64,000 nt of DNA from a virus (IMGVR_UViG_3300031993_006627:64001-128000), one strand, 5' to 3'; shown: positions 1-64,000, counted from the first letter of the stretch. The notes: a model not told the origin generated them from the letters alone. Made by a program: numbers and translations.

Positions 1-1
1 T

Positions 2-118
2 GCCGACGGTAAGGACCGCAAAGAAGCGACTGCGAAACTCGCCCGCAAGTTCTGCAACACTGTCCCGCTGTTCACTGCCAACGGGAAGGAGATCGAAAGG
101 GTCATTGGCAATGGCTAA
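2..118 (+). CDS. 3' end of hypothetical phage protein (partial)
   Basis: Open frame from base 2 to TAA 116-118, overlapping the next ATG at 111. Confidence 0.6.
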   Translation, partial: ADGKDRKEATAKLARKFCNTVPLFTANGKEIERVIGNG

Positions 119-623
119 TTGCTGCATGATCACCCTTCGTATGGACTTCGGCAGTAAGTTGGAAGCAGACACCTGCTTCAACTGGATCGAAGCCAAGATG
201 AAGGAGACGCTGGAAGACAAACCAGGATACGGCTTCGAGCTCGGAAAGGACACCAAGTTCTGGATCCTTGACTACGATGTGGTTCGTGTGTCGGATATCA
301 GTGTGGAGATTGGCGGCTGGGTGAAGTGGGCCATTGACACGCCTGCTTTTGTCAAAGCTGTGGACCAGCTCACCAAGAGCTATGACATTCGATACCTGCG
401 TTGTGACTACGAGGAGTCCGGGAACAACGTGTACGGTTACTGGGAGTATTTCCAGGAGAATCATACCCTGACAGACTGGGGCGTGGATCAGCACTACTGT
501 GATGAGTACTGGGACAGCCACCGGGAAGAAGCCGAAACAGACGAGGGCGTGGCGGAGATCATCGAGCACTTTTGCAACGCCCCCGCAGAAGCCTACAACG
601 CAGACTATGAGGTGCAGTTATGA
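111..623 (+). CDS. Hypothetical acidic phage protein (possible DUF1281/YubB ferredoxin-like fold)
   Basis: ORF coupled to its neighbours; the DYEESGNNVYG segment loosely resembles the YEEPG..F.G motif of that family (weak). Confidence 0.6.
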   Translation: MANCCMITLRMDFGSKLEADTCFNWIEAKMKETLEDKPGYGFELGKDTKFWILDYDVVRVSDISVEIGGWVKWAIDTPAFVKAVDQLTKSYDIRYLRCDYEESGNNVYGYWEYFQENHTLTDWGVDQHYCDEYWDSHREEAETDEGVAEIIEHFCNAPAEAYNADYEVQL

Positions 624-1024
624 CCGACGAAGAGTTCGACGAAGTAAAGGAGAACGATACCGTTTACATCGTTCTGGATGAAGAATACAGGTATCCGGAG
701 GATGATCGTTCCATTATCACGCAACCCATCAAGCCGACGCTGTTCAAGGCAAAGGTACTTGGCAAGCTCTGCGACTACGACAACTGGGGCGCCTACGTGC
801 ACATCGAAGGTTCCCAGCGGAAGCACGAGTTCTTCCAGTACTATTCCCTGGAGACTCAGCCGGTCAAGGCTATCTGGAACTATACCAGACAGCTCCAGAT
901 GAGTCTTATGCACAAGCTCAAGGAAGAGGACCGGACGGAACAGTGCGGTGTGTTCGGCGGACGTTGCGATCACATCGGGTGGTGTGATGAGTGCCCCCGT
1001 GTAACAGAGGATGACGAATTATGA
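620..1024 (+). CDS. Hypothetical protein with Cys-rich C-terminus
   Basis: ATGA overlap, GAGGTG SD; C-terminal C..C..C..C cluster. Confidence 0.7.
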   Translation: MTDEEFDEVKENDTVYIVLDEEYRYPEDDRSIITQPIKPTLFKAKVLGKLCDYDNWGAYVHIEGSQRKHEFFQYYSLETQPVKAIWNYTRQLQMSLMHKLKEEDRTEQCGVFGGRCDHIGWCDECPRVTEDDEL

Positions 1025-1299
1025 ATGTTACTAAGAAAAGTCGCAAGGAGCGTCTTGCCACTTTCCGGAAGGAGATCGAAGACGACCTGAAGAAGCTCGG
1101 GGAGACGGAGGAAGTTATGGAGATGCTCCATGATATCGTTCGGGATCCAGATAGGGCTTATGATTATTTCTACAGGTGTCGTGACGATGCAGTGAACCTC
1201 AAGTTGCGCCTGAAGGAAAGGATCAAATTCCTTTTGGACAAAGACCTTCTGCCGCGTGATTTCGGAAAAACGATTCTTGCAGAATTGGAGAACAGCTGA
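1021..1299 (+). CDS. Hypothetical protein
   Basis: ATGA overlap with the upstream gene; helical, charged composition. Confidence 0.7.
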   Translation: MNVTKKSRKERLATFRKEIEDDLKKLGETEEVMEMLHDIVRDPDRAYDYFYRCRDDAVNLKLRLKERIKFLLDKDLLPRDFGKTILAELENS

Positions 1300-1496
1300 T
1301 GAACAAAAGACAGTACGAACTCCTCAAGAAGGCGCATGCGGAGTTGGTGCGCCTGGCGGATCAAATGACCGATGTTACCTGTGACACGGAAACACTTGGC
1401 ACAGCAAGAGATGCGCTGGAGGATGTTCTCTTCCAGGCATCGGATCATTTCGAGGAACAACCCTCGGAAGACGACTACGATGTGGAGGATCTCTGA
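1299..1496 (+). CDS. Hypothetical protein
   Basis: TGATG coupling, GGAG SD. Confidence 0.7.
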   Translation: MNKRQYELLKKAHAELVRLADQMTDVTCDTETLGTARDALEDVLFQASDHFEEQPSEDDYDVEDL

Positions 1497-1723
1497 TGGT
1501 TGCCATATCGAAAGCGCAGATGGATGAGCAGGCTCGCAAGGCTTGGCTCATGGGGATGCAGCAGTGGGATGCTGTGATGCAGATGGCGAAAACCTGTCCG
1601 CATGTCAGAGGGTTCACTTACATCGGACCTGACAGCATCACCATTTCTATCTCAGATAAGTGTCCGTGGCTGAAGTTCCGTGAACGCCTACAGAAGGAGG
1701 TGCAGCATGCTGACGCAGTTTGA
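1496..1723 (+). CDS. Hypothetical protein
   Basis: TGATG coupling, GGAGG SD. Confidence 0.65.
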   Translation: MVAISKAQMDEQARKAWLMGMQQWDAVMQMAKTCPHVRGFTYIGPDSITISISDKCPWLKFRERLQKEVQHADAV

Positions 1724-1889
1724 GACGGACGCGATCACCAGAGGCGTTCTCGCCTTGGAAAGAATCGCAGACGCTCTGGAGTCAATCCGGGATAAGCTGC
1801 CGGAAGATGTTCCCAGTCTGACGGAGGCGGATGCCTGCGATTTCCCGTGCGATCACAAACACGACAAGTGGAAACAGGGATATGACTGA
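1707..1889 (+). CDS. Hypothetical protein (MLTQFETD...)
   Basis: AAGGAGG SD at 1694-1700 ahead of ATG 1707. Confidence 0.65.
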   Translation: MLTQFETDAITRGVLALERIADALESIRDKLPEDVPSLTEADACDFPCDHKHDKWKQGYD

Positions 1890-1894
1890 TCCCG

Positions 1895-1945
1895 AAAGGG
1901 GTCGAAATCGAGCCCCTTTGCTGCAAGGCATTGGGGCTTATTTTT
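1895..1945 (+). terminator. Hairpin(s) plus T-tract ending the first gene cluster
   Basis: AGCCCC(1911-1916)...GGGGCT(1933-1938) then TATTTTT; alternative stem AAAGGGG/CCCCTTT at 1895-1919. Confidence 0.45.
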
Positions 1946-2021
1946 ACAGGTTTCTGGGGCATAATAGGTTGATGCGGTGCATGGTGTACCGCACACCTTC
2001 ACTTAACCAAAGGAGTACAAA

Positions 2022-2279
2022 ATGCAAGTACAAGAAGGTGCTGTCGTTCACGCAGTTGTCGTTCAGGCAAATGCCGTGATTGTGACTGAAGTTCGTGTGG
2101 ACTACGAGTGCGACGGAAAGTGGCACTGCCACGAGTTGCACAAAATGATGATCCGAAACGGGGAAGCCTATCGCCCCGGATTGGATCTGTACGCGAACGA
2201 CCTGTTTACATCGGAACAACAGGCAGTCGCTGAGGCTAAGAGACGTCGGCCGACCGGCCAGAATAAAGGAGGCCACTGA
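2022..2279 (+). CDS. Hypothetical protein
   Basis: AAGGAG SD; coupled to the next gene. Confidence 0.7.
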   Translation: MQVQEGAVVHAVVVQANAVIVTEVRVDYECDGKWHCHELHKMMIRNGEAYRPGLDLYANDLFTSEQQAVAEAKRRRPTGQNKGGH

Positions 2280-2494
2280 TGCAAACTAAGTTCAGACCGT
2301 TGGATCGTATGTATTTCCCAATGTGGCAGAAACAGTTCGCAGAGAGTATCTCGTTGTGCCCAGTCGAGATCGATTCTGCCACAGGAATGGTTACAGCGTT
2401 CGTGGACAAGACTACGGTTAATGACAACAAGGAAAGTATACTGGCAGCAAACATGCATCAGCTTGCTGATTGCGTTGCCAGAACTCGTAAGTGA
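2279..2494 (+). CDS. Hypothetical protein
   Basis: AAGGAGG SD, TGATG overlap. Confidence 0.65.
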   Translation: MQTKFRPLDRMYFPMWQKQFAESISLCPVEIDSATGMVTAFVDKTTVNDNKESILAANMHQLADCVARTRK

Positions 2495-2499
2495 GTTGT

Positions 2500-2528
2500 A
2501 AGCCCAGGAAACTCCTGGGCTTCTTTTT
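2500..2528. terminator. Intrinsic terminator between convergent genes
   Basis: AAGCCCAGG-aaact-CCTGGGCTT followed by CTTTTT. Confidence 0.7.
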
Positions 2529-2814
2529 ACACTTTAGGGGGTGGCTGACCATACTGAAGCAGGCGCTCGATATCTTTCTTGTCATACATCCGGTTGCTTT
2601 TCGTGATGTAGACTTCCCGGATCCAGCCGTTCTTCACATAGCGGCGCAATGTTGGCCGCGTGCATCCCAGGAGGCGCACAGCACCAAGGGCAGTGACAGT
2701 TTCCCTTTCGTCTGCGTGATCCAGCAGATACATGACGTCTTGCATTGTTTCCGGATGCACCGTTGTGTCCCAGTTGAGGATCTTCTGGATACACCATTTT
2801 GTCAGCTTTTTCAT
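2527..2814 (-). CDS. MerR/excisionase-like (HTH_17-type) DNA-binding protein
   Basis: VTALGAVRLLGCTRPTLRRYVKNGWI...RMYDKKDIERLL winged-HTH pattern; GGAGGTG SD. Confidence 0.7.
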   Translation of the reverse strand: MKKLTKWCIQKILNWDTTVHPETMQDVMYLLDHADERETVTALGAVRLLGCTRPTLRRYVKNGWIREVYITKSNRMYDKKDIERLLQYGQPPPKV

Positions 2815-3021
2815 ATGACACCTCCGCTATAGTAAAGCGCAGGGGTTATAATGGTGCAAGACTCCCGGAAAAGTTCTCCATAGCTCTTGCCGGGAAGTGG
2901 AAAGCCATGCCTATGCAAACCGGTGTACTGTTTCTGTTTGGGTTGAAGTGGGGACGATGAACATCGGTCAGACATGTGATGGGTGCGTGACTCCAGACGC
3001 GCCGAAACTCCTTTCGGGGGT

Positions 3022-3059
3022 GCCCGCCGGATTGCCCGCCGGCGGGCGCTCTTTTTATT
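3022..3059. terminator. GC-rich hairpin plus T-tract
   Basis: GCCCGCCGG...CCGGCGGGC followed by GCTCTTTTTATT. Confidence 0.6.
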
Positions 3060-3135
3060 CCTCTGTATCGTAGAGGAACATCTCTGCCAGCTCTTTGTAG
3101 AACTCGACGGTACCCTGCACGAAAGTCTCTTCCAT
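3055..3135 (-). CDS. 26-aa acidic small protein MEETFVQGTVEFYKELAEMFLYDTEE (not called separately in the ORF track)
   Basis: Strong SD AAGGAGGAG just upstream of the ATG on the minus strand; stop abuts the terminator hairpin. Confidence 0.55.
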   Translation of the reverse strand: MEETFVQGTVEFYKELAEMFLYDTEE

Positions 3136-3195
3136 GGTCTCCTCCTTGGTTGTCCCTATCGGTACTGTAAAGCATAACAACAACGGAGTACTGCC

Positions 3196-3789
3196 ATGAA
3201 GCATTCTGATTTTTACAACATGATGTCGCAAGAGAGCGGCGTGATCACGACAGACGACAACGGCAACAGCATCTGCACCATCTGCCATGGTGTCGGGAAG
3301 CACTTCGAAGCCTCTGTCAAGCACCACAAAGGCTGCGCCTTCATCAAGGCGATTAAGTCCATGGAAGACATCATGCCGGACAAAATTACACTCCAGGTGG
3401 AAAATTCGATCACACTCGGAATGATGCTTCCGTACCTTGCCAATATGGAAGCTGTCAACATGGACAGGATCTCGGATTACGTCAACTGCATGAAGGAGGC
3501 GGAATCCAAAGAGGAACGCGATCATGTCGCCGCCATCATCCAGGCCTGGTGTTTCTGTGTCAAGGATGAGATACTGGAAGCGGTTGTCGAACACGGGCTG
3601 CCGGACGACAAGGCGGAGGAAACCTTCAAGAACTACCTGATCTTCGAATGGTGCAACGAAGCCCAGCTGCTGCATCTTGCAGTTGAGACGCTTGCATTCG
3701 AGAACAGCAAGGCCGCCTTCTATCCGAAATTCAAAGCGCTCCTCTGTGAGAAATATCCGCATTACGCGCAGTCTTCTAAGAAAGACTAA
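3196..3789 (+). CDS. Hypothetical protein (possible N-terminal Zn site CxxCH...HHxxC)
   Basis: GGAG SD; CTICH...KHHKGC. Confidence 0.75.
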   Translation: MKHSDFYNMMSQESGVITTDDNGNSICTICHGVGKHFEASVKHHKGCAFIKAIKSMEDIMPDKITLQVENSITLGMMLPYLANMEAVNMDRISDYVNCMKEAESKEERDHVAAIIQAWCFCVKDEILEAVVEHGLPDDKAEETFKNYLIFEWCNEAQLLHLAVETLAFENSKAAFYPKFKALLCEKYPHYAQSSKKD

Positions 3790-3805
3790 CACAGGAGCCA
3801 TCTAT

Positions 3806-4603
3806 ATGGAATGGAGATATATTGCAGATCCAAAGGTGGCCTCGAATCGTTATCGTATTTCTGAATACGGTACGCTCCATGATGTAGCCCGAAACAGAGA
3901 TATCAAGCAGTATCCTGATAAGGAAGGTTACATGCGAACGAGGGTGGTAACTGCAGATGGACAGGAAGCGAAATATCCAGTACACAGGTTGGTTGCTATG
4001 GCATTCCTTCCAGCTCCATTGGAGGGGCAAACGCATATTGATCATATAGACGGTAACAGATCTAATAATCATGTCAGTAATTTGCGTTGGTGTACCCCAA
4101 AAGAAAATAATAACTACGCTGGAACAGTCGTGCGAAAAGAAGCAGCGCACAGAATTGCAGAGGCATCTTTGAAAAGAAAAGTCCTGTGCGAGAATACGGG
4201 CGAAGAATTTGCCTCCATGACAGAGGCGGCGAAACATTTCAATATATCCCTTTCCGCAGTCACGCAGAGTTGTAGGAAGTTTGCAGAAGGGAAGCCAAGA
4301 CGTCCCACCAAGTTTGGAAAGCCAGTTATGCACTTTCGTTTGCTTGAGGAATCCCAGGGAGAAATTATACAGGATACTCAGGATACACTGGAACGCGCTG
4401 CCAGTAGATCTAATTCCAGAGCAGTGCGCTGTATTGAAACCGGTTTAGAATACCCTTCAGCATCTTCTGCGGCGAGAGCGCATGGCCTTCGCTATACTAC
4501 TGTTGTCGGCTCCTGTAACAGGCATGCAGCAGGAAGCCGACAGTCTAGAGCCTTCGGTTCGCGTAGATGTTATCATTTTACTTGGCTGGGACAGAGTGCT
4601 TAA
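3806..4603 (+). mobile_element. Free-standing NUMOD4-HNH homing endonuclease with two C-terminal NUMOD1/IENR1-like repeats
   Basis: EWRYI..RYRISEYG (NUMOD4); VHRLVAMAFL..IDHIDGNRSNNHVSNLRWCTPKEN (HNH); repeats KVLCENTGEEFASMTEAAKHF and AVRCIETGLEYPSASSAARAHG; AT-richer than flanks; start placed at ATG 3806 after AGGAG. Confidence 0.9.
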
Positions 4604-4613
4604 CGTCCAGCAA

Positions 4614-4624
4614 TCTTATATAAG
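4614..4624 (+). promoter_or_regulatory. Putative late promoter (TATA-R motif)
   Basis: TCTTATATAAG upstream of the portal; same core recurs before most structural operons. Confidence 0.45.
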
Positions 4625-4642
4625 ACACACAGGAGACACAAA

Positions 4643-6526
4643 ATGGCATTCCATCCTGACCCAGTTACGGGTTCTGCAGCATATTCGAGACTCAATCCTT
4701 TTAGGACGTGGTCAAATTTTGTCTACCCGCGTACCATCGACCAGGTGCTTATCTGGGCGCAGTGGTTCTGGGATCGCAACGCGAAATACCGCACGGTCAT
4801 CCAGAAGGTTATCTCGTATTTCGTCTCCGGCATCAATGTCACCCAGACGAATGAAAACGAGTCCTCCGATACGGACGCGGTGGCCGATGTCAAGGCAATG
4901 CTGATCGACCAGTACGACCTTCTGAATCTCACCAACAAGGTTGGCGTGGAGCTGGCGGCTCTGGGCAACGTGTTTGTCTCCTGTGAGAAACCGATCACCA
5001 GAATGCTCCTCTGCCCGACAGAGGGCTGCAACTGGATGATGGCTCTCAAGCAGTTGACCAAGAATGTCGAGTACAAATGGGACGGCAAGCATTTCACCGG
5101 TGTTTGCCCGAAGTGCCATAAGGAAGTCGTGTACAAGATCCATGACCAGGAGACCACGGATGCAGAAGGCCGCAAGGTGAAATTCATCTTCCGCGATCCA
5201 CAGGACATCCGCATCCAGTATAACCGGCTGACCGATACCTTCATGTATTACTACAAGATGCCGGATGACATCCGTAACGCCATTCTCCGTGGCGACCCTG
5301 TGTATCTGCTGAATACCCCGCAGGTGTTCCTGGAAGCGGCGCCGGAACAGGCACTCATCGAGTTCCGGGAAGAGGATTTCTTTGCCGCCAGAACCTACAC
5401 GCTGTCTTGCCTGGACAAGCGCTATAAGGGCTGGGGGCTTCCTCTTTTCATGCCCAGCTTCGACAACATGCTCCGGTTGCAGCATCTGGATAAATTCAAC
5501 GAAGCGATCACGCTGGATTACATCGCACCGACCCGTATCATCAGCCCACAGCCGCAGAACCTGCAGGCCGGCATGGGCGATCCGAACCGCGCACCTCTCA
5601 GCGGCAACGTCTTCCGGAGCTTCATCGAGAGCAGCCTGAAGCGTGTCAAGGAGAACCCGACCACCTGGATCGTTTCGCCGGTTCCCGTGCAGTACCAGCT
5701 GATGGGCGGCGAGGGCAAGGAACTCGCTCCCGTGGATCTCATGGAGTGGTACGTCACCCAGTTCAACTCCGATACCGGCATCCCGCAGGAATTCCGTCAA
5801 ACCACCTTCCAGGTGGTTGCTCCGTCCATGGGCATGCGCATGTTCGAACGCCAGTGGCGCCCGAATACCAAGCCGATGGACCGGTTTGTCCGCTGGGCTG
5901 GCCAGCATGTCTGCGACGTGGAAAAGGCTGAGAACATGCGTGTCACGCTGGATATCACCAGTTTCGTCGAAGACGACATGAACAAGCAGATGCGCTTCCA
6001 GCTGATGCAGGGCGGCGTGATCTCCAAGACCGAAACGCTGCGCAGTATCGGCATCGAGTTCGAGGACGACCTGAAGACCCGCATCGGAGAAATGAAGAAG
6101 GAACAGGAGCTCATGCAGAAGGAAGAGAAGGACCAGCAGGACCGCGAGATGGTTGGCTCGGTCATTCCTCCCACTGTTCTCAACGGTGTCAATCAGGCGC
6201 AGGGTGTTCTGGATGCCCAGATGGGTGTTCCACAGGATCCCAATGCACCGGCTGGTCCTGGTGCCCCGATGGCTCCTGCTGCACCGGCCCCGGCCAGCAA
6301 TCCGGATTCGGAGGGCGGCGGTGCCCCGATGGGCAGCGTCTGGCAGCAGGCGATGGACGAGGCGAACAGACTCTATACGCTGCCGCCTGAAGTACGTCGT
6401 CGTGAGCTGGTCAACATGAAAGCCAATAACCAGGAACTCCATGCGGCAGTTATCGAGATCATGAAGGACATGAAGCAGGACGTCGCATCGCAGGCCGTGG
6501 CCCAGAGCCAGCAGCCGCAACAGTAA
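4643..6526 (+). CDS. Putative portal protein with Zn-ribbon insertion
   Basis: First gene of the structural block, 627 aa; helical N-terminus, C-terminal GGVISKTETLRSIGIEFEDD segment typical of portal crowns, Pro/Ala-rich tail; CPTEGC...CPKC insert. Confidence 0.6.
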   Translation: MAFHPDPVTGSAAYSRLNPFRTWSNFVYPRTIDQVLIWAQWFWDRNAKYRTVIQKVISYFVSGINVTQTNENESSDTDAVADVKAMLIDQYDLLNLTNKVGVELAALGNVFVSCEKPITRMLLCPTEGCNWMMALKQLTKNVEYKWDGKHFTGVCPKCHKEVVYKIHDQETTDAEGRKVKFIFRDPQDIRIQYNRLTDTFMYYYKMPDDIRNAILRGDPVYLLNTPQVFLEAAPEQALIEFREEDFFAARTYTLSCLDKRYKGWGLPLFMPSFDNMLRLQHLDKFNEAITLDYIAPTRIISPQPQNLQAGMGDPNRAPLSGNVFRSFIESSLKRVKENPTTWIVSPVPVQYQLMGGEGKELAPVDLMEWYVTQFNSDTGIPQEFRQTTFQVVAPSMGMRMFERQWRPNTKPMDRFVRWAGQHVCDVEKAENMRVTLDITSFVEDDMNKQMRFQLMQGGVISKTETLRSIGIEFEDDLKTRIGEMKKEQELMQKEEKDQQDREMVGSVIPPTVLNGVNQAQGVLDAQMGVPQDPNAPAGPGAPMAPAAPAPASNPDSEGGGAPMGSVWQQAMDEANRLYTLPPEVRRRELVNMKANNQELHAAVIEIMKDMKQDVASQAVAQSQQPQQ

Positions 6527-6536
6527 GGAGAGCACC

Positions 6537-8600
6537 ATGACACTTGGCACGCTTATTAAGTTGGCGACAGAGCCGATTGAAATACCAGAAGGAGATCATT
6601 ACGGTCTTGGGAAAGTCCGGGATTTTTCCAATAAATATCTTGGCACGAATTTCACCTTTGGTGGGGATACCACGATTGATACCACACCCAGAGAACTGAT
6701 GCCAAAGAATGACCTTTCTGATGATTTAAGTCGCAGGCAGTCCCTTGTCAACGCATATCAACAGGGCCAGAACGACGCAAGCGACCGTTCCATTTTAGGT
6801 TTTGCCAAACCTTGGACAGAGCACCCCGATTATATTTCTGCCAAGCCGCCGACGGATCCGTGGTTGCGAGAACTGGATGAAGCGAAACGTCAGGGATACA
6901 ATGACAAGATGAAGGGCTACGCCATGAATGCCTCGGAGTATGCCGCTCGTCTGTCAAGAATCGCTCCATACGGTGTCCCACAGGTCGCAGATCGTCTGGC
7001 CGGCGCTATTACAAATGGAAAGATGGGTGTCACGGACTGGAACCAGACCAGGTCAGCCAACGATATTCAGAGAGAATATGCCAATGATGTAACTCGTACA
7101 CTTGATAATCCAGATACGCCACAGGGTCGGGACTATATCGCATTCAGGACGGGACTTACAGCGAATTCCCCGTGGACTGCCGGCATGAAAGACTGGGGCA
7201 GGGCGCACCCTGATAGCCCTATCGGCACAGTCGGAAATGCTCTGGGCCGTGTTGAGGATTTCGGGAACGAGCTGTTCAATAAGGGGAGTCTGATCAATGT
7301 CGGTCTCGCTGGTCCTGTAGGAAAAGCACTCACGTTCGGCAAGATGCGCCCAGGCATGCGCATCGCCGCAGAGGGCGCTGCTCTTGCTGCCCCGGACTGG
7401 GTGTATGCTGCAAGCCCGGAAGCTGCCATGTGGATCGGCAAACGGCCCATGCAGCAGGATGAGCGAGCAGCCCGGTTGACTTATGGTGATGCCATTGCCA
7501 ACCGCATGGCGAACGACAAGTATATGGGCTACTGGAGCGATGATAACGGTAATTACACGTTCAGTGGCTCGCAGATCAAGGATCCGGCGAAATTCGGTCA
7601 GGCTCTTGGTTATTTCCCGGACTACGGGCAGTATCTTCAGCAGCATGACATTGCGCCGGAACACTATGCCAATCAGAATGTACTGATGAACTATGTGATG
7701 AACCGTGTAGGCACCGGCACAGCCGGTACAGAGCTGTTCAACACACCGATGTTCCAGATGCTCGATCCGTCGAACAAGGCAAAGGCATTCGATACATGGC
7801 TGGAGAAACGCTATATCTCTGCGGAACGAAATGACAAGATTGGATGGAATTCTGCAGACAGCAAGGCGGTCAAACTGTCGAAAGCACTTGCCAGTGACTC
7901 GACTGGTGTTCTTCGCAATGGCATCCAGAATTTCTTCCGGTACGCAGATGCTCCGACGATTGCCAATTATCTTGGTAGCCATGCCGGTGGTGCTGGCGGT
8001 GGAACAGAAGGTGACATGGATGCTTTGTACGGCGTTTTGAAAGACAGTATCGTGATGAATATGCGGGAGAATCCCGGACATATCACACCGCTGGTTCAGG
8101 ACCTTGTGAAGCTGAAAGCATCCCAGGATCTGCTCGCAAAGAATGATCCCAATGCATCCATGAAGGGTGCCGAAGTCATCAAAGCGGCTTTCAAGGATGT
8201 CATGAAGGATCCGGAAGTGACTTCCCAGATGAGTGCAAGAGACAGAGAGGAATTCATCGCCGCTGTTGCACCTATCATGGAGACACCTGGTGGCGCTGAA
8301 CTTCTCGGAGGCGAGGCTGATGAAGCCGCTATGGCCGCTGTGCGTAATCTGCAGGGAGATGTTCTCGGTGCGGCTATAAGGCATCCGGATATCATACCGA
8401 AACTTGCCGGTTCCTGGACAGCGACTCATATTTCCCCGGAGGCTGGCAAATATGTCAGCAATCCATGGGTCTTCTGGAGCGTTCTGGCAACATTGGCGGC
8501 CGGCGGCGTGATTGCCGCGAGCAGTGTCTTCGACGATGATGAGGACGAGGACGACGAAGAACGCCAGTACAGAAAGGCAATCAGGCTTCTCAGTCGATGA
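6537..8600 (+). CDS. Putative internal head/ejected protein with C-terminal TM helix
   Basis: Leader MTLGTLIKLA; C-terminal PWVFWSVLATLAAGGVIAASSVF followed by an acidic tract. Confidence 0.55.
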   Translation: MTLGTLIKLATEPIEIPEGDHYGLGKVRDFSNKYLGTNFTFGGDTTIDTTPRELMPKNDLSDDLSRRQSLVNAYQQGQNDASDRSILGFAKPWTEHPDYISAKPPTDPWLRELDEAKRQGYNDKMKGYAMNASEYAARLSRIAPYGVPQVADRLAGAITNGKMGVTDWNQTRSANDIQREYANDVTRTLDNPDTPQGRDYIAFRTGLTANSPWTAGMKDWGRAHPDSPIGTVGNALGRVEDFGNELFNKGSLINVGLAGPVGKALTFGKMRPGMRIAAEGAALAAPDWVYAASPEAAMWIGKRPMQQDERAARLTYGDAIANRMANDKYMGYWSDDNGNYTFSGSQIKDPAKFGQALGYFPDYGQYLQQHDIAPEHYANQNVLMNYVMNRVGTGTAGTELFNTPMFQMLDPSNKAKAFDTWLEKRYISAERNDKIGWNSADSKAVKLSKALASDSTGVLRNGIQNFFRYADAPTIANYLGSHAGGAGGGTEGDMDALYGVLKDSIVMNMRENPGHITPLVQDLVKLKASQDLLAKNDPNASMKGAEVIKAAFKDVMKDPEVTSQMSARDREEFIAAVAPIMETPGGAELLGGEADEAAMAAVRNLQGDVLGAAIRHPDIIPKLAGSWTATHISPEAGKYVSNPWVFWSVLATLAAGGVIAASSVFDDDEDEDDEERQYRKAIRLLSR

Positions 8601-8630
8601 TGACGCGGCGGCTTTACTAAGAGGTGAACC

Positions 8631-9470
8631 ATGACAGATAATCCAGTTTCAAGAGCCGCAAATGTTTACAGAACGGTGACTGTGAACCCGACAATCAATG
8701 CCGGGATGCAGGGCGCGGTGGGCGCTGGCGTCGGTTATACAAGTTGGGATAGAATGATGAGTACGCTTCGTTCTCTTCTCCGCCGGCCTGTGGCAGCCAT
8801 GACCAGAATGTCTCCCAGGGAATTCGACGAAGAATGGGAGGAGATCCAGAAAGACAAGAAGATGCGGATCATCATTCCCAGCAGCATCGGCGCCAGTATC
8901 ATGGGGCTCAGTCTTCTGACTTCTTATCGACCCAATGAAGCACACGGCGGTCTGCTCAGTTGGAACGATGATCCAAAACCGCTGGATAAGACTGTGTATC
9001 GCGGCTACCGGATGCCGAATGATCCGAATCTGGAGATCAAGAAAACGGCGGCACTCAAGAAGCTGGCGAATGACATGTTCGAGTACGGCGGCTTTGTTCC
9101 ACGAGTGGATTTTTCACAGGTGTTCGATGCTCCTGCCATGAGACAGGAACTTTTCTCCAATGACCCCTGGATGAAGAAGGATCCCCTGACACAATACCGT
9201 GGTATCTCGATTCTTGCAGATGCCCAGAATCGTGCTGGTTCTTCGAATGTGTCCCTTGGTAATCTGTACGACAGTGCCATGGACAAATTCAAAACGAAGT
9301 TCAGCCTGATGGGTGTTACCGGTATCGCGGCCAAGACGATGTTCGCCAATGCAGCGTCCGACCTCCTGGTCAATGCTATCGGGACCATGCTTGATGTTCC
9401 ACAGGAGACTCGTGAGGATCTCATCAGCGCCGGTACATGGTACGGTGCAGCAAAAGCAATTCTAACATGA
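8631..9470 (+). CDS. Putative virion protein with hydrophobic segments
   Basis: KKTAALKKLA motif; GAVGAGVG and IIIPSSIGASIMGLSLL segments. Confidence 0.55.
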   Translation: MTDNPVSRAANVYRTVTVNPTINAGMQGAVGAGVGYTSWDRMMSTLRSLLRRPVAAMTRMSPREFDEEWEEIQKDKKMRIIIPSSIGASIMGLSLLTSYRPNEAHGGLLSWNDDPKPLDKTVYRGYRMPNDPNLEIKKTAALKKLANDMFEYGGFVPRVDFSQVFDAPAMRQELFSNDPWMKKDPLTQYRGISILADAQNRAGSSNVSLGNLYDSAMDKFKTKFSLMGVTGIAAKTMFANAASDLLVNAIGTMLDVPQETREDLISAGTWYGAAKAILT

Positions 9471-9480
9471 GGTATTACAT

Positions 9481-9825
9481 ATGAATATTGAGAACGTGAG
9501 AAAGCACATGCTGCACAAGAAAGCCTGGTTGGAGATCACCCCCGTGCTCAAGCAGCTTTTCGGCGGTGCGACAGCCGGCGCGGAAGCCGGTAAGAACATC
9601 GCCCTGTACTTGCTTGGCGCGGCCGCTGTAGGCGGTGGCGCCATCGGCGCTTTCGGGGCCAACATTACGGCTCATGGGAAACAGGATGAGGATACGGTAA
9701 AGAAAGAGTACGAGAATGAACGTCTGAAGGCCGACGTCGGCTATATCGCCAGTCGTCTGGAGGACGAGTACAACCGGTCCAAAACTGCAACCAAACCGAA
9801 AGCCGCAAGGGTGCTGAATGTCTAA
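9481..9825 (+). CDS. Putative virion glycine-zipper membrane protein
   Basis: Leader MNIENVRKHMLHKKA; ALYLLGAAAVGGGAIGAFGA. Confidence 0.55.
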   Translation: MNIENVRKHMLHKKAWLEITPVLKQLFGGATAGAEAGKNIALYLLGAAAVGGGAIGAFGANITAHGKQDEDTVKKEYENERLKADVGYIASRLEDEYNRSKTATKPKAARVLNV

Positions 9826-10279
9826 CGATCCGCTGCTTGGAGAACTGATCTCCCCCGAAGATGTTGTTCTGATCAACGATGAGGATCTCCCTGGTCTCGA
9901 TGATGAAAGGAACAAGAAAGACAAGAATACCGTGACCGCTTACAATGGCGATGTTCTTTTTGCCTATCGGGAAGAGAACAAGATCAACGGTGTCATTGTC
10001 AACGAGGCAGATCGCGATCTGCCGGTCGAACGGGACGATCAGATCCAGCAGTTTTTCCGGCTTCATCATGTACCGCACTCTGAGATCCTCCGTCTGCCGG
10101 CCGACAACGATAAATATAATCAGTTGCTCCAAGACGTTTATGACGGAAAGGCTATCATAGTAGATGAACAGAAACAATTCGATGCTGCCAAAGGCGAGTT
10201 CATTGTCTGGATCCGTTGGGATTCAGTATGCTATGAATTGAGTCCACGGTACGCTTACCTGAAAGAGGACAAGAAATGA
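9818..10279 (+). CDS. Hypothetical phage protein
   Basis: Overlap-coupled ORF with typical codon usage. Confidence 0.65.
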   Translation: MSNDPLLGELISPEDVVLINDEDLPGLDDERNKKDKNTVTAYNGDVLFAYREENKINGVIVNEADRDLPVERDDQIQQFFRLHHVPHSEILRLPADNDKYNQLLQDVYDGKAIIVDEQKQFDAAKGEFIVWIRWDSVCYELSPRYAYLKEDKK

Positions 10280-11337
10280 ACAAAACAGCCGGACCATCAG
10301 CGGCATGGGGCAGCAGCCCTTATGGCTCCTATGTAAATACAGCGTTTCCTTTCTCCCAGTTATTTGGGATGACTGACCGTATTCCGAAAACATGGGTTGA
10401 CATGTTTCCGCACACAGAGGGTGGCCAGCGTGCCGCGCATATTACGTTCAAGGCCGGCTTCGATGCTCTTCTGGCGGCCGGACTGATCGCATTGTATCGC
10501 GGTGCCAACCATATCAGCCGCATGGCGGATATGGCAAAGAGCGATAACCCGGCCAAGGGCATGAAGTCCCAGCTCTCCACTACGTTTGCCGGCTCGCTTG
10601 AACCGGAGAAGCAGAAGAAGAACGCATCGTCCAAGTGGGGCCCGAATACCCTGGATCAGCCGGCTGTTTTCAGCATGGGGAATGCCTTTGGCACAGCTCT
10701 TCCCCTTGGCGCCGTACTTCTTGCCACGGCGGCCGCGTACAAAGCCACGGATGACTATCTGGACAAGCAGCGCAACAAGGCGCTCGATGTCGCCATCAAG
10801 AGCAAAGAGAATGCTCTGAAACGTCTTATCAAAACTCGCTCCAGACTGGCGAAAGGCAATGCTACTGACGGAGAAGTCCAAAGTGCGCTTCGCGGCATCA
10901 ATAACGAAGACCTGTATGTGAAGCAGGCCGGCATGGATAAGCAGGCATTCCTGGATGGTCTTTGGGATGCCATCAGCGGCGGTGCCCGGACGACCGTCGG
11001 TGGTTTCTCTGCGCTCAGCTGTCTTCTTCTCGGAGCTGCGGCGGTCGGTTCCTATTACTACTTCAGCAAGGCGGATGAGAACAACGTCAGATACCGTGCT
11101 ATGAAGCACGGTCTGAAGGAATATGCCCGTACACGCACCGGCTATACACCGATTGCCATTATCCCGTCGAAATCCCGGAAATTCTTTGCTGACATCGACG
11201 AGGAGAATGCTGCGATTTCCAAGAAGAAAAAGGAGCAGCTTGCGGCTGCTCCGAGTGTTGAGCCCGTTACTTCAGTGCGTGATGAAAAACCCTTGCTGAC
11301 AGAGGATTATAACAAGCCGATCTCCCTTACTCTGTGA
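10276..11337 (+). CDS. Putative virion membrane-associated protein
   Basis: MNKTA, VKQAGMDKQA motifs; three hydrophobic Ala/Gly-rich segments. Confidence 0.55.
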   Translation: MNKTAGPSAAWGSSPYGSYVNTAFPFSQLFGMTDRIPKTWVDMFPHTEGGQRAAHITFKAGFDALLAAGLIALYRGANHISRMADMAKSDNPAKGMKSQLSTTFAGSLEPEKQKKNASSKWGPNTLDQPAVFSMGNAFGTALPLGAVLLATAAAYKATDDYLDKQRNKALDVAIKSKENALKRLIKTRSRLAKGNATDGEVQSALRGINNEDLYVKQAGMDKQAFLDGLWDAISGGARTTVGGFSALSCLLLGAAAVGSYYYFSKADENNVRYRAMKHGLKEYARTRTGYTPIAIIPSKSRKFFADIDEENAAISKKKKEQLAAAPSVEPVTSVRDEKPLLTEDYNKPISLTL

Positions 11338-11347
11338 GGCCGACATT

Positions 11348-12967
11348 ATGCGTAAGAGGTCAGATTTCTTACCAGGAAGTACACTTGGTCCGACTATACG
11401 ACCGAGTAGCCCACCTCCTGTCACAGCATCTTCTGTCCAGTCTACGACTTCACAAAAGCCGGGGAAGAAAGAAGAATTCACCGGTTCCCCTCTGGATATA
11501 CGTCTCAGAACTGAAAATCCCGCACAGGCAGAAACACGTAGGAATGATGATTTTGCCCGCTCCCTGGCGGAAAACATACGGTATACACAGCAAACCGGAC
11601 GGATTACACCTACCAGGAGACAAGCGCAAAGACAGCAAGCAGTCGAAGACTCTGTGACTCCAGCCTTTCAGGATTACAATTCCAAATTGCTTCCGTACTC
11701 TGCTCGTTTCGGGTCTTTTACGAACGGTGGCAAGCAAGTGTATACAGGCACGGCAGGAGGCAATTCCGAGCAGGATAGACAGATACGCATTATGAGTGGA
11801 GTTCCCCGTCCGGGGGATCTGCCTATTATCAACCCGGCATGGTATAGAAACTTGAAAACACCGCAGGGCACTGGCGGTATGGCCGGGCAGCTGAACAGGT
11901 TGCTTTCTCTTGACAGAACACCGGACGCTCCGAAGCAATCTATCCCGATGATAAGCAGCTATAAGGACTGGCAAGATGCGCAAAACGCCAAAAGACTTGC
12001 TGATCATCGTGTGGCTATGTTGCGGGATTTATCCAATCCCTATACATATCCAAAGCTCTGGAGCACTTACGGCAGCATACCTGCAGAATATGCCCCGGTG
12101 GGGCGTGACTATGACATGTCGATCCTGAAAGCGCTTGCGGAGCAACGCGGAACCCCATATAGCATGTTGACCGGGATGCAGAACCCGGCGGACGTGGCAA
12201 ATTTCCTGTATTGGCAGGAAAGGGGTATGGACAGCGGTGCACATCCGGATCTGCTTCCTTATGTGTATAATCAGCGCTCCTGGAACTCTGCAGTGCATTA
12301 TAATCCGCCTGATATGAATGTGGTGCGTGAGGATGCGCTTCCGTGGGAAAAGGCACTGGATACGGGACAAAGAGCTGTTCGGCTCGCACATAGCACCGCG
12401 AGTATTCCACGCGGACTGTTCTCCCAGTTACCCCAACTCGGTGTAAGCACAGTAGGTTCCATTATACAGGACATCAACTCTATGCGCGGCGCTGAAAACA
12501 AGAATTATGCCGTTCAGCAGAAGGTGGATGCTATCAACAATGCTATAGATGCGCCATGGCAAGGGCTCTATTTCCCAATCGACTATGCCAGCTGGAAAGC
12601 GCAACAGGCGATGCAGCCCCAGTTTTATTCTCAAGAGGAACTGAACAGGGTTGTAAATCCGGAGACAGGTAACATTGATTCTATTGGCTTGTCCAATCTG
12701 CTGACCAGAGCCGGTTTTACTTCGGCGGAGCTTGCCAGGAACCTGGCAGTGTTTGGCGGGGTGAAGCCAAACGCAGAAGCAACTTCGTTTATGGGCCGCT
12801 ACATCAGACCGAACGTTGTTCCTATTATGGGACATGTCGGGTTCCTGTCAGAAGTAGGGAAGCCCGTGCATGATACATCCATGTATTTGCATGATGCATT
12901 CAATAACTGGATGCAGCAGCGTATGAACCCGACTCCGGCATCAAATCAACCTCAAGAAAGGCCATGA
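11348..12967 (+). CDS. Putative internal head cargo protein, unknown function
   Basis: 539-aa ORF in the head-cargo block; disordered N-terminus. Confidence 0.55.
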   Translation: MRKRSDFLPGSTLGPTIRPSSPPPVTASSVQSTTSQKPGKKEEFTGSPLDIRLRTENPAQAETRRNDDFARSLAENIRYTQQTGRITPTRRQAQRQQAVEDSVTPAFQDYNSKLLPYSARFGSFTNGGKQVYTGTAGGNSEQDRQIRIMSGVPRPGDLPIINPAWYRNLKTPQGTGGMAGQLNRLLSLDRTPDAPKQSIPMISSYKDWQDAQNAKRLADHRVAMLRDLSNPYTYPKLWSTYGSIPAEYAPVGRDYDMSILKALAEQRGTPYSMLTGMQNPADVANFLYWQERGMDSGAHPDLLPYVYNQRSWNSAVHYNPPDMNVVREDALPWEKALDTGQRAVRLAHSTASIPRGLFSQLPQLGVSTVGSIIQDINSMRGAENKNYAVQQKVDAINNAIDAPWQGLYFPIDYASWKAQQAMQPQFYSQEELNRVVNPETGNIDSIGLSNLLTRAGFTSAELARNLAVFGGVKPNAEATSFMGRYIRPNVVPIMGHVGFLSEVGKPVHDTSMYLHDAFNNWMQQRMNPTPASNQPQERP

Positions 12968-12968
12968 T

Positions 12969-13532
12969 ATGAACTACCCTGTTCCTTATAAATACAACAT
13001 GACGAAGCAGGCGGAAGACGAGATTGCTCCGCCGGAATTCACTGCGAAAGAATGGGATCCCGGCTATAAAGCCAGCGAGGAGCAGAAGACTTATGCGGAC
13101 TGGCTGCACCGGTACTATGACCGCATGGATGAGTACACGGGAGAAGTCACCACGACGAAGCATCGTTTCGCCCAGTCGCTCGGTACTATTGCCGCTGCTC
13201 TTATCGGTGCGGCTGGAGGTGGCGCTCTTGGCCTGCTTCTTGGCGGTAAGAACGGCATGAGACTCGGTGTTCCGCTGGGCTTTTCCGCTGGTATGGCGGC
13301 TGATATTCTCGGTGCTGCCTATGGCTACAAGCAGCCAGCACGCTCCAAGAAGGAACAGATGGATTACATGAGCAGTAACGATGGCATTCTGCCGGAGCTT
13401 CTTACACCAGGCTACGCCGGCTATCAGCGCGGTCGCACTGCCAAGCATGTGAATTCCGTGGTCTCCAGGGAGATCCCGAAGAGCGTTATGAATTCCAAGG
13501 TCCGCAATTTCAATGATGTTGCACCCGCCTAA
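12969..13532 (+). CDS. Putative virion glycine-zipper protein
   Basis: MTKQA motif; IAAALIGAAGGGALGLLLGG and GVPLGFSAGMAADILGAAYG hairpin. Confidence 0.55.
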   Translation: MNYPVPYKYNMTKQAEDEIAPPEFTAKEWDPGYKASEEQKTYADWLHRYYDRMDEYTGEVTTTKHRFAQSLGTIAAALIGAAGGGALGLLLGGKNGMRLGVPLGFSAGMAADILGAAYGYKQPARSKKEQMDYMSSNDGILPELLTPGYAGYQRGRTAKHVNSVVSREIPKSVMNSKVRNFNDVAPA

Positions 13533-13553
13533 TAACTCAGAGGAGATATCAAT

Positions 13554-14156
13554 ATGAAACTTACACAACGCGAAATCAACATGGTGAAGCTCGCAGCCGC
13601 GCAAATCGCGGTCAACCGCAGCATGAAGAAACAGGCTTCTTTCCAGGAGAAGCTGGCGAGCTATGGAATCGGTCTGTGCAAACAGGCGGAAACCTATGGC
13701 CAGGCGATCAGCCGACAGGTTGACAAGGGTCTTGATAGTTTTGGCAACTGGCTGGACAAATCCTGGAAGACAGTCCAGATGAATGCCGGTAAGACACCAA
13801 ATCAGGTTAACCCACCATCTGATGCTGAATATCAAAAGGGCTATGAAATCTACGGAAGAAATCTCAAAGGTCCTTTCATGACACGTGTCTCTGGTTCTCC
13901 GTTGTGGGAAGAGACGGCTCGTGATCGCAAGATGAATAGGAGACTACAGAAAGAGGATGCCATATTCAACGCTCGGCTCGCTGCACGGGCTGCCAAAGAA
14001 CGTTTTCAGCGTCAGAAGAGCAATTTCCAGTTGAACATGGATCTTGCTCGTGGTGCCTCGACTCCAGAACGGAGAGATGATTATCTGAGAGAAGCTCGTC
14101 TTCTTCCGCCTCGTGATGACTTCGAGGCAACTTATCTCAACATTTTTAACAGGTAA
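13554..14156 (+). CDS. Putative internal head protein
   Basis: Four K-x-A motifs in the first 45 aa (KLA, KQA, KLA, KQA); AGGAG SD. Confidence 0.55.
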   Translation: MKLTQREINMVKLAAAQIAVNRSMKKQASFQEKLASYGIGLCKQAETYGQAISRQVDKGLDSFGNWLDKSWKTVQMNAGKTPNQVNPPSDAEYQKGYEIYGRNLKGPFMTRVSGSPLWEETARDRKMNRRLQKEDAIFNARLAARAAKERFQRQKSNFQLNMDLARGASTPERRDDYLREARLLPPRDDFEATYLNIFNR

Positions 14157-14163
14157 GTATTAA

Positions 14164-14889
14164 ATGCCTGATCCAACTGCCACACTCAAGCAGCTTGTCG
14201 GTGCCCAGCAGAAGTTCATCGCGAACATTCTGGACCAGGGCAAGCCGAAGCAGATCTACCGGCTGGATGACTACAACCAGATCCGGCACGCACTGTTTGA
14301 CAACGTGAAGAATGCTGTTATGCAGCGCTTTCCGCTGCGCAACGACCGATATACCCTCGGTATCGAGGAAGTCGACTACGATGATCCGGACGAGATCGAC
14401 ATCGCCAAGCAGAAGCGCTGTATCCTGGAGGGAAAGTCCTGCGACCGGCGTCTACGTGGTTCCTGGGTGCTCAGGGATGCGACGAACGACAAGGTCGTCA
14501 GCAAGACCAAGCGCATGACTATCATGCGTGTGCCTTACATGACAGAACGTGGCACTTTCATCAGGAATGGGCACGAGTACGCTTTCACAAATATCATGCG
14601 CCTGGAGCCTGGTGTCTACACCAAACGCCGCGACGACGAGATTTCCGCACAGTTCAACATCCAGAAGGGTACCGGTGCTGGGTTCAACATGTTCCTGTCA
14701 CCGGAAACCGGCGTATTCAAGATCAAGCGCGGCACCACGACCTGTCCGGCATACACTGTGTTCAAGGATCTCGGCGTGACCGACGACCAGATGCAGGAAG
14801 CCTGGGGCAAGGAGCTTTTCGAGAAGAACAAGACGGCAGGTTCAGACGAGAAGTCCCGTCAGGCGGCTGACAAGATATACAACATGTGA
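14164..14889 (+). CDS. rpoB: Phage RNA polymerase beta subunit, N-terminal fragment
   Basis: RVPYMTERGTFIRNGHEYAFTNIMRLEPGVY matches bacterial RpoB [30 protein letters not shown]. Confidence 0.85.
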   Translation: MPDPTATLKQLVGAQQKFIANILDQGKPKQIYRLDDYNQIRHALFDNVKNAVMQRFPLRNDRYTLGIEEVDYDDPDEIDIAKQKRCILEGKSCDRRLRGSWVLRDATNDKVVSKTKRMTIMRVPYMTERGTFIRNGHEYAFTNIMRLEPGVYTKRRDDEISAQFNIQKGTGAGFNMFLSPETGVFKIKRGTTTCPAYTVFKDLGVTDDQMQEAWGKELFEKNKTAGSDEKSRQAADKIYNM

Positions 14890-14897
14890 GGACCGAC

Positions 14898-15065
14898 ATG
14901 CAGGCATATGCACAGTTCAAGATCGGACAGACGCCTTCAACGCCTACGGTAAAACAGAACGCAGCACCGATCCAGACTGTACAGCCGCAACAGCCTACGC
15001 AGTCGAATCCTTCCGGTGCACCAAAGCTGGAATCTTACGCGGAATTCAAGGGACAGAACAAATGA
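14898..15065 (+). CDS. 55-aa Gln/Pro-rich small protein (below the ORF-track cutoff)
   Basis: GAGGA SD; TGA overlaps ATG 15062 (ATGA); terminal repeats AYAQFK and SYAEFK. Confidence 0.55.
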   Translation: MQAYAQFKIGQTPSTPTVKQNAAPIQTVQPQQPTQSNPSGAPKLESYAEFKGQNK

Positions 15066-16789
15066 CACTCAACGAATTGATCAAGACAGCAGCGCCGAAT
15101 AATGCGCCAGTACAGACTGCCAAGAAACCTGCCCCGGATACGCAGCCGACACAGGCGCAGAAGGTACAACCGCAGTCCGTCCAGCAGCCACAGCAGAAGA
15201 AATATACTGCCAAAGATCTACCCAAAACATCACTGGAACCGCTTTATAAACGCTATGCACAGCAGGAAAACAGTGAGAGTCTTATGGATTGGTCTCCTGC
15301 CGCGTTTGCAGGATTCGAGAGAGATGTACAGCGCCTTGGAGAGCAAAATGCGCGGCAGGCTGAGGAATCCTATTATCAGCAGGGTCTGAACGAGATCCTG
15401 CAACGCAGCCCCTGGGTTGCCCAGCAGATGGGCTCGATGCCCGGTGCCACACCGCAGGAACTCTATGACCAGGCTGTCCGTATGGAACATTACGGGGCTA
15501 CACAGCAGGGCGTACCTGGCGCCATGGCATATCAGCAACAGCAGGAAGCTGCCAGACAAGCGGAGGCCGCACGTCAGCAGCAAATGCAGGCGCAAGCTGA
15601 TGCACTGAACCGGCAGCAGAGCGCCTTCTGGAACCAGCATCATCAAGTACAAGCTGCAACTGAACGTGCCCGGAATCAGGCTATACAGAATCAGATGGCT
15701 CAGCAAATGCAGGCTTACAGCAACTGGTACAAATCTCCGGAACAGGAAATGATCCGAGCAGATGCCCAGTACAAGAACAGCCCTGAGTATGCGAATTATG
15801 ATCTCCATCAGAATATCATAGGCAACTATGAAAACATGAACAACGAGATCAACGCCATGCTGGATTACGTCTATGGGAAGTACCCTAATATGACTCCAGA
15901 GCAGCGAGCTCAAATGGATGATCTTGGTTTCCGACGCTGGGGCCAGACTTATACTGATCGCAGAAATGAATTCATAGCGAAACAGAATGCCCAGGCCCAG
16001 GAGAACTACAGACTTTCCACGGTGGCTTACAATGCCTTCCAAAAGGACGCACAGGAAGCCATGCGGAATACTGATGTGCGGAATGGTTTTGACATGGCGG
16101 CCTTTGAAGCCCAGTGGGAAAAAGAGCACGGTCTTCCCCCTGGTTCTGTTCAACGTGTTCGTCAGGAGGCGTCGGTGGCGTTTACGCCGATTCCTCTTTA
16201 TACACCGCAGACTCAGCAGGCAGTTGCACAGCGTGAATTTTCCGGTGACAATATCGCAGCGGCAGAAGCAAAGGCCAAGGCGGAGGCTCAGAAATATGAT
16301 GAAATCAACAAACCGGCTCCGAGCACCCAACAGACCGTGACTGCTCAGACAACAGGAACGCAACCGGCGGGAACTGCCGTGCCTGCCACCGGTACCCAAG
16401 TGGCCAGCACGCAAACCAGTGGTAAGCCGGTCAATACCGGAAGCGGCAGACCAGTGGAACAACTTCCAGCTGATTTAGCTGGGGAAGGAAGCAACCCGAA
16501 TCCTAACCCGAATCTGGGTGCAGGTGGATCTCCTTCTGATCTCGGCCTTATGGCCTGGGCGCAGGAACATCCGAACATGGCAGCCGGTATCGCGGCTCTG
16601 CTTACAGGTGCTCTCACGCTGGGTCTTAGTGGCGGTGGCGGCGACAAGAAGAAAGATAGCTCTCTTGGCCTGGTGCTTGCAATGCTTCTTTCCACGGGCG
16701 CTTTCTTTGGTACAAGGAGTCTTCTGACGCCGGAACAAGTTGCCCAGAATTCCAGTAAAGTCATCGACAGTACCAAATCCGGAACATGA
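15062..16789 (+). CDS. Putative internal head/ejected Gln-rich protein with C-terminal TM hairpin
   Basis: Leader MTLNELIKTAA; two C-terminal hydrophobic helices separated by DKKKD. Confidence 0.55.
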   Translation: MTLNELIKTAAPNNAPVQTAKKPAPDTQPTQAQKVQPQSVQQPQQKKYTAKDLPKTSLEPLYKRYAQQENSESLMDWSPAAFAGFERDVQRLGEQNARQAEESYYQQGLNEILQRSPWVAQQMGSMPGATPQELYDQAVRMEHYGATQQGVPGAMAYQQQQEAARQAEAARQQQMQAQADALNRQQSAFWNQHHQVQAATERARNQAIQNQMAQQMQAYSNWYKSPEQEMIRADAQYKNSPEYANYDLHQNIIGNYENMNNEINAMLDYVYGKYPNMTPEQRAQMDDLGFRRWGQTYTDRRNEFIAKQNAQAQENYRLSTVAYNAFQKDAQEAMRNTDVRNGFDMAAFEAQWEKEHGLPPGSVQRVRQEASVAFTPIPLYTPQTQQAVAQREFSGDNIAAAEAKAKAEAQKYDEINKPAPSTQQTVTAQTTGTQPAGTAVPATGTQVASTQTSGKPVNTGSGRPVEQLPADLAGEGSNPNPNPNLGAGGSPSDLGLMAWAQEHPNMAAGIAALLTGALTLGLSGGGGDKKKDSSLGLVLAMLLSTGAFFGTRSLLTPEQVAQNSSKVIDSTKSGT

Positions 16790-16882
16790 CGCTGACGCTA
16801 ATGTAACGATAACCCGTAATTCATATACGAACCAAAACAGCTACCAAGTAGCAACAAATACAAACCAAAGAGGAGTCTACAA

Positions 16883-17896
16883 ATGACTTATCAAGAAGCT
16901 CTCAAGAAACGCGCTCGTCTTGCTTACACCGGTCTCCAGAAGAAGGCCGAAGGTGATGAAGCACAGAACAAAGCCTGGAACAAGAAGGTCGACGAGGAAG
17001 AAGCCGGTCGCCAGCACTATATCGCTGAGAAGAACGGTATCGTGAATCGTGCCAAGGGTGAACAGGCCGTTCGTGATATCCAGGATGAGAAAGATCGTGC
17101 TGCTGCCAGCGCGGCTTATATCGCCAACTACCAGAAAGCACTGGACAACAACCTGGCTTCCGGTCAGGCGTACTCCGACAAGCTCAAAGAGCTGGCTGCT
17201 CTGACAGCTGTCGCCCCGGCGGATTATACGGACAAGATGAATCAGGTCGTGAATCGTGCTCTCGGCGAAGAAAAGTCCCGTCAGCTTACGAAGCAGAAAG
17301 AAGACAACGCCGCTTTCAATGCGCAGAATGACGCCATGCTTGCTCAGGCTATGCGTGATCAGGGTATCGCGAATATTCAGGGTGCTCTTTCTGTCCCTGG
17401 CATCCAGCGTCAGCAGTATCTGGATTCTCTTGAGCCCCGTCGTCAGGAGATCGAGCAGCTCGCCAACAAGAACCCGCAGCTTCTCTATCCGATTCTGAAT
17501 GATCTCGTCAATCACGGCGCTTCCGCTGATGCAATCATCAACGCGCTTACTCAGGCGGATGTCGCGAAGGGCATGGAATTCGACAGTGCTCACCGCAAGG
17601 AAGTCGCTGCCCAGAAGGCTCTGGAAAATCGCAACCTCGGCATTGGCATCGGCGCCGGCGCTCTCGGCGGTCTCGGTGCTGCCGGTGCTGCCTATGGTCT
17701 CGCCGGTCTCTTCCCGTCCCTCCGCAAGAAACGTCTCCTCCGTGCCCTTATCGCTCTCGGCGTCGGCGGCGCGGCTGGTGCTGGTATCGGTATCGGGACG
17801 ACCAAGGGTCTCAACAGTGGCGCGATTCAGGGTGCCTACGGCGCTACCAAGGATTACCTCGGTAGTGTCGGCCGTGGACTCTCCGGAAAGGCCTGA
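16883..17896 (+). CDS. Putative abundant virion coiled-coil protein with glycine-zipper hairpin
   Basis: Leader MTYQEALKKRA..QKKA; codon bias like the capsid gene; LGIGIGAGALGGLGAAGAAYG and LIALGVGGAAGAGIGIG. Confidence 0.6.
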   Translation: MTYQEALKKRARLAYTGLQKKAEGDEAQNKAWNKKVDEEEAGRQHYIAEKNGIVNRAKGEQAVRDIQDEKDRAAASAAYIANYQKALDNNLASGQAYSDKLKELAALTAVAPADYTDKMNQVVNRALGEEKSRQLTKQKEDNAAFNAQNDAMLAQAMRDQGIANIQGALSVPGIQRQQYLDSLEPRRQEIEQLANKNPQLLYPILNDLVNHGASADAIINALTQADVAKGMEFDSAHRKEVAAQKALENRNLGIGIGAGALGGLGAAGAAYGLAGLFPSLRKKRLLRALIALGVGGAAGAGIGIGTTKGLNSGAIQGAYGATKDYLGSVGRGLSGKA

Positions 17897-17914
17897 TCCA
17901 GTCGATCAACAATA

Positions 17915-17934
17915 GGGGCTGGGCAACCAGCCCC
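17915..17934 (+). terminator. Hairpin with GNRA-type loop
   Basis: GGGGCTGG-GCAA-CCAGCCCC, short T-rich tail. Confidence 0.6.
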
Positions 17935-17957
17935 GATTCTTATAAGGGAAGCGCATT

Positions 17958-18941
17958 ATGAATAGAGCGCAATTCATGTTCAAGGTCGCCACCAAGGACC
18001 GCTCCATTGGTGTGCTTCGATCTATGATCCGTATGTCCAAGCAGGCTGCCGGTGCACCGGCTGGTAATGTTCCACAGCAGGACTTCTACAGCACGATCAA
18101 GTCCATCTTTGAACCAGAAACCAAACCGGCAGGACAACCTGCAGCAACTGGAACAACTGCCCCAGCTACTACACAGGCTCCGGCTACCACGCAAGGTCAG
18201 GCGAGTCAAGGAGCTCCCGCTGGAACGCTTACCCCTGAACAACAGGCGTATCTGAAGCAATGGATGGAGCAGCAGTCGAACTACATCGGAGATCAGGCTG
18301 CAAAGGGTGCTCAGATTGATCTCGCTACAGAGCTCGGAAAAGGCGCTATAGAAGGCGCTGGTCTTGGTCTCTTTGGTGGCGGCGTTATCGGTGCGGGGCA
18401 CAGGGCGATTTCCGACTTCTGGTCCCCAAGTGGTTACTGGAATGCTCTCCGACTGAATAGAGCCCGTGTGGCGGAAATGAACCGAAGTATTGCCCCCGGA
18501 GCTCCAGCTGGTACGACATATAACTTCGAAGACATCGACACACGTATTCACAACAACGAAGCAGCAAGAAGCAGGTTGTCGAGACTCTTCAGGCCTGGTC
18601 CAGTGGTTGCTGCGGGCAAGAACCCAACGTTCAGCAGGATGACAGGCGGTCAAGTGCACGGTCTCGATGTTGCCACAAACGGAACCGGCCCAGGAAGTGT
18701 AAGCCAGTCGGCAGCCACACGCAGTCACTATCTGGATCGTATCTGGGGTGGTGCTAAGCGTGGCGGTGGCTTTGGTGCTGTCGGTGGTGCGTTCGCTGGA
18801 CCTGTTTTTGAGGTGCTTAACGGGGTCAGTGATTCCAACCGTAAGAAATACGGGCAGAAGGCGACAGAGGAAGTTTTCGGTACCCAGGATAACCCGAAGC
18901 CTATGCCCTGGTATCTCAGTGGCAGTAAACCGCAGCAGTGA
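17958..18941 (+). CDS. Putative virion glycine-zipper protein
   Basis: FKVA and SKQAA leader motifs; GAGLGLFGGGVIGAG and GGGFGAVGGAFAG. Confidence 0.55.
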   Translation: MNRAQFMFKVATKDRSIGVLRSMIRMSKQAAGAPAGNVPQQDFYSTIKSIFEPETKPAGQPAATGTTAPATTQAPATTQGQASQGAPAGTLTPEQQAYLKQWMEQQSNYIGDQAAKGAQIDLATELGKGAIEGAGLGLFGGGVIGAGHRAISDFWSPSGYWNALRLNRARVAEMNRSIAPGAPAGTTYNFEDIDTRIHNNEAARSRLSRLFRPGPVVAAGKNPTFSRMTGGQVHGLDVATNGTGPGSVSQSAATRSHYLDRIWGGAKRGGGFGAVGGAFAGPVFEVLNGVSDSNRKKYGQKATEEVFGTQDNPKPMPWYLSGSKPQQ

Positions 18942-18973
18942 TGCAATTTTCCACCTGAGGTAGAAAATCTTTC

Positions 18974-19001
18974 AGGCCCCGTAACAGGGGCCTTTTCTTT
19001 T
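18974..19001 (+). terminator. Intrinsic terminator
   Basis: AGGCCCC-gtaaca-GGGGCCT followed by TTTCTTTT. Confidence 0.7.
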
Positions 19002-19051
19002 ATAGTAGAGAGTGATACGCGCCCGGTTACATAAGAGGAGACCATAACATG
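19001..19051 (+). repeat. Promoter/RBS leader, copy 1 (copy 2 at 20641-20688)
   Basis: Shared blocks TATAGTAGA, ACGCG, TACATAAGAGGAGA, AACATG. Confidence 0.75.
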
Positions 19052-20623
19052 AATATAGATCATATCAGACAAAGCATGCTGAAGCAAGCCGCTGACAAAG
19101 ATCATTCCAAATTATATAGGGATTCAGGCGATATACTTGAAGGCCCAACTGCATATATTCGTGGTGTGGGAGGAGCTGATGACAAATACAATGAAGAAGG
19201 CTGGGACAACTTTCAGAAGCAGACGGGTAACTGGCAGAGAATAGGTGCTACTCCTTACTCTTTTAGTCCTGATATAAATAAAAAGACCCCGGTTATCGAT
19301 TGGAAGCTGAGAACGCCAAAAGCAGGCGGCGGCACAACTGAATATAAAACAAGGACATTCCCAAATCAATCTATTAGTGCCAGAGTTGGCGCCTGGATGA
19401 TGAGTCCGTCTTTTCAATATCAACAACAGGCAGCAGGAGCTAATACAGCAGGATCAAATTCTGCACAAGGTGCGCAACAAAAACCAGGTCCTCTAAAAAT
19501 ATACACTGGCAGACCGGGTGAGCAACTGACGGAAGATATCATAAATGCCGCGAATGCTGGAAGAACACAATTTACTTTGCAGCCATTCACTAATGAGCAG
19601 CTAATGAGGATAATGACTCTTGATCCCAAGAATCGAAACTATATGAATGAGCTGTTGAGACATTACAGCCATATCCCATTAGAATCTTGGCATAAGGGAA
19701 ATCTGCAACTTGGCTCGCCAGAAGAGATCGAAGCATGGAAAAAGGATAAACCTCCTTTGGATAATAAAAATAACAACCAGAGTGGAACTTATTATTCAAC
19801 TCCTGGAACCATATCTTTGGATTCCACTGGTTTGTTCAACAGATATCTCGATGGATGGGGCAGTCAGGTTTATGATGGCAGATGGACTAATGCTTTATCC
19901 CAGGAAGCATATGCAGGGAATCTCATGACAAGCTCTCCTGTATTGGCAGGTCTGATAGGAGATACATATGGTCATGAGCTAGGGCACAGATATATGATGG
20001 GACAAACTAAAACCACCAAGGCAAACGGACCGATAAAACTAGAATATTCAAGGAAAGCCTTTAATCCTAAAAAGCCCGCGTCGTCTGACAATATTCCAGC
20101 TTTGATGAGCTCTGTGGACTTCAGGCCCCTTCCATTCGATGCACAGCAGTATGAGTGGCTGAAGAACAGAGCTATTCAAAGTTATGCTGTAAATGAGAAT
20201 GAAATGAATCAGGCGCTCACTAGCTTTAATCGTGGTCGATGGGCATTGAAGCAGGACATGATAAACAATCCGGATAATCCAAACTATAGGTATCTGGCGG
20301 AGAATTACCCTGGATTGATGGACAAGTTCAAGGCTCTGCCGGATTTCATTCCAGCCGGTAACGAAGGTATGAAACAGCTGGATAACGTGATGCAGCTTTT
20401 CATACAGAACCCTCAGTTGAAAGTTCTCATGCCGGAACAAGCGCGACTCGTCGGTTATTACCAGAATCTAAAGGCCGCTGTGGATAATGCGGATACTCCA
20501 CAGGAGAAGCAGTTTTTCCAGAACCTTATGAATCGTATGGTTTACAGCAAAGCGTTCCTGGCAAATAACCAGCAGAGCAAGCCTCATATCTCGTATGCTG
20601 ATGCCTATCGAGCGTATGCATAA
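19049..20623 (+). CDS. Putative capsid-delivered zincin-like metallopeptidase
   Basis: YGHELGHRY (HExxH) with downstream YAVNENE; leader MNIDHIRQSMLKQAA; AT-richer than neighbours. Confidence 0.55.
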   Translation: MNIDHIRQSMLKQAADKDHSKLYRDSGDILEGPTAYIRGVGGADDKYNEEGWDNFQKQTGNWQRIGATPYSFSPDINKKTPVIDWKLRTPKAGGGTTEYKTRTFPNQSISARVGAWMMSPSFQYQQQAAGANTAGSNSAQGAQQKPGPLKIYTGRPGEQLTEDIINAANAGRTQFTLQPFTNEQLMRIMTLDPKNRNYMNELLRHYSHIPLESWHKGNLQLGSPEEIEAWKKDKPPLDNKNNNQSGTYYSTPGTISLDSTGLFNRYLDGWGSQVYDGRWTNALSQEAYAGNLMTSSPVLAGLIGDTYGHELGHRYMMGQTKTTKANGPIKLEYSRKAFNPKKPASSDNIPALMSSVDFRPLPFDAQQYEWLKNRAIQSYAVNENEMNQALTSFNRGRWALKQDMINNPDNPNYRYLAENYPGLMDKFKALPDFIPAGNEGMKQLDNVMQLFIQNPQLKVLMPEQARLVGYYQNLKAAVDNADTPQEKQFFQNLMNRMVYSKAFLANNQQSKPHISYADAYRAYA

Positions 20624-20640
20624 CACCGTGTCCCTTATTC

Positions 20641-20688
20641 TATAGTAGAACGAGACGCGAGGGCTACATAAGAGGAGATACGAACATG
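20641..20688 (+). repeat. Promoter/RBS leader, copy 2
   Basis: Same blocks as 19001-19051. Confidence 0.75.
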
Positions 20689-23600
20689 CCAGAAGAACCT
20701 GTTACACCGATACAAGCAGCGAAAACCACGATGTCCACGATCCGGCTGGTGCCGGACAAGCCGAAAAAGACTGCTGCAGATTGGGTAAGGGATATGCGCA
20801 TGTCTCCTGAGGTCAATAAAACGACCGTAGGAGTCGATACAGCGTCTGTTACCGGTGATCTCCTCCTGGCGACTTCCAATAAGCTCCTCGGTATTTCCCG
20901 GCGCAAACTGGAGCCGGATCCGAAGGATTCCCTGGAGTTCCAGCGTTTTTATGGGCCAGCGGAGTACTTCGCAGAACACGTCATGCGCGACGGTAATAAG
21001 CTCGGCCGCAATATCCTTTGGAAAGCAACGAACCAGGGCAATCTGGATTTTATGCCGGTTGCCGCGCTGGACAAGCATATTTCCGATGTCTACTACGACA
21101 GCAAGCTCGCCCAGATGATCGACGGTTCCTCTCCGCTGGAAACAGTGGATGCTTCCTATAAGACCACCCGCATCGGTGAAGGCGGTGTCGGCGACCTGGA
21201 TTCTGCACCGGAAGAGATGCGCACGGTGCAGCCGTCGTTCCTCGGTTTTATAGATTCAATAAGGTCGCCTGAGAGTTTCCGAGTCGGCCTTGATGTCTAT
21301 ATGACTAAGAATGTTATGAAGGGTTCCGACGGAAAGCTCTACCAGAAGTTCATCAATGCTCACACTGGCAAGGAAGAACTGGTGGATTCCGAGACTATTG
21401 CGAAATCCATAGTAACAACGCCGGAAATCATGAAGACAAAGACTAAATCAGTCTTTGCGGTTGGCGGCCCGACTGGTGTTCGCATCGTTCCGCGCAAGGA
21501 TGTGGATTACTATCTACCCAGAGCGGATGAGGCCTATAGCCTTTCCTCGAATATGGTCACGATGCCATCGGCTGTCATTGGCATGCGTCTGCTGATGGGC
21601 TGCCTGCACCCGGAGACCAATGTGTTTGTGGCCAATGAGCGCAACATGGTGTCTATGGTGAAAGCCAGATACCTGACCGGGAAAGATCAGCGGATACCCG
21701 GTATGAACAAGGAGTACAATTCCCTCTGCTACGGCCTGCGGAATACGATCACCAAGTGCGTTCCCCAGGCAAAGTGGTTCAAAAAGATCGTCTTGCGCTC
21801 CGGTCGCGTGATTATCACCAGTTATGACCATAAATGGCCGGTGCTGGTTAAGGATGAGATGACTCTGGTCCAGGCAAGAGATCTTCGGGCCGGCGACACG
21901 GTGTTCCGTACCACTTTCAAAGACGTGCCGAATCGCCGGACGTTCCTGAACAAACACATCATCACCAGGGACGTTGCGTTTGTCCTCGGTCTGATCTGCC
22001 GGTCGGTCTATACGAATCATCCGGGATCCGTGGGCTTTTGCTACCCGATTGCAACTGATTTGCGTGTAAAAGAGGCAATTCAATACGTCTATAGAGATCT
22101 CACTCCCAAGCAGTTCCATATCACGAAGAAAGACGGTTTCCGGTACATGACAATCAAATGCCAGGGGCTTTATGATTTCGTGAAGCAAAACATTGGTTTC
22201 AAACCAGAGGAACGCCGGATCCCGTCCGAAATCCTCAGCGGCTACGCAGATGTCGCTGCAGAGTTCATCAACGGTTATACCTCGGATGAGACGAAGGTCG
22301 GCATCGACTGCAACGAGGATATCTGGGTGCTGTTTATCCCGAATATGGATTTCCGGGATCAGCTGGCGTTCCTGTTTGCCCGTATGGGTACTGATACGCT
22401 GTACCGGGATGCCTCCCAGAATGGTGAACTGCAGATCGCTCTCAAGATCAATGACCAACCCAGAGTTTTCCATGATATGTACCAAGACACTGTGAAATAT
22501 GTCTGGGAAGGCCCGAAGTGTCCGATCATGGTGGACATCGACATCAATGACAACATGTATGCAGTTGCCAATGGCATCGTGACGCACAACTCGAAGTATC
22601 CTCTGCAGGCTGTCTCTCTGGAGCAACGCGAAGCTCCTCTGGTCCGTACACTGGACGAAGCCTCCGGAAAAGATATGGCGCAGATCGCCGGTAAGTTCCT
22701 CGGTGCCAGGTTTGCCCCGAAGGGTGGTATCGTCAGTGCAGTCCGCAAGGATAGAATCGATGTCATCTGGGATGATGGTTCGAAGGGTGCAGTTCCCCTC
22801 TATGTAAACTTCCCGATGAATGCCAAGGGCTACATCAATAATACGCCGGTGGTGAAGGCCGGCCAGTCGTTCAGTAAGGGTGACTGTCTCGCGGCCTCCA
22901 ATTACACAGACAAGACAGGCACTGCAGCACTCGGCATCAATCTCCGCACCGGTTGGATTTCCTGGAAGGGCGGTACCTACGAGGATGCCGTTGTGATCTC
23001 GGAAGAAGCGGCCAAGAAGCTCACCAGCACGACGATGTACAACACATCAGTTGATCTGGATAAGACTGTTTCCCTGGGCAAGCACAATTACATCACCTGG
23101 AAGCCGGCGGAGTACACCAAAGAACAGATGCAGCAGCTGGACGACAACGGAATTGTCAAGCCAGGCACGGTACTTCACAAGGGCGACCCGATGATCCTCG
23201 CCATCCGTACTAGCGAACCTTCACCTGGTACGATGGGAAAGCGTATCTTGACCGATCTTTCGGAGACCTGGGACCACGATCATGCTGGTGTTGTGACTGA
23301 TGTGGTCAAGACCCGCAAGGGTGTCAAGGTTTATACCACCGTGACTGCGCCGGCGGAAGTCGGGGACAAGATCGCCGGCCTGCATGGCAACAAGGGCACG
23401 ATTGCCCAGATCCTGCCGGCCGACCAGATGCCACAGACACAGAACGGTACACCGCTGGATATTTGCTTCAGCCCGCTGGGTATCACCAGCCGTAACAATA
23501 CGGCGCAGCTCTATGAAGCACTGCTGGCAAAGGTTGCCAAGAAGACCGGCAAGACACAGGTTGTCCCGGCGTTCTACGACGGGGATCTCTACGAGTACGT

Positions 23601-26600
23601 CCAGAGCAAGCTGAAAGAAGCTCGTGTACACGCAGATGAAGACTTGGTGGATCCGGAGACAGGCCGCACGATTCCGAATATCCTGACCGGCTACATCTAT
23701 ACACACAAGCTGAAACATCTGGCTGAATCCAAGATGTCGGCCCGTGGCACCGGCGAATACGCTGCGGATGAGACACCGGCTGGTTCTGGCGAGACAAAGG
23801 CGAAGCGTTTTGGGTCGCTCGAAATTGGCGCGATGGTGGGCCATTCTGCTTTCGAGAACCTGCGCGATGCAAAGCTGCTCAGGGGACAGTCAAATGCCGA
23901 CTTCTGGCGGTCTATCAGAACCGGCAACATCCCGACGATGCCGGGCGAGCCTCTCGTCCACAAGAAGTTTTTCGCCCATCTGATTGGCTCAGGCGTGAAT
24001 GTCCGGAAGAGTCAGCAAGGCGTGAGCGCGTTTGCTCTCTCCAGTGACGATGTGGAAGAACTTACCGGCCCCCGCGAGTTGAAGACCCGTGATACCTACG
24101 AAACACGTAATTTTCGACCCATCGACGGCGGTCTGTTCGGCCAGGACATCTTCGGCATCAATGGAGACAAGTGGGCATATATCAAACTCGACGAACCGGT
24201 TCCGAATCCTGTAATGGAAGAGCCTCTCGCCCGTTTGCTCCGAATGCCGGACAAGACATTCATTGGTGTTGCGACAGGCAAGACGGAGTACAACGGAATC
24301 CGTGGACCGCTGCAGCTGAAGGATGCGTTGGCAAACATCAATCTGGAAACCGAAGCCAAGAATGCTCTCCAGGAACTCAAGAATGCTCCAGTGTCCAAGA
24401 AGGATGCCGCGCTGAAGCGCTATGTCGCCATCGAACGCATGCGCCGGCTCGGTGTCAGCCCGGATAAGTATATGCTGGACAAGATCCCGGTACTGCCTCC
24501 GCAATATCGTCCGATCAGCACGCACAACGGTCTCACGATGGTTGCTGACAGCAATTATCTGTATGCCCAGCTGCTGGATGCAAGGGATGATGTCCGGGAA
24601 GCACGGGATCTACCAGAAGAATATCAGCAGCAGGCACGCGAGACGCTGTACAAAAACTGGAAAGAGCTGACCGGTCTGTACGAACCGGAGAACAAGGCGT
24701 TCAAAGCAAAACATATCCAGGGACTTCTGAAGTGGGCATTGGGTGACAGCCCGAAGTTCTCGGCCGCGCAGCGGAAGATCATCGGTATCGGTGTCGATAC
24801 TGTGGGCCGTGGTGTCATTACCCCGAACCCACGTATCAAGCTGAACCAGGTTGGTCTTCCGGAAGATATGGCGTTCGGTATCTTCTCACCACTGGTGGAA
24901 CGTGCTCTTGTGCAGCGCGGCTACACCCCGGTGGACGCCATCAAGCAGGTGCACGATAAAACGAACCAGGCTCGTGAGATTCTACTGAAGGTCATGGAAA
25001 CACACCCCGTGCTTATGAACCGTGCACCTACGCTGCACAAGCTGTCGATCATGGCGTTTAATCCGGTACTTGTCAGCGGTCATGCTCTGCAGATCAATCC
25101 GAGTATCGTTGTTCCATTCGGTGCTGACTTCGACGGCAACTGTGTTGATTACGACAGCGAGATTTTCTTGAAAATATCAAAGTCTCAACACAATATTTCC
25201 ACTGCTGATTTCGTTAATTGTGTATCAAACCACAAAAATAGAAAGGATACACAAGACATGAAAACAACAGCTGAATCCCTCGTAACCTACTGGAGCGACG
25301 CAGAGAATGACTATCTGGTGATGAAGATCGGGGATCTTCCCCGTCTCGGAAACCCCATGAAGGACAAGAACGGCGCCGATTGCTATCAGGTTCCTGAAGG
25401 TCTCGAAGTCCTTACATGCAATCCGTCTACTGGAACGGCTGAATGGCAGGCAATCAATATGCTGACAGTGGAAGAAGACTGTGATACTGTCAAGATGAAA
25501 TTGGGCGCGAGGGATGTGATTCTGTCTACAAACGAGTCCGTTGCCGTCTTCGACCATGGGACCGGGTTGCTGACTAAAGTTACCCCAGAGACCGCGTATG
25601 CCGAGAAAGCAATGATTCCTGTGTTCAAGCAGAATCCTCTTCCATTCGGGACATATGCAGAACGGGATCTTGGCTGGCTTTTCGGTGCTTTTATCTCGGA
25701 CGGCTGGATGACTGATCGTACTATTGGTTATTGCAAGCTGGAGAAGGCGAAGAGGGATGAGTTCGTATCTATCCTGCGCCGCTACCACGATAACTTCACG
25801 GTGTACCAATACGATGAGGATGGCAAAGCAAACAAGTGCAAACTCGGAAAGTCGGCTAAGATTCACATAAACAGTAAAACAGCTGTTGATTGGCTCAGCC
25901 AGTGGAAGTTTGTGGACGAGGAAGCCAAAGCAAAGAACCCAGATAAACGTACTGCGTTGTTCAAGCACGTTCCGGAACATTTGATTACTTATGGCAGTGA
26001 AGAGTTCCTTTGGGGGCTGTTCTGCGGTCTGATCGACGGGGATGGTAGTCTGGTTAAGAATATGTCCACGGGCAAACCTCGTTTTACCTGCAGATTTTCT
26101 ACCTCAAGTGTAAAATTGAAAGATGACATCTGTCAGCTCTGTTACAGGCTCGGTCTGCGCTACTCTGTGACCGAGATTCCTCCGCGCAACTTCTCGAATA
26201 CAGCGTATGTTGTATTTCCTTCTACGACAGATCTTTTCAGCAAGTTGGACAAGATTCAGCTGATTGGGGAAAGAGAAAAAGCCGTTTTGGAAGAGTGGAG
26301 ACAAAGTGAACCAAGTTTGGACAGGAACGACATTGTTCCTATAACAGAGTTCGAATGGGATTGCATAAAGTCCTATCCGGAAATCATGTCCGACAAAGGT
26401 TTGTACAGCGCAGCCAGTAAGTCCAGAAAGATAGGAAGACGTGCTTGTCGCGAAGTCCTGTATCGTCATCTGGATATATTGAAATGCGCTGCACCATCGT
26501 TACTGCGCAGAGTTCTTAATACAGACACAATATGGATGACCATCGACAGCTTGGATCCGACCGGTAAGCGTCAGGTGTTTGATCTTGAGGTACAGGACAC

Positions 26601-26910
26601 GAAGGTGTTCGCTGTTAACAACGGCATCATCATCTGGGACACGGTCAATATCCATGCTCCAGTCAGTGACAACGCTCGCGAGGAAGCCCGTCGTCGCATG
26701 TTCCCGGAGCGCAACCTGATAGCCATGAAGAATCGGCAGATCGCTTATAAGCCGGAAAAGGAATACACGCAAGGGCTTTATACCGCGAGTCGCATTAACG
26801 ACAAGTCCACAGTACGCCCCATCTTATTTAAGGATCTGGCTGAAGCTCGTGCGGCCTATCGTCAAGGTCTTATCAACATTGACGACCCCATTGACATCCA
26901 GACAATATAA
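20686..26910 (+). CDS. rpoBC: Phage RNA polymerase beta(C-terminal)-beta'(N-terminal) fusion with two inteins
   Basis: Beta motifs: Rif cluster LAQMIDGSSPL, YEDAVVISE, GDKIAGLHGNKG, PLGITSRNN, FGSLEIGA; beta' motifs: GGLFGQDIFG, IPVLPPQYRP, MNRAPTLHKLSIMAF, GADFDG. Confidence 0.93.
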   Translation: MPEEPVTPIQAAKTTMSTIRLVPDKPKKTAADWVRDMRMSPEVNKTTVGVDTASVTGDLLLATSNKLLGISRRKLEPDPKDSLEFQRFYGPAEYFAEHVMRDGNKLGRNILWKATNQGNLDFMPVAALDKHISDVYYDSKLAQMIDGSSPLETVDASYKTTRIGEGGVGDLDSAPEEMRTVQPSFLGFIDSIRSPESFRVGLDVYMTKNVMKGSDGKLYQKFINAHTGKEELVDSETIAKSIVTTPEIMKTKTKSVFAVGGPTGVRIVPRKDVDYYLPRADEAYSLSSNMVTMPSAVIGMRLLMGCLHPETNVFVANERNMVSMVKARYLTGKDQRIPGMNKEYNSLCYGLRNTITKCVPQAKWFKKIVLRSGRVIITSYDHKWPVLVKDEMTLVQARDLRAGDTVFRTTFKDVPNRRTFLNKHIITRDVAFVLGLICRSVYTNHPGSVGFCYPIATDLRVKEAIQYVYRDLTPKQFHITKKDGFRYMTIKCQGLYDFVKQNIGFKPEERRIPSEILSGYADVAAEFINGYTSDETKVGIDCNEDIWVLFIPNMDFRDQLAFLFARMGTDTLYRDASQNGELQIALKINDQPRVFHDMYQDTVKYVWEGPKCPIMVDIDINDNMYAVANGIVTHNSKYPLQAVSLEQREAPLVRTLDEASGKDMAQIAGKFLGARFAPKGGIVSAVRKDRIDVIWDDGSKGAVPLYVNFPMNAKGYINNTPVVKAGQSFSKGDCLAASNYTDKTGTAALGINLRTGWISWKGGTYEDAVVISEEAAKKLTSTTMYNTSVDLDKTVSLGKHNYITWKPAEYTKEQMQQLDDNGIVKPGTVLHKGDPMILAIRTSEPSPGTMGKRILTDLSETWDHDHAGVVTDVVKTRKGVKVYTTVTAPAEVGDKIAGLHGNKGTIAQILPADQMPQTQNGTPLDICFSPLGITSRNNTAQLYEALLAKVAKKTGKTQVVPAFYDGDLYEYVQSKLKEARVHADEDLVDPETGRTIPNILTGYIYTHKLKHLAESKMSARGTGEYAADETPAGSGETKAKRFGSLEIGAMVGHSAFENLRDAKLLRGQSNADFWRSIRTGNIPTMPGEPLVHKKFFAHLIGSGVNVRKSQQGVSAFALSSDDVEELTGPRELKTRDTYETRNFRPIDGGLFGQDIFGINGDKWAYIKLDEPVPNPVMEEPLARLLRMPDKTFIGVATGKTEYNGIRGPLQLKDALANINLETEAKNALQELKNAPVSKKDAALKRYVAIERMRRLGVSPDKYMLDKIPVLPPQYRPISTHNGLTMVADSNYLYAQLLDARDDVREARDLPEEYQQQARETLYKNWKELTGLYEPENKAFKAKHIQGLLKWALGDSPKFSAAQRKIIGIGVDTVGRGVITPNPRIKLNQVGLPEDMAFGIFSPLVERALVQRGYTPVDAIKQVHDKTNQAREILLKVMETHPVLMNRAPTLHKLSIMAFNPVLVSGHALQINPSIVVPFGADFDGNCVDYDSEIFLKISKSQHNISTADFVNCVSNHKNRKDTQDMKTTAESLVTYWSDAENDYLVMKIGDLPRLGNPMKDKNGADCYQVPEGLEVLTCNPSTGTAEWQAINMLTVEEDCDTVKMKLGARDVILSTNESVAVFDHGTGLLTKVTPETAYAEKAMIPVFKQNPLPFGTYAERDLGWLFGAFISDGWMTDRTIGYCKLEKAKRDEFVSILRRYHDNFTVYQYDEDGKANKCKLGKSAKIHINSKTAVDWLSQWKFVDEEAKAKNPDKRTALFKHVPEHLITYGSEEFLWGLFCGLIDGDGSLVKNMSTGKPRFTCRFSTSSVKLKDDICQLCYRLGLRYSVTEIPPRNFSNTAYVVFPSTTDLFSKLDKIQLIGEREKAVLEEWRQSEPSLDRNDIVPITEFEWDCIKSYPEIMSDKGLYSAASKSRKIGRRACREVLYRHLDILKCAAPSLLRRVLNTDTIWMTIDSLDPTGKRQVFDLEVQDTKVFAVNNGIIIWDTVNIHAPVSDNAREEARRRMFPERNLIAMKNRQIAYKPEKEYTQGLYTASRINDKSTVRPILFKDLAEARAAYRQGLINIDDPIDIQTI
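21601..22590 (+). mobile_element. Intein 1 (330 aa, degenerate LAGLIDADG domain) in the beta moiety
   Basis: RLLMG|CLHPET...ITSYDHKW...ANGIVTHN|SKYPLQAV; splicing restores a segment matching RpoB RALMGANMQRQAV. Confidence 0.9.
25141..26640 (+). mobile_element. Intein 2 (500 aa, LAGLIDADG) in the beta' catalytic motif, with non-canonical C-terminal Trp-Asp
   Basis: GADFDGN|CVDYDSE...LFGAFISDG...LFCGLIDGDG...VFDLEVQDTKVFAVNNGIIIWD|TVNIHAP. Confidence 0.85.
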
Positions 26911-26948
26911 CGTAAAGCAAACAACCAGATTCAAATATAGGAGTCAAC

Positions 26949-27926
26949 ATGAACTACTATCAAAGACAGCCGATGTGGCCGCTCAATAAACGCGCAGTTG
27001 CGATCCTCACACCCGAAGCGATGCAGGCAGCTATGCAGCCGCCCCCACAGGACCCCTCGATGATGGGTGGTGCTCCTATGGATCCTTCCATGACCGGCGG
27101 TCAACCTCCGATGGACCCCGCGATGGCCGGTGGCGCTCCAATGCCTCCTCCGCAGGGTGCTCCGATGGATCCCTCTATGATGGGCGGTCAGCCCCCGATG
27201 CCTCCGCAAGGTGCGCCGGCCGGTGGTCTTCCTCCTGAAGCATTGCAGGACCAGATGTTCCTGCAGTTCCTTGCCGAGGCTTTCGGCATCATGCTTGATC
27301 CTCGTTCCGGCCAGTTCTTCGATCAGAACGGTCAGCCGGTTCCTCCCGAACTTCTGGCTCAGGCTTTCCAAGCCTATATGCAGGCGATGCAGCAACTTCA
27401 GATGCAGGGAGGCGGTGCCCCGATGCCTCCGCAGGGTGCTCCGATGGATCCGGCCGCCATGGGTGGTGCGCCGATGCCGCCTCCTGGCGAGATGCCTCCG
27501 ATGGATCCCGGCATGGCCGGTGGTCAGCCCCCGATGGATCCTGCAATGGCCGGCGGCGATCCTGGTATGATGGCTCCTCCGCCGGAAGGTGGCGAGCAGC
27601 CAATGGATCCCATGATGGCGGATTTCGCCAGCATGATCGTCAGCGCCATGGAAGATACCGTCGTCACTCCTCTGAAAGAAGAACTGTCGAACCTCATGAA
27701 GCAGTTCAACGATCTGAAGGAAATGATGAAGACCATGCGGGACGACATGGGCACCATCCGTACTGATGTTGATGCCCAGGAATCCAGAGCGGATGAATCT
27801 TCCATGCTTCGTTCCCAGCTTGCTGAGGAACTCGAACCGACCGTTGAACCAGAGCCGGAAGCTCCGCAGGAAAAACAGGCAGCTCTCCGTCCACTGAACA
27901 TTCTTGACATTCTTGGGAGCAAGTAA
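26949..27926 (+). CDS. Pro/Met/Gly-repeat low-complexity virion protein
   Basis: Multiple PMDP(S/A)M(M/A/T)GG repeats; NKRA near the N-terminus and EKQAA near the C-terminus; C-terminal coiled coil. Confidence 0.7.
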   Translation: MNYYQRQPMWPLNKRAVAILTPEAMQAAMQPPPQDPSMMGGAPMDPSMTGGQPPMDPAMAGGAPMPPPQGAPMDPSMMGGQPPMPPQGAPAGGLPPEALQDQMFLQFLAEAFGIMLDPRSGQFFDQNGQPVPPELLAQAFQAYMQAMQQLQMQGGGAPMPPQGAPMDPAAMGGAPMPPPGEMPPMDPGMAGGQPPMDPAMAGGDPGMMAPPPEGGEQPMDPMMADFASMIVSAMEDTVVTPLKEELSNLMKQFNDLKEMMKTMRDDMGTIRTDVDAQESRADESSMLRSQLAEELEPTVEPEPEAPQEKQAALRPLNILDILGSK

Positions 27927-27927
27927 C

Positions 27928-28698
27928 ATGACATACACCGAGTCCTACATCAAGAAGACGGCAGTAGAAGAAATGCCGTCCGATTACCAGCTTATTGGCC
28001 AGAAACTGAAGGAAGGTAATTCCGCAGTTTCCAGCGCTATGTCCACGCCTGTTGCAGCGGAAGTCGGCTGGGGTCTTATTGGCGCAGGGCTCGGTGCAAC
28101 TGGTGCTTATTTCCTGTCCAAGAAGCTCAGGCGGGACGCGACAAGGCGTCAGCGGGCTCTTGATATCGTGATCGGAGCCATTACCGGTCTTGCCGGCAGT
28201 CAGCTTATTCTCAGCGGCGGTGCTGATGAGAGCGGTCTTTCTACGAGAGGCCGCATGCGTGCTGATGCTTACCTGGAATCCATCAACAAGGGCGACAGGG
28301 ATCACAATAAGAAATACCCAGTCACTGAGCCGTTTGATCTGAACAAGGGAACCATTGGCGGTGCTGCCGGTGGTGCTTTCACAGGCGGTACGATTGGAGC
28401 CATGTTCGGGAATCTTGATACAGTTATGGCAAACAGAGCTAGTAAGAAACAGATGGCACTTGCCACAGCGCAGGCGGCTTCTGCGAAAATGGCCCCAGAT
28501 AAAGCGGCGGATTACATCAGCCGGTACATGAATCAGGGTCGCGGCCACAATGCTGTTGAAAGAGCTCGCCAGATGGGCAAGGGATTCAATATCGGCGTCG
28601 GAGGCATCATCGGCGGTGCCGGTGGATTTGGTCTTGGTGTTCTTGGCAACATGTACGCCAGGAACAAGGAAATGCAGGAATACGGTGGTGGATTCTAA
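27928..28698 (+). CDS. Putative virion glycine-zipper protein
   Basis: Leader MTYTESYIKKTA; four Gly-rich hydrophobic segments. Confidence 0.55.
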   Translation: MTYTESYIKKTAVEEMPSDYQLIGQKLKEGNSAVSSAMSTPVAAEVGWGLIGAGLGATGAYFLSKKLRRDATRRQRALDIVIGAITGLAGSQLILSGGADESGLSTRGRMRADAYLESINKGDRDHNKKYPVTEPFDLNKGTIGGAAGGAFTGGTIGAMFGNLDTVMANRASKKQMALATAQAASAKMAPDKAADYISRYMNQGRGHNAVERARQMGKGFNIGVGGIIGGAGGFGLGVLGNMYARNKEMQEYGGGF

Positions 28699-28707
28699 GG
28701 AGTGCAT

Positions 28708-30555
28708 ATGAGAACCACTCTGGGCAGAGAACTCATACGGCAGAAGCTGCCGGACAAATTCAAATCCTATGCGGATCAGGTGCTGGATAAAAAGAAGCTC
28801 ACGGAGCTGATGACAAACCTGGCTCAGTATGATCCGGACGCTTACGTCGACATCCTGCAGGACTTGAATAATCTCAGTCAGACCGTCGTGTCCCTCTATG
28901 GCAGGAACACGGCTTTACCATTTGAGGACATCAAGGTTTCCAAAGGGATCAAGAGCCTGAACGCCCAGCTTCGCGCTGTCGTGGATAATGTTCTGAACGA
29001 CGACCGGCTGACTTCCGAGCAGAAGGAAAAGAAGATCACCGATCTCTGCTACAAATATACCAAGAAGGTAGAGGATGCCGTTTTCGCGGACAATGACCGC
29101 CGGCGCACTGCCTTTGCTTCCCAGATCAATTCCGGTTCCCGTGGCAATAAGACCCAGCTGATGCAGATGCAGTTCGGCAACATGGGTATGAAAGACGCCC
29201 TGAACCGTGATATGCCTTATATGATGATCGACCCGTATGCTCTGGGTGCATCCCCGATGGGATATTGGGTCAGCGCATCCTCCGGCCGAAAAGGTTACTA
29301 CGACGTCCAGGCGGCAACCGGTCAGTCCGGTTATCTTGGCAAACGCGTGACAGCGGCCACCCATGATACCGTGATCTCTGAAGATGACTGCGGTACAACT
29401 GACACTGGTATCCCATATCCTGCGAACGATAGCAAGAACGTGGGTGCTGTGCTTCTTCGCCCCTGGCATAGTTATCCGGCTGGCACAGTCGTGACGGATA
29501 AGATGGTAGGCGAAGCCGATGAGGACGAGGAGATGATCCTGCGCAGCCCGATTACCTGCAAAAGCAAGACGGGTGTCTGTGCCAAGTGCAGCGGCCTCGG
29601 TGAGAATGGTAAGTTCCCTGGAATCGGCGAGTATGTTCCAATGAATGCTGCTCGTTCCTTCGTGGAAGTCATCACCCAGGCTGGGGTTGGAAGCAAACAT
29701 CGCGGGGGTGTTGGCGGACGCAAGGTCGAGGATCCGGAAGGCGAAGATCAGCCTACTGGTTTCCGAGCAGTGGAACGTATGTTCACGACGCCGAAGAATT
29801 TCCCCGGTGGCGCAGTGCTTGCTCCTGTGGACGGCATCGTGACAAACATCGCCAAGGCCGCCCAGGGTGGCAATTATATCACGGTTGGCAGCAAAACCGT
29901 GTATGCTTCTCCGGCTCGTACCGTGAAGGTCAAGGTCGGTGACAAGCTGACTGCCGGCGACATCCTGACGAATGGTGTCCCGAACCCTGCCGAGATCGTC
30001 TCGTACAAGGGTCTCGGAGAAGGTCGCCGGTATTTCACCAACAAGCTGAACCAGGTTCTCAATGACCAGGGCTGGGGAACTGACAGGCGCAACATCGAGT
30101 CCTTCTCCAGAGCGTTCTTGAACAAGGTCGAGATCACTGACCCGGACGGGTTTGGAAACTATCTCCCTGGAGATATCGTGGACTACAGCGGTATTGCCGC
30201 AGAGTGGGAGCCCCGCAAGGATTCCGTGACGACCAAGGCCGACAAGGCCATGAACATGTATCTTGAAAAACCAGTATTGTACTACAGCGTGGGAACACGG
30301 ATTACGCCCGAAGTGGCAAGCACGCTGAAGAAGTACAAATTCGACGACGTTGTCGTATCAGACAAGGAGCCTCCTTTCTCGGCCAAGTTCATGCGGCCGG
30401 CCGAAGCGCTGCAGCACAGCAAGTACTGGCTGCCTCGTTTCGCCGGCGAACGTCTGCGCGACAGCTTGTTCGATGCGGCACAGCAGGGAATCACTGATCC
30501 CTATGACTCACCAAGTTATGTAGACAAAATAGTGGCACAGCCATTCAAACCATAA
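28708..30555 (+). CDS. rpoC: Phage RNA polymerase beta' C-terminal fragment
   Basis: SGSRGN; bridge helix GRKGYYDVQAATGQSGYLGKRV; EDDCGT; LRSPITC..GVCAKC Zn site; trigger loop TQAGVGSKHRGG; AAGGAG SD before ATG 28708. Confidence 0.9.
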   Translation: MRTTLGRELIRQKLPDKFKSYADQVLDKKKLTELMTNLAQYDPDAYVDILQDLNNLSQTVVSLYGRNTALPFEDIKVSKGIKSLNAQLRAVVDNVLNDDRLTSEQKEKKITDLCYKYTKKVEDAVFADNDRRRTAFASQINSGSRGNKTQLMQMQFGNMGMKDALNRDMPYMMIDPYALGASPMGYWVSASSGRKGYYDVQAATGQSGYLGKRVTAATHDTVISEDDCGTTDTGIPYPANDSKNVGAVLLRPWHSYPAGTVVTDKMVGEADEDEEMILRSPITCKSKTGVCAKCSGLGENGKFPGIGEYVPMNAARSFVEVITQAGVGSKHRGGVGGRKVEDPEGEDQPTGFRAVERMFTTPKNFPGGAVLAPVDGIVTNIAKAAQGGNYITVGSKTVYASPARTVKVKVGDKLTAGDILTNGVPNPAEIVSYKGLGEGRRYFTNKLNQVLNDQGWGTDRRNIESFSRAFLNKVEITDPDGFGNYLPGDIVDYSGIAAEWEPRKDSVTTKADKAMNMYLEKPVLYYSVGTRITPEVASTLKKYKFDDVVVSDKEPPFSAKFMRPAEALQHSKYWLPRFAGERLRDSLFDAAQQGITDPYDSPSYVDKIVAQPFKP

Positions 30556-30566
30556 GAGGTAACGAC

Positions 30567-32825
30567 ATGCAGAGTTTGATTGTCCGAAACGGACTCATGA
30601 AGAAAACAGCTGAAGAAGGTCTCTCCTTCGAGCAGCAGTTCGGAATCCTTACCAACTCCCTGATCGTCGAGAAGCTGCCCAGCCTCGACAACATGAAGCT
30701 GGCATTCCAGGTGATCGAGAAGTCCGATGATGATACCAAAGCGTGCGGCGCTGCCGTTTACCTCATTGGGGACAACGTCATCTTCGTGCCCGCATTCTTC
30801 AAGCAGAACAAGATCCAGACTGGCGACATGATGTTTATCGCCCAGACGCAGCAGTTCCTGCCGCTGTCGGATGCCTGGGTTGCGTGGCTGCGTGACAAGG
30901 ATCTCAAGACTCCTGGAAAACTGGTCCCGATGGAAGTGGCTCCGGAAGGTGGCTCCTCCAAAGCGACCACGATCCGTGATATGGCGGATCCGATCACCAA
31001 GACCGCTTCCCAGCAGATTCCTAGACCGTCTGACAAGATTCTTGGACTGTACGTCTGGGAGAAGACGGCTGCTCAGGCGGAAGAACAGATGGTAAAGACA
31101 GTCAATCGCATTGCTCCAGTTTTCATGCGTGGGCTTCTGTATCTTGATCCGGATATGCATAAGACCGCTTCTGATTGCGCCTCCATTCTGGATGTTTCTC
31201 TGCATATGGGCAAAACGGTTGCAGAAAGCATGATCAACAAGATGGTCAAAGATGCGAACTTCCTGAATGCTACGATGGTGTTCTATACGCCAGAAGAAGT
31301 GAACAAGTTTGCCAAGCAGGCAGCGGTCATGGAAGAGGCTGAGAATACTCCTACCGTGGAGCTCATCCTCCCGCTGACCAAGGAAGCCAAGACGCTCAAT
31401 GCCCAGGAACTGAAAGCTCTGCACAAGGATGGGTTCTTCATCCGCAAAGTTGCCGATGTCTCCATGGGTGAATCCCCGGATGTTATCCGCAAGAAACAGC
31501 TCGACGGCATGTTCCGCGTTCTGAATGGACCGGGTAAAGCCGGCCTGCTCAAGGTGAACGGCTCCATTTCGAAGCATGTGGTTCTCCCGCTGATCGACAA
31601 CAGGGAGCCATGGCGCCAGTGCATCCGCTCTGCAAATATCCCGGCGAATCTCGCCATGCACCAGAATCACATGGTCGTCATTACCGACGGCAAGTACACT
31701 GAACTTCCCATCGACGTTATGCACAACCAGGAGGAGTTCGAGGAGTGGAAGCCGGAGATGGCTGAAGGCATCGGCAAGGTTCTCAAGAATACCAACTTCA
31801 AGCAGGTTGGCTGGCATGACATCGTTCTGGTTCCATCCTCCGGTTATGCTTACTGTGTCCCGGATACCTGCTGCGATGGTCCGATGATTTACAGCGTGGC
31901 GGCGGAAGATGCCGGGCTGAAAGCACCGATCATCACGATGTCTTCTGTGGTCGTCCCATACGGCAGCCACCTCATCGAACAGAAGGGTGCGCGTGTGGAG
32001 AAAATGACAGATTCCGGCAGTGTCAAGGATACAGTGGATAAGAACGAAGAAGCGACCAGTCCTGCTAATGCTTCCTCGGTTCCATACGCCACGATCAATA
32101 CCTTTGATGCGTTCCTCGGCGCTTACATTGACAAGCGTTACCACAAGACCCGTGTCTACAACAACGGCAGCGAATTTGTCATCTCCGGCGACAAGTCAGA
32201 TGGTCAACCGCAGGCTCTCAAGGAAGCGGCGCTGCATCTGGTGCAGGCGTATGATATCGAGCCGGCGGTCGCCAAGATCATGCTGAAGGAAGCATCCAAC
32301 GGCGCGACCTACAACAATCCGAAATCGCTGACCTACTACATCGAGAAGAAGGGAGCCTTCGAAGGCGAATACTCTGACCCGGAACCCACCATCGGCTCTG
32401 ACAAGATCATGCAGACTCCTCCGCAAATCTCTATGCGCGAGATGCCCACCATCCTGGAAGATCCGGCCAATCTGGAACAGGCGATCACGAATGCTGCCAA
32501 TAACGGCATCAAGGAAGTGTTCGACATCACAGCGCTCAAGATCCTTGCCCGCCAGAACCATTTCTTCGACGAGATCCGTGACGACATTCCAGGCTTCATG
32601 AAGACACTCGACAGCCTTTGCCGCAAGCTCTTCCAGTTCTACTGGCACACAGAGAAGATGGAAGAGAAGTATGGTACAGTCAAGCTGAAAGCACTTGAGG
32701 ACAGTCTCAAGTGCACACTCGACAGCCTGTCTGACCTGACCATCTTCTTCAAGGTCCGCACGGTCGATGGAACACAGTCCACCGGCGACGTCACAGGAGA
32801 CCTGATGTCCGGACAGATGCTGTAA
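30567..32825 (+). CDS. Large putative head/core protein with many K-x-A motifs
   Basis: KKTAE, TKTAS, EKTAA, HKTAS, AKQAA, RKVAD. Confidence 0.6.
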   Translation: MQSLIVRNGLMKKTAEEGLSFEQQFGILTNSLIVEKLPSLDNMKLAFQVIEKSDDDTKACGAAVYLIGDNVIFVPAFFKQNKIQTGDMMFIAQTQQFLPLSDAWVAWLRDKDLKTPGKLVPMEVAPEGGSSKATTIRDMADPITKTASQQIPRPSDKILGLYVWEKTAAQAEEQMVKTVNRIAPVFMRGLLYLDPDMHKTASDCASILDVSLHMGKTVAESMINKMVKDANFLNATMVFYTPEEVNKFAKQAAVMEEAENTPTVELILPLTKEAKTLNAQELKALHKDGFFIRKVADVSMGESPDVIRKKQLDGMFRVLNGPGKAGLLKVNGSISKHVVLPLIDNREPWRQCIRSANIPANLAMHQNHMVVITDGKYTELPIDVMHNQEEFEEWKPEMAEGIGKVLKNTNFKQVGWHDIVLVPSSGYAYCVPDTCCDGPMIYSVAAEDAGLKAPIITMSSVVVPYGSHLIEQKGARVEKMTDSGSVKDTVDKNEEATSPANASSVPYATINTFDAFLGAYIDKRYHKTRVYNNGSEFVISGDKSDGQPQALKEAALHLVQAYDIEPAVAKIMLKEASNGATYNNPKSLTYYIEKKGAFEGEYSDPEPTIGSDKIMQTPPQISMREMPTILEDPANLEQAITNAANNGIKEVFDITALKILARQNHFFDEIRDDIPGFMKTLDSLCRKLFQFYWHTEKMEEKYGTVKLKALEDSLKCTLDSLSDLTIFFKVRTVDGTQSTGDVTGDLMSGQML

Positions 32826-32845
32826 TCCAGCATAAGGAGGTATCC

Positions 32846-33766
32846 ATGTCCGAAACAGCCGCACCGACAGTCGAGGTGCTGGAAGATATGCCGGAAATCC
32901 CGGCAGAAAGAACTCCCTCTTGTACCAGGGAGTTCTTTCTGCGTCCACCGGACTGGAGATACCAGGCGGCTGTGCGGTATCTCAATGATGAGAAGCATGG
33001 TATCACTCCGACGATCCCGACGGATTCCTATGTCCAGTATGCCATCCGGATTCTCCGTGCATACCAGCGAGCCGGTACCAGAGTGTATCTGGAAACGCTG
33101 GCCCCGGATGCTGTGTCAGTCATCATTCTCGGTGTCTATAACAAACACTCAGCTATCACGGCCGACATCGAGGGTTGCCTTATCAACGGTACTACCACGG
33201 AAGCAGCCAGGTTCGAGGGCTTTTATGTAAAGCCGGCTGTGTTCGATCTCTACGCCAAGATCTTCTGCGACCTGTCCGGTATTCAGGCGGTTCATTCCTG
33301 GATTCATGACTTCTTGATCGAGCCGGAGCGCTACAATGAGAACACCACGCTGCTGAAAGCCAGGCTGCTTGCCTACTACGGCGGCCAGAAGCTCGGTGGT
33401 GCAGCTGCCATCACCGGTTATGTCGATGATGATACGCAGTCGATGATGAAAAAGATCGCCAATAATGAGCAGCTGAAGCGCATTTTCGAGTACATTGTCC
33501 GTTCGACAGACATGAACAATGAGGACTATGTCGCGATCATGGAAAGTGCCGTTAAAAGTATGACGGAGAAAGATTTTCAGGAGCACATGCGCGACAGGGA
33601 CGAGGCTGGATCGAGCTCTTTGAACGAGATGGCGGAGCACCTGGAAGAAGGCATTAGAGCTTATAGTCAGAAGGAACTGGAATCGTTCAACCAGAACGGC
33701 CTGGACTTCGTTAATCAATATACACCAGTGATAATCCGAAAGGAAACTACGGATGATGGAAAATAA
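32846..33766 (+). CDS. Hypothetical phage structural-region protein
   Basis: AAGGAGG SD; coupled to the next gene. Confidence 0.7.
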   Translation: MSETAAPTVEVLEDMPEIPAERTPSCTREFFLRPPDWRYQAAVRYLNDEKHGITPTIPTDSYVQYAIRILRAYQRAGTRVYLETLAPDAVSVIILGVYNKHSAITADIEGCLINGTTTEAARFEGFYVKPAVFDLYAKIFCDLSGIQAVHSWIHDFLIEPERYNENTTLLKARLLAYYGGQKLGGAAAITGYVDDDTQSMMKKIANNEQLKRIFEYIVRSTDMNNEDYVAIMESAVKSMTEKDFQEHMRDRDEAGSSSLNEMAEHLEEGIRAYSQKELESFNQNGLDFVNQYTPVIIRKETTDDGK

Positions 33767-35495
33767 AATCTCCCACGAGGACGAGCGCAAGTTGACGAAT
33801 GCCATCGAATCGGCTGTCACGCTTGCCAACAATGATGAGTCCCGCAACAGAAGTGCCACACTTGCCGGCCAACTGAAGGAAGCTGGTGTTGATTCCCGTT
33901 TTGCCAAAGTTGCGGCCGCTGCTTTCAACAAGCGCCTTACGGTGCTGACCTTCAAGAAGACAGCAGATGAGCACAAGGCCGATCCTTTCGAACTGGCAGA
34001 CGGCGACAAGGTGCTGGAGCTGATGACAGGTGAATCCCTGGAAAAAGCTGCCAGTGCCGAGCCTGTTTTCGAGATTTCCTTCCAGAATACTACACCGGCT
34101 ATGCAAAAGGCGGCTTCTGCGGAAACCAGGTTTTCCCGTCCGCTGTACGAAGACACAGTTCGTTACCAGGCACTCGTGTCTCATATCGAAAGTGTCATGG
34201 AGAAGAACGCTGCAGCTCTGCAGGATATCGTGTATGCGCATGATGACGAGCAGTGGAAAGCTGATACGCTGGCCACGGAGCTTGCCGATTACTTCATGAA
34301 GAGCGCCTGTGCTTCTTTCGAATTTGACACGCTGGTGAACGCTTACGGCGACCGGTTCAAGAACGCCATTGCGGACAAATTGCCGGAGTCTACGGAATTT
34401 ACCAAGACTGCCAGTGGTGCGATCACCCCGGATACTCCGCTGTATCGGAAGGCTTCCGCTATGATCGCTGCACACGAGAACGCAGAATCGCTGAAGAAGT
34501 CCCTGGAATACTACGGCGCCGGTCTCAGTCAATTCTGCAAAGCGGCTGCCGATCTTGGCGATCTCATCCAGAAGCTGGAACTCGGTATTGCCAAGAAAGC
34601 TGCTGCAGACATCGGAAAAGAATATCTGTCGGAGCTTGGTATGCTGCTTCCGGCCGGCGTCCGGTCTGCAACTGATTTTATGACAGGTGCCGTGAATGAC
34701 ATCACGGATACCTCCAGGAATGCGCTTACCAACGCATACGCTCTGTACCGTGCGGGCAACTCCGCACACATGGCGCCGAATGAGATCCTGGATGCAGAAT
34801 TCCTGACGAAGGATCGCTACAGAGATCGTCTCCTTGGCTGGTCCGATATGACCGCTGATCCTCAGTTTGCCATGTATCCGGCGGAGCAGGTGTTCCTCGC
34901 CACGCAGAAAGCGATGGACATGGATACTACTCTGGAACGCCCGGACAAGCGCGAATTCCTTCGTGCTTATGTTGCGCAGCTCCTGGCGCAGAACAACAGA
35001 TTCTCTACCGCTGATGTTGCGGCTCTTGCCCAGACACTTCGCGGATTCACTTCTGCTGATGGTCACGGTATTACCCAGCTGGCAGTCAATGATGTCAAGC
35101 AGATTGATGAGAAGAAAGCACCTGAACTCCCGACACTCACTCCGCTTATTGGTGAAAAAGCCAATGTAAAGGAAAGGAAGGGGTCTGTCTGGGATGATGT
35201 TGAGAAATCCCAGAAAGCCTTCGACGAGGCTGCAGGCAAGAAGGACAAGGAGAAGAGCGAGACCAAGGAGAACGCCGAGAAAAGCAAGAGCGATAAGGCG
35301 AAGGCGCTCGCAGATGCCAGAACCGCCCGTAACCAGTTCCTCACTGGTGTCATGAATATCGCGATTGGCATAGGACCCAAGGGTGAGCTCACATATACCC
35401 CAGCCGGAGCAACGAAGGGACTCAGCCAGAAGGAAATTGATGCAATTCTTGCCAACGCGGAGAAAGCCAACCTTGTTCCCGGTCTTCCAGTGTAA
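33753..35495 (+). CDS. Putative head core protein with many K-x-A motifs
   Basis: KKTAD, EKAAS, QKAAS, MKSAC, TKTAS, KKAAA. Confidence 0.6.
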   Translation: MMENKISHEDERKLTNAIESAVTLANNDESRNRSATLAGQLKEAGVDSRFAKVAAAAFNKRLTVLTFKKTADEHKADPFELADGDKVLELMTGESLEKAASAEPVFEISFQNTTPAMQKAASAETRFSRPLYEDTVRYQALVSHIESVMEKNAAALQDIVYAHDDEQWKADTLATELADYFMKSACASFEFDTLVNAYGDRFKNAIADKLPESTEFTKTASGAITPDTPLYRKASAMIAAHENAESLKKSLEYYGAGLSQFCKAAADLGDLIQKLELGIAKKAAADIGKEYLSELGMLLPAGVRSATDFMTGAVNDITDTSRNALTNAYALYRAGNSAHMAPNEILDAEFLTKDRYRDRLLGWSDMTADPQFAMYPAEQVFLATQKAMDMDTTLERPDKREFLRAYVAQLLAQNNRFSTADVAALAQTLRGFTSADGHGITQLAVNDVKQIDEKKAPELPTLTPLIGEKANVKERKGSVWDDVEKSQKAFDEAAGKKDKEKSETKENAEKSKSDKAKALADARTARNQFLTGVMNIAIGIGPKGELTYTPAGATKGLSQKEIDAILANAEKANLVPGLPV

Positions 35496-35507
35496 GGAGA
35501 TCTCACC

Positions 35508-38162
35508 ATGATGAAGAAAAGTTTCCTTCCTGAGTCTTTCAACTTCGACGTCCCGCCGGTGGAGATCATCGGCATGGGCAGCAGAGGCCTCGACAAAACG
35601 GCCATGCTGAAACGCGGCAGCGCTTTCGAGGACGTCATCGACAAACTGGAGAAGAAAGCCAACAGGACTTACCTCCATGTCATTACGACTGGTGCCTACG
35701 AGACCTATGGTCCGAACCTGAACGGTGACGGCTGGAACGGTGAATCTTTCGAACTCAAGTTCCCGCACCCGGAGAACCTGGCGAAGACTGCGATGGTCCT
35801 CGATGGTGGTCTGTCCAAATACCACGACAAGACCTACATGACGGATGGCGCTGTCTACCAGGAACACCAGACCAAGACGGCCGGCGTAGATCCGTCCGGC
35901 GAGATCGTGGCTGCCAAGTATGACAAGATGATGAAACGCGGTGAGCTGATCATCGCTGTTGATACCAACAAGTGGGCTCCCAGGCTGCAGAAGAAGGCCA
36001 AAGGCGAGAACATCTATCTCAGCATCGGTGCCTCTGTTCCTTACGACGTGTGTTTCACGAAAGGAACACTGATTCTTACAGAGTATGGGTATAGAGCCAT
36101 AGACAAAGTGGCAGAAGGTGATATTGTCATGACTAAGTCTGGCACATGGCAACCGGTCACAGCTTCTATGGTGCATTATGCACATATACTCACACGCATA
36201 CACACGATGGGCTTGCCCATAGAAATAGAATGTACTCCGAATCACCCATTTAGCGTTGTGCGTGCACCTAAATGGCTTTCCTGCCAAGGAAGTACAACTA
36301 ATGGGAAAAAACGTAGACATACGACGGATGGAAACGGTGTCTGTCGTGTCTGCGGAAAGATTGTAGATACAACAGAGGAATGGGTAAGCGCAGGTGATAT
36401 TCAGGTAGATGATTACCTGAAAGTCAAGGTGGACGAAAACGCTGAGTTCGACACCGTAGGTGTATCTTTCGCTTATTTATGCGGAATGTACGTGGGTGAT
36501 GGTTGCTTTAGTAAGGCAACCACTGGACGTAGGGAGAACGAGGAAGATGGCTGTGAGTATATGGAGGCGATCAGCATATCGGTTTCCGGATCAGAGAAAG
36601 ATTCTGATATTACCATCAATATCTGTCGTTGCTACAAGCAAGTAACAGGTAAAGATGCTGTGATTAGGGATGACAGCCGTGGTAAAAATGCAAAAGTTGT
36701 ACTTCTAAGTGACAAGCTGTTAACAACCCGTATTTATGACCTCTGTGGTATAGGATCCAAAACAAAACATATTGCGGCAGATATATTCGGCTGGAGCCAA
36801 CGGGAAAAAGCCGCTTTCCTTGCTGGTTATCTTGATGCTGATGGTTGTGTGACTCCAAGCACAAGGGCTATACGTATTTGCACAATCAACAGAGGACTTG
36901 CGCTTGCAACGCAGCGTCTGTTCTGGTCTATCGGTGTTCCTGCTACAACTTATGTCGGGAGCAGCGAAGAAAATCTGCGCAGGAACTCTACGTTCGGATC
37001 GTATTCCTGTTCTTATGCCGTTGGCTCTCGAAAATTAACTGATGAGCTTACACGCTTCTCAGCTAAGTTATCGAGGGTTGGTATGCTCAATGAACTGCAC
37101 AATGGCGGGAATAGTGTTGTTCTTGATTCAGGTTATGCCTATATAAGGGTGGATGGCATTCGAACATTTGAATGTGATCCTGTAGCCGTTTACAATCTTG
37201 AAGTGGAAGGAGATCATACTTATAATGCTGAAGGCGCGGATGTGCATAACTGCGTCATTTGCGGCCGCCAAGCCAAGACTGCCAGTCAGCACTGCGAGCA
37301 TTTCAAGCATCACCGCAACGAAGTCTATGACTGCGGCATGAGAGCCTGCGTCATGAACGATGCCCCGGATTTCTACGACATCAGCGGTGTCAATACACCG
37401 GCCGACAAGATCGCCTTCGTCCTCAAAGAGGTCGGCAGTGGCGACTCCCTGTCGAAGCACGCTTCCCTGCAGGATACGCTGATCGCAGCCAGACTTGCCA
37501 CTCCTACCAGACCCCCGATGGTTCTGACGAAGGCTGCACAGCTTCTGCACAAGCTCTCCCGTATGGAGAAGAAGATCGAAGGCATCATCGAGGGTGACAA
37601 CAAGCCTGATACCGACGTTTTCAAAGACTCCGATGAGGCAAAGAAAGATTTTTTACTCCAGGTGGAAAATTTCCCGGCAGAGGAAGTCATCGACAGTTCC
37701 AACCGCAAGGGAATCCTTCTTACACCGGAAATGCTGTTCAAACTTCTGGGTATGGAGTCAGAAGATGAAGACTCTATTCTTAATGAGTGCGACGACGACT
37801 GCTGCGGTGATATGTCCTGCATGATGCGGGAGCTGGAAGATGATGAAGATGTCAATGAGGAGCTGCTCGACGGTTCCTTCGACAGTCATCCGCCGGTCGA
37901 CTTGAATCTGGATGCTATTCTGGATAAATTCATTCCGGAGTTCGGTATGACAGACCCTGCTCTCAATGGGAAAGCCATCCACATCACCATCATTGGCATG
38001 GCTCCTGGAAAGGGTAAGGTAGACAAGAAGGCTTCCTTCAACAAACTTGCCCAGGAGGCTCTGAGACGCACTTATGCCAGGTATCTCATCAGTTTTGCGG
38101 CACAAAACAATGACAGCACTTGCATGAATGCGCTCATGAAAGTAGCAACAATCGGGAAATGA
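35508..38162 (+). CDS. Putative prohead (head maturation) serine protease with intein
   Basis: NLNGDGW, VYQEH (candidate His), YLSIGASVPYDV|CVICG...HCEH (candidate Ser plus Zn knuckle), DISGVNTPAD; lies upstream of scaffold and capsid. Confidence 0.7.
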   Translation: MMKKSFLPESFNFDVPPVEIIGMGSRGLDKTAMLKRGSAFEDVIDKLEKKANRTYLHVITTGAYETYGPNLNGDGWNGESFELKFPHPENLAKTAMVLDGGLSKYHDKTYMTDGAVYQEHQTKTAGVDPSGEIVAAKYDKMMKRGELIIAVDTNKWAPRLQKKAKGENIYLSIGASVPYDVCFTKGTLILTEYGYRAIDKVAEGDIVMTKSGTWQPVTASMVHYAHILTRIHTMGLPIEIECTPNHPFSVVRAPKWLSCQGSTTNGKKRRHTTDGNGVCRVCGKIVDTTEEWVSAGDIQVDDYLKVKVDENAEFDTVGVSFAYLCGMYVGDGCFSKATTGRRENEEDGCEYMEAISISVSGSEKDSDITINICRCYKQVTGKDAVIRDDSRGKNAKVVLLSDKLLTTRIYDLCGIGSKTKHIAADIFGWSQREKAAFLAGYLDADGCVTPSTRAIRICTINRGLALATQRLFWSIGVPATTYVGSSEENLRRNSTFGSYSCSYAVGSRKLTDELTRFSAKLSRVGMLNELHNGGNSVVLDSGYAYIRVDGIRTFECDPVAVYNLEVEGDHTYNAEGADVHNCVICGRQAKTASQHCEHFKHHRNEVYDCGMRACVMNDAPDFYDISGVNTPADKIAFVLKEVGSGDSLSKHASLQDTLIAARLATPTRPPMVLTKAAQLLHKLSRMEKKIEGIIEGDNKPDTDVFKDSDEAKKDFLLQVENFPAEEVIDSSNRKGILLTPEMLFKLLGMESEDEDSILNECDDDCCGDMSCMMRELEDDEDVNEELLDGSFDSHPPVDLNLDAILDKFIPEFGMTDPALNGKAIHITIIGMAPGKGKVDKKASFNKLAQEALRRTYARYLISFAAQNNDSTCMNALMKVATIGK
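36051..37250 (+). mobile_element. Intein 3 (400 aa) with intact LAGLIDADG homing endonuclease
   Basis: PYDV|CFTKGT...IECTPNHPF...YLCGMYVGDG...FLAGYLDADG...VYNLEVEGDHTYNAEGADVHN|C; AT-richer than the exteins. Confidence 0.93.
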
Positions 38163-38234
38163 GGCATTTTGCTTGCCGTGTTTCCATCTTATAGAAACCT
38201 AACCCGTGGATAACAACACAAAGGAATCCATACC

Positions 38235-39389
38235 ATGAACAATCAGCTCGCTTACAAGGCTAACCTCCTTGAGGAAAAGCTCAAACAGTACGGTCTGAAC
38301 AAAGAGGCTGCGCAGTCCATTACGCATAAGAGCCTCCTGTCTCAGAACAACCTCGGTCGTGAAATGACCAATGAGATCCATGAAAACGAAGACGGCGTCC
38401 AGGCTGACACTGATGCTGCCAAGAACCCGGCGACCAACCGCATCGAAGCCATCCCGAATGCTCAGAACCTCAACACCTCCGCTGAAGCGGCTCTCGCCAA
38501 CACCGGCAGTACGGTTGAGACCCAGACGACTGACGGCTGTGCCTCCGAATCTCCTGCTGAGATCGGCAAGTCCGCCGCGTATTTCGCGGAAGTTCTCAGA
38601 GGTATTCAACAGAGGAAGCAAGCGGCTGCGCAGGAAGCAGCCGATCCCTTTTGCACGGCAACTGACGTCTACCTCAAGATTGCTTCCCTCGGCCCTCGTC
38701 CTACTGAGCAGGACCAGGCGGCTGTGAAGGGCCTCATTCAGAAACTCGCTTCTGTGAACCCCGTGTTCGTCCAGACCCGCGATCAGTATGTCATGAAGAA
38801 GCAGGCCGAAGAGGTCGAAGCTCTCGCTGAAGAAGCTGGCATTTCTCCTGAAGATGCTGCGGCCGCCATGGACGCCGCTGTCGCCGCTAACCCGGAAATG
38901 GGCGAAGAGCTCATGGATGAAGCCAACGGCGAAGCGATTGCTGATCTGGCCGGTGCCGAACAGGAAGTCGGCGAACTTACCGAAGGTGCCCAGATGCTTG
39001 CTGATGGCGCTTCCCAGGTTCTCGGCGAAGAAGTCACTGCTGATGACATTGCCAATGCTCTCGAAGATGTCACGCAGATGGCTGACGAAATGGGAGTTGA
39101 TCCCGAAGAACTCATCATGGCTGCTGCCCAGGAGATTGAGCAGGGCGATGAACCTTCCGAAGAAGACATGGAAAACGCGAAGCAGATCGTCGAAATGGCG
39201 GCTGAACAGGGCATGTCTCCTGACGAACTGATCCAGGAAATTGCGGCATCCATTGATGCCGATGAAATGGGTGGCGAAGCCGCTGCCGCAGAAGAACCGA
39301 TTGAGAAGGCAGCCAGTCTGCAGAAACGTCCGGTGAATTCGCGTGTGGCTTACGTGGCGAAAGCCCTCAAAGAAATGGCCCAGAAGTAA
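38235..39389 (+). CDS. Putative capsid scaffolding protein
   Basis: Highly acidic, Ala/Glu-rich helical protein between protease and capsid; G(I/V/M)(S/D)P(E/D)(D/E) repeats; many K-x-A motifs. Confidence 0.6.
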   Translation: MNNQLAYKANLLEEKLKQYGLNKEAAQSITHKSLLSQNNLGREMTNEIHENEDGVQADTDAAKNPATNRIEAIPNAQNLNTSAEAALANTGSTVETQTTDGCASESPAEIGKSAAYFAEVLRGIQQRKQAAAQEAADPFCTATDVYLKIASLGPRPTEQDQAAVKGLIQKLASVNPVFVQTRDQYVMKKQAEEVEALAEEAGISPEDAAAAMDAAVAANPEMGEELMDEANGEAIADLAGAEQEVGELTEGAQMLADGASQVLGEEVTADDIANALEDVTQMADEMGVDPEELIMAAAQEIEQGDEPSEEDMENAKQIVEMAAEQGMSPDELIQEIAASIDADEMGGEAAAAEEPIEKAASLQKRPVNSRVAYVAKALKEMAQK

Positions 39390-39400
39390 GGAGTCGTATC

Positions 39401-39829
39401 ATGGCAGATCAGGCAATGGAAAAGCTCGCCAACGAGCTGATTGAGCGCCTGGGTGTTGTGGAGGCTGAGAATGCTGCCCTGCACAAGGACAATGATGCCC
39501 TTCGTGCCATGGTGCAGCAACAGGCCAAGACGGCTTCTGAAGCAACCATCAAGCAGGTCGATGACGGCCTGCTTGACACCACTTGCGAAAACCTTGTGAA
39601 ATGCGGCGCACTCACAAAGGACCAGGTGGCGCAGGCCAAAGAGATTCTCAAGTCTGACCCGAATGCACCGTTCAAAGTCATTCAGGGTTTCATTGACGAG
39701 AAAACTCTTGTGAAGAGCGCCGCTGCTGACGAAAGTCTCCGTGGAGGCCGGATTGTCGGCAGTTCTCAAGTCAAGCGCACCCCGGAGGACGAATGTTACG
39801 AACGGATGTGCAAGATTCTGCACCTTTAA
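39401..39829 (+). CDS. Putative small scaffold/core protein
   Basis: Coiled-coil N-terminus; EKLA, AKTAS, VKSAA. Confidence 0.55.
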   Translation: MADQAMEKLANELIERLGVVEAENAALHKDNDALRAMVQQQAKTASEATIKQVDDGLLDTTCENLVKCGALTKDQVAQAKEILKSDPNAPFKVIQGFIDEKTLVKSAAADESLRGGRIVGSSQVKRTPEDECYERMCKILHL

Positions 39830-39852
39830 TAACCCAATGAGGAGCTACCATA

Positions 39853-40521
39853 ATGGCTTTTACTCGCACTAACTTCGAACGGCAGATGGATTACGCTGCT
39901 GTTCTGGCGCACGGTGCGCATCCTCGCTATCGCGTCGAGTTCGACGCGGAAGTGGATACCGCTACCGACACCAAAAAGTCCGTGAACCAAGGCATCAAGC
40001 AAGGTTCAGTCGTTTACCTGGATTCTGACACTGGCAAGTACAACCTCGGTCTCGCGGCTGCTTCCGGCCAGAACTTCCCGGTGCCCATCATCTCCCTCAA
40101 GAACGCTTTCGATCCTGATGTGACCACGGGTGTCGTCGGTGTCTCCGGCACCACCACCGCTGTTGTTGTCAGCGGCACGACCACCTATCACACCTTCTCC
40201 GACTACCGCAAGAACACCTACAGTGCGGTCGGCGGCAAGATCACCGGCATTCCTTGCACTGCCGGCTACGAGATCGAAACGACCGAGTTCGTCAAAGGCA
40301 CCTACAAGGTCAATGACGCGCTCACCACTCCGACGGGCGCCCCTGGCGACACCGTTGCCAATCGTGGCAAGCTGACGAAGGCTACCGCTGCGCCGTTCGC
40401 TGACGACGGCACTTCCCAGCCCATCCTCGGCTTCGTCTCTCGCGTGCCTTATGAGAATAAGGCGTACATCCAGAACCGCATCGGTTTCTGGACTAACTTC
40501 ATCCCGGCTATCGGGGCCTGA
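39853..40521 (+). CDS. Putative capsid decoration/cement protein
   Basis: Immediately upstream of the capsid gene; strong codon bias; beta/Gly/Thr-rich. Confidence 0.55.
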   Translation: MAFTRTNFERQMDYAAVLAHGAHPRYRVEFDAEVDTATDTKKSVNQGIKQGSVVYLDSDTGKYNLGLAAASGQNFPVPIISLKNAFDPDVTTGVVGVSGTTTAVVVSGTTTYHTFSDYRKNTYSAVGGKITGIPCTAGYEIETTEFVKGTYKVNDALTTPTGAPGDTVANRGKLTKATAAPFADDGTSQPILGFVSRVPYENKAYIQNRIGFWTNFIPAIGA

Positions 40522-40539
40522 GCATAGGAGGAAATAACT

Positions 40540-41526
40540 ATGGCATGGGATCAAGTCAAAGTTGCCTCCGTTTCTGAGGCAGTTCGCTCTCAGCTCGCCA
40601 CCGACGACGCTGACATGCACAAGCAGGCCACCCTCGCGGCCAACGATTACTTCCGGACGGAAATCCGTTCCAACGGTATCCGTCGTAACATCACCCCTCC
40701 GACCCAGGTCACGAAGGATATGTTCGACCCGTCCGAAACCTCCGATTTCCCGATCATCTACGCGGAAGTCGCTCCCAAGAGCTCCGGCGCCTACATGGTC
40801 TCCTTCGAGACCGGTCCTCGCAACGAGAACATCTACGGCGGCAAGATTCGCATCGAGCTCAACCGAATCATGACGAAGAAGTACTCCATCGACAAGATTC
40901 GCCTCGATGCCTACAAGATGCCGCTGCTTGAGATCCTCGAAGACCTGCTCCTCAAGGACATCATGGACGTCGAAGACAACCAGACCATCGGTCTCGACAA
41001 GCAGCTCTGCGGCGAACTCAACATCGTCAATCCTTACATGGGCGTTTGCCGCTACGTCACGACCGGTCCTATCGGCCGCGAAGCTCTCGTTCACCTGAAG
41101 AAGGGTCTCCCGGTTGCCCCTGGCCACCTGATGACCAAGAAGTTCCTCATGAACGACCTCACCTACTTCGATCTCGGTTCTCTCGACCGTACTGAAGTCG
41201 GCGGCGACATGGCTCAGGACATGTTCGTCAACGGCGTCACGATGTCCACTATCCAGGGCATCGACACTGTCGTCACCATCAAGACCGACCTCATCCCGAA
41301 CAAGGAAGTCTTCATCTACACCGATCCGAAGTACTACGGCGGATTCTACGTCTACAAGGACGTCGCCATGGTCGTCGACGAAGTGGATGACATCTGGATG
41401 ACCTTCTTCGCTCACGAATGTGTCGGCGCCTCCGTCGCCAACGCCGCCGGCGTTGCCCGCGCTTCCATGACCGGTACGCTGGTCGAATGGGAAGACGGCA
41501 TTGGCACCCAGACTGTTGTCGGCTGA
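40540..41526 (+). CDS. Major capsid protein (HK97 fold, putative)
   Basis: 328 aa; very strong codon bias; followed by a terminator; N-terminal propeptide-like segment ending HKQA. Confidence 0.75.
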   Translation: MAWDQVKVASVSEAVRSQLATDDADMHKQATLAANDYFRTEIRSNGIRRNITPPTQVTKDMFDPSETSDFPIIYAEVAPKSSGAYMVSFETGPRNENIYGGKIRIELNRIMTKKYSIDKIRLDAYKMPLLEILEDLLLKDIMDVEDNQTIGLDKQLCGELNIVNPYMGVCRYVTTGPIGREALVHLKKGLPVAPGHLMTKKFLMNDLTYFDLGSLDRTEVGGDMAQDMFVNGVTMSTIQGIDTVVTIKTDLIPNKEVFIYTDPKYYGGFYVYKDVAMVVDEVDDIWMTFFAHECVGASVANAAGVARASMTGTLVEWEDGIGTQTVVG

Positions 41527-41558
41527 TCACAGCTGACACAGTGAACGGTTGATTCCGT

Positions 41559-41587
41559 GGCCCCTCCTCTCCGGAGGGGCCTTTATT
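41559..41587 (+). terminator. Intrinsic terminator after the capsid gene
   Basis: GGCCCCTCC-tctcc-GGAGGGGCC followed by TTTATT. Confidence 0.75.
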
Positions 41588-41624
41588 GTATATAGGAAAA
41601 CCCTTTAACTGAAAGGACATAACT

Positions 41625-42419
41625 ATGACACCAATCGCAACGATCATCGAAAACCACACCCCCAACGGACGTTTCATCAACTGGACTGGTGCTTCCAAAA
41701 CCTGGCTCCCAGGCAACAGCACTGTCGAGGTTCCCTTTGAAGTCTGGTCCGTGTGTGACAGAAAACAGCGCGAGGGCCTGATCGCAGATCTCAAATATGG
41801 CACCGTCTCCCTGGCTGTTCGTATTCTGAAGCCGTCCGGAAACTACGAGACCATTCCGTACAACCCGATTGCGAACCTCGCCGCCGTGTCTGCCAAAGTG
41901 CCCGCACCTGTTCCGCAGGCATCGCCGACCGAAACACAGACCGAGAAAACTGTGACCAGCAACCGGCATATCGTCCAGGCCGGGGACAAGGAAATGAGCG
42001 ACATCGCCAAGCATTTCCATCTGAAGGCCGAGACCGTGCGTCAGCCCAGCGAGCAGGAGGTCGGAGCCGACATCAAGGACACCGTCGAGTTCAAGAACGG
42101 CATCCTGAATGATGTACCGGCGACGGACGAAGCGGAAGATGAACCTGAAGCTGAAGCCCCGGCTCAGCAGGAGGAGCAGAGCCCGCTCGAAAAGGTGGCC
42201 GCTGAAGAGGAAACGCAGGAAGAGGAAGCAGAAGAGGAAATGACGGTTGAACAGCTTGCGGCTGAAATCGACGAACTGCTTTCCGCTAAGGCTTATGAGG
42301 AGGCCCACAAGATTCTTGTCGAAGTTTATGGCGAGGAAAAGATCACGTTCAAGGCATCTGCTCTCAGCCGCCTCAAGACCTTCGCGGCCATCGTCAAGAA
42401 GTACAAACTCGACGAGTAA
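41625..42419 (+). CDS. Hypothetical head-associated protein with acidic linker
   Basis: Position after the capsid gene; AAAGGA SD. Confidence 0.65.
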   Translation: MTPIATIIENHTPNGRFINWTGASKTWLPGNSTVEVPFEVWSVCDRKQREGLIADLKYGTVSLAVRILKPSGNYETIPYNPIANLAAVSAKVPAPVPQASPTETQTEKTVTSNRHIVQAGDKEMSDIAKHFHLKAETVRQPSEQEVGADIKDTVEFKNGILNDVPATDEAEDEPEAEAPAQQEEQSPLEKVAAEEETQEEEAEEEMTVEQLAAEIDELLSAKAYEEAHKILVEVYGEEKITFKASALSRLKTFAAIVKKYKLDE

Positions 42420-42431
42420 GGACAACGAGAC

Positions 42432-42773
42432 ATGAGCAACAGTTCATACTACTGCGACTACTATGGCCGGACCAGAGGCGGTCAGGATAATACCTCTCCA
42501 GTCGACATCCCGATGCCCTATCAGGTGGCATGCACCAGTTCCACGGAATCTGGTACCGGGAACAAGATCGTGGTTCGTTACACACGCTTCCAGGGCGGTG
42601 GCAATAAAGTTGCGCTGTGGCGTGAGACCACAGTGTTCGACGCCACTACCAATGACATCGTTTCGTACACCCACGAATTTGCCTGGAACTACTGGGATTC
42701 CAGAACAAGCGATTCTGTTGTCTGGGTCCCGATCAACGAGTGCTGGGATTACAAGCAGAAATACGGAGGCTGA
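42432..42773 (+). CDS. Hypothetical virion protein
   Basis: AAGGA SD; aromatic, beta-rich. Confidence 0.65.
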   Translation: MSNSSYYCDYYGRTRGGQDNTSPVDIPMPYQVACTSSTESGTGNKIVVRYTRFQGGGNKVALWRETTVFDATTNDIVSYTHEFAWNYWDSRTSDSVVWVPINECWDYKQKYGG

Positions 42774-42775
42774 TT

Positions 42776-43366
42776 ATGGCAAATCCGTTCATCACGCAAA
42801 ACGGTGTGGTCTTCGCCAGGAGACCTGATTCCTCTTTTGTTGAAGGGAATGGCAGGAAAGCTATTTCCGCCGGTATGCTGTCCAGTGACCCTGCGGTGAC
42901 GTTCCAGACGACAGCGCCCTTTGATGCCATCTTGGATGAAGAAGGTACTTACTGGCGCTTACGCGACCGTGATGTGGTGTACGGGGAAAACAATGTCAAG
43001 GTCAGTCTCTACAGCATCTGCGAGATTCGCAACATGATCACTACGCAGGCCACGGTTACGGTGAATGTCATAAATAACGGTTCATCTGGTACCATGCAGT
43101 TTTCCAGATACCGTGAATCCGATCCTATCCGTGGTCTTGCGTGGCGTAATGGCAATGCGATCATCTTCACAGCAACCCCGTTTGTGTCAGCAGGTACGCC
43201 TTGCTACACAGACGCCAATCTTACAATCAACGGCGGAACACTGGCATCGGTGGCCTATCCGGAATTGACGAGTTCTTATACACCGACCGCATGGGAGGGC
43301 GTTTTCAGTGAGGTTCCGGCAGCAATTTCATACTCGGTGGTGTCCAGTGGCACATACGGCGCCTGA
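42776..43366 (+). CDS. Hypothetical virion protein
   Basis: GGAGG SD before ATG 42776. Confidence 0.65.
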   Translation: MANPFITQNGVVFARRPDSSFVEGNGRKAISAGMLSSDPAVTFQTTAPFDAILDEEGTYWRLRDRDVVYGENNVKVSLYSICEIRNMITTQATVTVNVINNGSSGTMQFSRYRESDPIRGLAWRNGNAIIFTATPFVSAGTPCYTDANLTINGGTLASVAYPELTSSYTPTAWEGVFSEVPAAISYSVVSSGTYGA

Positions 43367-43402
43367 GCATATCGAGTTTATCCCATAGGAGTGGACATAT
43401 AA

Positions 43403-43834
43403 ATGAACAACCTCACGATTGAAGACATTGAAACCCTGAGAGCGGCACTTGCTGCACCTGATACCTCGAATGCGGCGATCCTGATCTTTGCGGGCATCAC
43501 CGCTTTCGCCGGAATCATCTTTGTGGTCTGGTGGATCCTGAACATCAAGTTGGAGCCTGTCAAATCCATGCAGGAAAAACTGGATGTAATATCCACAGCA
43601 GTCACCGAGATGAAGAGCAGCCTGTGGACCGAGGAATCACTGAATCGGCTCATCGTGTTCCAGCTGATGCAATACCTCCAGGCGCATGAACAGAACTGCC
43701 CCTGCCGGAAGATACACAATCAGATGCCGATCACGACAGTTCAACAGCCAGCACAATCCGTTATGGGTCCACTGGTGCAGCCTGCGGGCATGTCCACGAC
43801 ACAAAACATTCCTACAATGGGTAACAATCCATGA
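43403..43834 (+). CDS. Single-pass membrane protein (holin-like or lysis accessory candidate)
   Basis: AILIFAGITAFAGIIFVVWWIL TM helix, coiled coil, CPC. Confidence 0.5.
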   Translation: MNNLTIEDIETLRAALAAPDTSNAAILIFAGITAFAGIIFVVWWILNIKLEPVKSMQEKLDVISTAVTEMKSSLWTEESLNRLIVFQLMQYLQAHEQNCPCRKIHNQMPITTVQQPAQSVMGPLVQPAGMSTTQNIPTMGNNP

Positions 43835-44730
43835 TCTGTTTAGCTGAGAACATCGGGGGCAAAGGCGGTATCGCCGGGGGCGCCGGGTCGGAAGGCCAGG
43901 CGTCTGTCGATAAGGGCGGTATCGGTGCCAACTCCTATGGGTACCCGACCATTGAAACGGTTACGGGTGTCACGAAGACTTTTGAGATCCAGCTGACGAA
44001 GGATTACACCGGGGCGATCCCGGCTGATCTGTCTGACATCAGCAAGGTCGTCTTCGAGATGCGCCCCACGATGAACTCATATGACAAGAAGGTGACGAAA
44101 GAATGCACCTTCACACCAGATGGCAAGGTTACGCTGCAACTGGGACCCAAGGAGGTCAACTTCAACAACGGCGTCTGGTTTGCGGAGTTCAAGACATACA
44201 AGGAAGATGGCACGCTGACGCATGACTACCGGACTTATGTCGAGATCCGCAAGGGCATGGACGGGAGCTGCGACAGCGATCCCAATACGATCACCGTGAT
44301 GGATGTCCGCATGGCGATCATGGATGTGTCCCCGGAAGCCAACGTTCTTCTGGATGACCTTGAGTTTTCCGATGTTCAGATCCTGGCCGCTGTACAGCGC
44401 TGCATCGACGAGTGGGAGGAGACACCTCCCTCACTTGGTACGCACTTCAACGGCCGGACGTTCCCATTCCGGGAGCATCTCATCAAGGGTGTTGTCGGAT
44501 ACCTGATGCAGCAGATTGCCTACAAGTACACCAGGAACCGCATGCAGTATAACGCGGCCGGTCTGACGCTGGATACCAACGACAAGGGACCGCAGTACAT
44601 TGCACTGGCCCAAGCGGCCCGTGGTGAATGGCTGAACTTCATCAACCACAAGAAGACTGAACTCAACATGCAGGAGTGTTTCGGTACAGTGGATATTCCA
44701 TGCTTCGGTGGTGGCGGCTGGTGGTGGTAA
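43831..44730 (+). CDS. Putative head-tail adaptor/neck protein with N-terminal Ig-like domain
   Basis: N-terminal beta-sandwich-like segment (ADLSDISKVVFEMR..DGKVTLQL..GVWFAEF); helical C-terminal half; synteny. Confidence 0.5.
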   Translation: MICLAENIGGKGGIAGGAGSEGQASVDKGGIGANSYGYPTIETVTGVTKTFEIQLTKDYTGAIPADLSDISKVVFEMRPTMNSYDKKVTKECTFTPDGKVTLQLGPKEVNFNNGVWFAEFKTYKEDGTLTHDYRTYVEIRKGMDGSCDSDPNTITVMDVRMAIMDVSPEANVLLDDLEFSDVQILAAVQRCIDEWEETPPSLGTHFNGRTFPFREHLIKGVVGYLMQQIAYKYTRNRMQYNAAGLTLDTNDKGPQYIALAQAARGEWLNFINHKKTELNMQECFGTVDIPCFGGGGWWW

Positions 44731-44732
44731 AT

Positions 44733-45644
44733 ATGGGAGATCTGTTCACCTCTTTCACATGCTCCATTTTGCCGAACAATCACCGGCTGCTCAGCTGGAA
44801 TGTATTGTCCGGCGTTACTTTTCCTTCCAATTTTCTACTCCAGGTGGAAAATTCGCGGGCCGGCGGTCCATGGGAAGTCCTGGATACTGATCTGAAGGAT
44901 AAATGCGTCTGGGAAGATCCCAGGAAGCGCAACTTCAACAAGTACATGAATGAACACTATCGGCTGCGCCTGATCGTCCCCGGAGACAACGAAGGGGATG
45001 AGCCGAAGGAAGAGTACGTCTCCCCAATCGTTGCAGCAGGAACGCTGGAGTCCTGGCCGTTCAGTTCCGAAGCCAAGAACATTGTATCACAAGTGGAGAA
45101 GCAAATCGAGTTATCCGGCTGCACCGGTGTTCTGCTCAAAAAGAAGCACTGGGGTTCCAGGTGTCCGCTGTGCACGGACTTCAAGGATCAGGCTTCCGTG
45201 AACGAGCACTGCCCACAGTGCCTCGGCACAGGCTTCGACGGCGGTTACTACCAGGGGATTTCCATGAGTATTCTCAAAGGAGATATCCAGGGTGACGAAG
45301 CACAGGGTAAGAGTGCGATTGAGGGACACGAGACGGTAACGGCACGGTGTGTTGCTTACCCGTGGATTCGCTTCGGGGATGTCTGGGTGGAAGATGGCAC
45401 GAACAAACGGTATTCTGTACATCAGGTGAACCCGGTGAGCACCTATAAGCAGACAGCGCTGGTGTACACGGTTGTGATGCGACAGATTGAGTACACGGAT
45501 ATCATGTACAGCGGTCCGGCGGACGCTAAGGTGGAGATCAAGGATCTTTATGACAGCGCCCATGTTGAATACACTCCGCAACTTGAAAAGGAGCTTGATG
45601 ACCAGGCTCTTACGGATTGGAAAAGGAAACTGAATCAGTTATGA
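44733..45644 (+). CDS. Putative neck/head-closure protein with Zn finger
   Basis: CPLC...CPQCLGTGFDGGY; synteny. Confidence 0.5.
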   Translation: MGDLFTSFTCSILPNNHRLLSWNVLSGVTFPSNFLLQVENSRAGGPWEVLDTDLKDKCVWEDPRKRNFNKYMNEHYRLRLIVPGDNEGDEPKEEYVSPIVAAGTLESWPFSSEAKNIVSQVEKQIELSGCTGVLLKKKHWGSRCPLCTDFKDQASVNEHCPQCLGTGFDGGYYQGISMSILKGDIQGDEAQGKSAIEGHETVTARCVAYPWIRFGDVWVEDGTNKRYSVHQVNPVSTYKQTALVYTVVMRQIEYTDIMYSGPADAKVEIKDLYDSAHVEYTPQLEKELDDQALTDWKRKLNQL

Positions 45645-46318
45645 CAGACCCAATCTCTACAGACTATTCGGAAGCAGCAAATCCGGACTCCATGCAGCCC
45701 GGAGTCTTTTCTGCATACAGGGTCATGTACTGGATGGTGGATATCCTGAAGAATTTCTTTGCGGATCCCATCAATATCAAGGACGACCGCCTGCAATCGC
45801 TCCTGTGGCGCCAGGATGCCGATGTCCAGGAAGATAGACTGAAGGCTGTATTTGAGATTACGGCAGGCTATCCTCCGAATACGCAGAAGGCGAGCACGAC
45901 CCCCATGATCGTTGTTCTCGTTGGGGATACGATGCACGACAATAATGGCTTGAATCTGCCTGGCGGCGCGATCATGAGTATGAACGGCGCGAGACCGATG
46001 TATCACGGCCAGTGCATCAAGCAGCTACCCCTGAACATCAGCATCACAACGGAGCTCTATGATGGCACAGTGCTGTTGGCAGGTTATATCGAGGACTTCC
46101 TTACGACACACGAGAAGCTCCTGCAGCAGGACAGCGGGATGCTATCCTCGTTCCGTGTAGTAGGGGTCACAGCTCCGAAGAAGACAGATGACCAGACGCA
46201 GGCGAAGGATACGTATGAGTCCTTCATTCAGATACAGACGACCGGCTGCATTGGCTGGACCGTTGATACACAAGGACCGGTGTTTAGAGGACTTCGCATA
46301 AGCGGCAATGTCAATTAA
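45641..46318 (+). CDS. Putative tail completion/terminator protein
   Basis: Directly upstream of the sheath; ATGA coupling. Confidence 0.45.
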   Translation: MTDPISTDYSEAANPDSMQPGVFSAYRVMYWMVDILKNFFADPINIKDDRLQSLLWRQDADVQEDRLKAVFEITAGYPPNTQKASTTPMIVVLVGDTMHDNNGLNLPGGAIMSMNGARPMYHGQCIKQLPLNISITTELYDGTVLLAGYIEDFLTTHEKLLQQDSGMLSSFRVVGVTAPKKTDDQTQAKDTYESFIQIQTTGCIGWTVDTQGPVFRGLRISGNVN

Positions 46319-46408
46319 CGAATTCTCTTTTATAAAGAAACCAAAAATGCAGGCAAAGGATAGCTGACACTTGCCTGTTTCAACACGTCAGCGGATCGGA
46401 TATATCCT

Positions 46409-48229
46409 ATGGCTATTAAAAACTTCAATTTCCCTCGTGTCACGCTCACGCAGGAATTTACTGCTTCCAACGTCGGAAGCCAGGCGGTTCTGAGCGCTGC
46501 GTGTATCGGTCGGCCTTTTTATCTGCATCGTGCAGATGTGGAATCCGAGGCCGCTATCGGAGAGTTCGCCTATGACGCCACAAATGGTGTCACCTCCAGC
46601 ACACTCCCAGGTCTTACGACTGAAAAATTCCTGAATGGGAAGGAAGACGACCTGGCTGAAGTCGTGGTTGTTGATGCCTCGAACAAGGAATGGGAAAATC
46701 AGAAGGTTAAGGTGCTCAACGGCATCTTCCTGCACAAATCTGTCACCAGTGGCATCACACCGAATGATGAGGAAACAGGACGCACGACTAAGAAGCTCAT
46801 GCTCACGGTCGGAATGGTTATCAAGTCCGGACTCGGCAAAGTCGCTTCGGCCGACTTCGGCAATATTGAAGTCGCTATCGGTGACAAGGTTGACGTCTAT
46901 GTGTCCACTACGGCACACAGAGCTACGATTATCAATATCACCAACTCCACGGCGTCTTCCGGCCTGGATACCATCACAGTTGCTCTGGATAACATCAGCG
47001 ACTCGATTGCAGTCGATGCCGACATTGCAAAAGTCGATTTTCTCGTGACGACTGATTGGTCCTGGCAGAACACAAGCTCCACCAATACCTATTTTGCGAT
47101 TGCCAATGGTACCTTCACGATTACTGGCAGCAAATCGGCTGTGAAGCTGGACGGCACACACGACTGTGCTCTGGTTTCCGGCTCATACAACTGGGCCATC
47201 CAGTATCGCGAATACAACACGGTGTTCAACGGCGTTCTCGGCAGCGTCTACAACGAAGATGCAGTCGAAGAAGTCCTCGGCGCTCCCTGCAAGGCGAATC
47301 CTCTGGCGCTCGCTGTCAAGTTCGCTGCTCTTGCCGCTCCGGAAACCGTTGTTTACTTCACCGGCGTTAAGGACGAGACCACGGCCGCCTACAATGAAGC
47401 CAATGACTTCCTGAATAAGTACGAGGACGTTTACAGCATCGTTCCTGCCACCAGTGATACAACGATCATCGCGTCGCTGCTTGCCGACATCATCGAAGCG
47501 TCTGCAGATGAAGACAGCAAGATTCGCCGCTCCCTGTGGTATGGCCTTGATCCTGATCTTTCCGGACTCAACGCCAATTACCTCCGTGTGGAAGCCATCA
47601 TTGCTGCGAAGAAGATCGTTCCGGCTTCGTTCAAAGCACAGGCTGTCTGGGCCGATGGCATCAGCTACAATGGCGAATCTGATCTTCCGAACTGGTGCGG
47701 CGCTGCGGCTGCCGCCGGCATGCGCTCTTATGAGCCCTGCCAGCGCCCGCTGTCCAATCTCGGTTACACATTCTTCTCGGTTTCCGAGCCGAACGGTTAC
47801 ACGGATACGCAGCTCCGGGCTATCGGCGCGGAAGGCATCTGGATCATTGCCAACAATCGTGACAGCCAGCCGATCAACAAGCGCCAGGTCACTACGGCTG
47901 TTGCCAACGACATCAACATGGATGAAGAAAGCATCGTCGCCAACGCTGACGAAGTGGCACTCTCGCTCTGCCACGTTGGTGAAGACAAGGTTGGCAACAG
48001 CAACATCACACCGATGATGATCATGGCGCTCTCCGACGACATCACGCTGAAGATGGATCAGAAGCTCATCAACACGACCGGCAGCGAGTACATCGGCCCG
48101 CAGCTGCTCAGCTGGACCCTCGACAAGATCTGGCAGGACAGTGTCCAACTGGACAAGGTCTATGCCATCATTTCCTGCCAGCCGCCCAAGCCCTTCAATG
48201 AGTTCAAGATGACTCTGCGCATTATCTAA
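46409..48229 (+). CDS. Tail sheath protein
   Basis: 606 aa, high codon bias; N-terminal FPRVTLTQEF, NPLALAV..A, DVYSIVP, C-terminal CQPPKPFNEFKMTL. Confidence 0.8.
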   Translation: MAIKNFNFPRVTLTQEFTASNVGSQAVLSAACIGRPFYLHRADVESEAAIGEFAYDATNGVTSSTLPGLTTEKFLNGKEDDLAEVVVVDASNKEWENQKVKVLNGIFLHKSVTSGITPNDEETGRTTKKLMLTVGMVIKSGLGKVASADFGNIEVAIGDKVDVYVSTTAHRATIINITNSTASSGLDTITVALDNISDSIAVDADIAKVDFLVTTDWSWQNTSSTNTYFAIANGTFTITGSKSAVKLDGTHDCALVSGSYNWAIQYREYNTVFNGVLGSVYNEDAVEEVLGAPCKANPLALAVKFAALAAPETVVYFTGVKDETTAAYNEANDFLNKYEDVYSIVPATSDTTIIASLLADIIEASADEDSKIRRSLWYGLDPDLSGLNANYLRVEAIIAAKKIVPASFKAQAVWADGISYNGESDLPNWCGAAAAAGMRSYEPCQRPLSNLGYTFFSVSEPNGYTDTQLRAIGAEGIWIIANNRDSQPINKRQVTTAVANDINMDEESIVANADEVALSLCHVGEDKVGNSNITPMMIMALSDDITLKMDQKLINTTGSEYIGPQLLSWTLDKIWQDSVQLDKVYAIISCQPPKPFNEFKMTLRII

Positions 48230-48245
48230 GAGGAGGTAACATACC

Positions 48246-48764
48246 ATGGCAGACAAAATTTCCGTTTTCAATACTCCGAATACTACGACCGAAACCTGGA
48301 CACTCCAGGGCGCGGTCGTCCAGTGGGGCACCAATAACAGCGCTTCTTCAGCGATCCCGATGGTCCTGAACTCCATTCAGATCAGCTACGCTGTTCCGAC
48401 CACAACCATTACGCCGCTGAACACCACGGCTAACGGCAGTGTTTCCCGCGTTGTCATCAAGGGCACGCCGGAAGGCAGCCTTACCGTGCAGACCATTTTC
48501 AGCCCGGCCATCAACGACTTCAAGGCGTTCCTGAAGGCCGTCACGAAGAGCTGCAAGCTGGCTCAGGACCAGGTCATGATGACCCTTCGTCCGTTCGGCA
48601 ACCTGCAGTGCAGCAACAGCGAGCGCAACACGACTGGCAACCTAATCTTCTATCTGCATGACCTTGACCTTCGTCAGATGGACATCGCCATCAGTCAGCA
48701 GAACAACATCGCCATCGTGAACATGCCTCTGCAGTTCAGCTTCACGAACCTCGAAATCGAGTGA
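48246..48764 (+). CDS. Tail tube protein
   Basis: 172 aa beta-rich protein after the sheath, followed by a terminator. Confidence 0.7.
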   Translation: MADKISVFNTPNTTTETWTLQGAVVQWGTNNSASSAIPMVLNSIQISYAVPTTTITPLNTTANGSVSRVVIKGTPEGSLTVQTIFSPAINDFKAFLKAVTKSCKLAQDQVMMTLRPFGNLQCSNSERNTTGNLIFYLHDLDLRQMDIAISQQNNIAIVNMPLQFSFTNLEIE

Positions 48765-48796
48765 TCGGAAGCAGGCGAAACAGACCTTTCTGGGTA

Positions 48797-48833
48797 CCCC
48801 GTCGGTAAGGTAACTTATCGGCGGGGACTTTTT
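48797..48833 (+). terminator. Intrinsic terminator
   Basis: CCCCGTCGGTAAG-gtaa-CTTATCGGCGGGG followed by ACTTTTT. Confidence 0.75.
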
Positions 48834-48850
48834 ATAAGAGGAATCAGCAC

Positions 48851-51475
48851 ATGAGAGCAGACGGAGAACTTATCATCGGGACAGTCGTGATGTCCATGCC
48901 AGAATACGGCGCGGCCAAGGTGGTCACTTGCGGGGGAGCACCCACCATCAAGGAGCCGATTCTTTGCTACCTTCCATACAGTGACGCCAACTGTGGGTCC
49001 CTGCTCCAGTCTCATATCCAGGATGGCAGCACGGTCATCTGTATGCGCTCCTACAGCAATCCGAACCAGGGATATATCCTGACTGCTGTAAACGAAGCCC
49101 AGGCCGATCTGACAGATACTCTGGACGGTCGTGTGTTCTATGCCACGAACAGATGGACAACCTGGCATTCCAAGATCTTCGACACGGTGATTAACCAGTT
49201 GAAGGACTTCGCCGGCACGATCTTCAGAAACAGGGCTAACAGCGTCGATAAGGACGTTCTGCCAGGAGATACGGACATCACCAATAACAACGGCACAGCG
49301 GCCATTCACGTGGGCAAATACCTGGTCCAGATGAAAGGCTCTCCCATTGCTTTCATCGACGTAGCGGCCATCAAGGATCAGATCCGCATGGTAGCGGCCA
49401 GAATCGAGATGCACACACTGACGACATACAAGCACATCGAGAGTGATGTCGCCGTCGACAACATGGCTACCAGTGCCCCGGAGACTTTCGGGTTCCCCTT
49501 CGGTGCGGATGTGAATGAGAAGTGGGACGAAGCTGCAGCCAACGGTGTCCCGTTCTTCCGGATGCAGCACACCAAAGGCGCTCTCATAGACGGCGAGGAA
49601 AAGATTATCCTGGCGTTCCCGCCGAAAGCATCAGATTCCAGCTCTACGAGTTCTTCTGGCGAAAAGCAGTGGACCTATGAGCCGTCCGCAAAGAAGGCGC
49701 AGGAAAGCACCGAGAACACCCTGCAGGAAACTGCGGACATGCACACTGATACAACAGAACCGCCTACTCTTCACAAGGACAGGACGGCCCTATCCGGCGA
49801 GCGCACGATTGCTACAACGCAGAGCATCCATCTGGTGAAGACACCATCCATTTCTTCTGTTCTTCAGTATGGCTACTCTAAAGTCAACGCAAAGAAAGAA
49901 GAGGGAACTTCAAAAGATTTGGATTTACTCACACCTTATGTGCAGGAAAATGCAGAGGATGAAGAGGAATCGGCTGAAGTCGATCTTGACAAGCAGATCA
50001 TGGACGCAGCCATCAATCGTGTCGTTGACAAGCTGCTGACAAAAGATTATTTGCCTGTGCTGAAACAGCGCATGGCGGAAGCCGGTCTCATTGTATCAGA
50101 GTCCTCTTTGGATGACCTCTTCAAGGATCACACGACGACGGGGCCGACGACACAGACCGTCTATGATCCACCTAAGTTCCTGCAGTTGACCGATCCTGTT
50201 ACAGGCAAGGTGCATACCTATTTTGATTCCACGTCGTTCATCTCCCAGGAAGAAGACGGCAGCATTCTCATCTGTGATGGCTACGGCAGCGAGATTCGTA
50301 TGTCCCAGGGCAACATTTATATCAGCCCGGCGCTCGATCTCCAGTTGCGTCCCGGCCGTGATATGTGGGGGCTTGTACCACGACATATGACCTTGGATTC
50401 TCAGGGCTATTCCGAGCTGAACAGCATGAAGGCGGTCTACATCAGATCCACAGGTGATATGCAGATTGCTGCAGCAACGGAGGGCAAAGGAAAGCTGACA
50501 CTGGAATGTGACTCGAAGGCCAATGGTGAAAAATCCGGCGTTATTATACGAAGTCTCGGCAATGTTGCTATGACTGGGCACGATCTCTACATCGGTGTGA
50601 ATAAAGGGACATCAATGACCAAAGGTCGTACCGAACTTGTTCAGAATCCTGGTTCCATTATCATTGATGCAGGTGAAAATGGGGGTCTTGTACATAGGTG
50701 TAGGCTGTGCACGGTGGACACGATGTCGTTTACTGTTGTTGGAGGCGGCTCTGGAAGAACCGGGAAACATGCGGCATTTACGGTGTCTACGAACATGATA
50801 GGGCTCTACGCCGAGATCGTCCAGATGCCAGCACAGCTCAATATAAGTGCTGTTAATGGCACGGAAGAAGTTGCTGTTATGCGAAACGGTGAGATGGAAC
50901 AGCAAGAGATCAATACAGCAACTGCGCCTCATCTCTATCTGAAAGGTGCTTTCAGATTTAATGGTACCGCTATGGTTGTCAGCGGTTCTATTTATGTCAC
51001 AAAGGATGTTATGGCGACCAATGTGGGATATGTGGAAGGAAGCGGGAAGATAGTCGTAAATGATATAGAGGGTAATTTCTTCAAGAAGCAATGGCCAGTG
51101 GATAATCTGGAAATAAATAGCGAGCTGAAAGAGAACTCTGGTTATAAATTCGTGGAGTTTATAACAGAGACTATCTATCAGGATTACTACATAGCTAGTA
51201 ACTGCTTCAAATTCCCGGAGGATTACGGCGTATCAGAATCCTTTGTGATTCCAGGCATGGTATGGCAGGAAAACACAAGGTTGACCGTTGATGACCCAAA
51301 TTCTGTTGTGTGGACGGAGGAACCTGTATTGGATGTGGACGGGGAAACCCTCACAGCTGCTTATCCCGGCTGGTCTGCATGGGTGCGCGGCCGCATCACG
51401 CAGAAGGGATACGAAAAAGGCATACTTCTATTCGATTACATAACCAACACAAAGAAGGAGACTTCCAATGAGTGA
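48851..51475 (+). CDS. Putative baseplate central spike (gp5/VgrG/gpV-like)
   Basis: N-terminal OB-like segment; beta-strand repeats SFISQEEDGSILICDGYGSEIRMSQGNIYISPALDLQL. Confidence 0.5.
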   Translation: MRADGELIIGTVVMSMPEYGAAKVVTCGGAPTIKEPILCYLPYSDANCGSLLQSHIQDGSTVICMRSYSNPNQGYILTAVNEAQADLTDTLDGRVFYATNRWTTWHSKIFDTVINQLKDFAGTIFRNRANSVDKDVLPGDTDITNNNGTAAIHVGKYLVQMKGSPIAFIDVAAIKDQIRMVAARIEMHTLTTYKHIESDVAVDNMATSAPETFGFPFGADVNEKWDEAAANGVPFFRMQHTKGALIDGEEKIILAFPPKASDSSSTSSSGEKQWTYEPSAKKAQESTENTLQETADMHTDTTEPPTLHKDRTALSGERTIATTQSIHLVKTPSISSVLQYGYSKVNAKKEEGTSKDLDLLTPYVQENAEDEEESAEVDLDKQIMDAAINRVVDKLLTKDYLPVLKQRMAEAGLIVSESSLDDLFKDHTTTGPTTQTVYDPPKFLQLTDPVTGKVHTYFDSTSFISQEEDGSILICDGYGSEIRMSQGNIYISPALDLQLRPGRDMWGLVPRHMTLDSQGYSELNSMKAVYIRSTGDMQIAAATEGKGKLTLECDSKANGEKSGVIIRSLGNVAMTGHDLYIGVNKGTSMTKGRTELVQNPGSIIIDAGENGGLVHRCRLCTVDTMSFTVVGGGSGRTGKHAAFTVSTNMIGLYAEIVQMPAQLNISAVNGTEEVAVMRNGEMEQQEINTATAPHLYLKGAFRFNGTAMVVSGSIYVTKDVMATNVGYVEGSGKIVVNDIEGNFFKKQWPVDNLEINSELKENSGYKFVEFITETIYQDYYIASNCFKFPEDYGVSESFVIPGMVWQENTRLTVDDPNSVVWTEEPVLDVDGETLTAAYPGWSAWVRGRITQKGYEKGILLFDYITNTKKETSNE

Positions 51476-52091
51476 AGAACCCGCTGCTCCCGCCGAAGAA
51501 AAAGATGACAATATGCCCATTTGTCCTTGCTGCGGCAAGAAGATGGACAAGAAGCCGATCAACCTTGACAGCAAGGTGGTCGATGACTACCTGGCGAGCA
51601 TTATGACCGGCGTACCGTTCAGTCATACATTCGAGCTGTTTAACGGACGCCTGACTATCACAGTCAGTGCCCTCGACAAACAGGAAGGTCTCGCTCTGTA
51701 TCGCTTTGTCCTACTTGTGGAACCTTTCGGCACGACATCCACAGTCATCCAGGATTTTCTCGGTGTTGTTAATATGTACAGTTTTATCCGTCGCATTGTT
51801 GTTAAGAAGGGCGACGAGCAGAAAGCATATATCCCCGCTGAGCATGTTTTTAATGAGTGCCGCAAACTGGTCGATACCTGGGAAACTGAGGATCTGACCA
51901 AAGATGAGAAGAAAGCAGAATTTCTCCAGCAGGTTCAGGAGGTCTACAACAATCTGACTGCTCCGGATGTCCTGTCATCCACACCTCTGCTTATTCTGAA
52001 CAGAGCGATCAATGACTACAAGGCAGTCGAAACTCTTCTTCTACAGGCTGGATTCGATGAAAATTTTTGGAGGGGTATCGAGCTTCATTGA
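51468..52091 (+). CDS. Putative tail assembly chaperone (G-like)
   Basis: Upstream of the tape measure; ends with a slippery A AAT TTT site; N-terminal CPCC. Confidence 0.55.
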   Translation: MSEEPAAPAEEKDDNMPICPCCGKKMDKKPINLDSKVVDDYLASIMTGVPFSHTFELFNGRLTITVSALDKQEGLALYRFVLLVEPFGTTSTVIQDFLGVVNMYSFIRRIVVKKGDEQKAYIPAEHVFNECRKLVDTWETEDLTKDEKKAEFLQQVQEVYNNLTAPDVLSSTPLLILNRAINDYKAVETLLLQAGFDENFWRGIELH

Positions 52092-52441
52092 TGCTCTGCC
52101 TGCCTGAGTTCGATACCTATCATATTCTTCCACAATACGCCAGAGAGCCGGACGATCCAAGGAATATTATTGCTTTGAATGTCCTGAAACATCGCGCCCG
52201 TACTCAGCTACATTGGCGCGTACTCAACTGTCGCCTGATGAGCATGAAGAATATGAATGCCCTATATAATTTCCAAATTGGTTATATAGAAAAGGGATCC
52301 GGTGTTGTAGTAGAAAAGCAAGTCGATTTTTCCACTATGACTGAGGAAGAAATGATGACTGTCTACAATATGGCGTTGAAGAAGGTCGGGCTGACTCTTG
52401 ACCCGGAGACTTTACTAAAGGCTCAACAACAAGGCGGATAA
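52091..52441 (+). CDS. Putative tail assembly chaperone (T-like; possibly fused by -1 frameshift)
   Basis: In the -1 frame of the upstream gene; frame open from 52061. Confidence 0.5.
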   Translation: MLCLPEFDTYHILPQYAREPDDPRNIIALNVLKHRARTQLHWRVLNCRLMSMKNMNALYNFQIGYIEKGSGVVVEKQVDFSTMTEEEMMTVYNMALKKVGLTLDPETLLKAQQQGG

Positions 52442-52444
52442 GAC

Positions 52445-55093
52445 ATGGGACCTGTTAACTTTACACCGAATATGGCCCTCCAGCAGTTCCTGGCGCAACT
52501 GCTTGGGTTTGATATGAGCTCCCTGATGGGGATGCAGGCAGGACAGGGCATTACAGCGTGGCTGAAGAACCTGGTGATCCCCGGATTGTTGGGGATTAGT
52601 CCTACGAGTTCCTTATGGAACATGTCTCTGTATACCAACATGACTGATTACGGCATCATGATGCAGAACATGAACAGTGCTGCAAACATGGCCGGTATAC
52701 AGCAGATGATGCAGCTGCAGAACTCGAACAGGTACAATCTGTACGAAGGCTGGCAGAAGATGGTCATGTCTAAGGCGGCTTTCAATGATCTGCCAGATGC
52801 ACAGAAAGCACAGTATAACAATAATTACGATGCCTACATACAGCACAAAGCTCAGGGCATGATGGATAATCAGGCTCTGAATACTTTCATGCTACTGACC
52901 GGCTGGGATCCGACCGGTGCAGCGAGAGCCGCATTCAATGTGAGAGAAGCTGCTTCTAACATAGCCCGCAACGCCATGTGGCGAGGTGATGATAAGGCTA
53001 TGCAGAAAGCAGAAGCGATCTCCAGGCTCTTCCTTGACAAGGACGACAAGATTGCCTATTCGAAATGGGAATTCGGTGGGATGACGCTCAACGAGACTTC
53101 AGCTCTCGCTGCTATGCTCACTAAGGGGATCTCGCTCGGCGGTACTGATACTGATTCCATAGCAAAAGCTATTGAGGAACTCAGAACAAGACTGCAGAAC
53201 CTAACAAAAGCCATGAGCCCTCTGAAGGATTTATTCGGTGATGATGTACCGAAGATGGTGGAGTTCCTGGAGGATATTACGGGAAAATCCATCAAGCAAC
53301 TCGATGAGGGTACGATTGCCAAATTATCGGCTAACGTCGTGAATGGCATTACAACGGGTGCCTTCACACAGGAGCAGATGGCGAAACTTACGGTGCAGCT
53401 CCAGGGAAACATTGGCCAGATGAATCTTCCATTCTATTTGGAGAATGGTGCTATGATGATGTCTGACCGGATTCTGACGACTGTCAATGCCGGCAATATA
53501 CCTCTGATGATGTCACGGGCTTCTTACCAGACCGCCGTGTCCGAGCGAACAATACGTCAGGCTGCATCTCCATTTGCCAACAATGTGAATCTTGCATATG
53601 CCCTGTGGGAAGCGGACAAGCGCAGAAGGAACGAGAACTTCGATGTTAAGGAAGGAACAGCGTTGTTCCAAGCTGAATATGAGGCGCTGAGAGCGAGCGG
53701 TCGCTTTAATGAAGAACAGGCGCTCCTGCGTCTGTCCGGGGCATCCTCCCTGCAGCAGATGGCTGTCATGGGCACGCGCTTCGGCGGTTACAACAGGGCT
53801 GTTTCTGCTGGTCTTGGTATGGATATGGCATCCACAGAAGGCGTGCGTCGCAGGGCTGCCACGATCATTATGGGTGAAGACACACCAGAGAAACGTATCG
53901 CTATGCAGCGAGTTATCAATATGTTCATGTCTGGAAATGGACCAGAGGGTAAGAAGAATATGACCGTGGATGATCTTGACCGGTACTTCCAAGGGCTTGA
54001 AAATGCATCTGGCTCCGATCAGCTATTGTATCAAGCCTATATGGAGCTGAATCAGAACAGACGGTTGATGGCCTTCAATGTTGACATGCGTAAGTCTGCT
54101 GAACAGCGAGACGATGCCCAGAAACGCCAGATAGCAGATGGCATGCGTAAGAGAGCGAACCAGATGACTGAATGGCTTGGCAGAGCAAGTGAAAAAGATT
54201 CAAGTCTTGGTGAAACGCTTGTAAACTGGTTGCGTGGTGACAAGACGTTTAAAGATAAGGCAGCATTGGCTGAAGTTCAGGAGTTCATGTCTAGCAAGAA
54301 CTTTGATCCCCAGGATATAGCTGCCTTCAAAGCAATCGCCGAAGCGAATGGGGATGATAAAGCACAGACACTGCGACATATCCAGGCGTATATTGCGAAC
54401 AACAAAACGAACCCGGATAGAAATGCCAGATTGGCCTCTATATGGGAGAGTCTTGAACCGGGCGACGACAGGAATACGAAATATGCTGCATTGTCAAGGC
54501 TTTCAGGCAGTGCGCTTGGTCTGCTTGTTACCTGGGACAAGGATGAGAAGAAATACATAGATAAAACAGACTGGAAAGATGCTCTCGCCGGCAGCCCGGA
54601 TGCTAACACACTTCAGCGCAGACTGAAAGAGCAGGCGCTCAAGAATGCCACAAATGCAAGTGATGATGCCTACAAGATAAAGGCGAGAGAAAATACCGTT
54701 ATCGACTTGCTTGGAAAAGGCGGAGAGCAGAAGTTCAAAAGCATACGTGATGCACTTGTCCTAGATGAGAAGACAATAAATCAGGTAATGAAAAGTGACA
54801 GCAGTCTGAAAGATCTTCGTGGTGACGAGAAGCACGAGATGGAACGTGCTTTGCGTGGCTATGTGGAGTCTGTAAGCGGGCTCGGTTTAAACGACTCCAA
54901 CGGAGAAACCATGTCACCGGAGCAGATCATGGCAAAGGCTTTCGGTGCAGGTGGTATATTCCAGGAAGTGGACAATACACTGTCAGATCTTGGAGATGCT
55001 ATAAATGATCTTATAGGCTGGCTGAAGAAGGTTGCGGAACCCGGAAATTTCTCGATGCTCAGCTTCCTTGGCTTTAAGAAGAAGGAGGAATAA
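52445..55093 (+). CDS. Tape measure protein (putative)
   Basis: 882 aa, Ala/Met/Gln-rich helical protein following the chaperone pair. Confidence 0.65.
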   Translation: MGPVNFTPNMALQQFLAQLLGFDMSSLMGMQAGQGITAWLKNLVIPGLLGISPTSSLWNMSLYTNMTDYGIMMQNMNSAANMAGIQQMMQLQNSNRYNLYEGWQKMVMSKAAFNDLPDAQKAQYNNNYDAYIQHKAQGMMDNQALNTFMLLTGWDPTGAARAAFNVREAASNIARNAMWRGDDKAMQKAEAISRLFLDKDDKIAYSKWEFGGMTLNETSALAAMLTKGISLGGTDTDSIAKAIEELRTRLQNLTKAMSPLKDLFGDDVPKMVEFLEDITGKSIKQLDEGTIAKLSANVVNGITTGAFTQEQMAKLTVQLQGNIGQMNLPFYLENGAMMMSDRILTTVNAGNIPLMMSRASYQTAVSERTIRQAASPFANNVNLAYALWEADKRRRNENFDVKEGTALFQAEYEALRASGRFNEEQALLRLSGASSLQQMAVMGTRFGGYNRAVSAGLGMDMASTEGVRRRAATIIMGEDTPEKRIAMQRVINMFMSGNGPEGKKNMTVDDLDRYFQGLENASGSDQLLYQAYMELNQNRRLMAFNVDMRKSAEQRDDAQKRQIADGMRKRANQMTEWLGRASEKDSSLGETLVNWLRGDKTFKDKAALAEVQEFMSSKNFDPQDIAAFKAIAEANGDDKAQTLRHIQAYIANNKTNPDRNARLASIWESLEPGDDRNTKYAALSRLSGSALGLLVTWDKDEKKYIDKTDWKDALAGSPDANTLQRRLKEQALKNATNASDDAYKIKARENTVIDLLGKGGEQKFKSIRDALVLDEKTINQVMKSDSSLKDLRGDEKHEMERALRGYVESVSGLGLNDSNGETMSPEQIMAKAFGAGGIFQEVDNTLSDLGDAINDLIGWLKKVAEPGNFSMLSFLGFKKKEE

Positions 55094-55675
55094 ATGGCCA
55101 ACAAAATACAGGTTTTTGATCCAGCAGGCGGCATATCCTTCCAGTCTATTCCAGTCAAGGAGTCCGCTTTCATTACGATCACACCAGTGCGCTCGAACAA
55201 ATACTACAATGATTCCAGCAGCACAAATATTTTCCGTATGGGTGATTCCAACGTGACTGGCCGGGGGAACAAGGGATCCGCCCTATATGCACACATGCCA
55301 ATTACAGGTGTGCATATCGCCCAGGGAGTTGACATGAGCATATCGAAAACACTCAATGCCGATTTCCTGGTTGCGGAGTTCGGAGATAACCCGGTGCAGA
55401 TCACGCTCGCTGGTGTAAACTTCTACGGGGACATCACCTGTAACGGCATCGGCAATGTCCAGCACAAGCAGATCATGGATTTCTATGAGCGTAACAAGCT
55501 GAGTGCCGATATCAAGAACCGCATCGACATCAGTGTTACTCCGGCGTCCTCACCGAACAGCGGGGCTTTCCGCTGTGTTCTGGTGCGCATGAGATCTTCC
55601 ACTCCGATTAAAGATGGCCAGGGCACTGTGCCGGCATATACATATGAACTGAGCTTGATAGGAGTCAGACGATGA
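55094..55675 (+). CDS. Putative baseplate tube-initiator protein
   Basis: After the tape measure; FGDNPVQITLAG tube-like motif. Confidence 0.45.
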   Translation: MANKIQVFDPAGGISFQSIPVKESAFITITPVRSNKYYNDSSSTNIFRMGDSNVTGRGNKGSALYAHMPITGVHIAQGVDMSISKTLNADFLVAEFGDNPVQITLAGVNFYGDITCNGIGNVQHKQIMDFYERNKLSADIKNRIDISVTPASSPNSGAFRCVLVRMRSSTPIKDGQGTVPAYTYELSLIGVRR

Positions 55676-56121
55676 TTGCGATCAACAAACTCTACGGTGT
55701 TCTTCTTGGGATGGCGGCCGATGATATTCCGGCGACCTACAAATGGTATGCGAAAAAGTTCACAACCGTTGCCACCAGTGAGAAGGTGCAGAACATTCTC
55801 AAGATCATGCTCCAGACTGTCTCTATCGACAAGCGTGCCATGTTCGCCTGCATCGTGTGTAACGCCGTGTTGCACACAATCTTTGGCAAGGAAATTGAGA
55901 ATCTGGATCCAGTGAACACGTATGTCCCTGTTTCGCGGCCGCCGGACAGCGCGAATGATAATCCGAATTTTTGCTTGCTTTCTATGGCTGGGCCGGCTGA
56001 CATGTACAAGCCCATGAAGCAGTTCCTTGACCAGGACATTCTGGATAGACTGGAAACACCTTCCTGGATGGAATACATAGCGGCCGGCTGTCTGCAGATC
56101 CTGAGGGAACTCAAGAAATGA
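55672..56121 (+). CDS. Hypothetical baseplate-region protein
   Basis: ATGA-coupled ORF. Confidence 0.6.
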   Translation: MIAINKLYGVLLGMAADDIPATYKWYAKKFTTVATSEKVQNILKIMLQTVSIDKRAMFACIVCNAVLHTIFGKEIENLDPVNTYVPVSRPPDSANDNPNFCLLSMAGPADMYKPMKQFLDQDILDRLETPSWMEYIAAGCLQILRELKK

Positions 56122-57986
56122 AGGGCGATCTCAAGACTCATTCCGGGGGTGTATTCATCCTCGGTGTGCATAATCTGGATGGTGATTTTTCTGGCTGGAG
56201 GCCGACATTCTACTCCTGCACGTCTGTCGAGTACAGCATGGGGATGAACGATCTGCCGTCATTGAATCTCGTCGTTGGACAGGGCTCACCTCTTTCCGGC
56301 AGCAGCCAAACAGCTACGAACAGTGATGGCTCTTTGCAGGAGCTCCTGGACCAGGGTATCAGCCGTCGTGCTGATGCTTCCAAGTTGCTTCGATGCACGC
56401 TGTACGAAGCCGCAAATGACGGAACAAGCAAAGCTGCTGTGTTTCGCGGTTATATTGTCAATGTGACAGCTCTCATCAAGACAGGGAACCTGACGATTAA
56501 GGCTGTCCGTGTGCTCTGCCTTGGTCTGGGTGCCGTGCTGCATATCTCTCCTTTGGCCGGTTATCGCAGAACAAGTGCGTCCGTGTTTATCAATGCGGCA
56601 TCTGGCGGTGGCTCCGAGCTGCCTACTAGAGGCGCAACTGGTGTTGGCTATGTTGACCCGTTTGTCCTGCAGGATGCGACATCTGATGATTTCCTGTGTG
56701 CGAATTATACAGACAAGATGAAGGGACGGGATATTCTGACAAAGATATCTGTCTTGATGAATGTGATCGCGGAAGCAGGCACTTATCAGGGATCGGAGAG
56801 CTGGCCATTACCATCGGATGATTGGACGGAGGATAAGCTCGGTATCAAGAGCTGCCTGTTCTGCAATTATGTTCTGGACAACAGCACATTCCCGAACCCT
56901 AACACGGAGAAAAGCCTGAACAAGTTCCTGTGCGATGAGATCTTGTCCAATTTGCAGCAGACGTCTGTACTGACAACGATTATGAGCCTGACAAACAGTA
57001 TGGACCTGCTCATGTGCGTGGTTCCTCACTTTGTGTACGGTGGAACTGCAGATGATTTCCGTATGGAACTCAGGCCTCCGGATTCCTGGAATGCTGTGAA
57101 TATTATCGAGATACCGGATCACTTTGTGACAAGCTGCAATACAGCACTGAACCATCTGGCGCATCTGAATGATCCTGAAGTGCTTGTTGTGGATTACTCG
57201 GATGGTCCCGGTTCCACAGACGGATCGAACTCCAGTGGTCAAGCTACTGGTTGCTTCGGCATATTCGCTTTGTCCCCGGTCGTTCGGGAATGGGCAAGAC
57301 GCCGGTACACGTTCTCCAGTGACAACACGGTTATTAAGGAAGCGCTGAGACCGATGTATTACAAGACACGGTTTTTCCGTGCTCCATCCTGGCTGGATTT
57401 CTCCCACATGGAAGATGTCTATGATGCTGCTGTGTTCAAGACACCGGCGAGTATCCCGGCCAATGATAATGAGGCTAAAGGCGGCTTTGTTACGATTGAC
57501 CAGGACAACCTGGAGAGGAAGACGCAGATTGCTGATGATATCGCCCAGGCCATGTACGTCTATCTGCATGGCGCATCTGATACGGCATCTTTTGCACTGA
57601 CTCCAGACGCCAGGTTTGGTCTGAGCTCCATCGGCTGCCTGGAAAACCATATCGGCCGTACAGTTGACATCTGCGGGTACCGTGGTATTCTCCGGCATAT
57701 CCATTTCGTCTATAACAGCGGGAACACTACAAGTGCTTCCTATACCATCACGCTGGAACGTGTCCGCCCGATTGATCCCAGCGAAAAGCATATCACATGT
57801 ACGCTTTACAGACAGACGCAGACGAACACGGAGAGTACCGGTAATAACGCTCTCTGGGCGGATGGCAGCGGCTCCTTCTTCGGTTCCCAGGCACAATCCG
57901 CCGTAAAGAATCTGCTTGGTGCGGAGTACATGAGCAGCAAGCTGCAGAATGTGGCGCAGCGTGTTTATCAGGTGCTGCACAACTAG
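56118..57986 (+). CDS. Putative baseplate hub protein (gp27/gpD-like)
   Basis: Size, synteny, VFRGYIVNV and YRGILRHIHFVY..YTITLERVR motifs. Confidence 0.5.
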   Translation: MKGDLKTHSGGVFILGVHNLDGDFSGWRPTFYSCTSVEYSMGMNDLPSLNLVVGQGSPLSGSSQTATNSDGSLQELLDQGISRRADASKLLRCTLYEAANDGTSKAAVFRGYIVNVTALIKTGNLTIKAVRVLCLGLGAVLHISPLAGYRRTSASVFINAASGGGSELPTRGATGVGYVDPFVLQDATSDDFLCANYTDKMKGRDILTKISVLMNVIAEAGTYQGSESWPLPSDDWTEDKLGIKSCLFCNYVLDNSTFPNPNTEKSLNKFLCDEILSNLQQTSVLTTIMSLTNSMDLLMCVVPHFVYGGTADDFRMELRPPDSWNAVNIIEIPDHFVTSCNTALNHLAHLNDPEVLVVDYSDGPGSTDGSNSSGQATGCFGIFALSPVVREWARRRYTFSSDNTVIKEALRPMYYKTRFFRAPSWLDFSHMEDVYDAAVFKTPASIPANDNEAKGGFVTIDQDNLERKTQIADDIAQAMYVYLHGASDTASFALTPDARFGLSSIGCLENHIGRTVDICGYRGILRHIHFVYNSGNTTSASYTITLERVRPIDPSEKHITCTLYRQTQTNTESTGNNALWADGSGSFFGSQAQSAVKNLLGAEYMSSKLQNVAQRVYQVLHN

Positions 57987-58017
57987 TAAGACGGTATAAG
58001 TATAAAGAGGTGCGCAC

Positions 58018-58824
58018 ATGGAAAACATTTTCGATAAGCTGACAACCAAGCTCCCGAAAGCTACTCCGGATGAGCTGGAGATGCTGGATGATAACATCAC
58101 GGCTGCTCCGATGGAGCAATTCAAGGCTAAGTCCTTGAAAAATATAGTCTTGGATTGGCAACAGGATCGTAATCCGGAGAAGACTGCGTTCATGTTGAAG
58201 AAGCTGAAACCGACGATTAACTCGGCACTCACCAGCTTCGCTCCCGGCATGGAAAAGTCCCTGCAAATCAAGGCAACTAAACTGGCGCTGGATGCCGCTG
58301 CTTCCTATGACCCATCCTACGGTACGGATCCCAGTACCCATGTTTTCCATACGTTGAAGCGGCTCTATCGGTATGGTGCCAAGAGAAACAATATCATGCC
58401 GGTCTCCGAACGTGGCTATGCGGAATCCAAGTATATCAAAGAGCTGATGGCTGAGTTCGAAGATGCCAAGGGGCGCGAACCTTCTGCGATGGAACTGGCG
58501 GATCGTTCCGGTTTTTCTGTGAAGAAGATCAACAAGATCCTCGGTGCAAACAAGATCCGCAACGATTCCTCTACCATCAATCCGGAAACCCATCAGTCCT
58601 ATGTGGCTGCCTCTGACCTGGACGATGACGACTACTTCGAATACGTCTACGCTTCTGTCGGACCCATTGACCAGAAGATCATGGAATGGTCCTCCGGCAA
58701 GCATGGCCGGCCGGTGCTCGCCAATCAGGAAATTGCTCGACGCTTGCATGTCACACCGGCCGCGATCTCCCAACGGCGTGCCAAACTGATGAACATGATG
58801 TCTGATGTCAGGAGTATGTTATGA
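58018..58824 (+). CDS. Sigma70-family (FliA/SigF-like) RNA polymerase sigma factor
   Basis: Region 2 ALDAAASYDPSYGTDPSTHV; region 3 GREPSAMELADRSG; region 4 HTH NQEIARRLHVTPAAISQRR. Confidence 0.8.
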   Translation: MENIFDKLTTKLPKATPDELEMLDDNITAAPMEQFKAKSLKNIVLDWQQDRNPEKTAFMLKKLKPTINSALTSFAPGMEKSLQIKATKLALDAAASYDPSYGTDPSTHVFHTLKRLYRYGAKRNNIMPVSERGYAESKYIKELMAEFEDAKGREPSAMELADRSGFSVKKINKILGANKIRNDSSTINPETHQSYVAASDLDDDDYFEYVYASVGPIDQKIMEWSSGKHGRPVLANQEIARRLHVTPAAISQRRAKLMNMMSDVRSML

Positions 58825-59285
58825 AGCACTCCTGGGAAATCCTTCTGATCGCGACCAAGCTGGAACGAGCGGCTCTCCGCAGTATCCTGGCAGAATTCAC
58901 TGCCAAGTGGAAGCGAGAAGTCGCTCCGACTATGCCCGTGCGGTCTGAATCGGAGGATGCCCTGTATAATGAGGAGCTGCAGGATGTCAACTGGCGTCCT
59001 GTAACGTCCAAGGACGAGATGTCATCCAGGGTTATCTCCGTGACGAATACAGCGGTCAAGGTACGGGACGTCCATGAAGCGAACCGTGCACAACGAGATG
59101 TAGAGATCATCATGGCTGGCCGTCGCAAGTTGATGAAAGGCTGCATGGATGCCGTCGTTGGCAGGGAGGCAAAGATGGATCGTATCGTTGCGATACGAGA
59201 AGGCAACAAAGAAGCCTATACAAACCTGTCAGACGCTAAGGAAAACCAGAACTTCAGTACTGATATGAGGAAGAGTGGAAAATGA
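58821..59285 (+). CDS. Hypothetical protein
   Basis: ATGA-coupled ORF, AGGAG SD. Confidence 0.6.
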   Translation: MKHSWEILLIATKLERAALRSILAEFTAKWKREVAPTMPVRSESEDALYNEELQDVNWRPVTSKDEMSSRVISVTNTAVKVRDVHEANRAQRDVEIIMAGRRKLMKGCMDAVVGREAKMDRIVAIREGNKEAYTNLSDAKENQNFSTDMRKSGK

Positions 59286-59656
59286 AAGATCTCCAGATCA
59301 TACCAGATACAGAGGGCGATGTCGAGTTCTACCCAAGAGGGGAAAGTGAAGACACCGGCCTGATGCTTCTGCAGAGACTTTATGTAATGCTCTTCAGTGA
59401 CGGCTCCTCCGGCTACCGGCAGGGTGACGGCGGTTATACTCTGTGGAACTTCATGGAAGGTGGAAACATCCCGCCGAAACAGGTCTTCGACGCGATTCTG
59501 GCGACAAGCTGTGCTACTGCCATGAACATGCTGGATGAAGCTGACAGAGACCTTATCCAATCGTTCTCCGGTGAGGGCTTCGACGATGGCTCTGCGATAT
59601 TCACACTGACTTTACAAGACGGAACAACAGTGAAAGGCAAACTGACAAATGGCTGA
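59282..59656 (+). CDS. Putative baseplate wedge gp25/gpW-like protein
   Basis: 124 aa directly upstream of baseplate J; GLMLLQRLYVMLFS..GS pattern. Confidence 0.55.
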   Translation: MKDLQIIPDTEGDVEFYPRGESEDTGLMLLQRLYVMLFSDGSSGYRQGDGGYTLWNFMEGGNIPPKQVFDAILATSCATAMNMLDEADRDLIQSFSGEGFDDGSAIFTLTLQDGTTVKGKLTNG

Positions 59657-61190
59657 TTACATAGAACCTACACAGCGTTCATTCAACTCCGCTGAGGCGA
59701 CGGCGACAGATGTCATTTCACAGTCGTCTCCGACTCTGATTACAAAAGCCGGTTCTGTCATTCGGGAACTCATTATCCGGCCGATCTCGTATCTGACCGC
59801 CTGGGCAAACGACAACTTGCTGGACAAACTCGCGACTACCAGCGTGATGTATCTGAAGACATCCCAGGCTACGGAGAACCCGGTTGCTGATATGGTGGCA
59901 TCCAATTACTTCGTGACACGCAAGCAGGGAACGAACGCCCGTGGTATCCTCACACTGACTCTGCTGCAACCGGTGCTCCGCATTTCCCGTGGTTCCCAGT
60001 TTACGGTGGGCGGAGCCACCATGGTGACACCGGAGCAGTATCTCATCACCAACAGTGATATGACCGGCGTTGCCACAGACTTCGTCTACATCAAGAGCAT
60101 CCCCTATGGTGACTATTACATCGCCAACGTTCCTGTTGTAAGCGCGGTTCCAGGACGACTGGAACTGCCTGTTGGTTCGGCTGTCACGATTGGGTTCAGT
60201 ACCAACATCATCATCGACGCGGAACTCACGAGCCCTGTGACCGGCGGTACCGACGTGGAAACTGATGCAGAGATGATGGAGCGTGCCGAGTATAACACGG
60301 CAGAGTCCGGCATCGGTTCCTTCTACGGTCTCCAGAAGAAGTTTACAAAGGCGCCCGTTGCAGTCCTTGGTCTGGCCGTGACTGCCGGTGAAGATGCGCC
60401 GCTGCTGAAGGCCAGATATAACAACGTGAATATCAATCCCGGCGGTATGGTCGATTGCTACGTCAAGACAGTGAAGCAGCCAACCACGGATTCTTTCCAG
60501 GTTACTTGCACCGGCGCAGCCGGCGCTCTCAGTGGCACCGTGGAAGTCGACGGTATTCTGCGAGTCAACTCTGTGATCGTGAACGGCTCACCGCTGGAAG
60601 AATTCTCGGTGGACTTCCAGAGCTGGGACCCGAATGTACCGGCCGACGCCGCACGTCTTTCTGTTAAGCAGAAGACGGTCATCTCCTTCCAGCTTACCGG
60701 AACTCTTGCGACAGCGACATCAGCAGTTGCAACCGTGTTCTGCACGTTTATTCCGGGGCTCCGCGCTTTGCAGAACTACATCGACGCCGATGAGGAGCAC
60801 TTCATCGGCCAGGATACCACGGTCAAGGCAGCTGTTCCTGTGGAGGTCGCTTTCCGTTGTGGCTATTCTTCCGCATCCATGCTGGAAGACGATCAGATTG
60901 CTCTTCTGAAGCAAACCGTCGAGGATTACATCAACAGCATCCAGGTAGGCACCAGGACGATCAACTTCTCGGATGTCCGGAAAGTCTGTGCTTCTGCGGT
61001 TCCGGCGGCTGATCTGCGGCTTCCCTGCGTAATGGCAGGAAAAGCCTTCACCAAGAGCGGAAATATCGACACGTTCCACAGCAATACAGGCATTTTCGAT
61101 ATCAGTGATCCGGCCAATAAGGACTACTGGGATTTCCGGGAATGCTATTTCAGTATCTGCGCAGATAACATCAAGGTGGAAGCGGTATGA
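59649..61190 (+). CDS. Baseplate J-like wedge protein
   Basis: ASNYFVTRKQGTNARGILTL; PVTGGTDVETDAEMMERA; GGMVDCYV. Confidence 0.8.
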   Translation: MADYIEPTQRSFNSAEATATDVISQSSPTLITKAGSVIRELIIRPISYLTAWANDNLLDKLATTSVMYLKTSQATENPVADMVASNYFVTRKQGTNARGILTLTLLQPVLRISRGSQFTVGGATMVTPEQYLITNSDMTGVATDFVYIKSIPYGDYYIANVPVVSAVPGRLELPVGSAVTIGFSTNIIIDAELTSPVTGGTDVETDAEMMERAEYNTAESGIGSFYGLQKKFTKAPVAVLGLAVTAGEDAPLLKARYNNVNINPGGMVDCYVKTVKQPTTDSFQVTCTGAAGALSGTVEVDGILRVNSVIVNGSPLEEFSVDFQSWDPNVPADAARLSVKQKTVISFQLTGTLATATSAVATVFCTFIPGLRALQNYIDADEEHFIGQDTTVKAAVPVEVAFRCGYSSASMLEDDQIALLKQTVEDYINSIQVGTRTINFSDVRKVCASAVPAADLRLPCVMAGKAFTKSGNIDTFHSNTGIFDISDPANKDYWDFRECYFSICADNIKVEAV

Positions 61191-62614
61191 ACTGGATAAA
61201 GCGCATCAGGTTCATTCTCGGTGCCTTCTGGTACCGGATGTTCGCCGATCAGGATTTTCTACTTGGGGTGGAATATTTGCTCGGCGTATTTTTCCGTGTT
61301 ACAGGCTATAAGATGGACAACTGGGTAGCGGGCATGTTCCCGATGCTGCCGGCTGTCTATCCATCTGATATGCCTTATGTGATCTACTTGGACGTCAGCA
61401 GTTTACACAAGGAATGGTACTCCTGGCAGCAGTTTGTAAATCAAGATGTACAGCTTCATGAAGTTACACCTGAAGAGGGTGATTCTTATTGGGAAGTCGG
61501 CGGACCGGATGATGAAGATTATCTTGCCACAGAAGGCGCAGGAAAAGGCTGGGTGGTAGATATCGTGGAGCCTGTACCGGAGCCGTCGTACATGATGAAC
61601 CACCTTTATAAGTGGACACTGACCTTGACCAACGGACCTGACTTCAAGTTCGCCGGAAACCAGATTCTTTTCTATAAGGATCCGACACTGCTGAATCTCC
61701 CGTCAGTCAAGGTTACAACGAAGGACGGAGAGCTGAAAGTCTATTGGAAACTCATCTGCACGATTGATAAGACCGTGAACTATTACTCGGCTGTTTCCGG
61801 GTTCATGTCACCGGAGCTGAATGACTGCGCGGATGTCGTATGGGATATCCATCAGAACGGGGCGACCTACTACAATGCCAAGAAGCTCCTGGCGGCTGTG
61901 ACAGATGGTGTTGTCTGTGATGAGGATGGTGCCATCAACGAGAGATGGGAAGAACAGGGATGGACATTCCTGCGTGTTGAGGACAAGATCTACGGCTCCA
62001 AAGAAACCTGTAACTACAACGCCGGCGCCAGTGTAAAGAAGGGCGACATCCTGTTCGGCAGCATGAAATTCTACAAGGGTTCCGAGAACCCGGATTCAGC
62101 ATCTATCCCAGGCATCCGCGTCCGTACCGATGCAGGAGAGCTCGTGGCTGAAAACACGGACAAGCGTGTGGTGCAAGTCAGTGTTTCCGGTTCCACTTTC
62201 AACGTGCTTCCTCTCACAGGTGATGTGGACACACTGGTCGATTACCTGAATATCTGCATCAGGAACAGCATGGATCCCAGATGCCCGTCTATCAAAGTGG
62301 AAGATCCCAATGAGACGAGACGGAACAACGGGATCATAAATCCCTACAAGTTCGTCATGCAGACGCTTCGCAAAGGCCGTACCTGTGCTGTCCGTCTGAC
62401 AGCGACATCGGTCTCTAAGCTCGAAGCAGCCATCCAGGTGCTGCGCAAGAGTACAAACCTCGGCGGTTTAATCACGATGTATGTGAAGGATTCCTCTGAG
62501 ACTGCTAATGTAACCGTGTCGGGCTTCACTGCCGACGCCGGAATGGGCGTTGTTGCTGTGGATGCCACCGTAACGGTACAGGGAAAAGCAGCAGAGGCAA
62601 GAATCCTTCCATGA
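61187..62614 (+). CDS. Putative baseplate wedge protein (gpI/gp7-like)
   Basis: Follows baseplate J, ATGA coupling. Confidence 0.45.
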   Translation: MNWIKRIRFILGAFWYRMFADQDFLLGVEYLLGVFFRVTGYKMDNWVAGMFPMLPAVYPSDMPYVIYLDVSSLHKEWYSWQQFVNQDVQLHEVTPEEGDSYWEVGGPDDEDYLATEGAGKGWVVDIVEPVPEPSYMMNHLYKWTLTLTNGPDFKFAGNQILFYKDPTLLNLPSVKVTTKDGELKVYWKLICTIDKTVNYYSAVSGFMSPELNDCADVVWDIHQNGATYYNAKKLLAAVTDGVVCDEDGAINERWEEQGWTFLRVEDKIYGSKETCNYNAGASVKKGDILFGSMKFYKGSENPDSASIPGIRVRTDAGELVAENTDKRVVQVSVSGSTFNVLPLTGDVDTLVDYLNICIRNSMDPRCPSIKVEDPNETRRNNGIINPYKFVMQTLRKGRTCAVRLTATSVSKLEAAIQVLRKSTNLGGLITMYVKDSSETANVTVSGFTADAGMGVVAVDATVTVQGKAAEARILP

Positions 62615-63045
62615 ACTACCAACTTCAGCAAGGCGGACCAAAGGTCATCGCCGATATTCTTAGCGGTTCCGGCGAGAAGCTGGACGGAATCTACGTCACC
62701 TATGCCGGCGCAAATGCCGATTCTGTTCCGGAGGTTGATCGTAAGTACTTCGAGTATCTGGCAAAACGACCTTCCTGCGGTTATGCAAGGATCCCAGTCA
62801 GAAGCTGCAAGAGCTTTGAAGATGGCTCCCTGATGTTCACGGGTTTATTGTCCGCGTCTGATCTTATAGGGTCCAAACCGACCAAACGCTCAAGGATCAC
62901 GACTGCTACTCTGGTGTCCATGAACGAAGATCCGACCAAGGATCGCTTCGTTTATACAGCACTGCTTCAGACACAGAGCCCTTTGGTCCCAGGGACACAC
63001 ATTGTCATAGACTTACACATGAGGATCGGAGGAACAAATGCCTGA
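62611..63045 (+). CDS. Hypothetical baseplate/fibre-attachment protein
   Basis: ATGA-coupled; YARIPV motif. Confidence 0.5.
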   Translation: MNYQLQQGGPKVIADILSGSGEKLDGIYVTYAGANADSVPEVDRKYFEYLAKRPSCGYARIPVRSCKSFEDGSLMFTGLLSASDLIGSKPTKRSRITTATLVSMNEDPTKDRFVYTALLQTQSPLVPGTHIVIDLHMRIGGTNA

Positions 63046-64000
63046 TACGACAATCCAGCCCTACTCTGTACCGAAGGTCAGCACGCAGCACGCTGCCAGT
63101 AACGAGGCAGCTGTTGCAATCCTGGATAACTCGCTGGACTACATCAACGAAGCACTGAACGACATGGCTGCCCGACTCGCGGAAGCCGGCTCCAAGAACG
63201 CGATTATCCGACATGCTGTTCCAGTGGGAGACGGTGTCTCTGCCGGCACGCTGGTTTATTTCAACACGGAGACTTCTCTTTTCGAGCCGGCCATTGCCAA
63301 ACTTGAGGCTCTTCCCGGAGAGAATGGCGCCAGCATCGAGGCACCGAGCGCTCGTGTCGAAGGTCTTATCCTGCGCGTTGATGCGTCCGAGGCAACCGGA
63401 ACGATGCTCTGCGGGGGCTACTATGAAGATGACAACGTTGCCCAAAACTGCCTTGGAGAGAACGCGGTTGCCGGTACCTACTATCTGAGCCCTTACACAG
63501 CTGGAAAAGCTACGACAGATACGGAAGGTCTTCTCCGGCAGCCTGTGCTGTCTTATTACGGAGACGGCAAGTTCAGCCTGAGCCTGTTCTACCTGGCGCA
63601 CGACAATCACTATCACACCACGGCCATTCTGCAGGATGCATGGACGGAGGTTCCGGCGACTGCTGAAGATATTCCTGACAGAGCGTTGTGGATGTACGAT
63701 GGCTCTCTGCTTGCAAGCTCCTATGTCGGCGTCTTGTCCCCGATTACAACGGCGTTGTTCTGGAACGGTGTTCTGCAGAATCTGCTGGATGATCCAACGG
63801 ATGCTACAGATACACGCTCATTCGTTATCTACAAGGGAGTGATTTACTGCAGGGAAGCCACTAAACCGGAACCCGGCAGTGTAACCATCTTCAATCATTT
63901 CCCGTTCGCATACAATAGCTCGGTTGTCCGTAGTATCCAGAGCACGAACCCCTCTATGCTTGCAGTAGAGGACGCCAATGGTGTCGTCACGCTGACACCT
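63038..64000 (+). CDS. Putative tail fibre/baseplate protein, 5' part (runs off the window)
   Basis: GGAGG SD; ATG 63038; open frame MPDTTIQPYSVPK...GTYYLSPYTAGKAT... continuing towards the window end. Confidence 0.6.
   Translation, partial: MPDTTIQPYSVPKVSTQHAASNEAAVAILDNSLDYINEALNDMAARLAEAGSKNAIIRHAVPVGDGVSAGTLVYFNTETSLFEPAIAKLEALPGENGASIEAPSARVEGLILRVDASEATGTMLCGGYYEDDNVAQNCLGENAVAGTYYLSPYTAGKATTDTEGLLRQPVLSYYGDGKFSLSLFYLAHDNHYHTTAILQDAWTEVPATAEDIPDRALWMYDGSLLASSYVGVLSPITTALFWNGVLQNLLDDPTDATDTRSFVIYKGVIYCREATKPEPGSVTIFNHFPFAYNSSVVRSIQSTNPSMLAVEDANGVVTLTP

Follow-up and report, generated by a model that had tools for sequence, protein, structure and literature searches.

A conserved Lys-x-Ala motif in the head proteins of a large rumen phage, a probable cleavage code of its prohead protease

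Proteins of the head region of a large uncultivated rumen phage carry a recurring motif, (M/L/I)-x-K-x-A, often followed by A or S, which is probably the recognition and cleavage motif of the prohead protease of this clade, encoded by gene 35508 and spliced free of an intein. This reading is built on the enrichment, specificity, position and deep conservation of the motif, on the fold of the protease and on the flexible context of the capsid site. The scissile bond would lie after Ala, placing Lys at P3 and Ala at P1. The window is the whole 64,000-nucleotide stretch IMGVR_UViG_3300031993_006627:64001-128000, and the head block comprises genes 6537 to 41526; K.A and KxA denote K-x-A, and a downward arrow marks the predicted cut.

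RESULTS AND DISCUSSION

Enrichment of the motif in the head block

K-x-A occurs 117 times in the block, compared to 76.6 expected from within-protein shuffles (z 5.1). Within the first 40 residues of the block proteins, the same shuffles gave 6.9 expected for 23 observed K.A (z 6.3) and 0.7 for 11 observed K[TQ]A, counts that are not fully independent because leaders inside one genome are partly paralogous (6537 with 15062, and 9481 with 19049). When only those 40 residues were shuffled, keeping the local composition, 7.7 K.A were expected, and [MLI].K.A stood at 19 against 1.36 (z 15), a count matched in 0 of 5,000 shuffles. When all 400 a-x-b residue pairs were scanned without bias, KxA came first over whole block proteins, and MxK and KxA were the top two pairs at their N termini. 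The excess is specific to the Lys/Ala pair (observed/expected 1.53, against 1.07 for RxA, 0.82 for KxS and 0.77 for KxG). Gene by gene, strong enrichment is found only in the protease (17 versus 4.9) and in 30567 (14 versus 5.2).

The initial annotation, made by eye, held that tail and baseplate proteins lack the N-terminal enrichment, and composition-matched shuffles bear this out: the tail block has 31 K.A overall against 32.7 expected and none in the first 40 residues against 3.8, and 17 of 25 head-block proteins, but none of 22 tail proteins, have a K.A within their first 40 residues. Across the whole genome, [MLIVFY].K.A lies in the first 40 residues of 14 of 24 block genes and 4 of 175 genes elsewhere (Fisher p=4e-12). 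Seven of 25 block genes have no N-terminal K.A site. All K-x-A instances listed in that annotation are present at their genes, some of them, in 8631 (aa 138) and 10276 (aa 216 and 222), being internal. The core motif it proposed is confirmed, and the actual motif is longer, M/L/I-x-K-x-A-(A/S): P5 is M, L, I or F at 62 of the 117 sites versus a 19% background, P1' is A or S at 39, and x is mostly polar (T, Q, K or E).

As a positive control, the same pair scan picked up IxE and LxE in T4 head genes, and no KxA excess was found in the unrelated jumbo-phage locus L009. Glu-type motifs are close to expectation in the head block ([SAG].E 159 versus 156.9; [LI].E 94 versus 84), with no N-terminal excess.

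Leaders of the cargo and polymerase genes

Between the portal and protease genes, short N-terminal leaders ending in the motif are common to otherwise unrelated proteins of the block:

4643..6526, + strand: homolog of the portal protein, immediately preceding the block (match to gp204 of Salmonella phage Arash, annotated "portal protein"; tblastn E 1.6e-43)
6537..8600, + strand: 687-aa protein, leader MTLGTLI-KLA↓TEP, site K8-A10, nt 6558-6566
9481..9825, + strand: 114-aa protein, leader MNI...HMLH-KKA, site K13-A15, nt 9517-9525
10276..11337, + strand: 353-aa protein, 5-residue leader MN-KTA↓GPSAAW, site nt 10282-10290
12969..13532, + strand: 187-aa variable cargo protein, site NMT-KQA↓EDE, K13-A15, nt 13005-13013
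13554..14156, + strand: 200-aa protein, four sites in its first 45 aa (K12, K26, K33 and K43)
15062..16789, + strand: 575-aa protein, leader MTLNELI-KTA↓APN, paralogous to that of 6537, site K8-A10, nt 15083-15091
16883..17896, + strand: 337-aa protein, T4-CTS-like leader MTYQEALK-KRA, sites K9-A11 and K20-A22
17958..18941, + strand: 327-aa protein, sites K9 and K28 (RMS-KQA↓AGA)
19049..20623, + strand: 524-aa protein, leader MNIDHIRQSML-KQA↓ADK, site K12-A14, nt 19082-19090
20686..26910, + strand: fused virion RNA polymerase (RNAP) beta/beta' subunit, 2074 aa, with PHROG RNAP beta hits
26949..27926, + strand: 325-aa protein, site PLN-KRA↓VAILTPEAMQ, K14-A16, nt 26988-26996
27928..28698, + strand: 256-aa protein, T4-CTS-like leader MTYTESYIK-KTA↓VEE, site K10-A12, nt 27955-27963
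28702..30555, + strand: virion RNAP beta' C-terminal subunit (Pfam RNA_pol_Rpb1_5, 3.5e-16), without an N-terminal site

The portal contains no K-x-A over its full length versus 2.4 expected. Several leaders are conserved in relatives, here identified as L005 to L008. The orthologs of 9481 in L005 and L006 begin MNIQTV..SMVKRA and MDIQTVKQA, respectively, and the ortholog of 27928 in L005 carries MQTYTEFLMVKKA. Protein 17958 is 62.5% identical to L006_8827 over aa 1-40, and the remainder is not alignable, so that only the leader region is conserved. The large RNAP subunit, which exceeds its orthologs by about 500 aa, has the site DKPK-KTA↓ADW (K28-A30, nt 20767-20775), kept in all four relatives as K[TN]A followed by [AQ]DW. 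Orthologs of 26949 down to 28% identity retain K[SRQ]A ahead of [VTA][AS].LTP[EQ]AMQ. Orthologs of 10276 in L005 and L006 begin MSNPAAAW and MSGPAAAW, without the K-T-A leader, and the alignment starts just past the predicted cut. A search for orthologs of 12969 among the relatives gave none. Nonhomologous cargo proteins of L005 to L008 bear the same kinds of leaders, such as MQTYAEFRKTA and MTYIEAYNMYKQA.

The protease and its intein

The gene order of portal 4643, protease 35508, scaffold-like 38235, 39401, 39853 and capsid 40540 is syntenic in all relatives; the protease gene lies among head genes, with a scaffold-like gene directly downstream.

35508..36050, + strand: N-extein of the prohead protease, aa 1-181, site GLD-KTA, K30-A32, nt 35595-35603
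36051..37250, + strand: 400-aa intein, aa 182-581, with a LAGLIDADG homing-endonuclease domain (Pfam Hint_2 and LAGLIDADG_3)
37251..38162, + strand: C-extein, running from the last part of the catalytic domain through a disordered linker, which has conserved K.A, to a helical C-terminal domain

The intein starts with Cys and ends with His-Asn, and the next residue is Cys; its insertion point lies 9 residues past the conserved YLSxG serine, and it is absent from the orthologs in relatives L001 and L002. The spliced protease has 484 aa, including the extra helical domain, which terminates in LM-KVA-TIGK. In an AF2 model of an intein-free ortholog (pLDDT 78), the catalytic domain best matches T4 gp21 (5jbl_A; Z 11.7, rmsd 2.9 over 144 of 165 residues), followed by the proteases of VZV (1vzv, Z 6.4) and HCMV (8j3s, Z 4.7), with unrelated chains at Z 4.7 or less. 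BFVD Foldseek matches include many prohead proteases. The modeled assemblin-like beta-barrel/T4 gp21 fold identifies 35508 as a prohead protease by fold. At the sequence level, phrog_18299 "head maturation protease" aligns to aa 138-206 around S172 (E 0.0017), and H57, H120, S172, H198 and S226 are invariant across 42 homologs; hhalign against gp21 gave a probability of 0.7%, so that sequence similarity is not detectable and the catalytic residues could not be mapped onto gp21 by sequence.

The protease homologs average 12.5 K.A against 3.5 expected. The fixed sites lie at aa 30, with K30 and A32 invariant in 42 of 42 homologs, at aa 35, beside the disordered linker (pLDDT <50) and at the C terminus, and K.A at ortholog aa 241, 275 and 477 is conserved in 33 to 36 of the 42. 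The N-terminal site is partly modeled as a helix (H28-36). Conserved K.A at aa 155, 162 and 190 fall within the folded catalytic domain, where cutting is unlikely.

Scaffold-like proteins and the major capsid protein

The remaining site-bearing proteins of the block include proteins with clusters of sites and the capsid protein itself:

30567..32825, + strand: 752-aa head protein, 14 K.A sites, ten within aa 13-294
33753..35495, + strand: 580-aa head protein, 13 K.A sites, twelve within aa 42-282 and the next at aa 454
38235..39389, + strand: Ala-rich (18.8% Ala) scaffold-like protein, 7 K.A sites
39401..39829, + strand: 142-aa small head protein, sites K8, K43 and K105
40540..41526, + strand: major capsid protein, HK97 fold (phrog_2522; AF2 pLDDT 89)

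In 30567, the sites at 13, 44, 145, 250, 272, 552 and 574 are kept in most or all of four orthologs (to 30% identity). Sites 23, 112, 148, 170 and 358 of 38235 are kept in orthologs to 38% identity, with the most distant one shifting site 358 to K-E-A one residue later.

The capsid protein, with Foldseek matches to D3 (2.8e-12) and HK97 (5.8e-12), has a 30-aa leader ending DM-H-KQA↓TLA (K28-A30, nt 40621-40629), whose removal is predicted to leave a mature protein of 298 aa. In the AF2 model, aa 1-34 are of low confidence, a leader helix spans aa 5-20 and the HK97 body begins at about aa 40; the site thus sits in a flexible segment (aa 26-34, pLDDT <50) between helix and body. K.A aligns at aa 28-30 in 106 of 142 representatives, 22 to 49% identical to the query, of a family of 557 clusters, and only 9 columns, K28 among them, reach 90% conservation. 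The architecture is that of an HK97-fold capsid with an N-terminal propeptide ahead of the N-arm, and this propeptide would be removed.

Conservation across the clade

For joint conservation of residue pairs between orthologs, KxA ranked first of 74 and first of 68 pairs, being kept in 68% and 45% of cases versus pair medians of 24% and 9%. Among seven relatives whose proteases are 27 to 58% identical, KxA ranks first or second in five, third in one and fourth in the most distant. The motif is under selection.

Clade members keeping the motif come from the rumen, marine Vibrio and Salmonella, and the wide clade has cultured representatives in Salmonella phage Arash (OQ632216) and Vibrio phages D69, D148 and D181. 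In Arash, KxA is the third-ranked pair; its head block holds 68 against 41.8 expected, with none in tail or baseplate N termini, and the site in its capsid protein, gp226, is GLV-KEA↓G at aa 27-29. Its protease homolog, gp222 (27 to 34% identity), is annotated merely as "structural protein," with processing and the motif undescribed, and the virion proteome paper gives coverage percentages only and never mentions a protease (PMC10585845). Our literature search found no publication of this Lys-x-Ala motif.

Comparison with known head proteases

T4 offers the best structural match to the protease fold and a parallel to the leaders: like the capsid targeting sequences (CTS) of IPI-III, the leaders here are N-terminal stretches of 10 to 20 residues that close with a P3-x-P1 motif and occur on packaged proteins of diverse kinds, and the M-Q-T-Y-x-E-F leaders of the relatives resemble the T4 CTS MKTYQEFIAE (PMC9026906; PMC8442874). 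Further likenesses are the abundance of sites in scaffold-core proteins and the candidate autocleavage sites at either end of the protease. However, the T4 protease cuts after Glu in L/I-x-E (PMC9026906), whereas the motif here has Ala at P1, Lys at P3 and a hydrophobic residue at P5, and the enzyme differs from gp21 in its 484-aa length, helical C-terminal domain and intein.

Phages with the phiKZ gp175, 201phi2-1 gp268 or SPN3US gp245 proteases likewise package numerous ejection proteins along with a multisubunit virion RNAP; the motif is present in multiple copies in their propeptides, and the proteases self-cut at the C terminus (PMC10052503, PMC5694885). Unlike most leaders here (5 to 30 residues), phiKZ-type propeptides are mostly 111 to 254 residues long, and the SPN3US portal is processed, whereas the portal here has no site. 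The phiKZ-type enzymes cut after S/A/G-x-E, and neither this motif nor L/I-x-E is enriched in the head block, in agreement with the contrast to Glu-specific jumbo-phage enzymes drawn in the initial annotation. The specificity is most likely unlike the Glu-specific sites known for T4-like head proteases.

That annotation also placed the specificity closer to herpesvirus assemblin. Assemblin shares the fold, P1 Ala and P1' Ser or Ala. In assemblin, a linker with a release site connects the protease domain to a scaffold-like domain at the C terminus, a layout that 35508 may share. The proximity does not extend to P3, which is hydrophobic (V/L/I) in assemblin and Lys here, nor to substrate number (two or three versus about 18 motif-bearing proteins), and the fold is nearer T4 gp21. 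The assemblin specificity (V/L/I)-x-A↓S is not reproduced: the hydrophobic residue lies at P5, though Ala is fixed at P1.

Is the motif a cleavage site of the 35508 protease?

Could K-x-A be a docking signal that stays on the mature protein, an amphipathic N-terminal helix that binds the protease, the portal or the scaffold core? With a hydrophobic residue two positions before Lys and Ala two positions after it, the motif would suit one helix face, the N-terminal protease site is partly helical in the model, targeting and processing determinants of the T4 CTS are separable (PMC9026906), and SPN3US packages many head proteins uncut (PMC10052503). Docking alone, however, leaves unexplained the clusters of 7 to 14 sites in scaffold-like proteins and the sites flanking the disordered protease linker. 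It also fails to account for the strict use of Lys and Ala, since RxA, KxS and KxG show no enrichment. In the capsid protein, the site falls in a disordered linker outside the leader helix, and the 10276 orthologs start at the residue just past the motif. We consider an uncleaved motif unlikely. A still less probable explanation is that the excess is a functionless by-product of Ala/Lys-rich helical or coiled-coil scaffold sequence and duplicated leaders. The protease-linker profile did match designed coiled coils with KIAxxLKKIA repeats, and the paralogy of leaders is clear. Yet shuffles keeping the local composition still yield z 6 to 15, x is mostly polar, unlike a hydrophobic heptad residue, KxA is the best-conserved pair between orthologs, and K.A is fixed in a nonhelical, low-confidence capsid segment in 106 of 142 distant homologs, so that this explanation is close to refuted.

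A different question is whether another enzyme reads the motif. In 80alpha-like phages of Staphylococcus, capsid and scaffold leaders are processed by a host protease, and a similar host enzyme, or a lysine-modifying one, could act here. That the motif stays the same in phages of rumen, Salmonella and marine Vibrio hosts points to a reader encoded by the phage, and the protease is itself the richest of all proteins in conserved sites, making another reader improbable. Cleavage after K-x-A by 35508, as initially annotated, gains support from the fold, the head-only enrichment and the conservation; that the motif is cut, by this enzyme and at this bond, is our inference.

Under cleavage by 35508, capsid-interior proteins would carry N-terminal leaders of 5 to 30 residues ending in the motif. 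Among them would be a variable set of cargo proteins, whose genes lie between those of the portal and the virion RNAP, as well as the large RNAP subunit, the major capsid protein, the scaffold-like proteins and the protease. In the manner of the T4 capsid targeting sequence, the leaders may target these proteins to the capsid, bringing them into the prohead core as it assembles. Once the shell has formed, the protease would cut the motif, most likely after Ala, freeing mature cargo, chopping the N-terminal halves of 30567, 33753 and 38235 into small peptides, taking the 30-residue leader off the capsid protein and separating its own catalytic domain from the helical C-terminal domain. The initial annotation took the motif to predict the internal proteome of the virion. 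Because the portal and seven block genes have no site, the motif, if it is a cleavage code, would predict a subset of virion proteins and not all head proteins.

Organization of the head gene region

The window represents bases 64001 to 128000 of one 164,346-bp contig, and every gene in the region of interest is carried on the + strand. Genes are named here by their start coordinates in the window, and the head block comprises genes 6537 to 41526.

Genes of the head region and its neighbors (window coordinates)
4643-6526, +, portal, homolog of gp204 of the cultured Salmonella phage Arash (E 1.6e-43)
6537-20623, +, run of proteins mostly without annotation
20686-26910, +, fused virion RNA polymerase beta/beta' gene
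28702-30555, +, virion RNA polymerase beta' piece
30567, 32846, and 33753 (starts), +, large head proteins
35508-38162, +, protease, split by a 400-aa Hint/LAGLIDADG intein (aa 182-581)
38235 (start), +, Ala-rich scaffold-like protein
39401 and 39853 (starts), +, two small proteins
40540-41526, +, HK97-fold major capsid protein
41625-63045, downstream of the capsid gene, tail and baseplate genes

PHROGs and Pfam searches gave no match for most head-block proteins, and no record in the phage collection was found either by megablast of the protease-to-capsid region (35508-41526) or by tblastn of the window capsid protein. Genes 39853-40521 and 40540-41526 share a reading frame, with a single stop codon and 15 nt between them. 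A split capsid gene was rejected, since the two lie in different frames in one relative (L003) and each has separate orthologs; the 222-aa protein of 39853-40521 is conserved, without family or fold assignment. The RNA polymerase beta/beta' protein of 20686-26910 has 2074 aa, compared to 1574 aa in its orthologs (81-82% identical) from relatives L005 and L006. The additional ~500 aa follow about aa 1490, show weak PHROG matches to terminase large subunit and helicase, and would be consistent with an intein that contains a homing-endonuclease domain; the versions in relatives L007 and L008 are longer still (2575 and 2633 aa).

Enrichment of K-x-A in head proteins

The initial annotation had picked out Lys-any-Ala (K-x-A) in about 20 head-region proteins, and all the instances it named are present in the genes concerned. 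The enrichment holds against within-protein shuffles that preserve composition: K-x-A occurs 117 times in the head block compared to 76.6 expected (z 5.1) and 23 times compared to 6.9 in the first 40 residues, where K[TQ]A reaches 11 compared to 0.7. Under the stricter null of shuffling the first 40 residues only, K-x-A stands at 23 versus 7.7 and [MLI]-x-K-x-A at 19 versus 1.36 (z 15; 0 of 5000 shuffles as high). Because the motif had been chosen by eye, all 400 a-x-b pairs were scanned. KxA ranked first in whole head-block proteins, and MxK and KxA took ranks 1 and 2 in their N termini; the motif is therefore longer, with M, L, or I at position -2, followed by K, x, and A. Genome-wide, [MLIVFY]-x-K-x-A is found within the first 40 aa of 14 of the 24 block genes versus 4 of the 175 others (p=4e-12). 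The signal is specific for Lys and Ala (KxA, 1.53x expectation; RxA, 1.07x; KxS, 0.82x; KxG, 0.77x), with T and Q preferred at P2 and A and S at P1'. When genes were tested singly, only the protease and 30567 were strongly enriched, and the case for the motif rests mainly on where it occurs and how well it is conserved.

The same scan applied to T4 genes 67, 68, 21, 22, 23, and 24 placed IxE at rank 1 (z 3.9) and LxE at rank 6 (z 3.2). L/I-x-E is the experimentally established motif of T4 gp21 (PMC9026906), and thus the method recovers a true cleavage code. No KxA excess was seen in an unrelated jumbo-phage locus (25 versus 27.8 expected), and a Glu-type code was rejected, as the T4 and phiKZ/SPN3US motifs are not enriched in the window. 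Tail proteins had been said to lack the N-terminal enrichment, and the tail block indeed contains 31 K-x-A versus 32.7 expected overall and 0 versus 3.8 at N termini, which may represent avoidance of accidental processing or mistargeting. The Poisson p for this deficit in the first 40 residues of block 41625-63045 is about 0.02.

The K-x-A set appears to have two more members, encoded outside the window. One, of 185 aa (genome 58510-59067, ending 5.5 kb upstream), begins MKYTDF and carries IE-KQA↓AED at aa 28-30 (↓, predicted cut); the other, of 311 aa (genome 140821-141756; window coordinate 76821, past the window end), has 9 K-x-A versus 2.3 expected.

Conservation of the motif across relatives

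Relatives retrieved from IMG/VR have capsids 87%, 62%, and 40% identical to that of the window and proteases as low as 27% identical. When the 30567-40540 proteins are aligned with their orthologs, KxA is conserved better than any other residue pair: Lys and Ala both persist at 40 of 59 sites in the comparison with a 45-62% identical relative (24% for the median pair) and at 25 of 56 sites in that with a 30-40% identical one (9% for the median pair). The motif stays while its flanks diverge, as at aa 145 of 30567 (DPITKTAS, DPIMKTAS, and DPLMKTAS in orthologs) and at aa 119 and 218 of 33753. In seven more distant relatives, the KxA pair ranks 1 or 2 in five head blocks; its rank is 4 in the most distant relative (L023) and 3 in Arash. 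Among 1.84 billion cluster representatives searched, 557 capsid homologs were found. In the 142 that are full length (22-49% identity to the query), K-x-A aligns exactly with K28/A30 of the window in 106 and falls within the first 45 residues in 138; K28 is among only nine columns conserved at ≥90% across the whole protein. That the motif has a function and is maintained by selection is almost certain.

One relative with a 40% identical capsid (L004/L008, IMGVR_UViG_3300045988_176357, 192 kb) has only 32% ORF coverage under table 11, and its ORFs tile cleanly (90%) once TAG is read as coding; an in-frame TAG occurs near residue 44 of its capsid gene. The standard code applies in its sister contigs, which come from the same metagenome.

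A gp21-type fold in the 35508 protease

The family of the 35508 protease spans >120 clusters and has no Pfam domain. An intein-free ortholog (485 aa) was modeled with a mean pLDDT of 78 in three parts: an N-terminal domain (aa 1-230), a disordered linker (aa 231-268), and a helical C-terminal domain. VIA-align over all representatives matched the N-terminal domain best to T4 gp21 (5jbl; Z 11.7, rmsd 2.9, 144 residues), then to varicella-zoster and cytomegalovirus assemblins, with unrelated chains at ≤4.7. Foldseek retrieved many prohead proteases among viral models and only noise from the PDB (best E 0.09). At the sequence level, PHROGs gave a weak match to "head maturation protease" (E 0.0017), and a profile search of PDB sequences was discarded, its matches being designed coiled coils only. 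H57, H120, and S172 are invariant in the homologs; they are candidate catalytic residues, because hhalign of the family with gp21 gave no usable alignment.

Protease homologs contain a mean of 12.5 K-x-A versus 3.5 expected. Fixed sites are found at aa 30 (42 of 42), aa 35 (40 of 42), and aa 162, at aa 241 and 275 on either side of the disordered linker, and at aa 477 near the C terminus. The 400-aa LAGLIDADG intein (36051-37250) interrupts the window protease nine residues after S172, the conserved YLSxG serine. The proteases of relatives L003 and L004 carry a 142- to 148-aa mini-intein after aa 71, and those of L001 and L002 carry none; the sites differ, indicating two independent insertion points in the same enzyme.

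Capsid site, leaders, and scaffold-like proteins

In the predicted capsid model (pLDDT 89), K28-Q-A30 is located in a segment with pLDDT <50 (aa 26-34), preceded by a leader helix (aa 5-20) and followed by the confidently modeled HK97 body. Were the chain cut after A30, the product would have 298 residues, a length near that of mature HK97 gp5 (about 280). The proteins encoded from portal to RNA polymerase are largely nonorthologous between relatives, and nearly all those of relatives have a leader ending in K-x-A, such as MQTYAEFRKTA, MQTYTEFLMVKKA, MTYIEAYNMYKQA, MNIERIKNSMLKTA, and MLKTA. Several resemble the T4 capsid targeting sequence (CTS), MKTYQEFIAE (PMC8442874), in which residues 4 and 7 direct targeting and residues 8 and 10 processing (PMC9026906). 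Within the window, the likeness is clearest in 16883 and 27928, and it appears clearer in relatives; a strict CTS-like expression found only two leaders in the window's genome, that of 16883 and that of a gene located outside the window, in an ORF set that probably lacked 27928.

Two natural experiments in sequence comparison support a boundary after Ala. Protein 10276 begins MNKTA↓GPSAAW, and its leaderless orthologs start MSGPAAAW; 17958 is conserved in a relative only over its first 40 residues, to the second K-x-A. The site clusters of 33753 (12 in aa 42-282, the next at aa 454) and 30567 (10 in aa 13-294) look like the multiply cut propeptides of SPN3US gp53 and gp54 (PMC10052503).

Arash and the wider clade

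The clade consists of widespread, mostly uncultivated 130- to 250-kb phages with virion RNA polymerases, sampled from rumen, gut, marine, and sewage sources. Arash, one of its members, can be grown on a laboratory strain of Salmonella. Nine Arash head-block proteins have an N-terminal K-x-A, the capsid protein (GLVKEA↓G) among them, compared to none of the tail and baseplate proteins gp4 to gp17 and 3 of 44 early genes. No maturation protease is annotated in the published genome. Arash gp222 (OQ632216, 146737-148212) is a homolog of the clade's protease (27-34% identity, with 54-65% of the query covered); it is annotated as "structural protein," and the Arash paper makes no mention of a protease (PMC10585845). 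The proteome table of that paper gives coverage percentages only, for 116 proteins including obvious nonvirion enzymes, and cannot show processing (PMC10585845); the GenBank "structural protein" labels disagree with it.

A predicted cleavage code and its alternatives

Head maturation by a prohead protease is a known process. K-x-A probably represents its cleavage code here, Phi-x-K-x-A↓(A/S), by which the protease would remove CTS-like leaders at their ends, chop scaffold-like proteins into small pieces, and process itself. That the 35508 protease cuts after Ala, as the initial annotation proposed, is inferred from the P3-x-P1 motifs known for T4, phiKZ, and assemblin, taken as analogs, and the proposal agrees with every available computational test (enrichment, conservation, fold, and controls). 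It is unlikely that K-x-A is instead part of a docking helix that is never cleaved. Recognition by an enzyme other than the 35508 protease is more improbable still, as the motif is constant across rumen, Vibrio, and Salmonella hosts, and a by-product of composition or paralogy has a negligible chance, being effectively excluded by the conservation tests.

Cleavage after Glu is common to all characterized T4-type and giant-phage prohead proteases (PMC5694885, PMC10052503, PMC9026906). The K-x-A code has P1 Ala and P1' Ser in common with assemblin, but assemblin takes a hydrophobic residue at P3. No publication tying K-x-A to prohead processing was found, nor any on T5 pb11 specificity. We favor, with some reserve, a gp21-fold protease of the 35508 type whose Glu-P1 code shifted to Phi-x-Lys-x-Ala, with a T4-like leader (M-x-T-Y-x-E-F...) kept clade-wide. 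The K-x-A code is supported computationally as a new form of a known type of system, with cleavage as its prediction, directly testable in cultured Arash.

If true, the Lys-x-Ala code would add a new class of specificity to the gp21-type fold, and annotation of cultured phages would be corrected, with Arash gp222 an unrecognized protease. Foreign proteins could also be loaded into capsids by means of it, as a second capsid-targeting tag system besides the T4 CTS, and fusions of a leader to cargo could be packaged. For any clade member, the protein cargo that is injected would then be readable directly from the genome, and packaged, probably injected, proteins, including the virion RNA polymerase and rapidly evolving cargo that may counter host defenses, could be listed from sequence alone for hundreds of uncultivated large phages.

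Follow-up and report, generated by a model that had tools for sequence, protein, structure and literature searches.

Asparagine stands at a catalytic aspartate position of phage RNA polymerases when followed by a predicted histidine-less intein

To our knowledge, the third Asp of the DxDGD motif is universal in two-barrel RNA polymerases and among the most conserved residues in biology. The viral DNA analyzed here (IMGVR_UViG_3300031993_006627:64001-128000, a stretch of 64,000 nucleotides referred to below as the window) encodes Asn at this position, directly in front of an intein. Does the mature polymerase keep this Asn, or is the catalytic Asp restored during maturation? All coordinates below refer to the plus strand of the window, and slashes mark splice junctions.

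A split RNA polymerase gene with two inteins

The gene (20686..26910) is a single open frame of 2074 codons coding for the C-terminal part of the beta subunit fused to the N-terminal part of beta'. Its exteins match the Pfam families RNA_pol_Rpb2_6 (E 2.7e-57) and RNA_pol_Rpb1_2 (E 6.3e-20). A separate gene of the same split polymerase (28702..30555) supplies a C-terminal portion of beta', assigned by Pfam as Rpb1 domain 5. The rumen phage genome, which is 93% complete, has one beta' catalytic domain, and a search of it for a second polymerase found none.

Intein 1 (21601..22590), located in the beta part, is canonical and served as an internal control. It matches Pfam Intein_splicing, and its junctions read LLMG/CLHPETN ... 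GIVTHN/SKYPLQ (Cys1 ... T-H-N/Ser+1). Intein 2 interrupts the catalytic Mg-binding motif, which is encoded as D-F-D-G-N (25126..25140; codons GAC TTC GAC GGC AAC). Its junctions lie where the original prediction had placed them: GADFDG-N (25138-25140)/C (25141) at the N-terminal side and W-D (26635-26640)/T (26641)VNIHAP at the C-terminal side. The AAC codon at 25138-25140 specifies Asn(-1), whereas intein-less alleles have Asp at the same position. The C-extein starts with T(+1)-V-N-I-H-A-P (26641..26661; codons ACG GTC AAT ATC CAT GCT CCA). Both unusual codons hold in the assembled contigs, the contig of the source run being identical over the site. A second contig, obtained independently from goat gut, is about 94.5% identical and spans both junctions. 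At the N-terminal junction, the differences listed for it leave AAC TGT unchanged, and 28 of the 34 listed within the intein fall at third codon positions.

Anatomy and fold of intein 2

Intein 2 (25141..26640, 500 residues) combines a Hint splicing domain and, nested in it, a LAGLIDADG homing endonuclease, as indicated by Pfam, an AF2 model, Foldseek and the family alignment. We assigned it to the histidine-less subclade A1. Pfam recognizes LAGLIDADG_3 in the insert (E 1.2e-5), while the Intein_splicing match is weak (20.3 bits, below the cut-off). The AF2 model (pLDDT 88.6, pTM 0.88) has its best Foldseek matches among intein-endonucleases (the TliVMA intein 7qss, PI-PfuI 1dq3 and PI-SceI), and it also matches the homing endonucleases I-DmoI, I-OnuI and I-AniI. 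The model thus points to a class-1 intein with a Hint fold and a predicted double-motif LAGLIDADG endonuclease.

The predicted N-terminal nucleophile is Cys1 (25141..25143, codon TGT), present in 100/100 A1 members. According to the family alignment, block B reads S-T-N-E-S (intein residues 129-133; 25525..25539), with Glu132 at the canonical His position and N131 invariant across A1. LAGLIDADG motif 1 (LGWLFGAFISDGW; 25669..25707), with its conserved acidic residue, and motif 2 (LWGLFCGLIDGDGS; 26008..26049) were located by Pfam and the family alignment. Putative blocks F and G, V-F-D481-L-E-V ... T-K488-V-F-A-V-N-N-G-I-I-I-W499-D500 (26575..26640), were placed by aligning the sequence with intein 1 and with the pattern of canonical inteins. 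With this placement, Lys replaces the block F His, Trp the penultimate His and Asp the terminal Asn. The intein ends in TGG GAC (W-D, 26635-26640), followed by the Thr+1 codon ACG (26641-26643). Of the class 1 features, the Hint fold, Cys1 and Thr+1 are therefore present, while the block B T-x-x-H and the C-terminal His-Asn are absent. The terminal GAC (26638-26640) in front of the nucleophilic Thr+1 makes it a C-terminal Asp intein. Assignment to class 3 (WCT motif) is ruled out by the invariant Cys1 and by Asp481 at block F position 4 (105/105).

A hypervariable, low-confidence linker follows block A (25204..25282, from the AF2 model and the family alignment). It contains an in-frame ATG (25258-25260, intein Met40) kept in 83 of the 105 aligned family members. 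Many database ORFs start close to this linker.

The junctions recur across metagenomes

A HMMER search for the family gave 486 matches, 139 of them with E<=1e-30, and 105 members were aligned. Some 100 metagenomic protein clusters (at the 50% identity level) all have the form DxDGN/C...[W/Y/F]D/[T/S]. Among the aligned members, Asn(-1), Cys1 and N131 occur in 100/105 and the terminal Asp in 105/105. The +1 residue is Thr in 101 and Ser in 4. The penultimate position is more permissive (Tyr in 59, Trp in 36, Phe in 5, and Gln, Arg, Met or Glu in the remainder). At the block B His position A1 sequences have Glu (89), Asp (5), Ala (3), Pro (2) or Gln (1). Glu132 cannot be strictly needed for catalysis, since 11% of A1 have D, A, P or Q instead. 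Judging by these alignments, the A1 subclade has lost all three canonical histidines (N-E in block B, Lys in block F, Trp/Tyr at the penultimate position), and all family members appear to retain an intact LAGLIDADG domain. The family is predicted to target the beta' DxDGD motif, at the boundary that follows the codon of the third Asp.

Comparison with the related locus L004 indicates purifying selection on intein 2 (pN 0.35 vs pS 0.80), as does the third-position bias of the goat-gut contig. A junction pattern so widely shared is far beyond chance, and it is neither an error nor a decayed single allele. The original prediction, which had taken the insert for a genuine intein within the Mg triad, is borne out on this point, the same junctions being found in ~100 clusters with an intact frame. 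It had also held that the case would collapse if homologs all carried DFDGD/C...HN/T; instead, DxDGN/C...[WYF]D/T is the rule. Errors in sequencing or assembly, or decay into an allele that no longer splices, can be regarded as already refuted: independent samples share the junctions too, and the frame is both intact and under purifying selection.

The same conservation bears on where the insert is excised. Taken as DNA, the allele amounts formally to AAC...TGG inserted, with no other change, between the Gly and Asp codons. Offset excision of N-C...W, either from the protein or as an RNA intron, would leave DFDG+DTVN, an option raised in the original prediction. It is disfavored by the invariance of the terminal Asp, Cys1 and Thr/Ser+1 next to a variable residue before the terminal Asp. 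An intron would moreover have 500 open codons, a Hint plus LAGLIDADG fold, purifying selection, a frame continuous with both flanks and a 5' 'exon' ending in C. The C junction is crossed unspliced by an RNA-library contig, in which DNA carry-over is possible. No Rfam match with E<=1 was found at 24500-27300, and neither a group I intron nor another RNA family was detected in the window or in the related loci L030 and L045. We consider offset excision very improbable.

Intein-less alleles have aspartate

In relatives without the intein, DxDGD is present in 72/72 clusters, and among intein-less alleles in IMG/VR we found DFDGN-T in 0 and DFDGD-T in 18. Since Asp is universally conserved, it may be argued that Asn is not equivalent to it. 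The +1 residue also depends on the intein: all intein-bearing alleles (84 plus 105) have T or S there, and T, Q, A, M, N and C all occur among those lacking the intein. The closest comparison is provided by P0210 (with intein, Asn) and P0184 (without intein, Asp). Their exteins differ at 4/1592 residues, and one of the four is this N/D difference. With so few differences there is no compensating change, and Asn moves with the intein. Alleles with and without the intein were found together in the same samples.

The behavior of the +1 residue is relevant to another proposal of the original prediction, cleavage without ligation. As we would picture it, Asn(-1) would cyclize onto the thioester and the succinimide would yield an Asp-alpha-amide. 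The product would be a polymerase that is nicked but stays assembled, and its Asp side chain would be the right one. These phages already divide their polymerase over several genes, which would make such a break easier to accept. Opening of C-terminal aminosuccinimides gives Asn or isoAsn, the latter of which does bear a CH2-COO- side chain; ring opening, however, should favor Asn. In addition, Thr/Ser+1, invariant in the 84 plus 105 intein alleles and variable otherwise, has the signature of a transesterification nucleophile and hence of ligation. Cleavage alone is therefore improbable. From this conservation and from the sole beta' we infer that intein 2 ligates its exteins.

Sister inteins at the same site

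Not every intein at this site is accompanied by Asn. Clade A2 (P0141, P0147, P0149), L043 and family B (P0194-like, L007, L055) keep Asp(-1). These sister inteins share with A1 the insertion point, the fold family, the terminal Asp, Thr+1 and the LAGLIDADG domain. Unlike A1, they have a His in block B (S-x-D-H-S) and Ser, Thr or Cys as residue 1, and their canonical splicing would give DFDGD-T. What covaries is therefore block B and the -1 residue: N-E goes with Asn(-1) and D-H with Asp(-1). In the intein tree the two forms lie on opposite sides of one branch (99% support). The Asn(-1)/block B change thus appears to be a single evolutionary switch.

The original prediction had read Asn(-1) and the terminal Asp as two reciprocal changes, a coupled swap that hinted at nitrogen exchange between the two residues. 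The junction pattern that it proposed to look for in homologs is indeed shared. The coupling itself does not survive, because the terminal Asp also occurs outside the Asn(-1) clade, in Asp(-1) sister inteins (with Cys1 in two of them, L043 and L055). With that the main hint of nitrogen exchange falls, and the idea is weakened. We also considered whether Cys1 forces Asn(-1), an Asp(-1) thioester being self-cleaving via an anhydride. This was rejected, because both L043 and L055 combine Cys1 with Asp(-1) in an intact intein that has its block B His.

A sample of rows collected with an extein seed, in which many clusters are near-identical, comprises 51 A1, 30 D(-1)/Asp-ending and 3 Asn-ending alleles. 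A1 is at least as frequent as, and far more diverse than, the sister inteins that leave a perfect DFDGD, which argues that it carries no large extra cost.

Proposed splicing route and the fate of asparagine

Conservation and fold make it very likely that intein 2 is a working mobile intein following a class-1 splicing route. In the route that we propose, Cys1 would form the thioester at Asn(-1), the Asn side chain substituting for the absent block B His. The N-extein would then pass to Thr+1, and cyclization of the terminal Asp to an anhydride would release the intein. An O-to-N shift would finally produce ...DFDG-N-T.... The extein Asn(-1), by now needed by the A1 intein, would travel with it in homing.

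Because Cys1 and Thr/Ser+1 are invariant, ordinary ligation by known chemistry should give DFDGN-T. That canonical splicing would yield this product had been pointed out in the original prediction, and the point holds: the product would sit in the only beta' of the phage, while intein-less alleles always have Asp. We tentatively favor that hydrolysis of this Asn amide to Asp follows, during or soon after splicing; it would restore DFDGD and leave the enzyme reliant on passage through the intein. Such hydrolysis is suggested by the fact that the phage has no other beta' active site. On evolutionary reasoning, which is its whole basis, Asn(-1) is probably converted to Asp during or after splicing, as two of the alternatives in the original prediction had it, a view that we hold at slightly short of an even chance. 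Counting against it, no simple intramolecular reaction with a precedent is known to us that would turn Asn(-1) into Asp. The succinimide pathway leads to Asn or isoAsn, and Asn-Thr in peptides deamidates slowly. That the intein itself performs the conversion as part of splicing is unlikely. In a possible route, an acyl group would pass between the Asn amide and the anhydride formed by the terminal Asp; hydrolysis would follow, and the nitrogen would depart with the intein.

It might also be argued that class-1 splicing simply leaves Asn in the product. A D-x-D-G-N polymerase would then work well enough, with the Asn carbonyl oxygen on Mg, and its cost would be offset by super-Mendelian homing that co-converts the adjacent codon. 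Homing drive could maintain even a moderately costly allele, which speaks against conversion, and the endonuclease kept intact by all members is as expected of elements persisting by drive. Asn directly adjoins the mobile element and so must hitch-hike with it, and alleles with and without the intein share samples. Some right-hand RNA polymerases naturally have Asn for a catalytic Asp, in their GDN motif. Against retention of Asn stand its occurrence in 0/72 intein-less clusters and in no intein-less allele found in IMG/VR, the universal third Asp of two-barrel polymerases, the single beta' of the phage genome, and the failure of sister inteins, which leave DFDGD and compete for the site, to displace A1. 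We regard retention as possible, with a smaller chance than conversion.

Conversion could in principle precede translation. A-to-I RNA editing at the first base of AAC would create a GAC-like codon translated as Asp; a single A-to-G-like change is enough, and the RNA contigs found (run X12) leave the N junction at position 25138 uncovered. On the other hand, the edited precursor would carry Asp(-1), which A1 never encodes. Bacterial TadA edits a TACG loop, from which the local CAACT differs. RNA editing is hence a most improbable explanation. The upstream gene for a 524-residue protein (19049-20623) was considered as a dedicated deamidase and rejected: it has no Pfam match, and five related genomes lack it, the A1-bearing L004 among them.

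Asn thus occupies the third DxDGD position across diverse phage polymerases solely when a histidine-less intein follows, and either outcome would be new: a two-barrel RNA polymerase with Asn in its Mg triad, or a maturation re-creating an Asp that is not encoded. Re-creation of Asp would amount to post-translational editing of a catalytic residue tied to a selfish element, that is, to addiction. If the intein writes the Asp, the polymerase would be addicted, since precise loss of the intein DNA leaves a DFDGN enzyme. The question can be tested directly, because near-isogenic pairs of alleles (4 differences in 1592 residues) occur in nature.

Relation to known inteins

Intein 2 shares its fold with class 1 LAGLIDADG inteins (TliVMA 7qss, PI-PfuI 1dq3, PI-TkoII 2cw7, PI-SceI 1vde/1ef0; Foldseek E 4e-20 to 1e-12). 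Further common features are Cys1, Thr/Ser+1, the Asp of block F, the pair of LAGLIDADG motifs and an insertion site within a highly conserved active-site motif. Intein 2 differs from them in having Glu, Lys and Trp/Tyr for the block B, block F and penultimate His, Asp for the terminal Asn, and an obligate Asn(-1) in place of the host catalytic Asp. A sequence search of the PDB with intein 2 gave nothing significant.

An atypical C-terminus, Asp or Gln, has been described for other inteins (Amitai, Dassa and Pietrokovski 2004, J Biol Chem 279:3121; cited in PMC1635734). The Asp-ending ones resemble intein 2 in having Asp for the terminal Asn, presumably resolved by a cyclic anhydride. We know of no described need of these inteins for a particular extein residue, nor of an altered host catalytic residue among them. 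Natural His-less inteins exist as well, Tko CDC21-1 being an example. M86, an engineered form of the Ssp DnaB intein, can use the side chain of the (-1) extein residue in place of the block B His (PMC6333167). A1 resembles such His-compensated inteins in that the block B His is dispensable once another group activates the N-terminal scissile bond. Unlike M86, A1 is natural, and its dependence is Asn-specific, fixed in ~100 clusters and placed on a residue that the host needs as Asp. Predicted splicing without any canonical His, with an extein side chain as co-factor, may be useful for intein engineering.

The A1-bearing intein family is apparently large, phage-specific and undescribed. Literature searches combining inteins with DFDGD in polymerase returned no paper with both, and those on jumbo-phage inteins, Asp-terminal inteins, catalytic aspartate and block B histidine returned nothing describing A1. 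Of the ~120 matches listed when the genomes of 185,579 cellular species were scanned for ADFDGN/C, none has the beta' motif upstream. In the GenBank phage collection, neither the DNA of the region nor the intein protein has a match; the nearest polymerases there are about 31% identical. With the intein alone as query, the search for related loci returned nothing, and the related loci were recovered with an extein query.

Intein 2 and the polymerase gene

The window belongs to a 164-kb virus record from a bovine gut metagenome. Positions 20686-26910 of the plus strand code for a 2074-residue protein of a bacterial-type RNA polymerase in which the C part of beta is fused to the N part of beta' (Pfam Rpb2_6, Rpb1_2), and a further beta' piece is encoded at 28702-30555. 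The fusion contains two inteins. Intein 1 (21601-22590), in the beta part, is canonical (Cys1 ... T-H-N/Ser+1; a slash marks the junction between intein and extein). Intein 2 (25141-26640) lies within DxDGD, the Mg-binding catalytic motif of beta', whose third Asp corresponds to position -1 of the intein. The sequence D-F-D-G-N (25126-25140) directly precedes Cys1, and the terminal Trp-Asp (26635-26640) is followed by Thr-Val-Asn-Ile-His-Ala-Pro, exactly as the original prediction had described. Ligation of the exteins is expected to produce the junction peptide ...GADFDG-X-TVNIHAPVSDNAR, where X is residue -1. A related locus, L002, has the canonical intein 1 and is without intein 2. The 524-residue gene directly upstream of the polymerase (19049-20623), for which no Pfam match was found, is a strain-specific insertion missing from five related phage genomes.

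Intein 2 is a real intein. Its AlphaFold2 model (mean pLDDT 88.6, pTM 0.88; 43-sequence alignment as input) has intein-homing endonucleases as the closest structures (TliVMA 7qss, PI-PfuI 1dq3, PI-TkoII 2cw7 and PI-SceI). Both LAGLIDADG motifs were found and are conserved, and no RNA family matched the region. Comparison with a 68%-related locus (L004) gave pN of 0.35 and pS of 0.80; a goat-gut relative differs chiefly at third codon positions, with AAC TGT unchanged among the differences listed. The C junction is crossed unspliced by a contig from a metatranscriptome library, where DNA carry-over is possible. In fold and in the Cys1/Thr+1 logic, intein 2 resembles class-1 inteins with a nested endonuclease. 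Two textbook sequence features of this class are missing, namely the His of block B and a terminal His-Asn; its Asp end is common to a small set of published atypical inteins. We consider intein 2 an atypical form of the known class-1 kind, with something more novel being a live possibility.

An in-frame ATG (25258-25260, intein residue 40) is located in a hypervariable, low-confidence linker (25204-25282) following block A. Of 105 family members, 83 have Met at this position and 10 more have Leu or Val, and many database ORFs start at it. It may be an internal start from which the endonuclease is expressed without block A.

Distribution of Asn(-1)

A HMMER search against 1.84 billion representative proteins returned 486 matches, 139 of them with E<=1e-30. 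Wherever junctions are present, they read D-x-D-G-N/C and G-[LIV]-[IV]-[IV]-[WYF]-D/[TS]. Asn(-1)/Cys1 occurs in 100 of 105 aligned members and the terminal Asp in all 105; residue +1 is Thr in 101 and Ser in four. The unusual junctions seen in the window are thus a rule in about 100 clusters rather than an accident. The GenBank phage collection yielded no member of the family, and none of the approximately 120 matches listed places it in a polymerase context in a cellular genome.

Polymerases without the intein have Asp at the site: two close relatives lacking intein 2 (L002 and L003) read DFDGD/T, as do 18 exact DFDGD-T-x-N-x-H alleles in IMG/VR, where no DFDGN-T allele was found. An extein-seeded search showed Asp in 72 of 72 intein-less clusters, the residue after the triad varying (T, Q, A, M, N or C). 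Intein-bearing P0210 (2091 residues) and intein-less P0184 (1592 residues) are identical at all but 4 of 1592 extein positions, one of the four being the N/D of the triad. Within 45 residues on either side of the site, the window's protein differs from P0158 by N/D and one other residue. Since allele pairs are nearly identical and the same gut samples hold both intein-bearing and intein-less alleles, the Asn codon moves together with the intein, and the enzyme carries no compensating change.

Other inteins at the catalytic motif

The DxDGD insertion boundary is a hot spot that at least three further intein types share, all keeping Asp(-1). Clade A2 (P0141, P0147, P0149) reads D/S-C ... Y-D/T and family B (P0194-like, L007, L055) reads D/[STC] ... 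V-V-Q-D/T. Family C, D/[AQ]-Q-I-G ... L-S-N/T, has no position-1 nucleophile and a canonical Asn end. The third type (P0241, P0252, P0260; about 670 residues, Ala or Gln start, L-S-N/T end) could belong to class 2 or class 3. In two loci, L043 and L055, Asp(-1) is directly followed by Cys1, which rules out that Cys1 alone requires Asn(-1).

The terminal Asp thus characterises the wider family, and in some of these sister inteins (clade A2 and family B) it occurs together with Asp(-1). The original prediction therefore holds as an observation and in placing an intein within the triad, but not in interpreting Asn(-1) and terminal Asp as a coupled, reciprocal swap.

Covariation with block B and the predicted splicing route

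The true covariation partner of Asn(-1) is block B rather than the terminal Asp. Block B covaries perfectly with residue -1: Asn(-1) is paired with S-x-N-[E 89, D 5, A 3, P 2, Q 1]-S, without His, and Asp(-1) with S-x-D-H-S, where the canonical His is present. In a tree of 117 inteins, all 16 Asp(-1)/D-H rows lie beyond one branch (99% support), indicating a single change of state. In the Asn(-1) subclade that includes intein 2 (A1), the His of block F is replaced by Lys and the penultimate His by Trp, Tyr or Phe, so that all three canonical histidines are missing. No Asn(-1) has reverted in about 100 clusters, though Asp is one transition away (AAC to GAC), which would mean that the A1 intein does not tolerate Asp at -1. 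The searchable literature yielded no description of an obligate Asn(-1) and no paper linking an intein with the polymerase DFDGD motif.

Cys1, Asp481 (block F), the terminal Asp and Thr/Ser+1 are invariant. These residues fit a class-1 route with the junctions as originally placed, and they argue against cleavage without ligation. Together with the variable penultimate residue, they also speak against the one-codon-offset excision that had been proposed. In such a route the Asn(-1) side chain may stand in for the missing block B His; compensation for this His by residue -1 has an engineered precedent (PMC6333167). The terminal Asp might resolve the branch via an anhydride, and Asp-ending inteins have been published (in a reference cited in PMC1635734). 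The ligated product would be DFDG-N-T.

Possible fates of the triad Asn

Since the genome, at 93% completeness, encodes a single beta' catalytic domain, the polymerase has to function with the spliced protein. The argument for a conversion is that Asn was never seen in the triad without an intein among the polymerases examined, and we know of no two-barrel polymerase with such an arrangement. Nevertheless, A1 is no less frequent than the sister inteins whose splicing yields an intact DFDGD at this position, and it is far more diverse, so a large fitness cost of A1 is unlikely. Hydrolysis of Asn to Asp during or after splicing has, in our view, nearly an even chance of being correct; taken separately, a post-splicing conversion is unlikely and one coupled to the intein quite improbable. 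We infer conversion rather than consider it established, because we found no simple precedented chemistry for it, Glu132 (at the block B His position of intein 2) is not strictly conserved in A1, and the upstream gene (19049-20623), a candidate helper, is absent from another A1-bearing genome.

Alternatively, Asn may be tolerated by the enzyme at a certain cost, with the allele maintained by homing drive that always co-converts the adjacent codon. The endonuclease is kept in all members, consistent with this explanation, which we regard as possible but somewhat doubtful.

Observations on related loci

The relative L007 (5642-7380; IMGVR_UViG_3300045988_176357) is TAG-recoded, every one of the 57 in-frame stops in its polymerase gene being TAG. 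In its family B intein TAG is confined to the first 60 or so codons and absent from the next 530 or so, which suggests either that the intein was acquired recently from a source with the standard code or that it is expressed before recoding takes effect. In eight other loci of sample 3300045988 (L030, L035, L040, L045, L047, L048, L050, L057), the beta' frame reads ADFDGD-C-Q-W-G-H-V-F and stops a few residues on, followed by a long stretch, non-coding in appearance. No Rfam family matched in L030 and L045. The stops could reflect a split gene, an intron that escapes recognition or a different genetic code directly behind the triad. Five free-standing intein homologues (P0104, P0109, P0119, P0124, P0126; about 460-500 residues) are without extein junctions and end just past the block G-like strand; possibly they derive from the endonuclease and are now domesticated or free-living.
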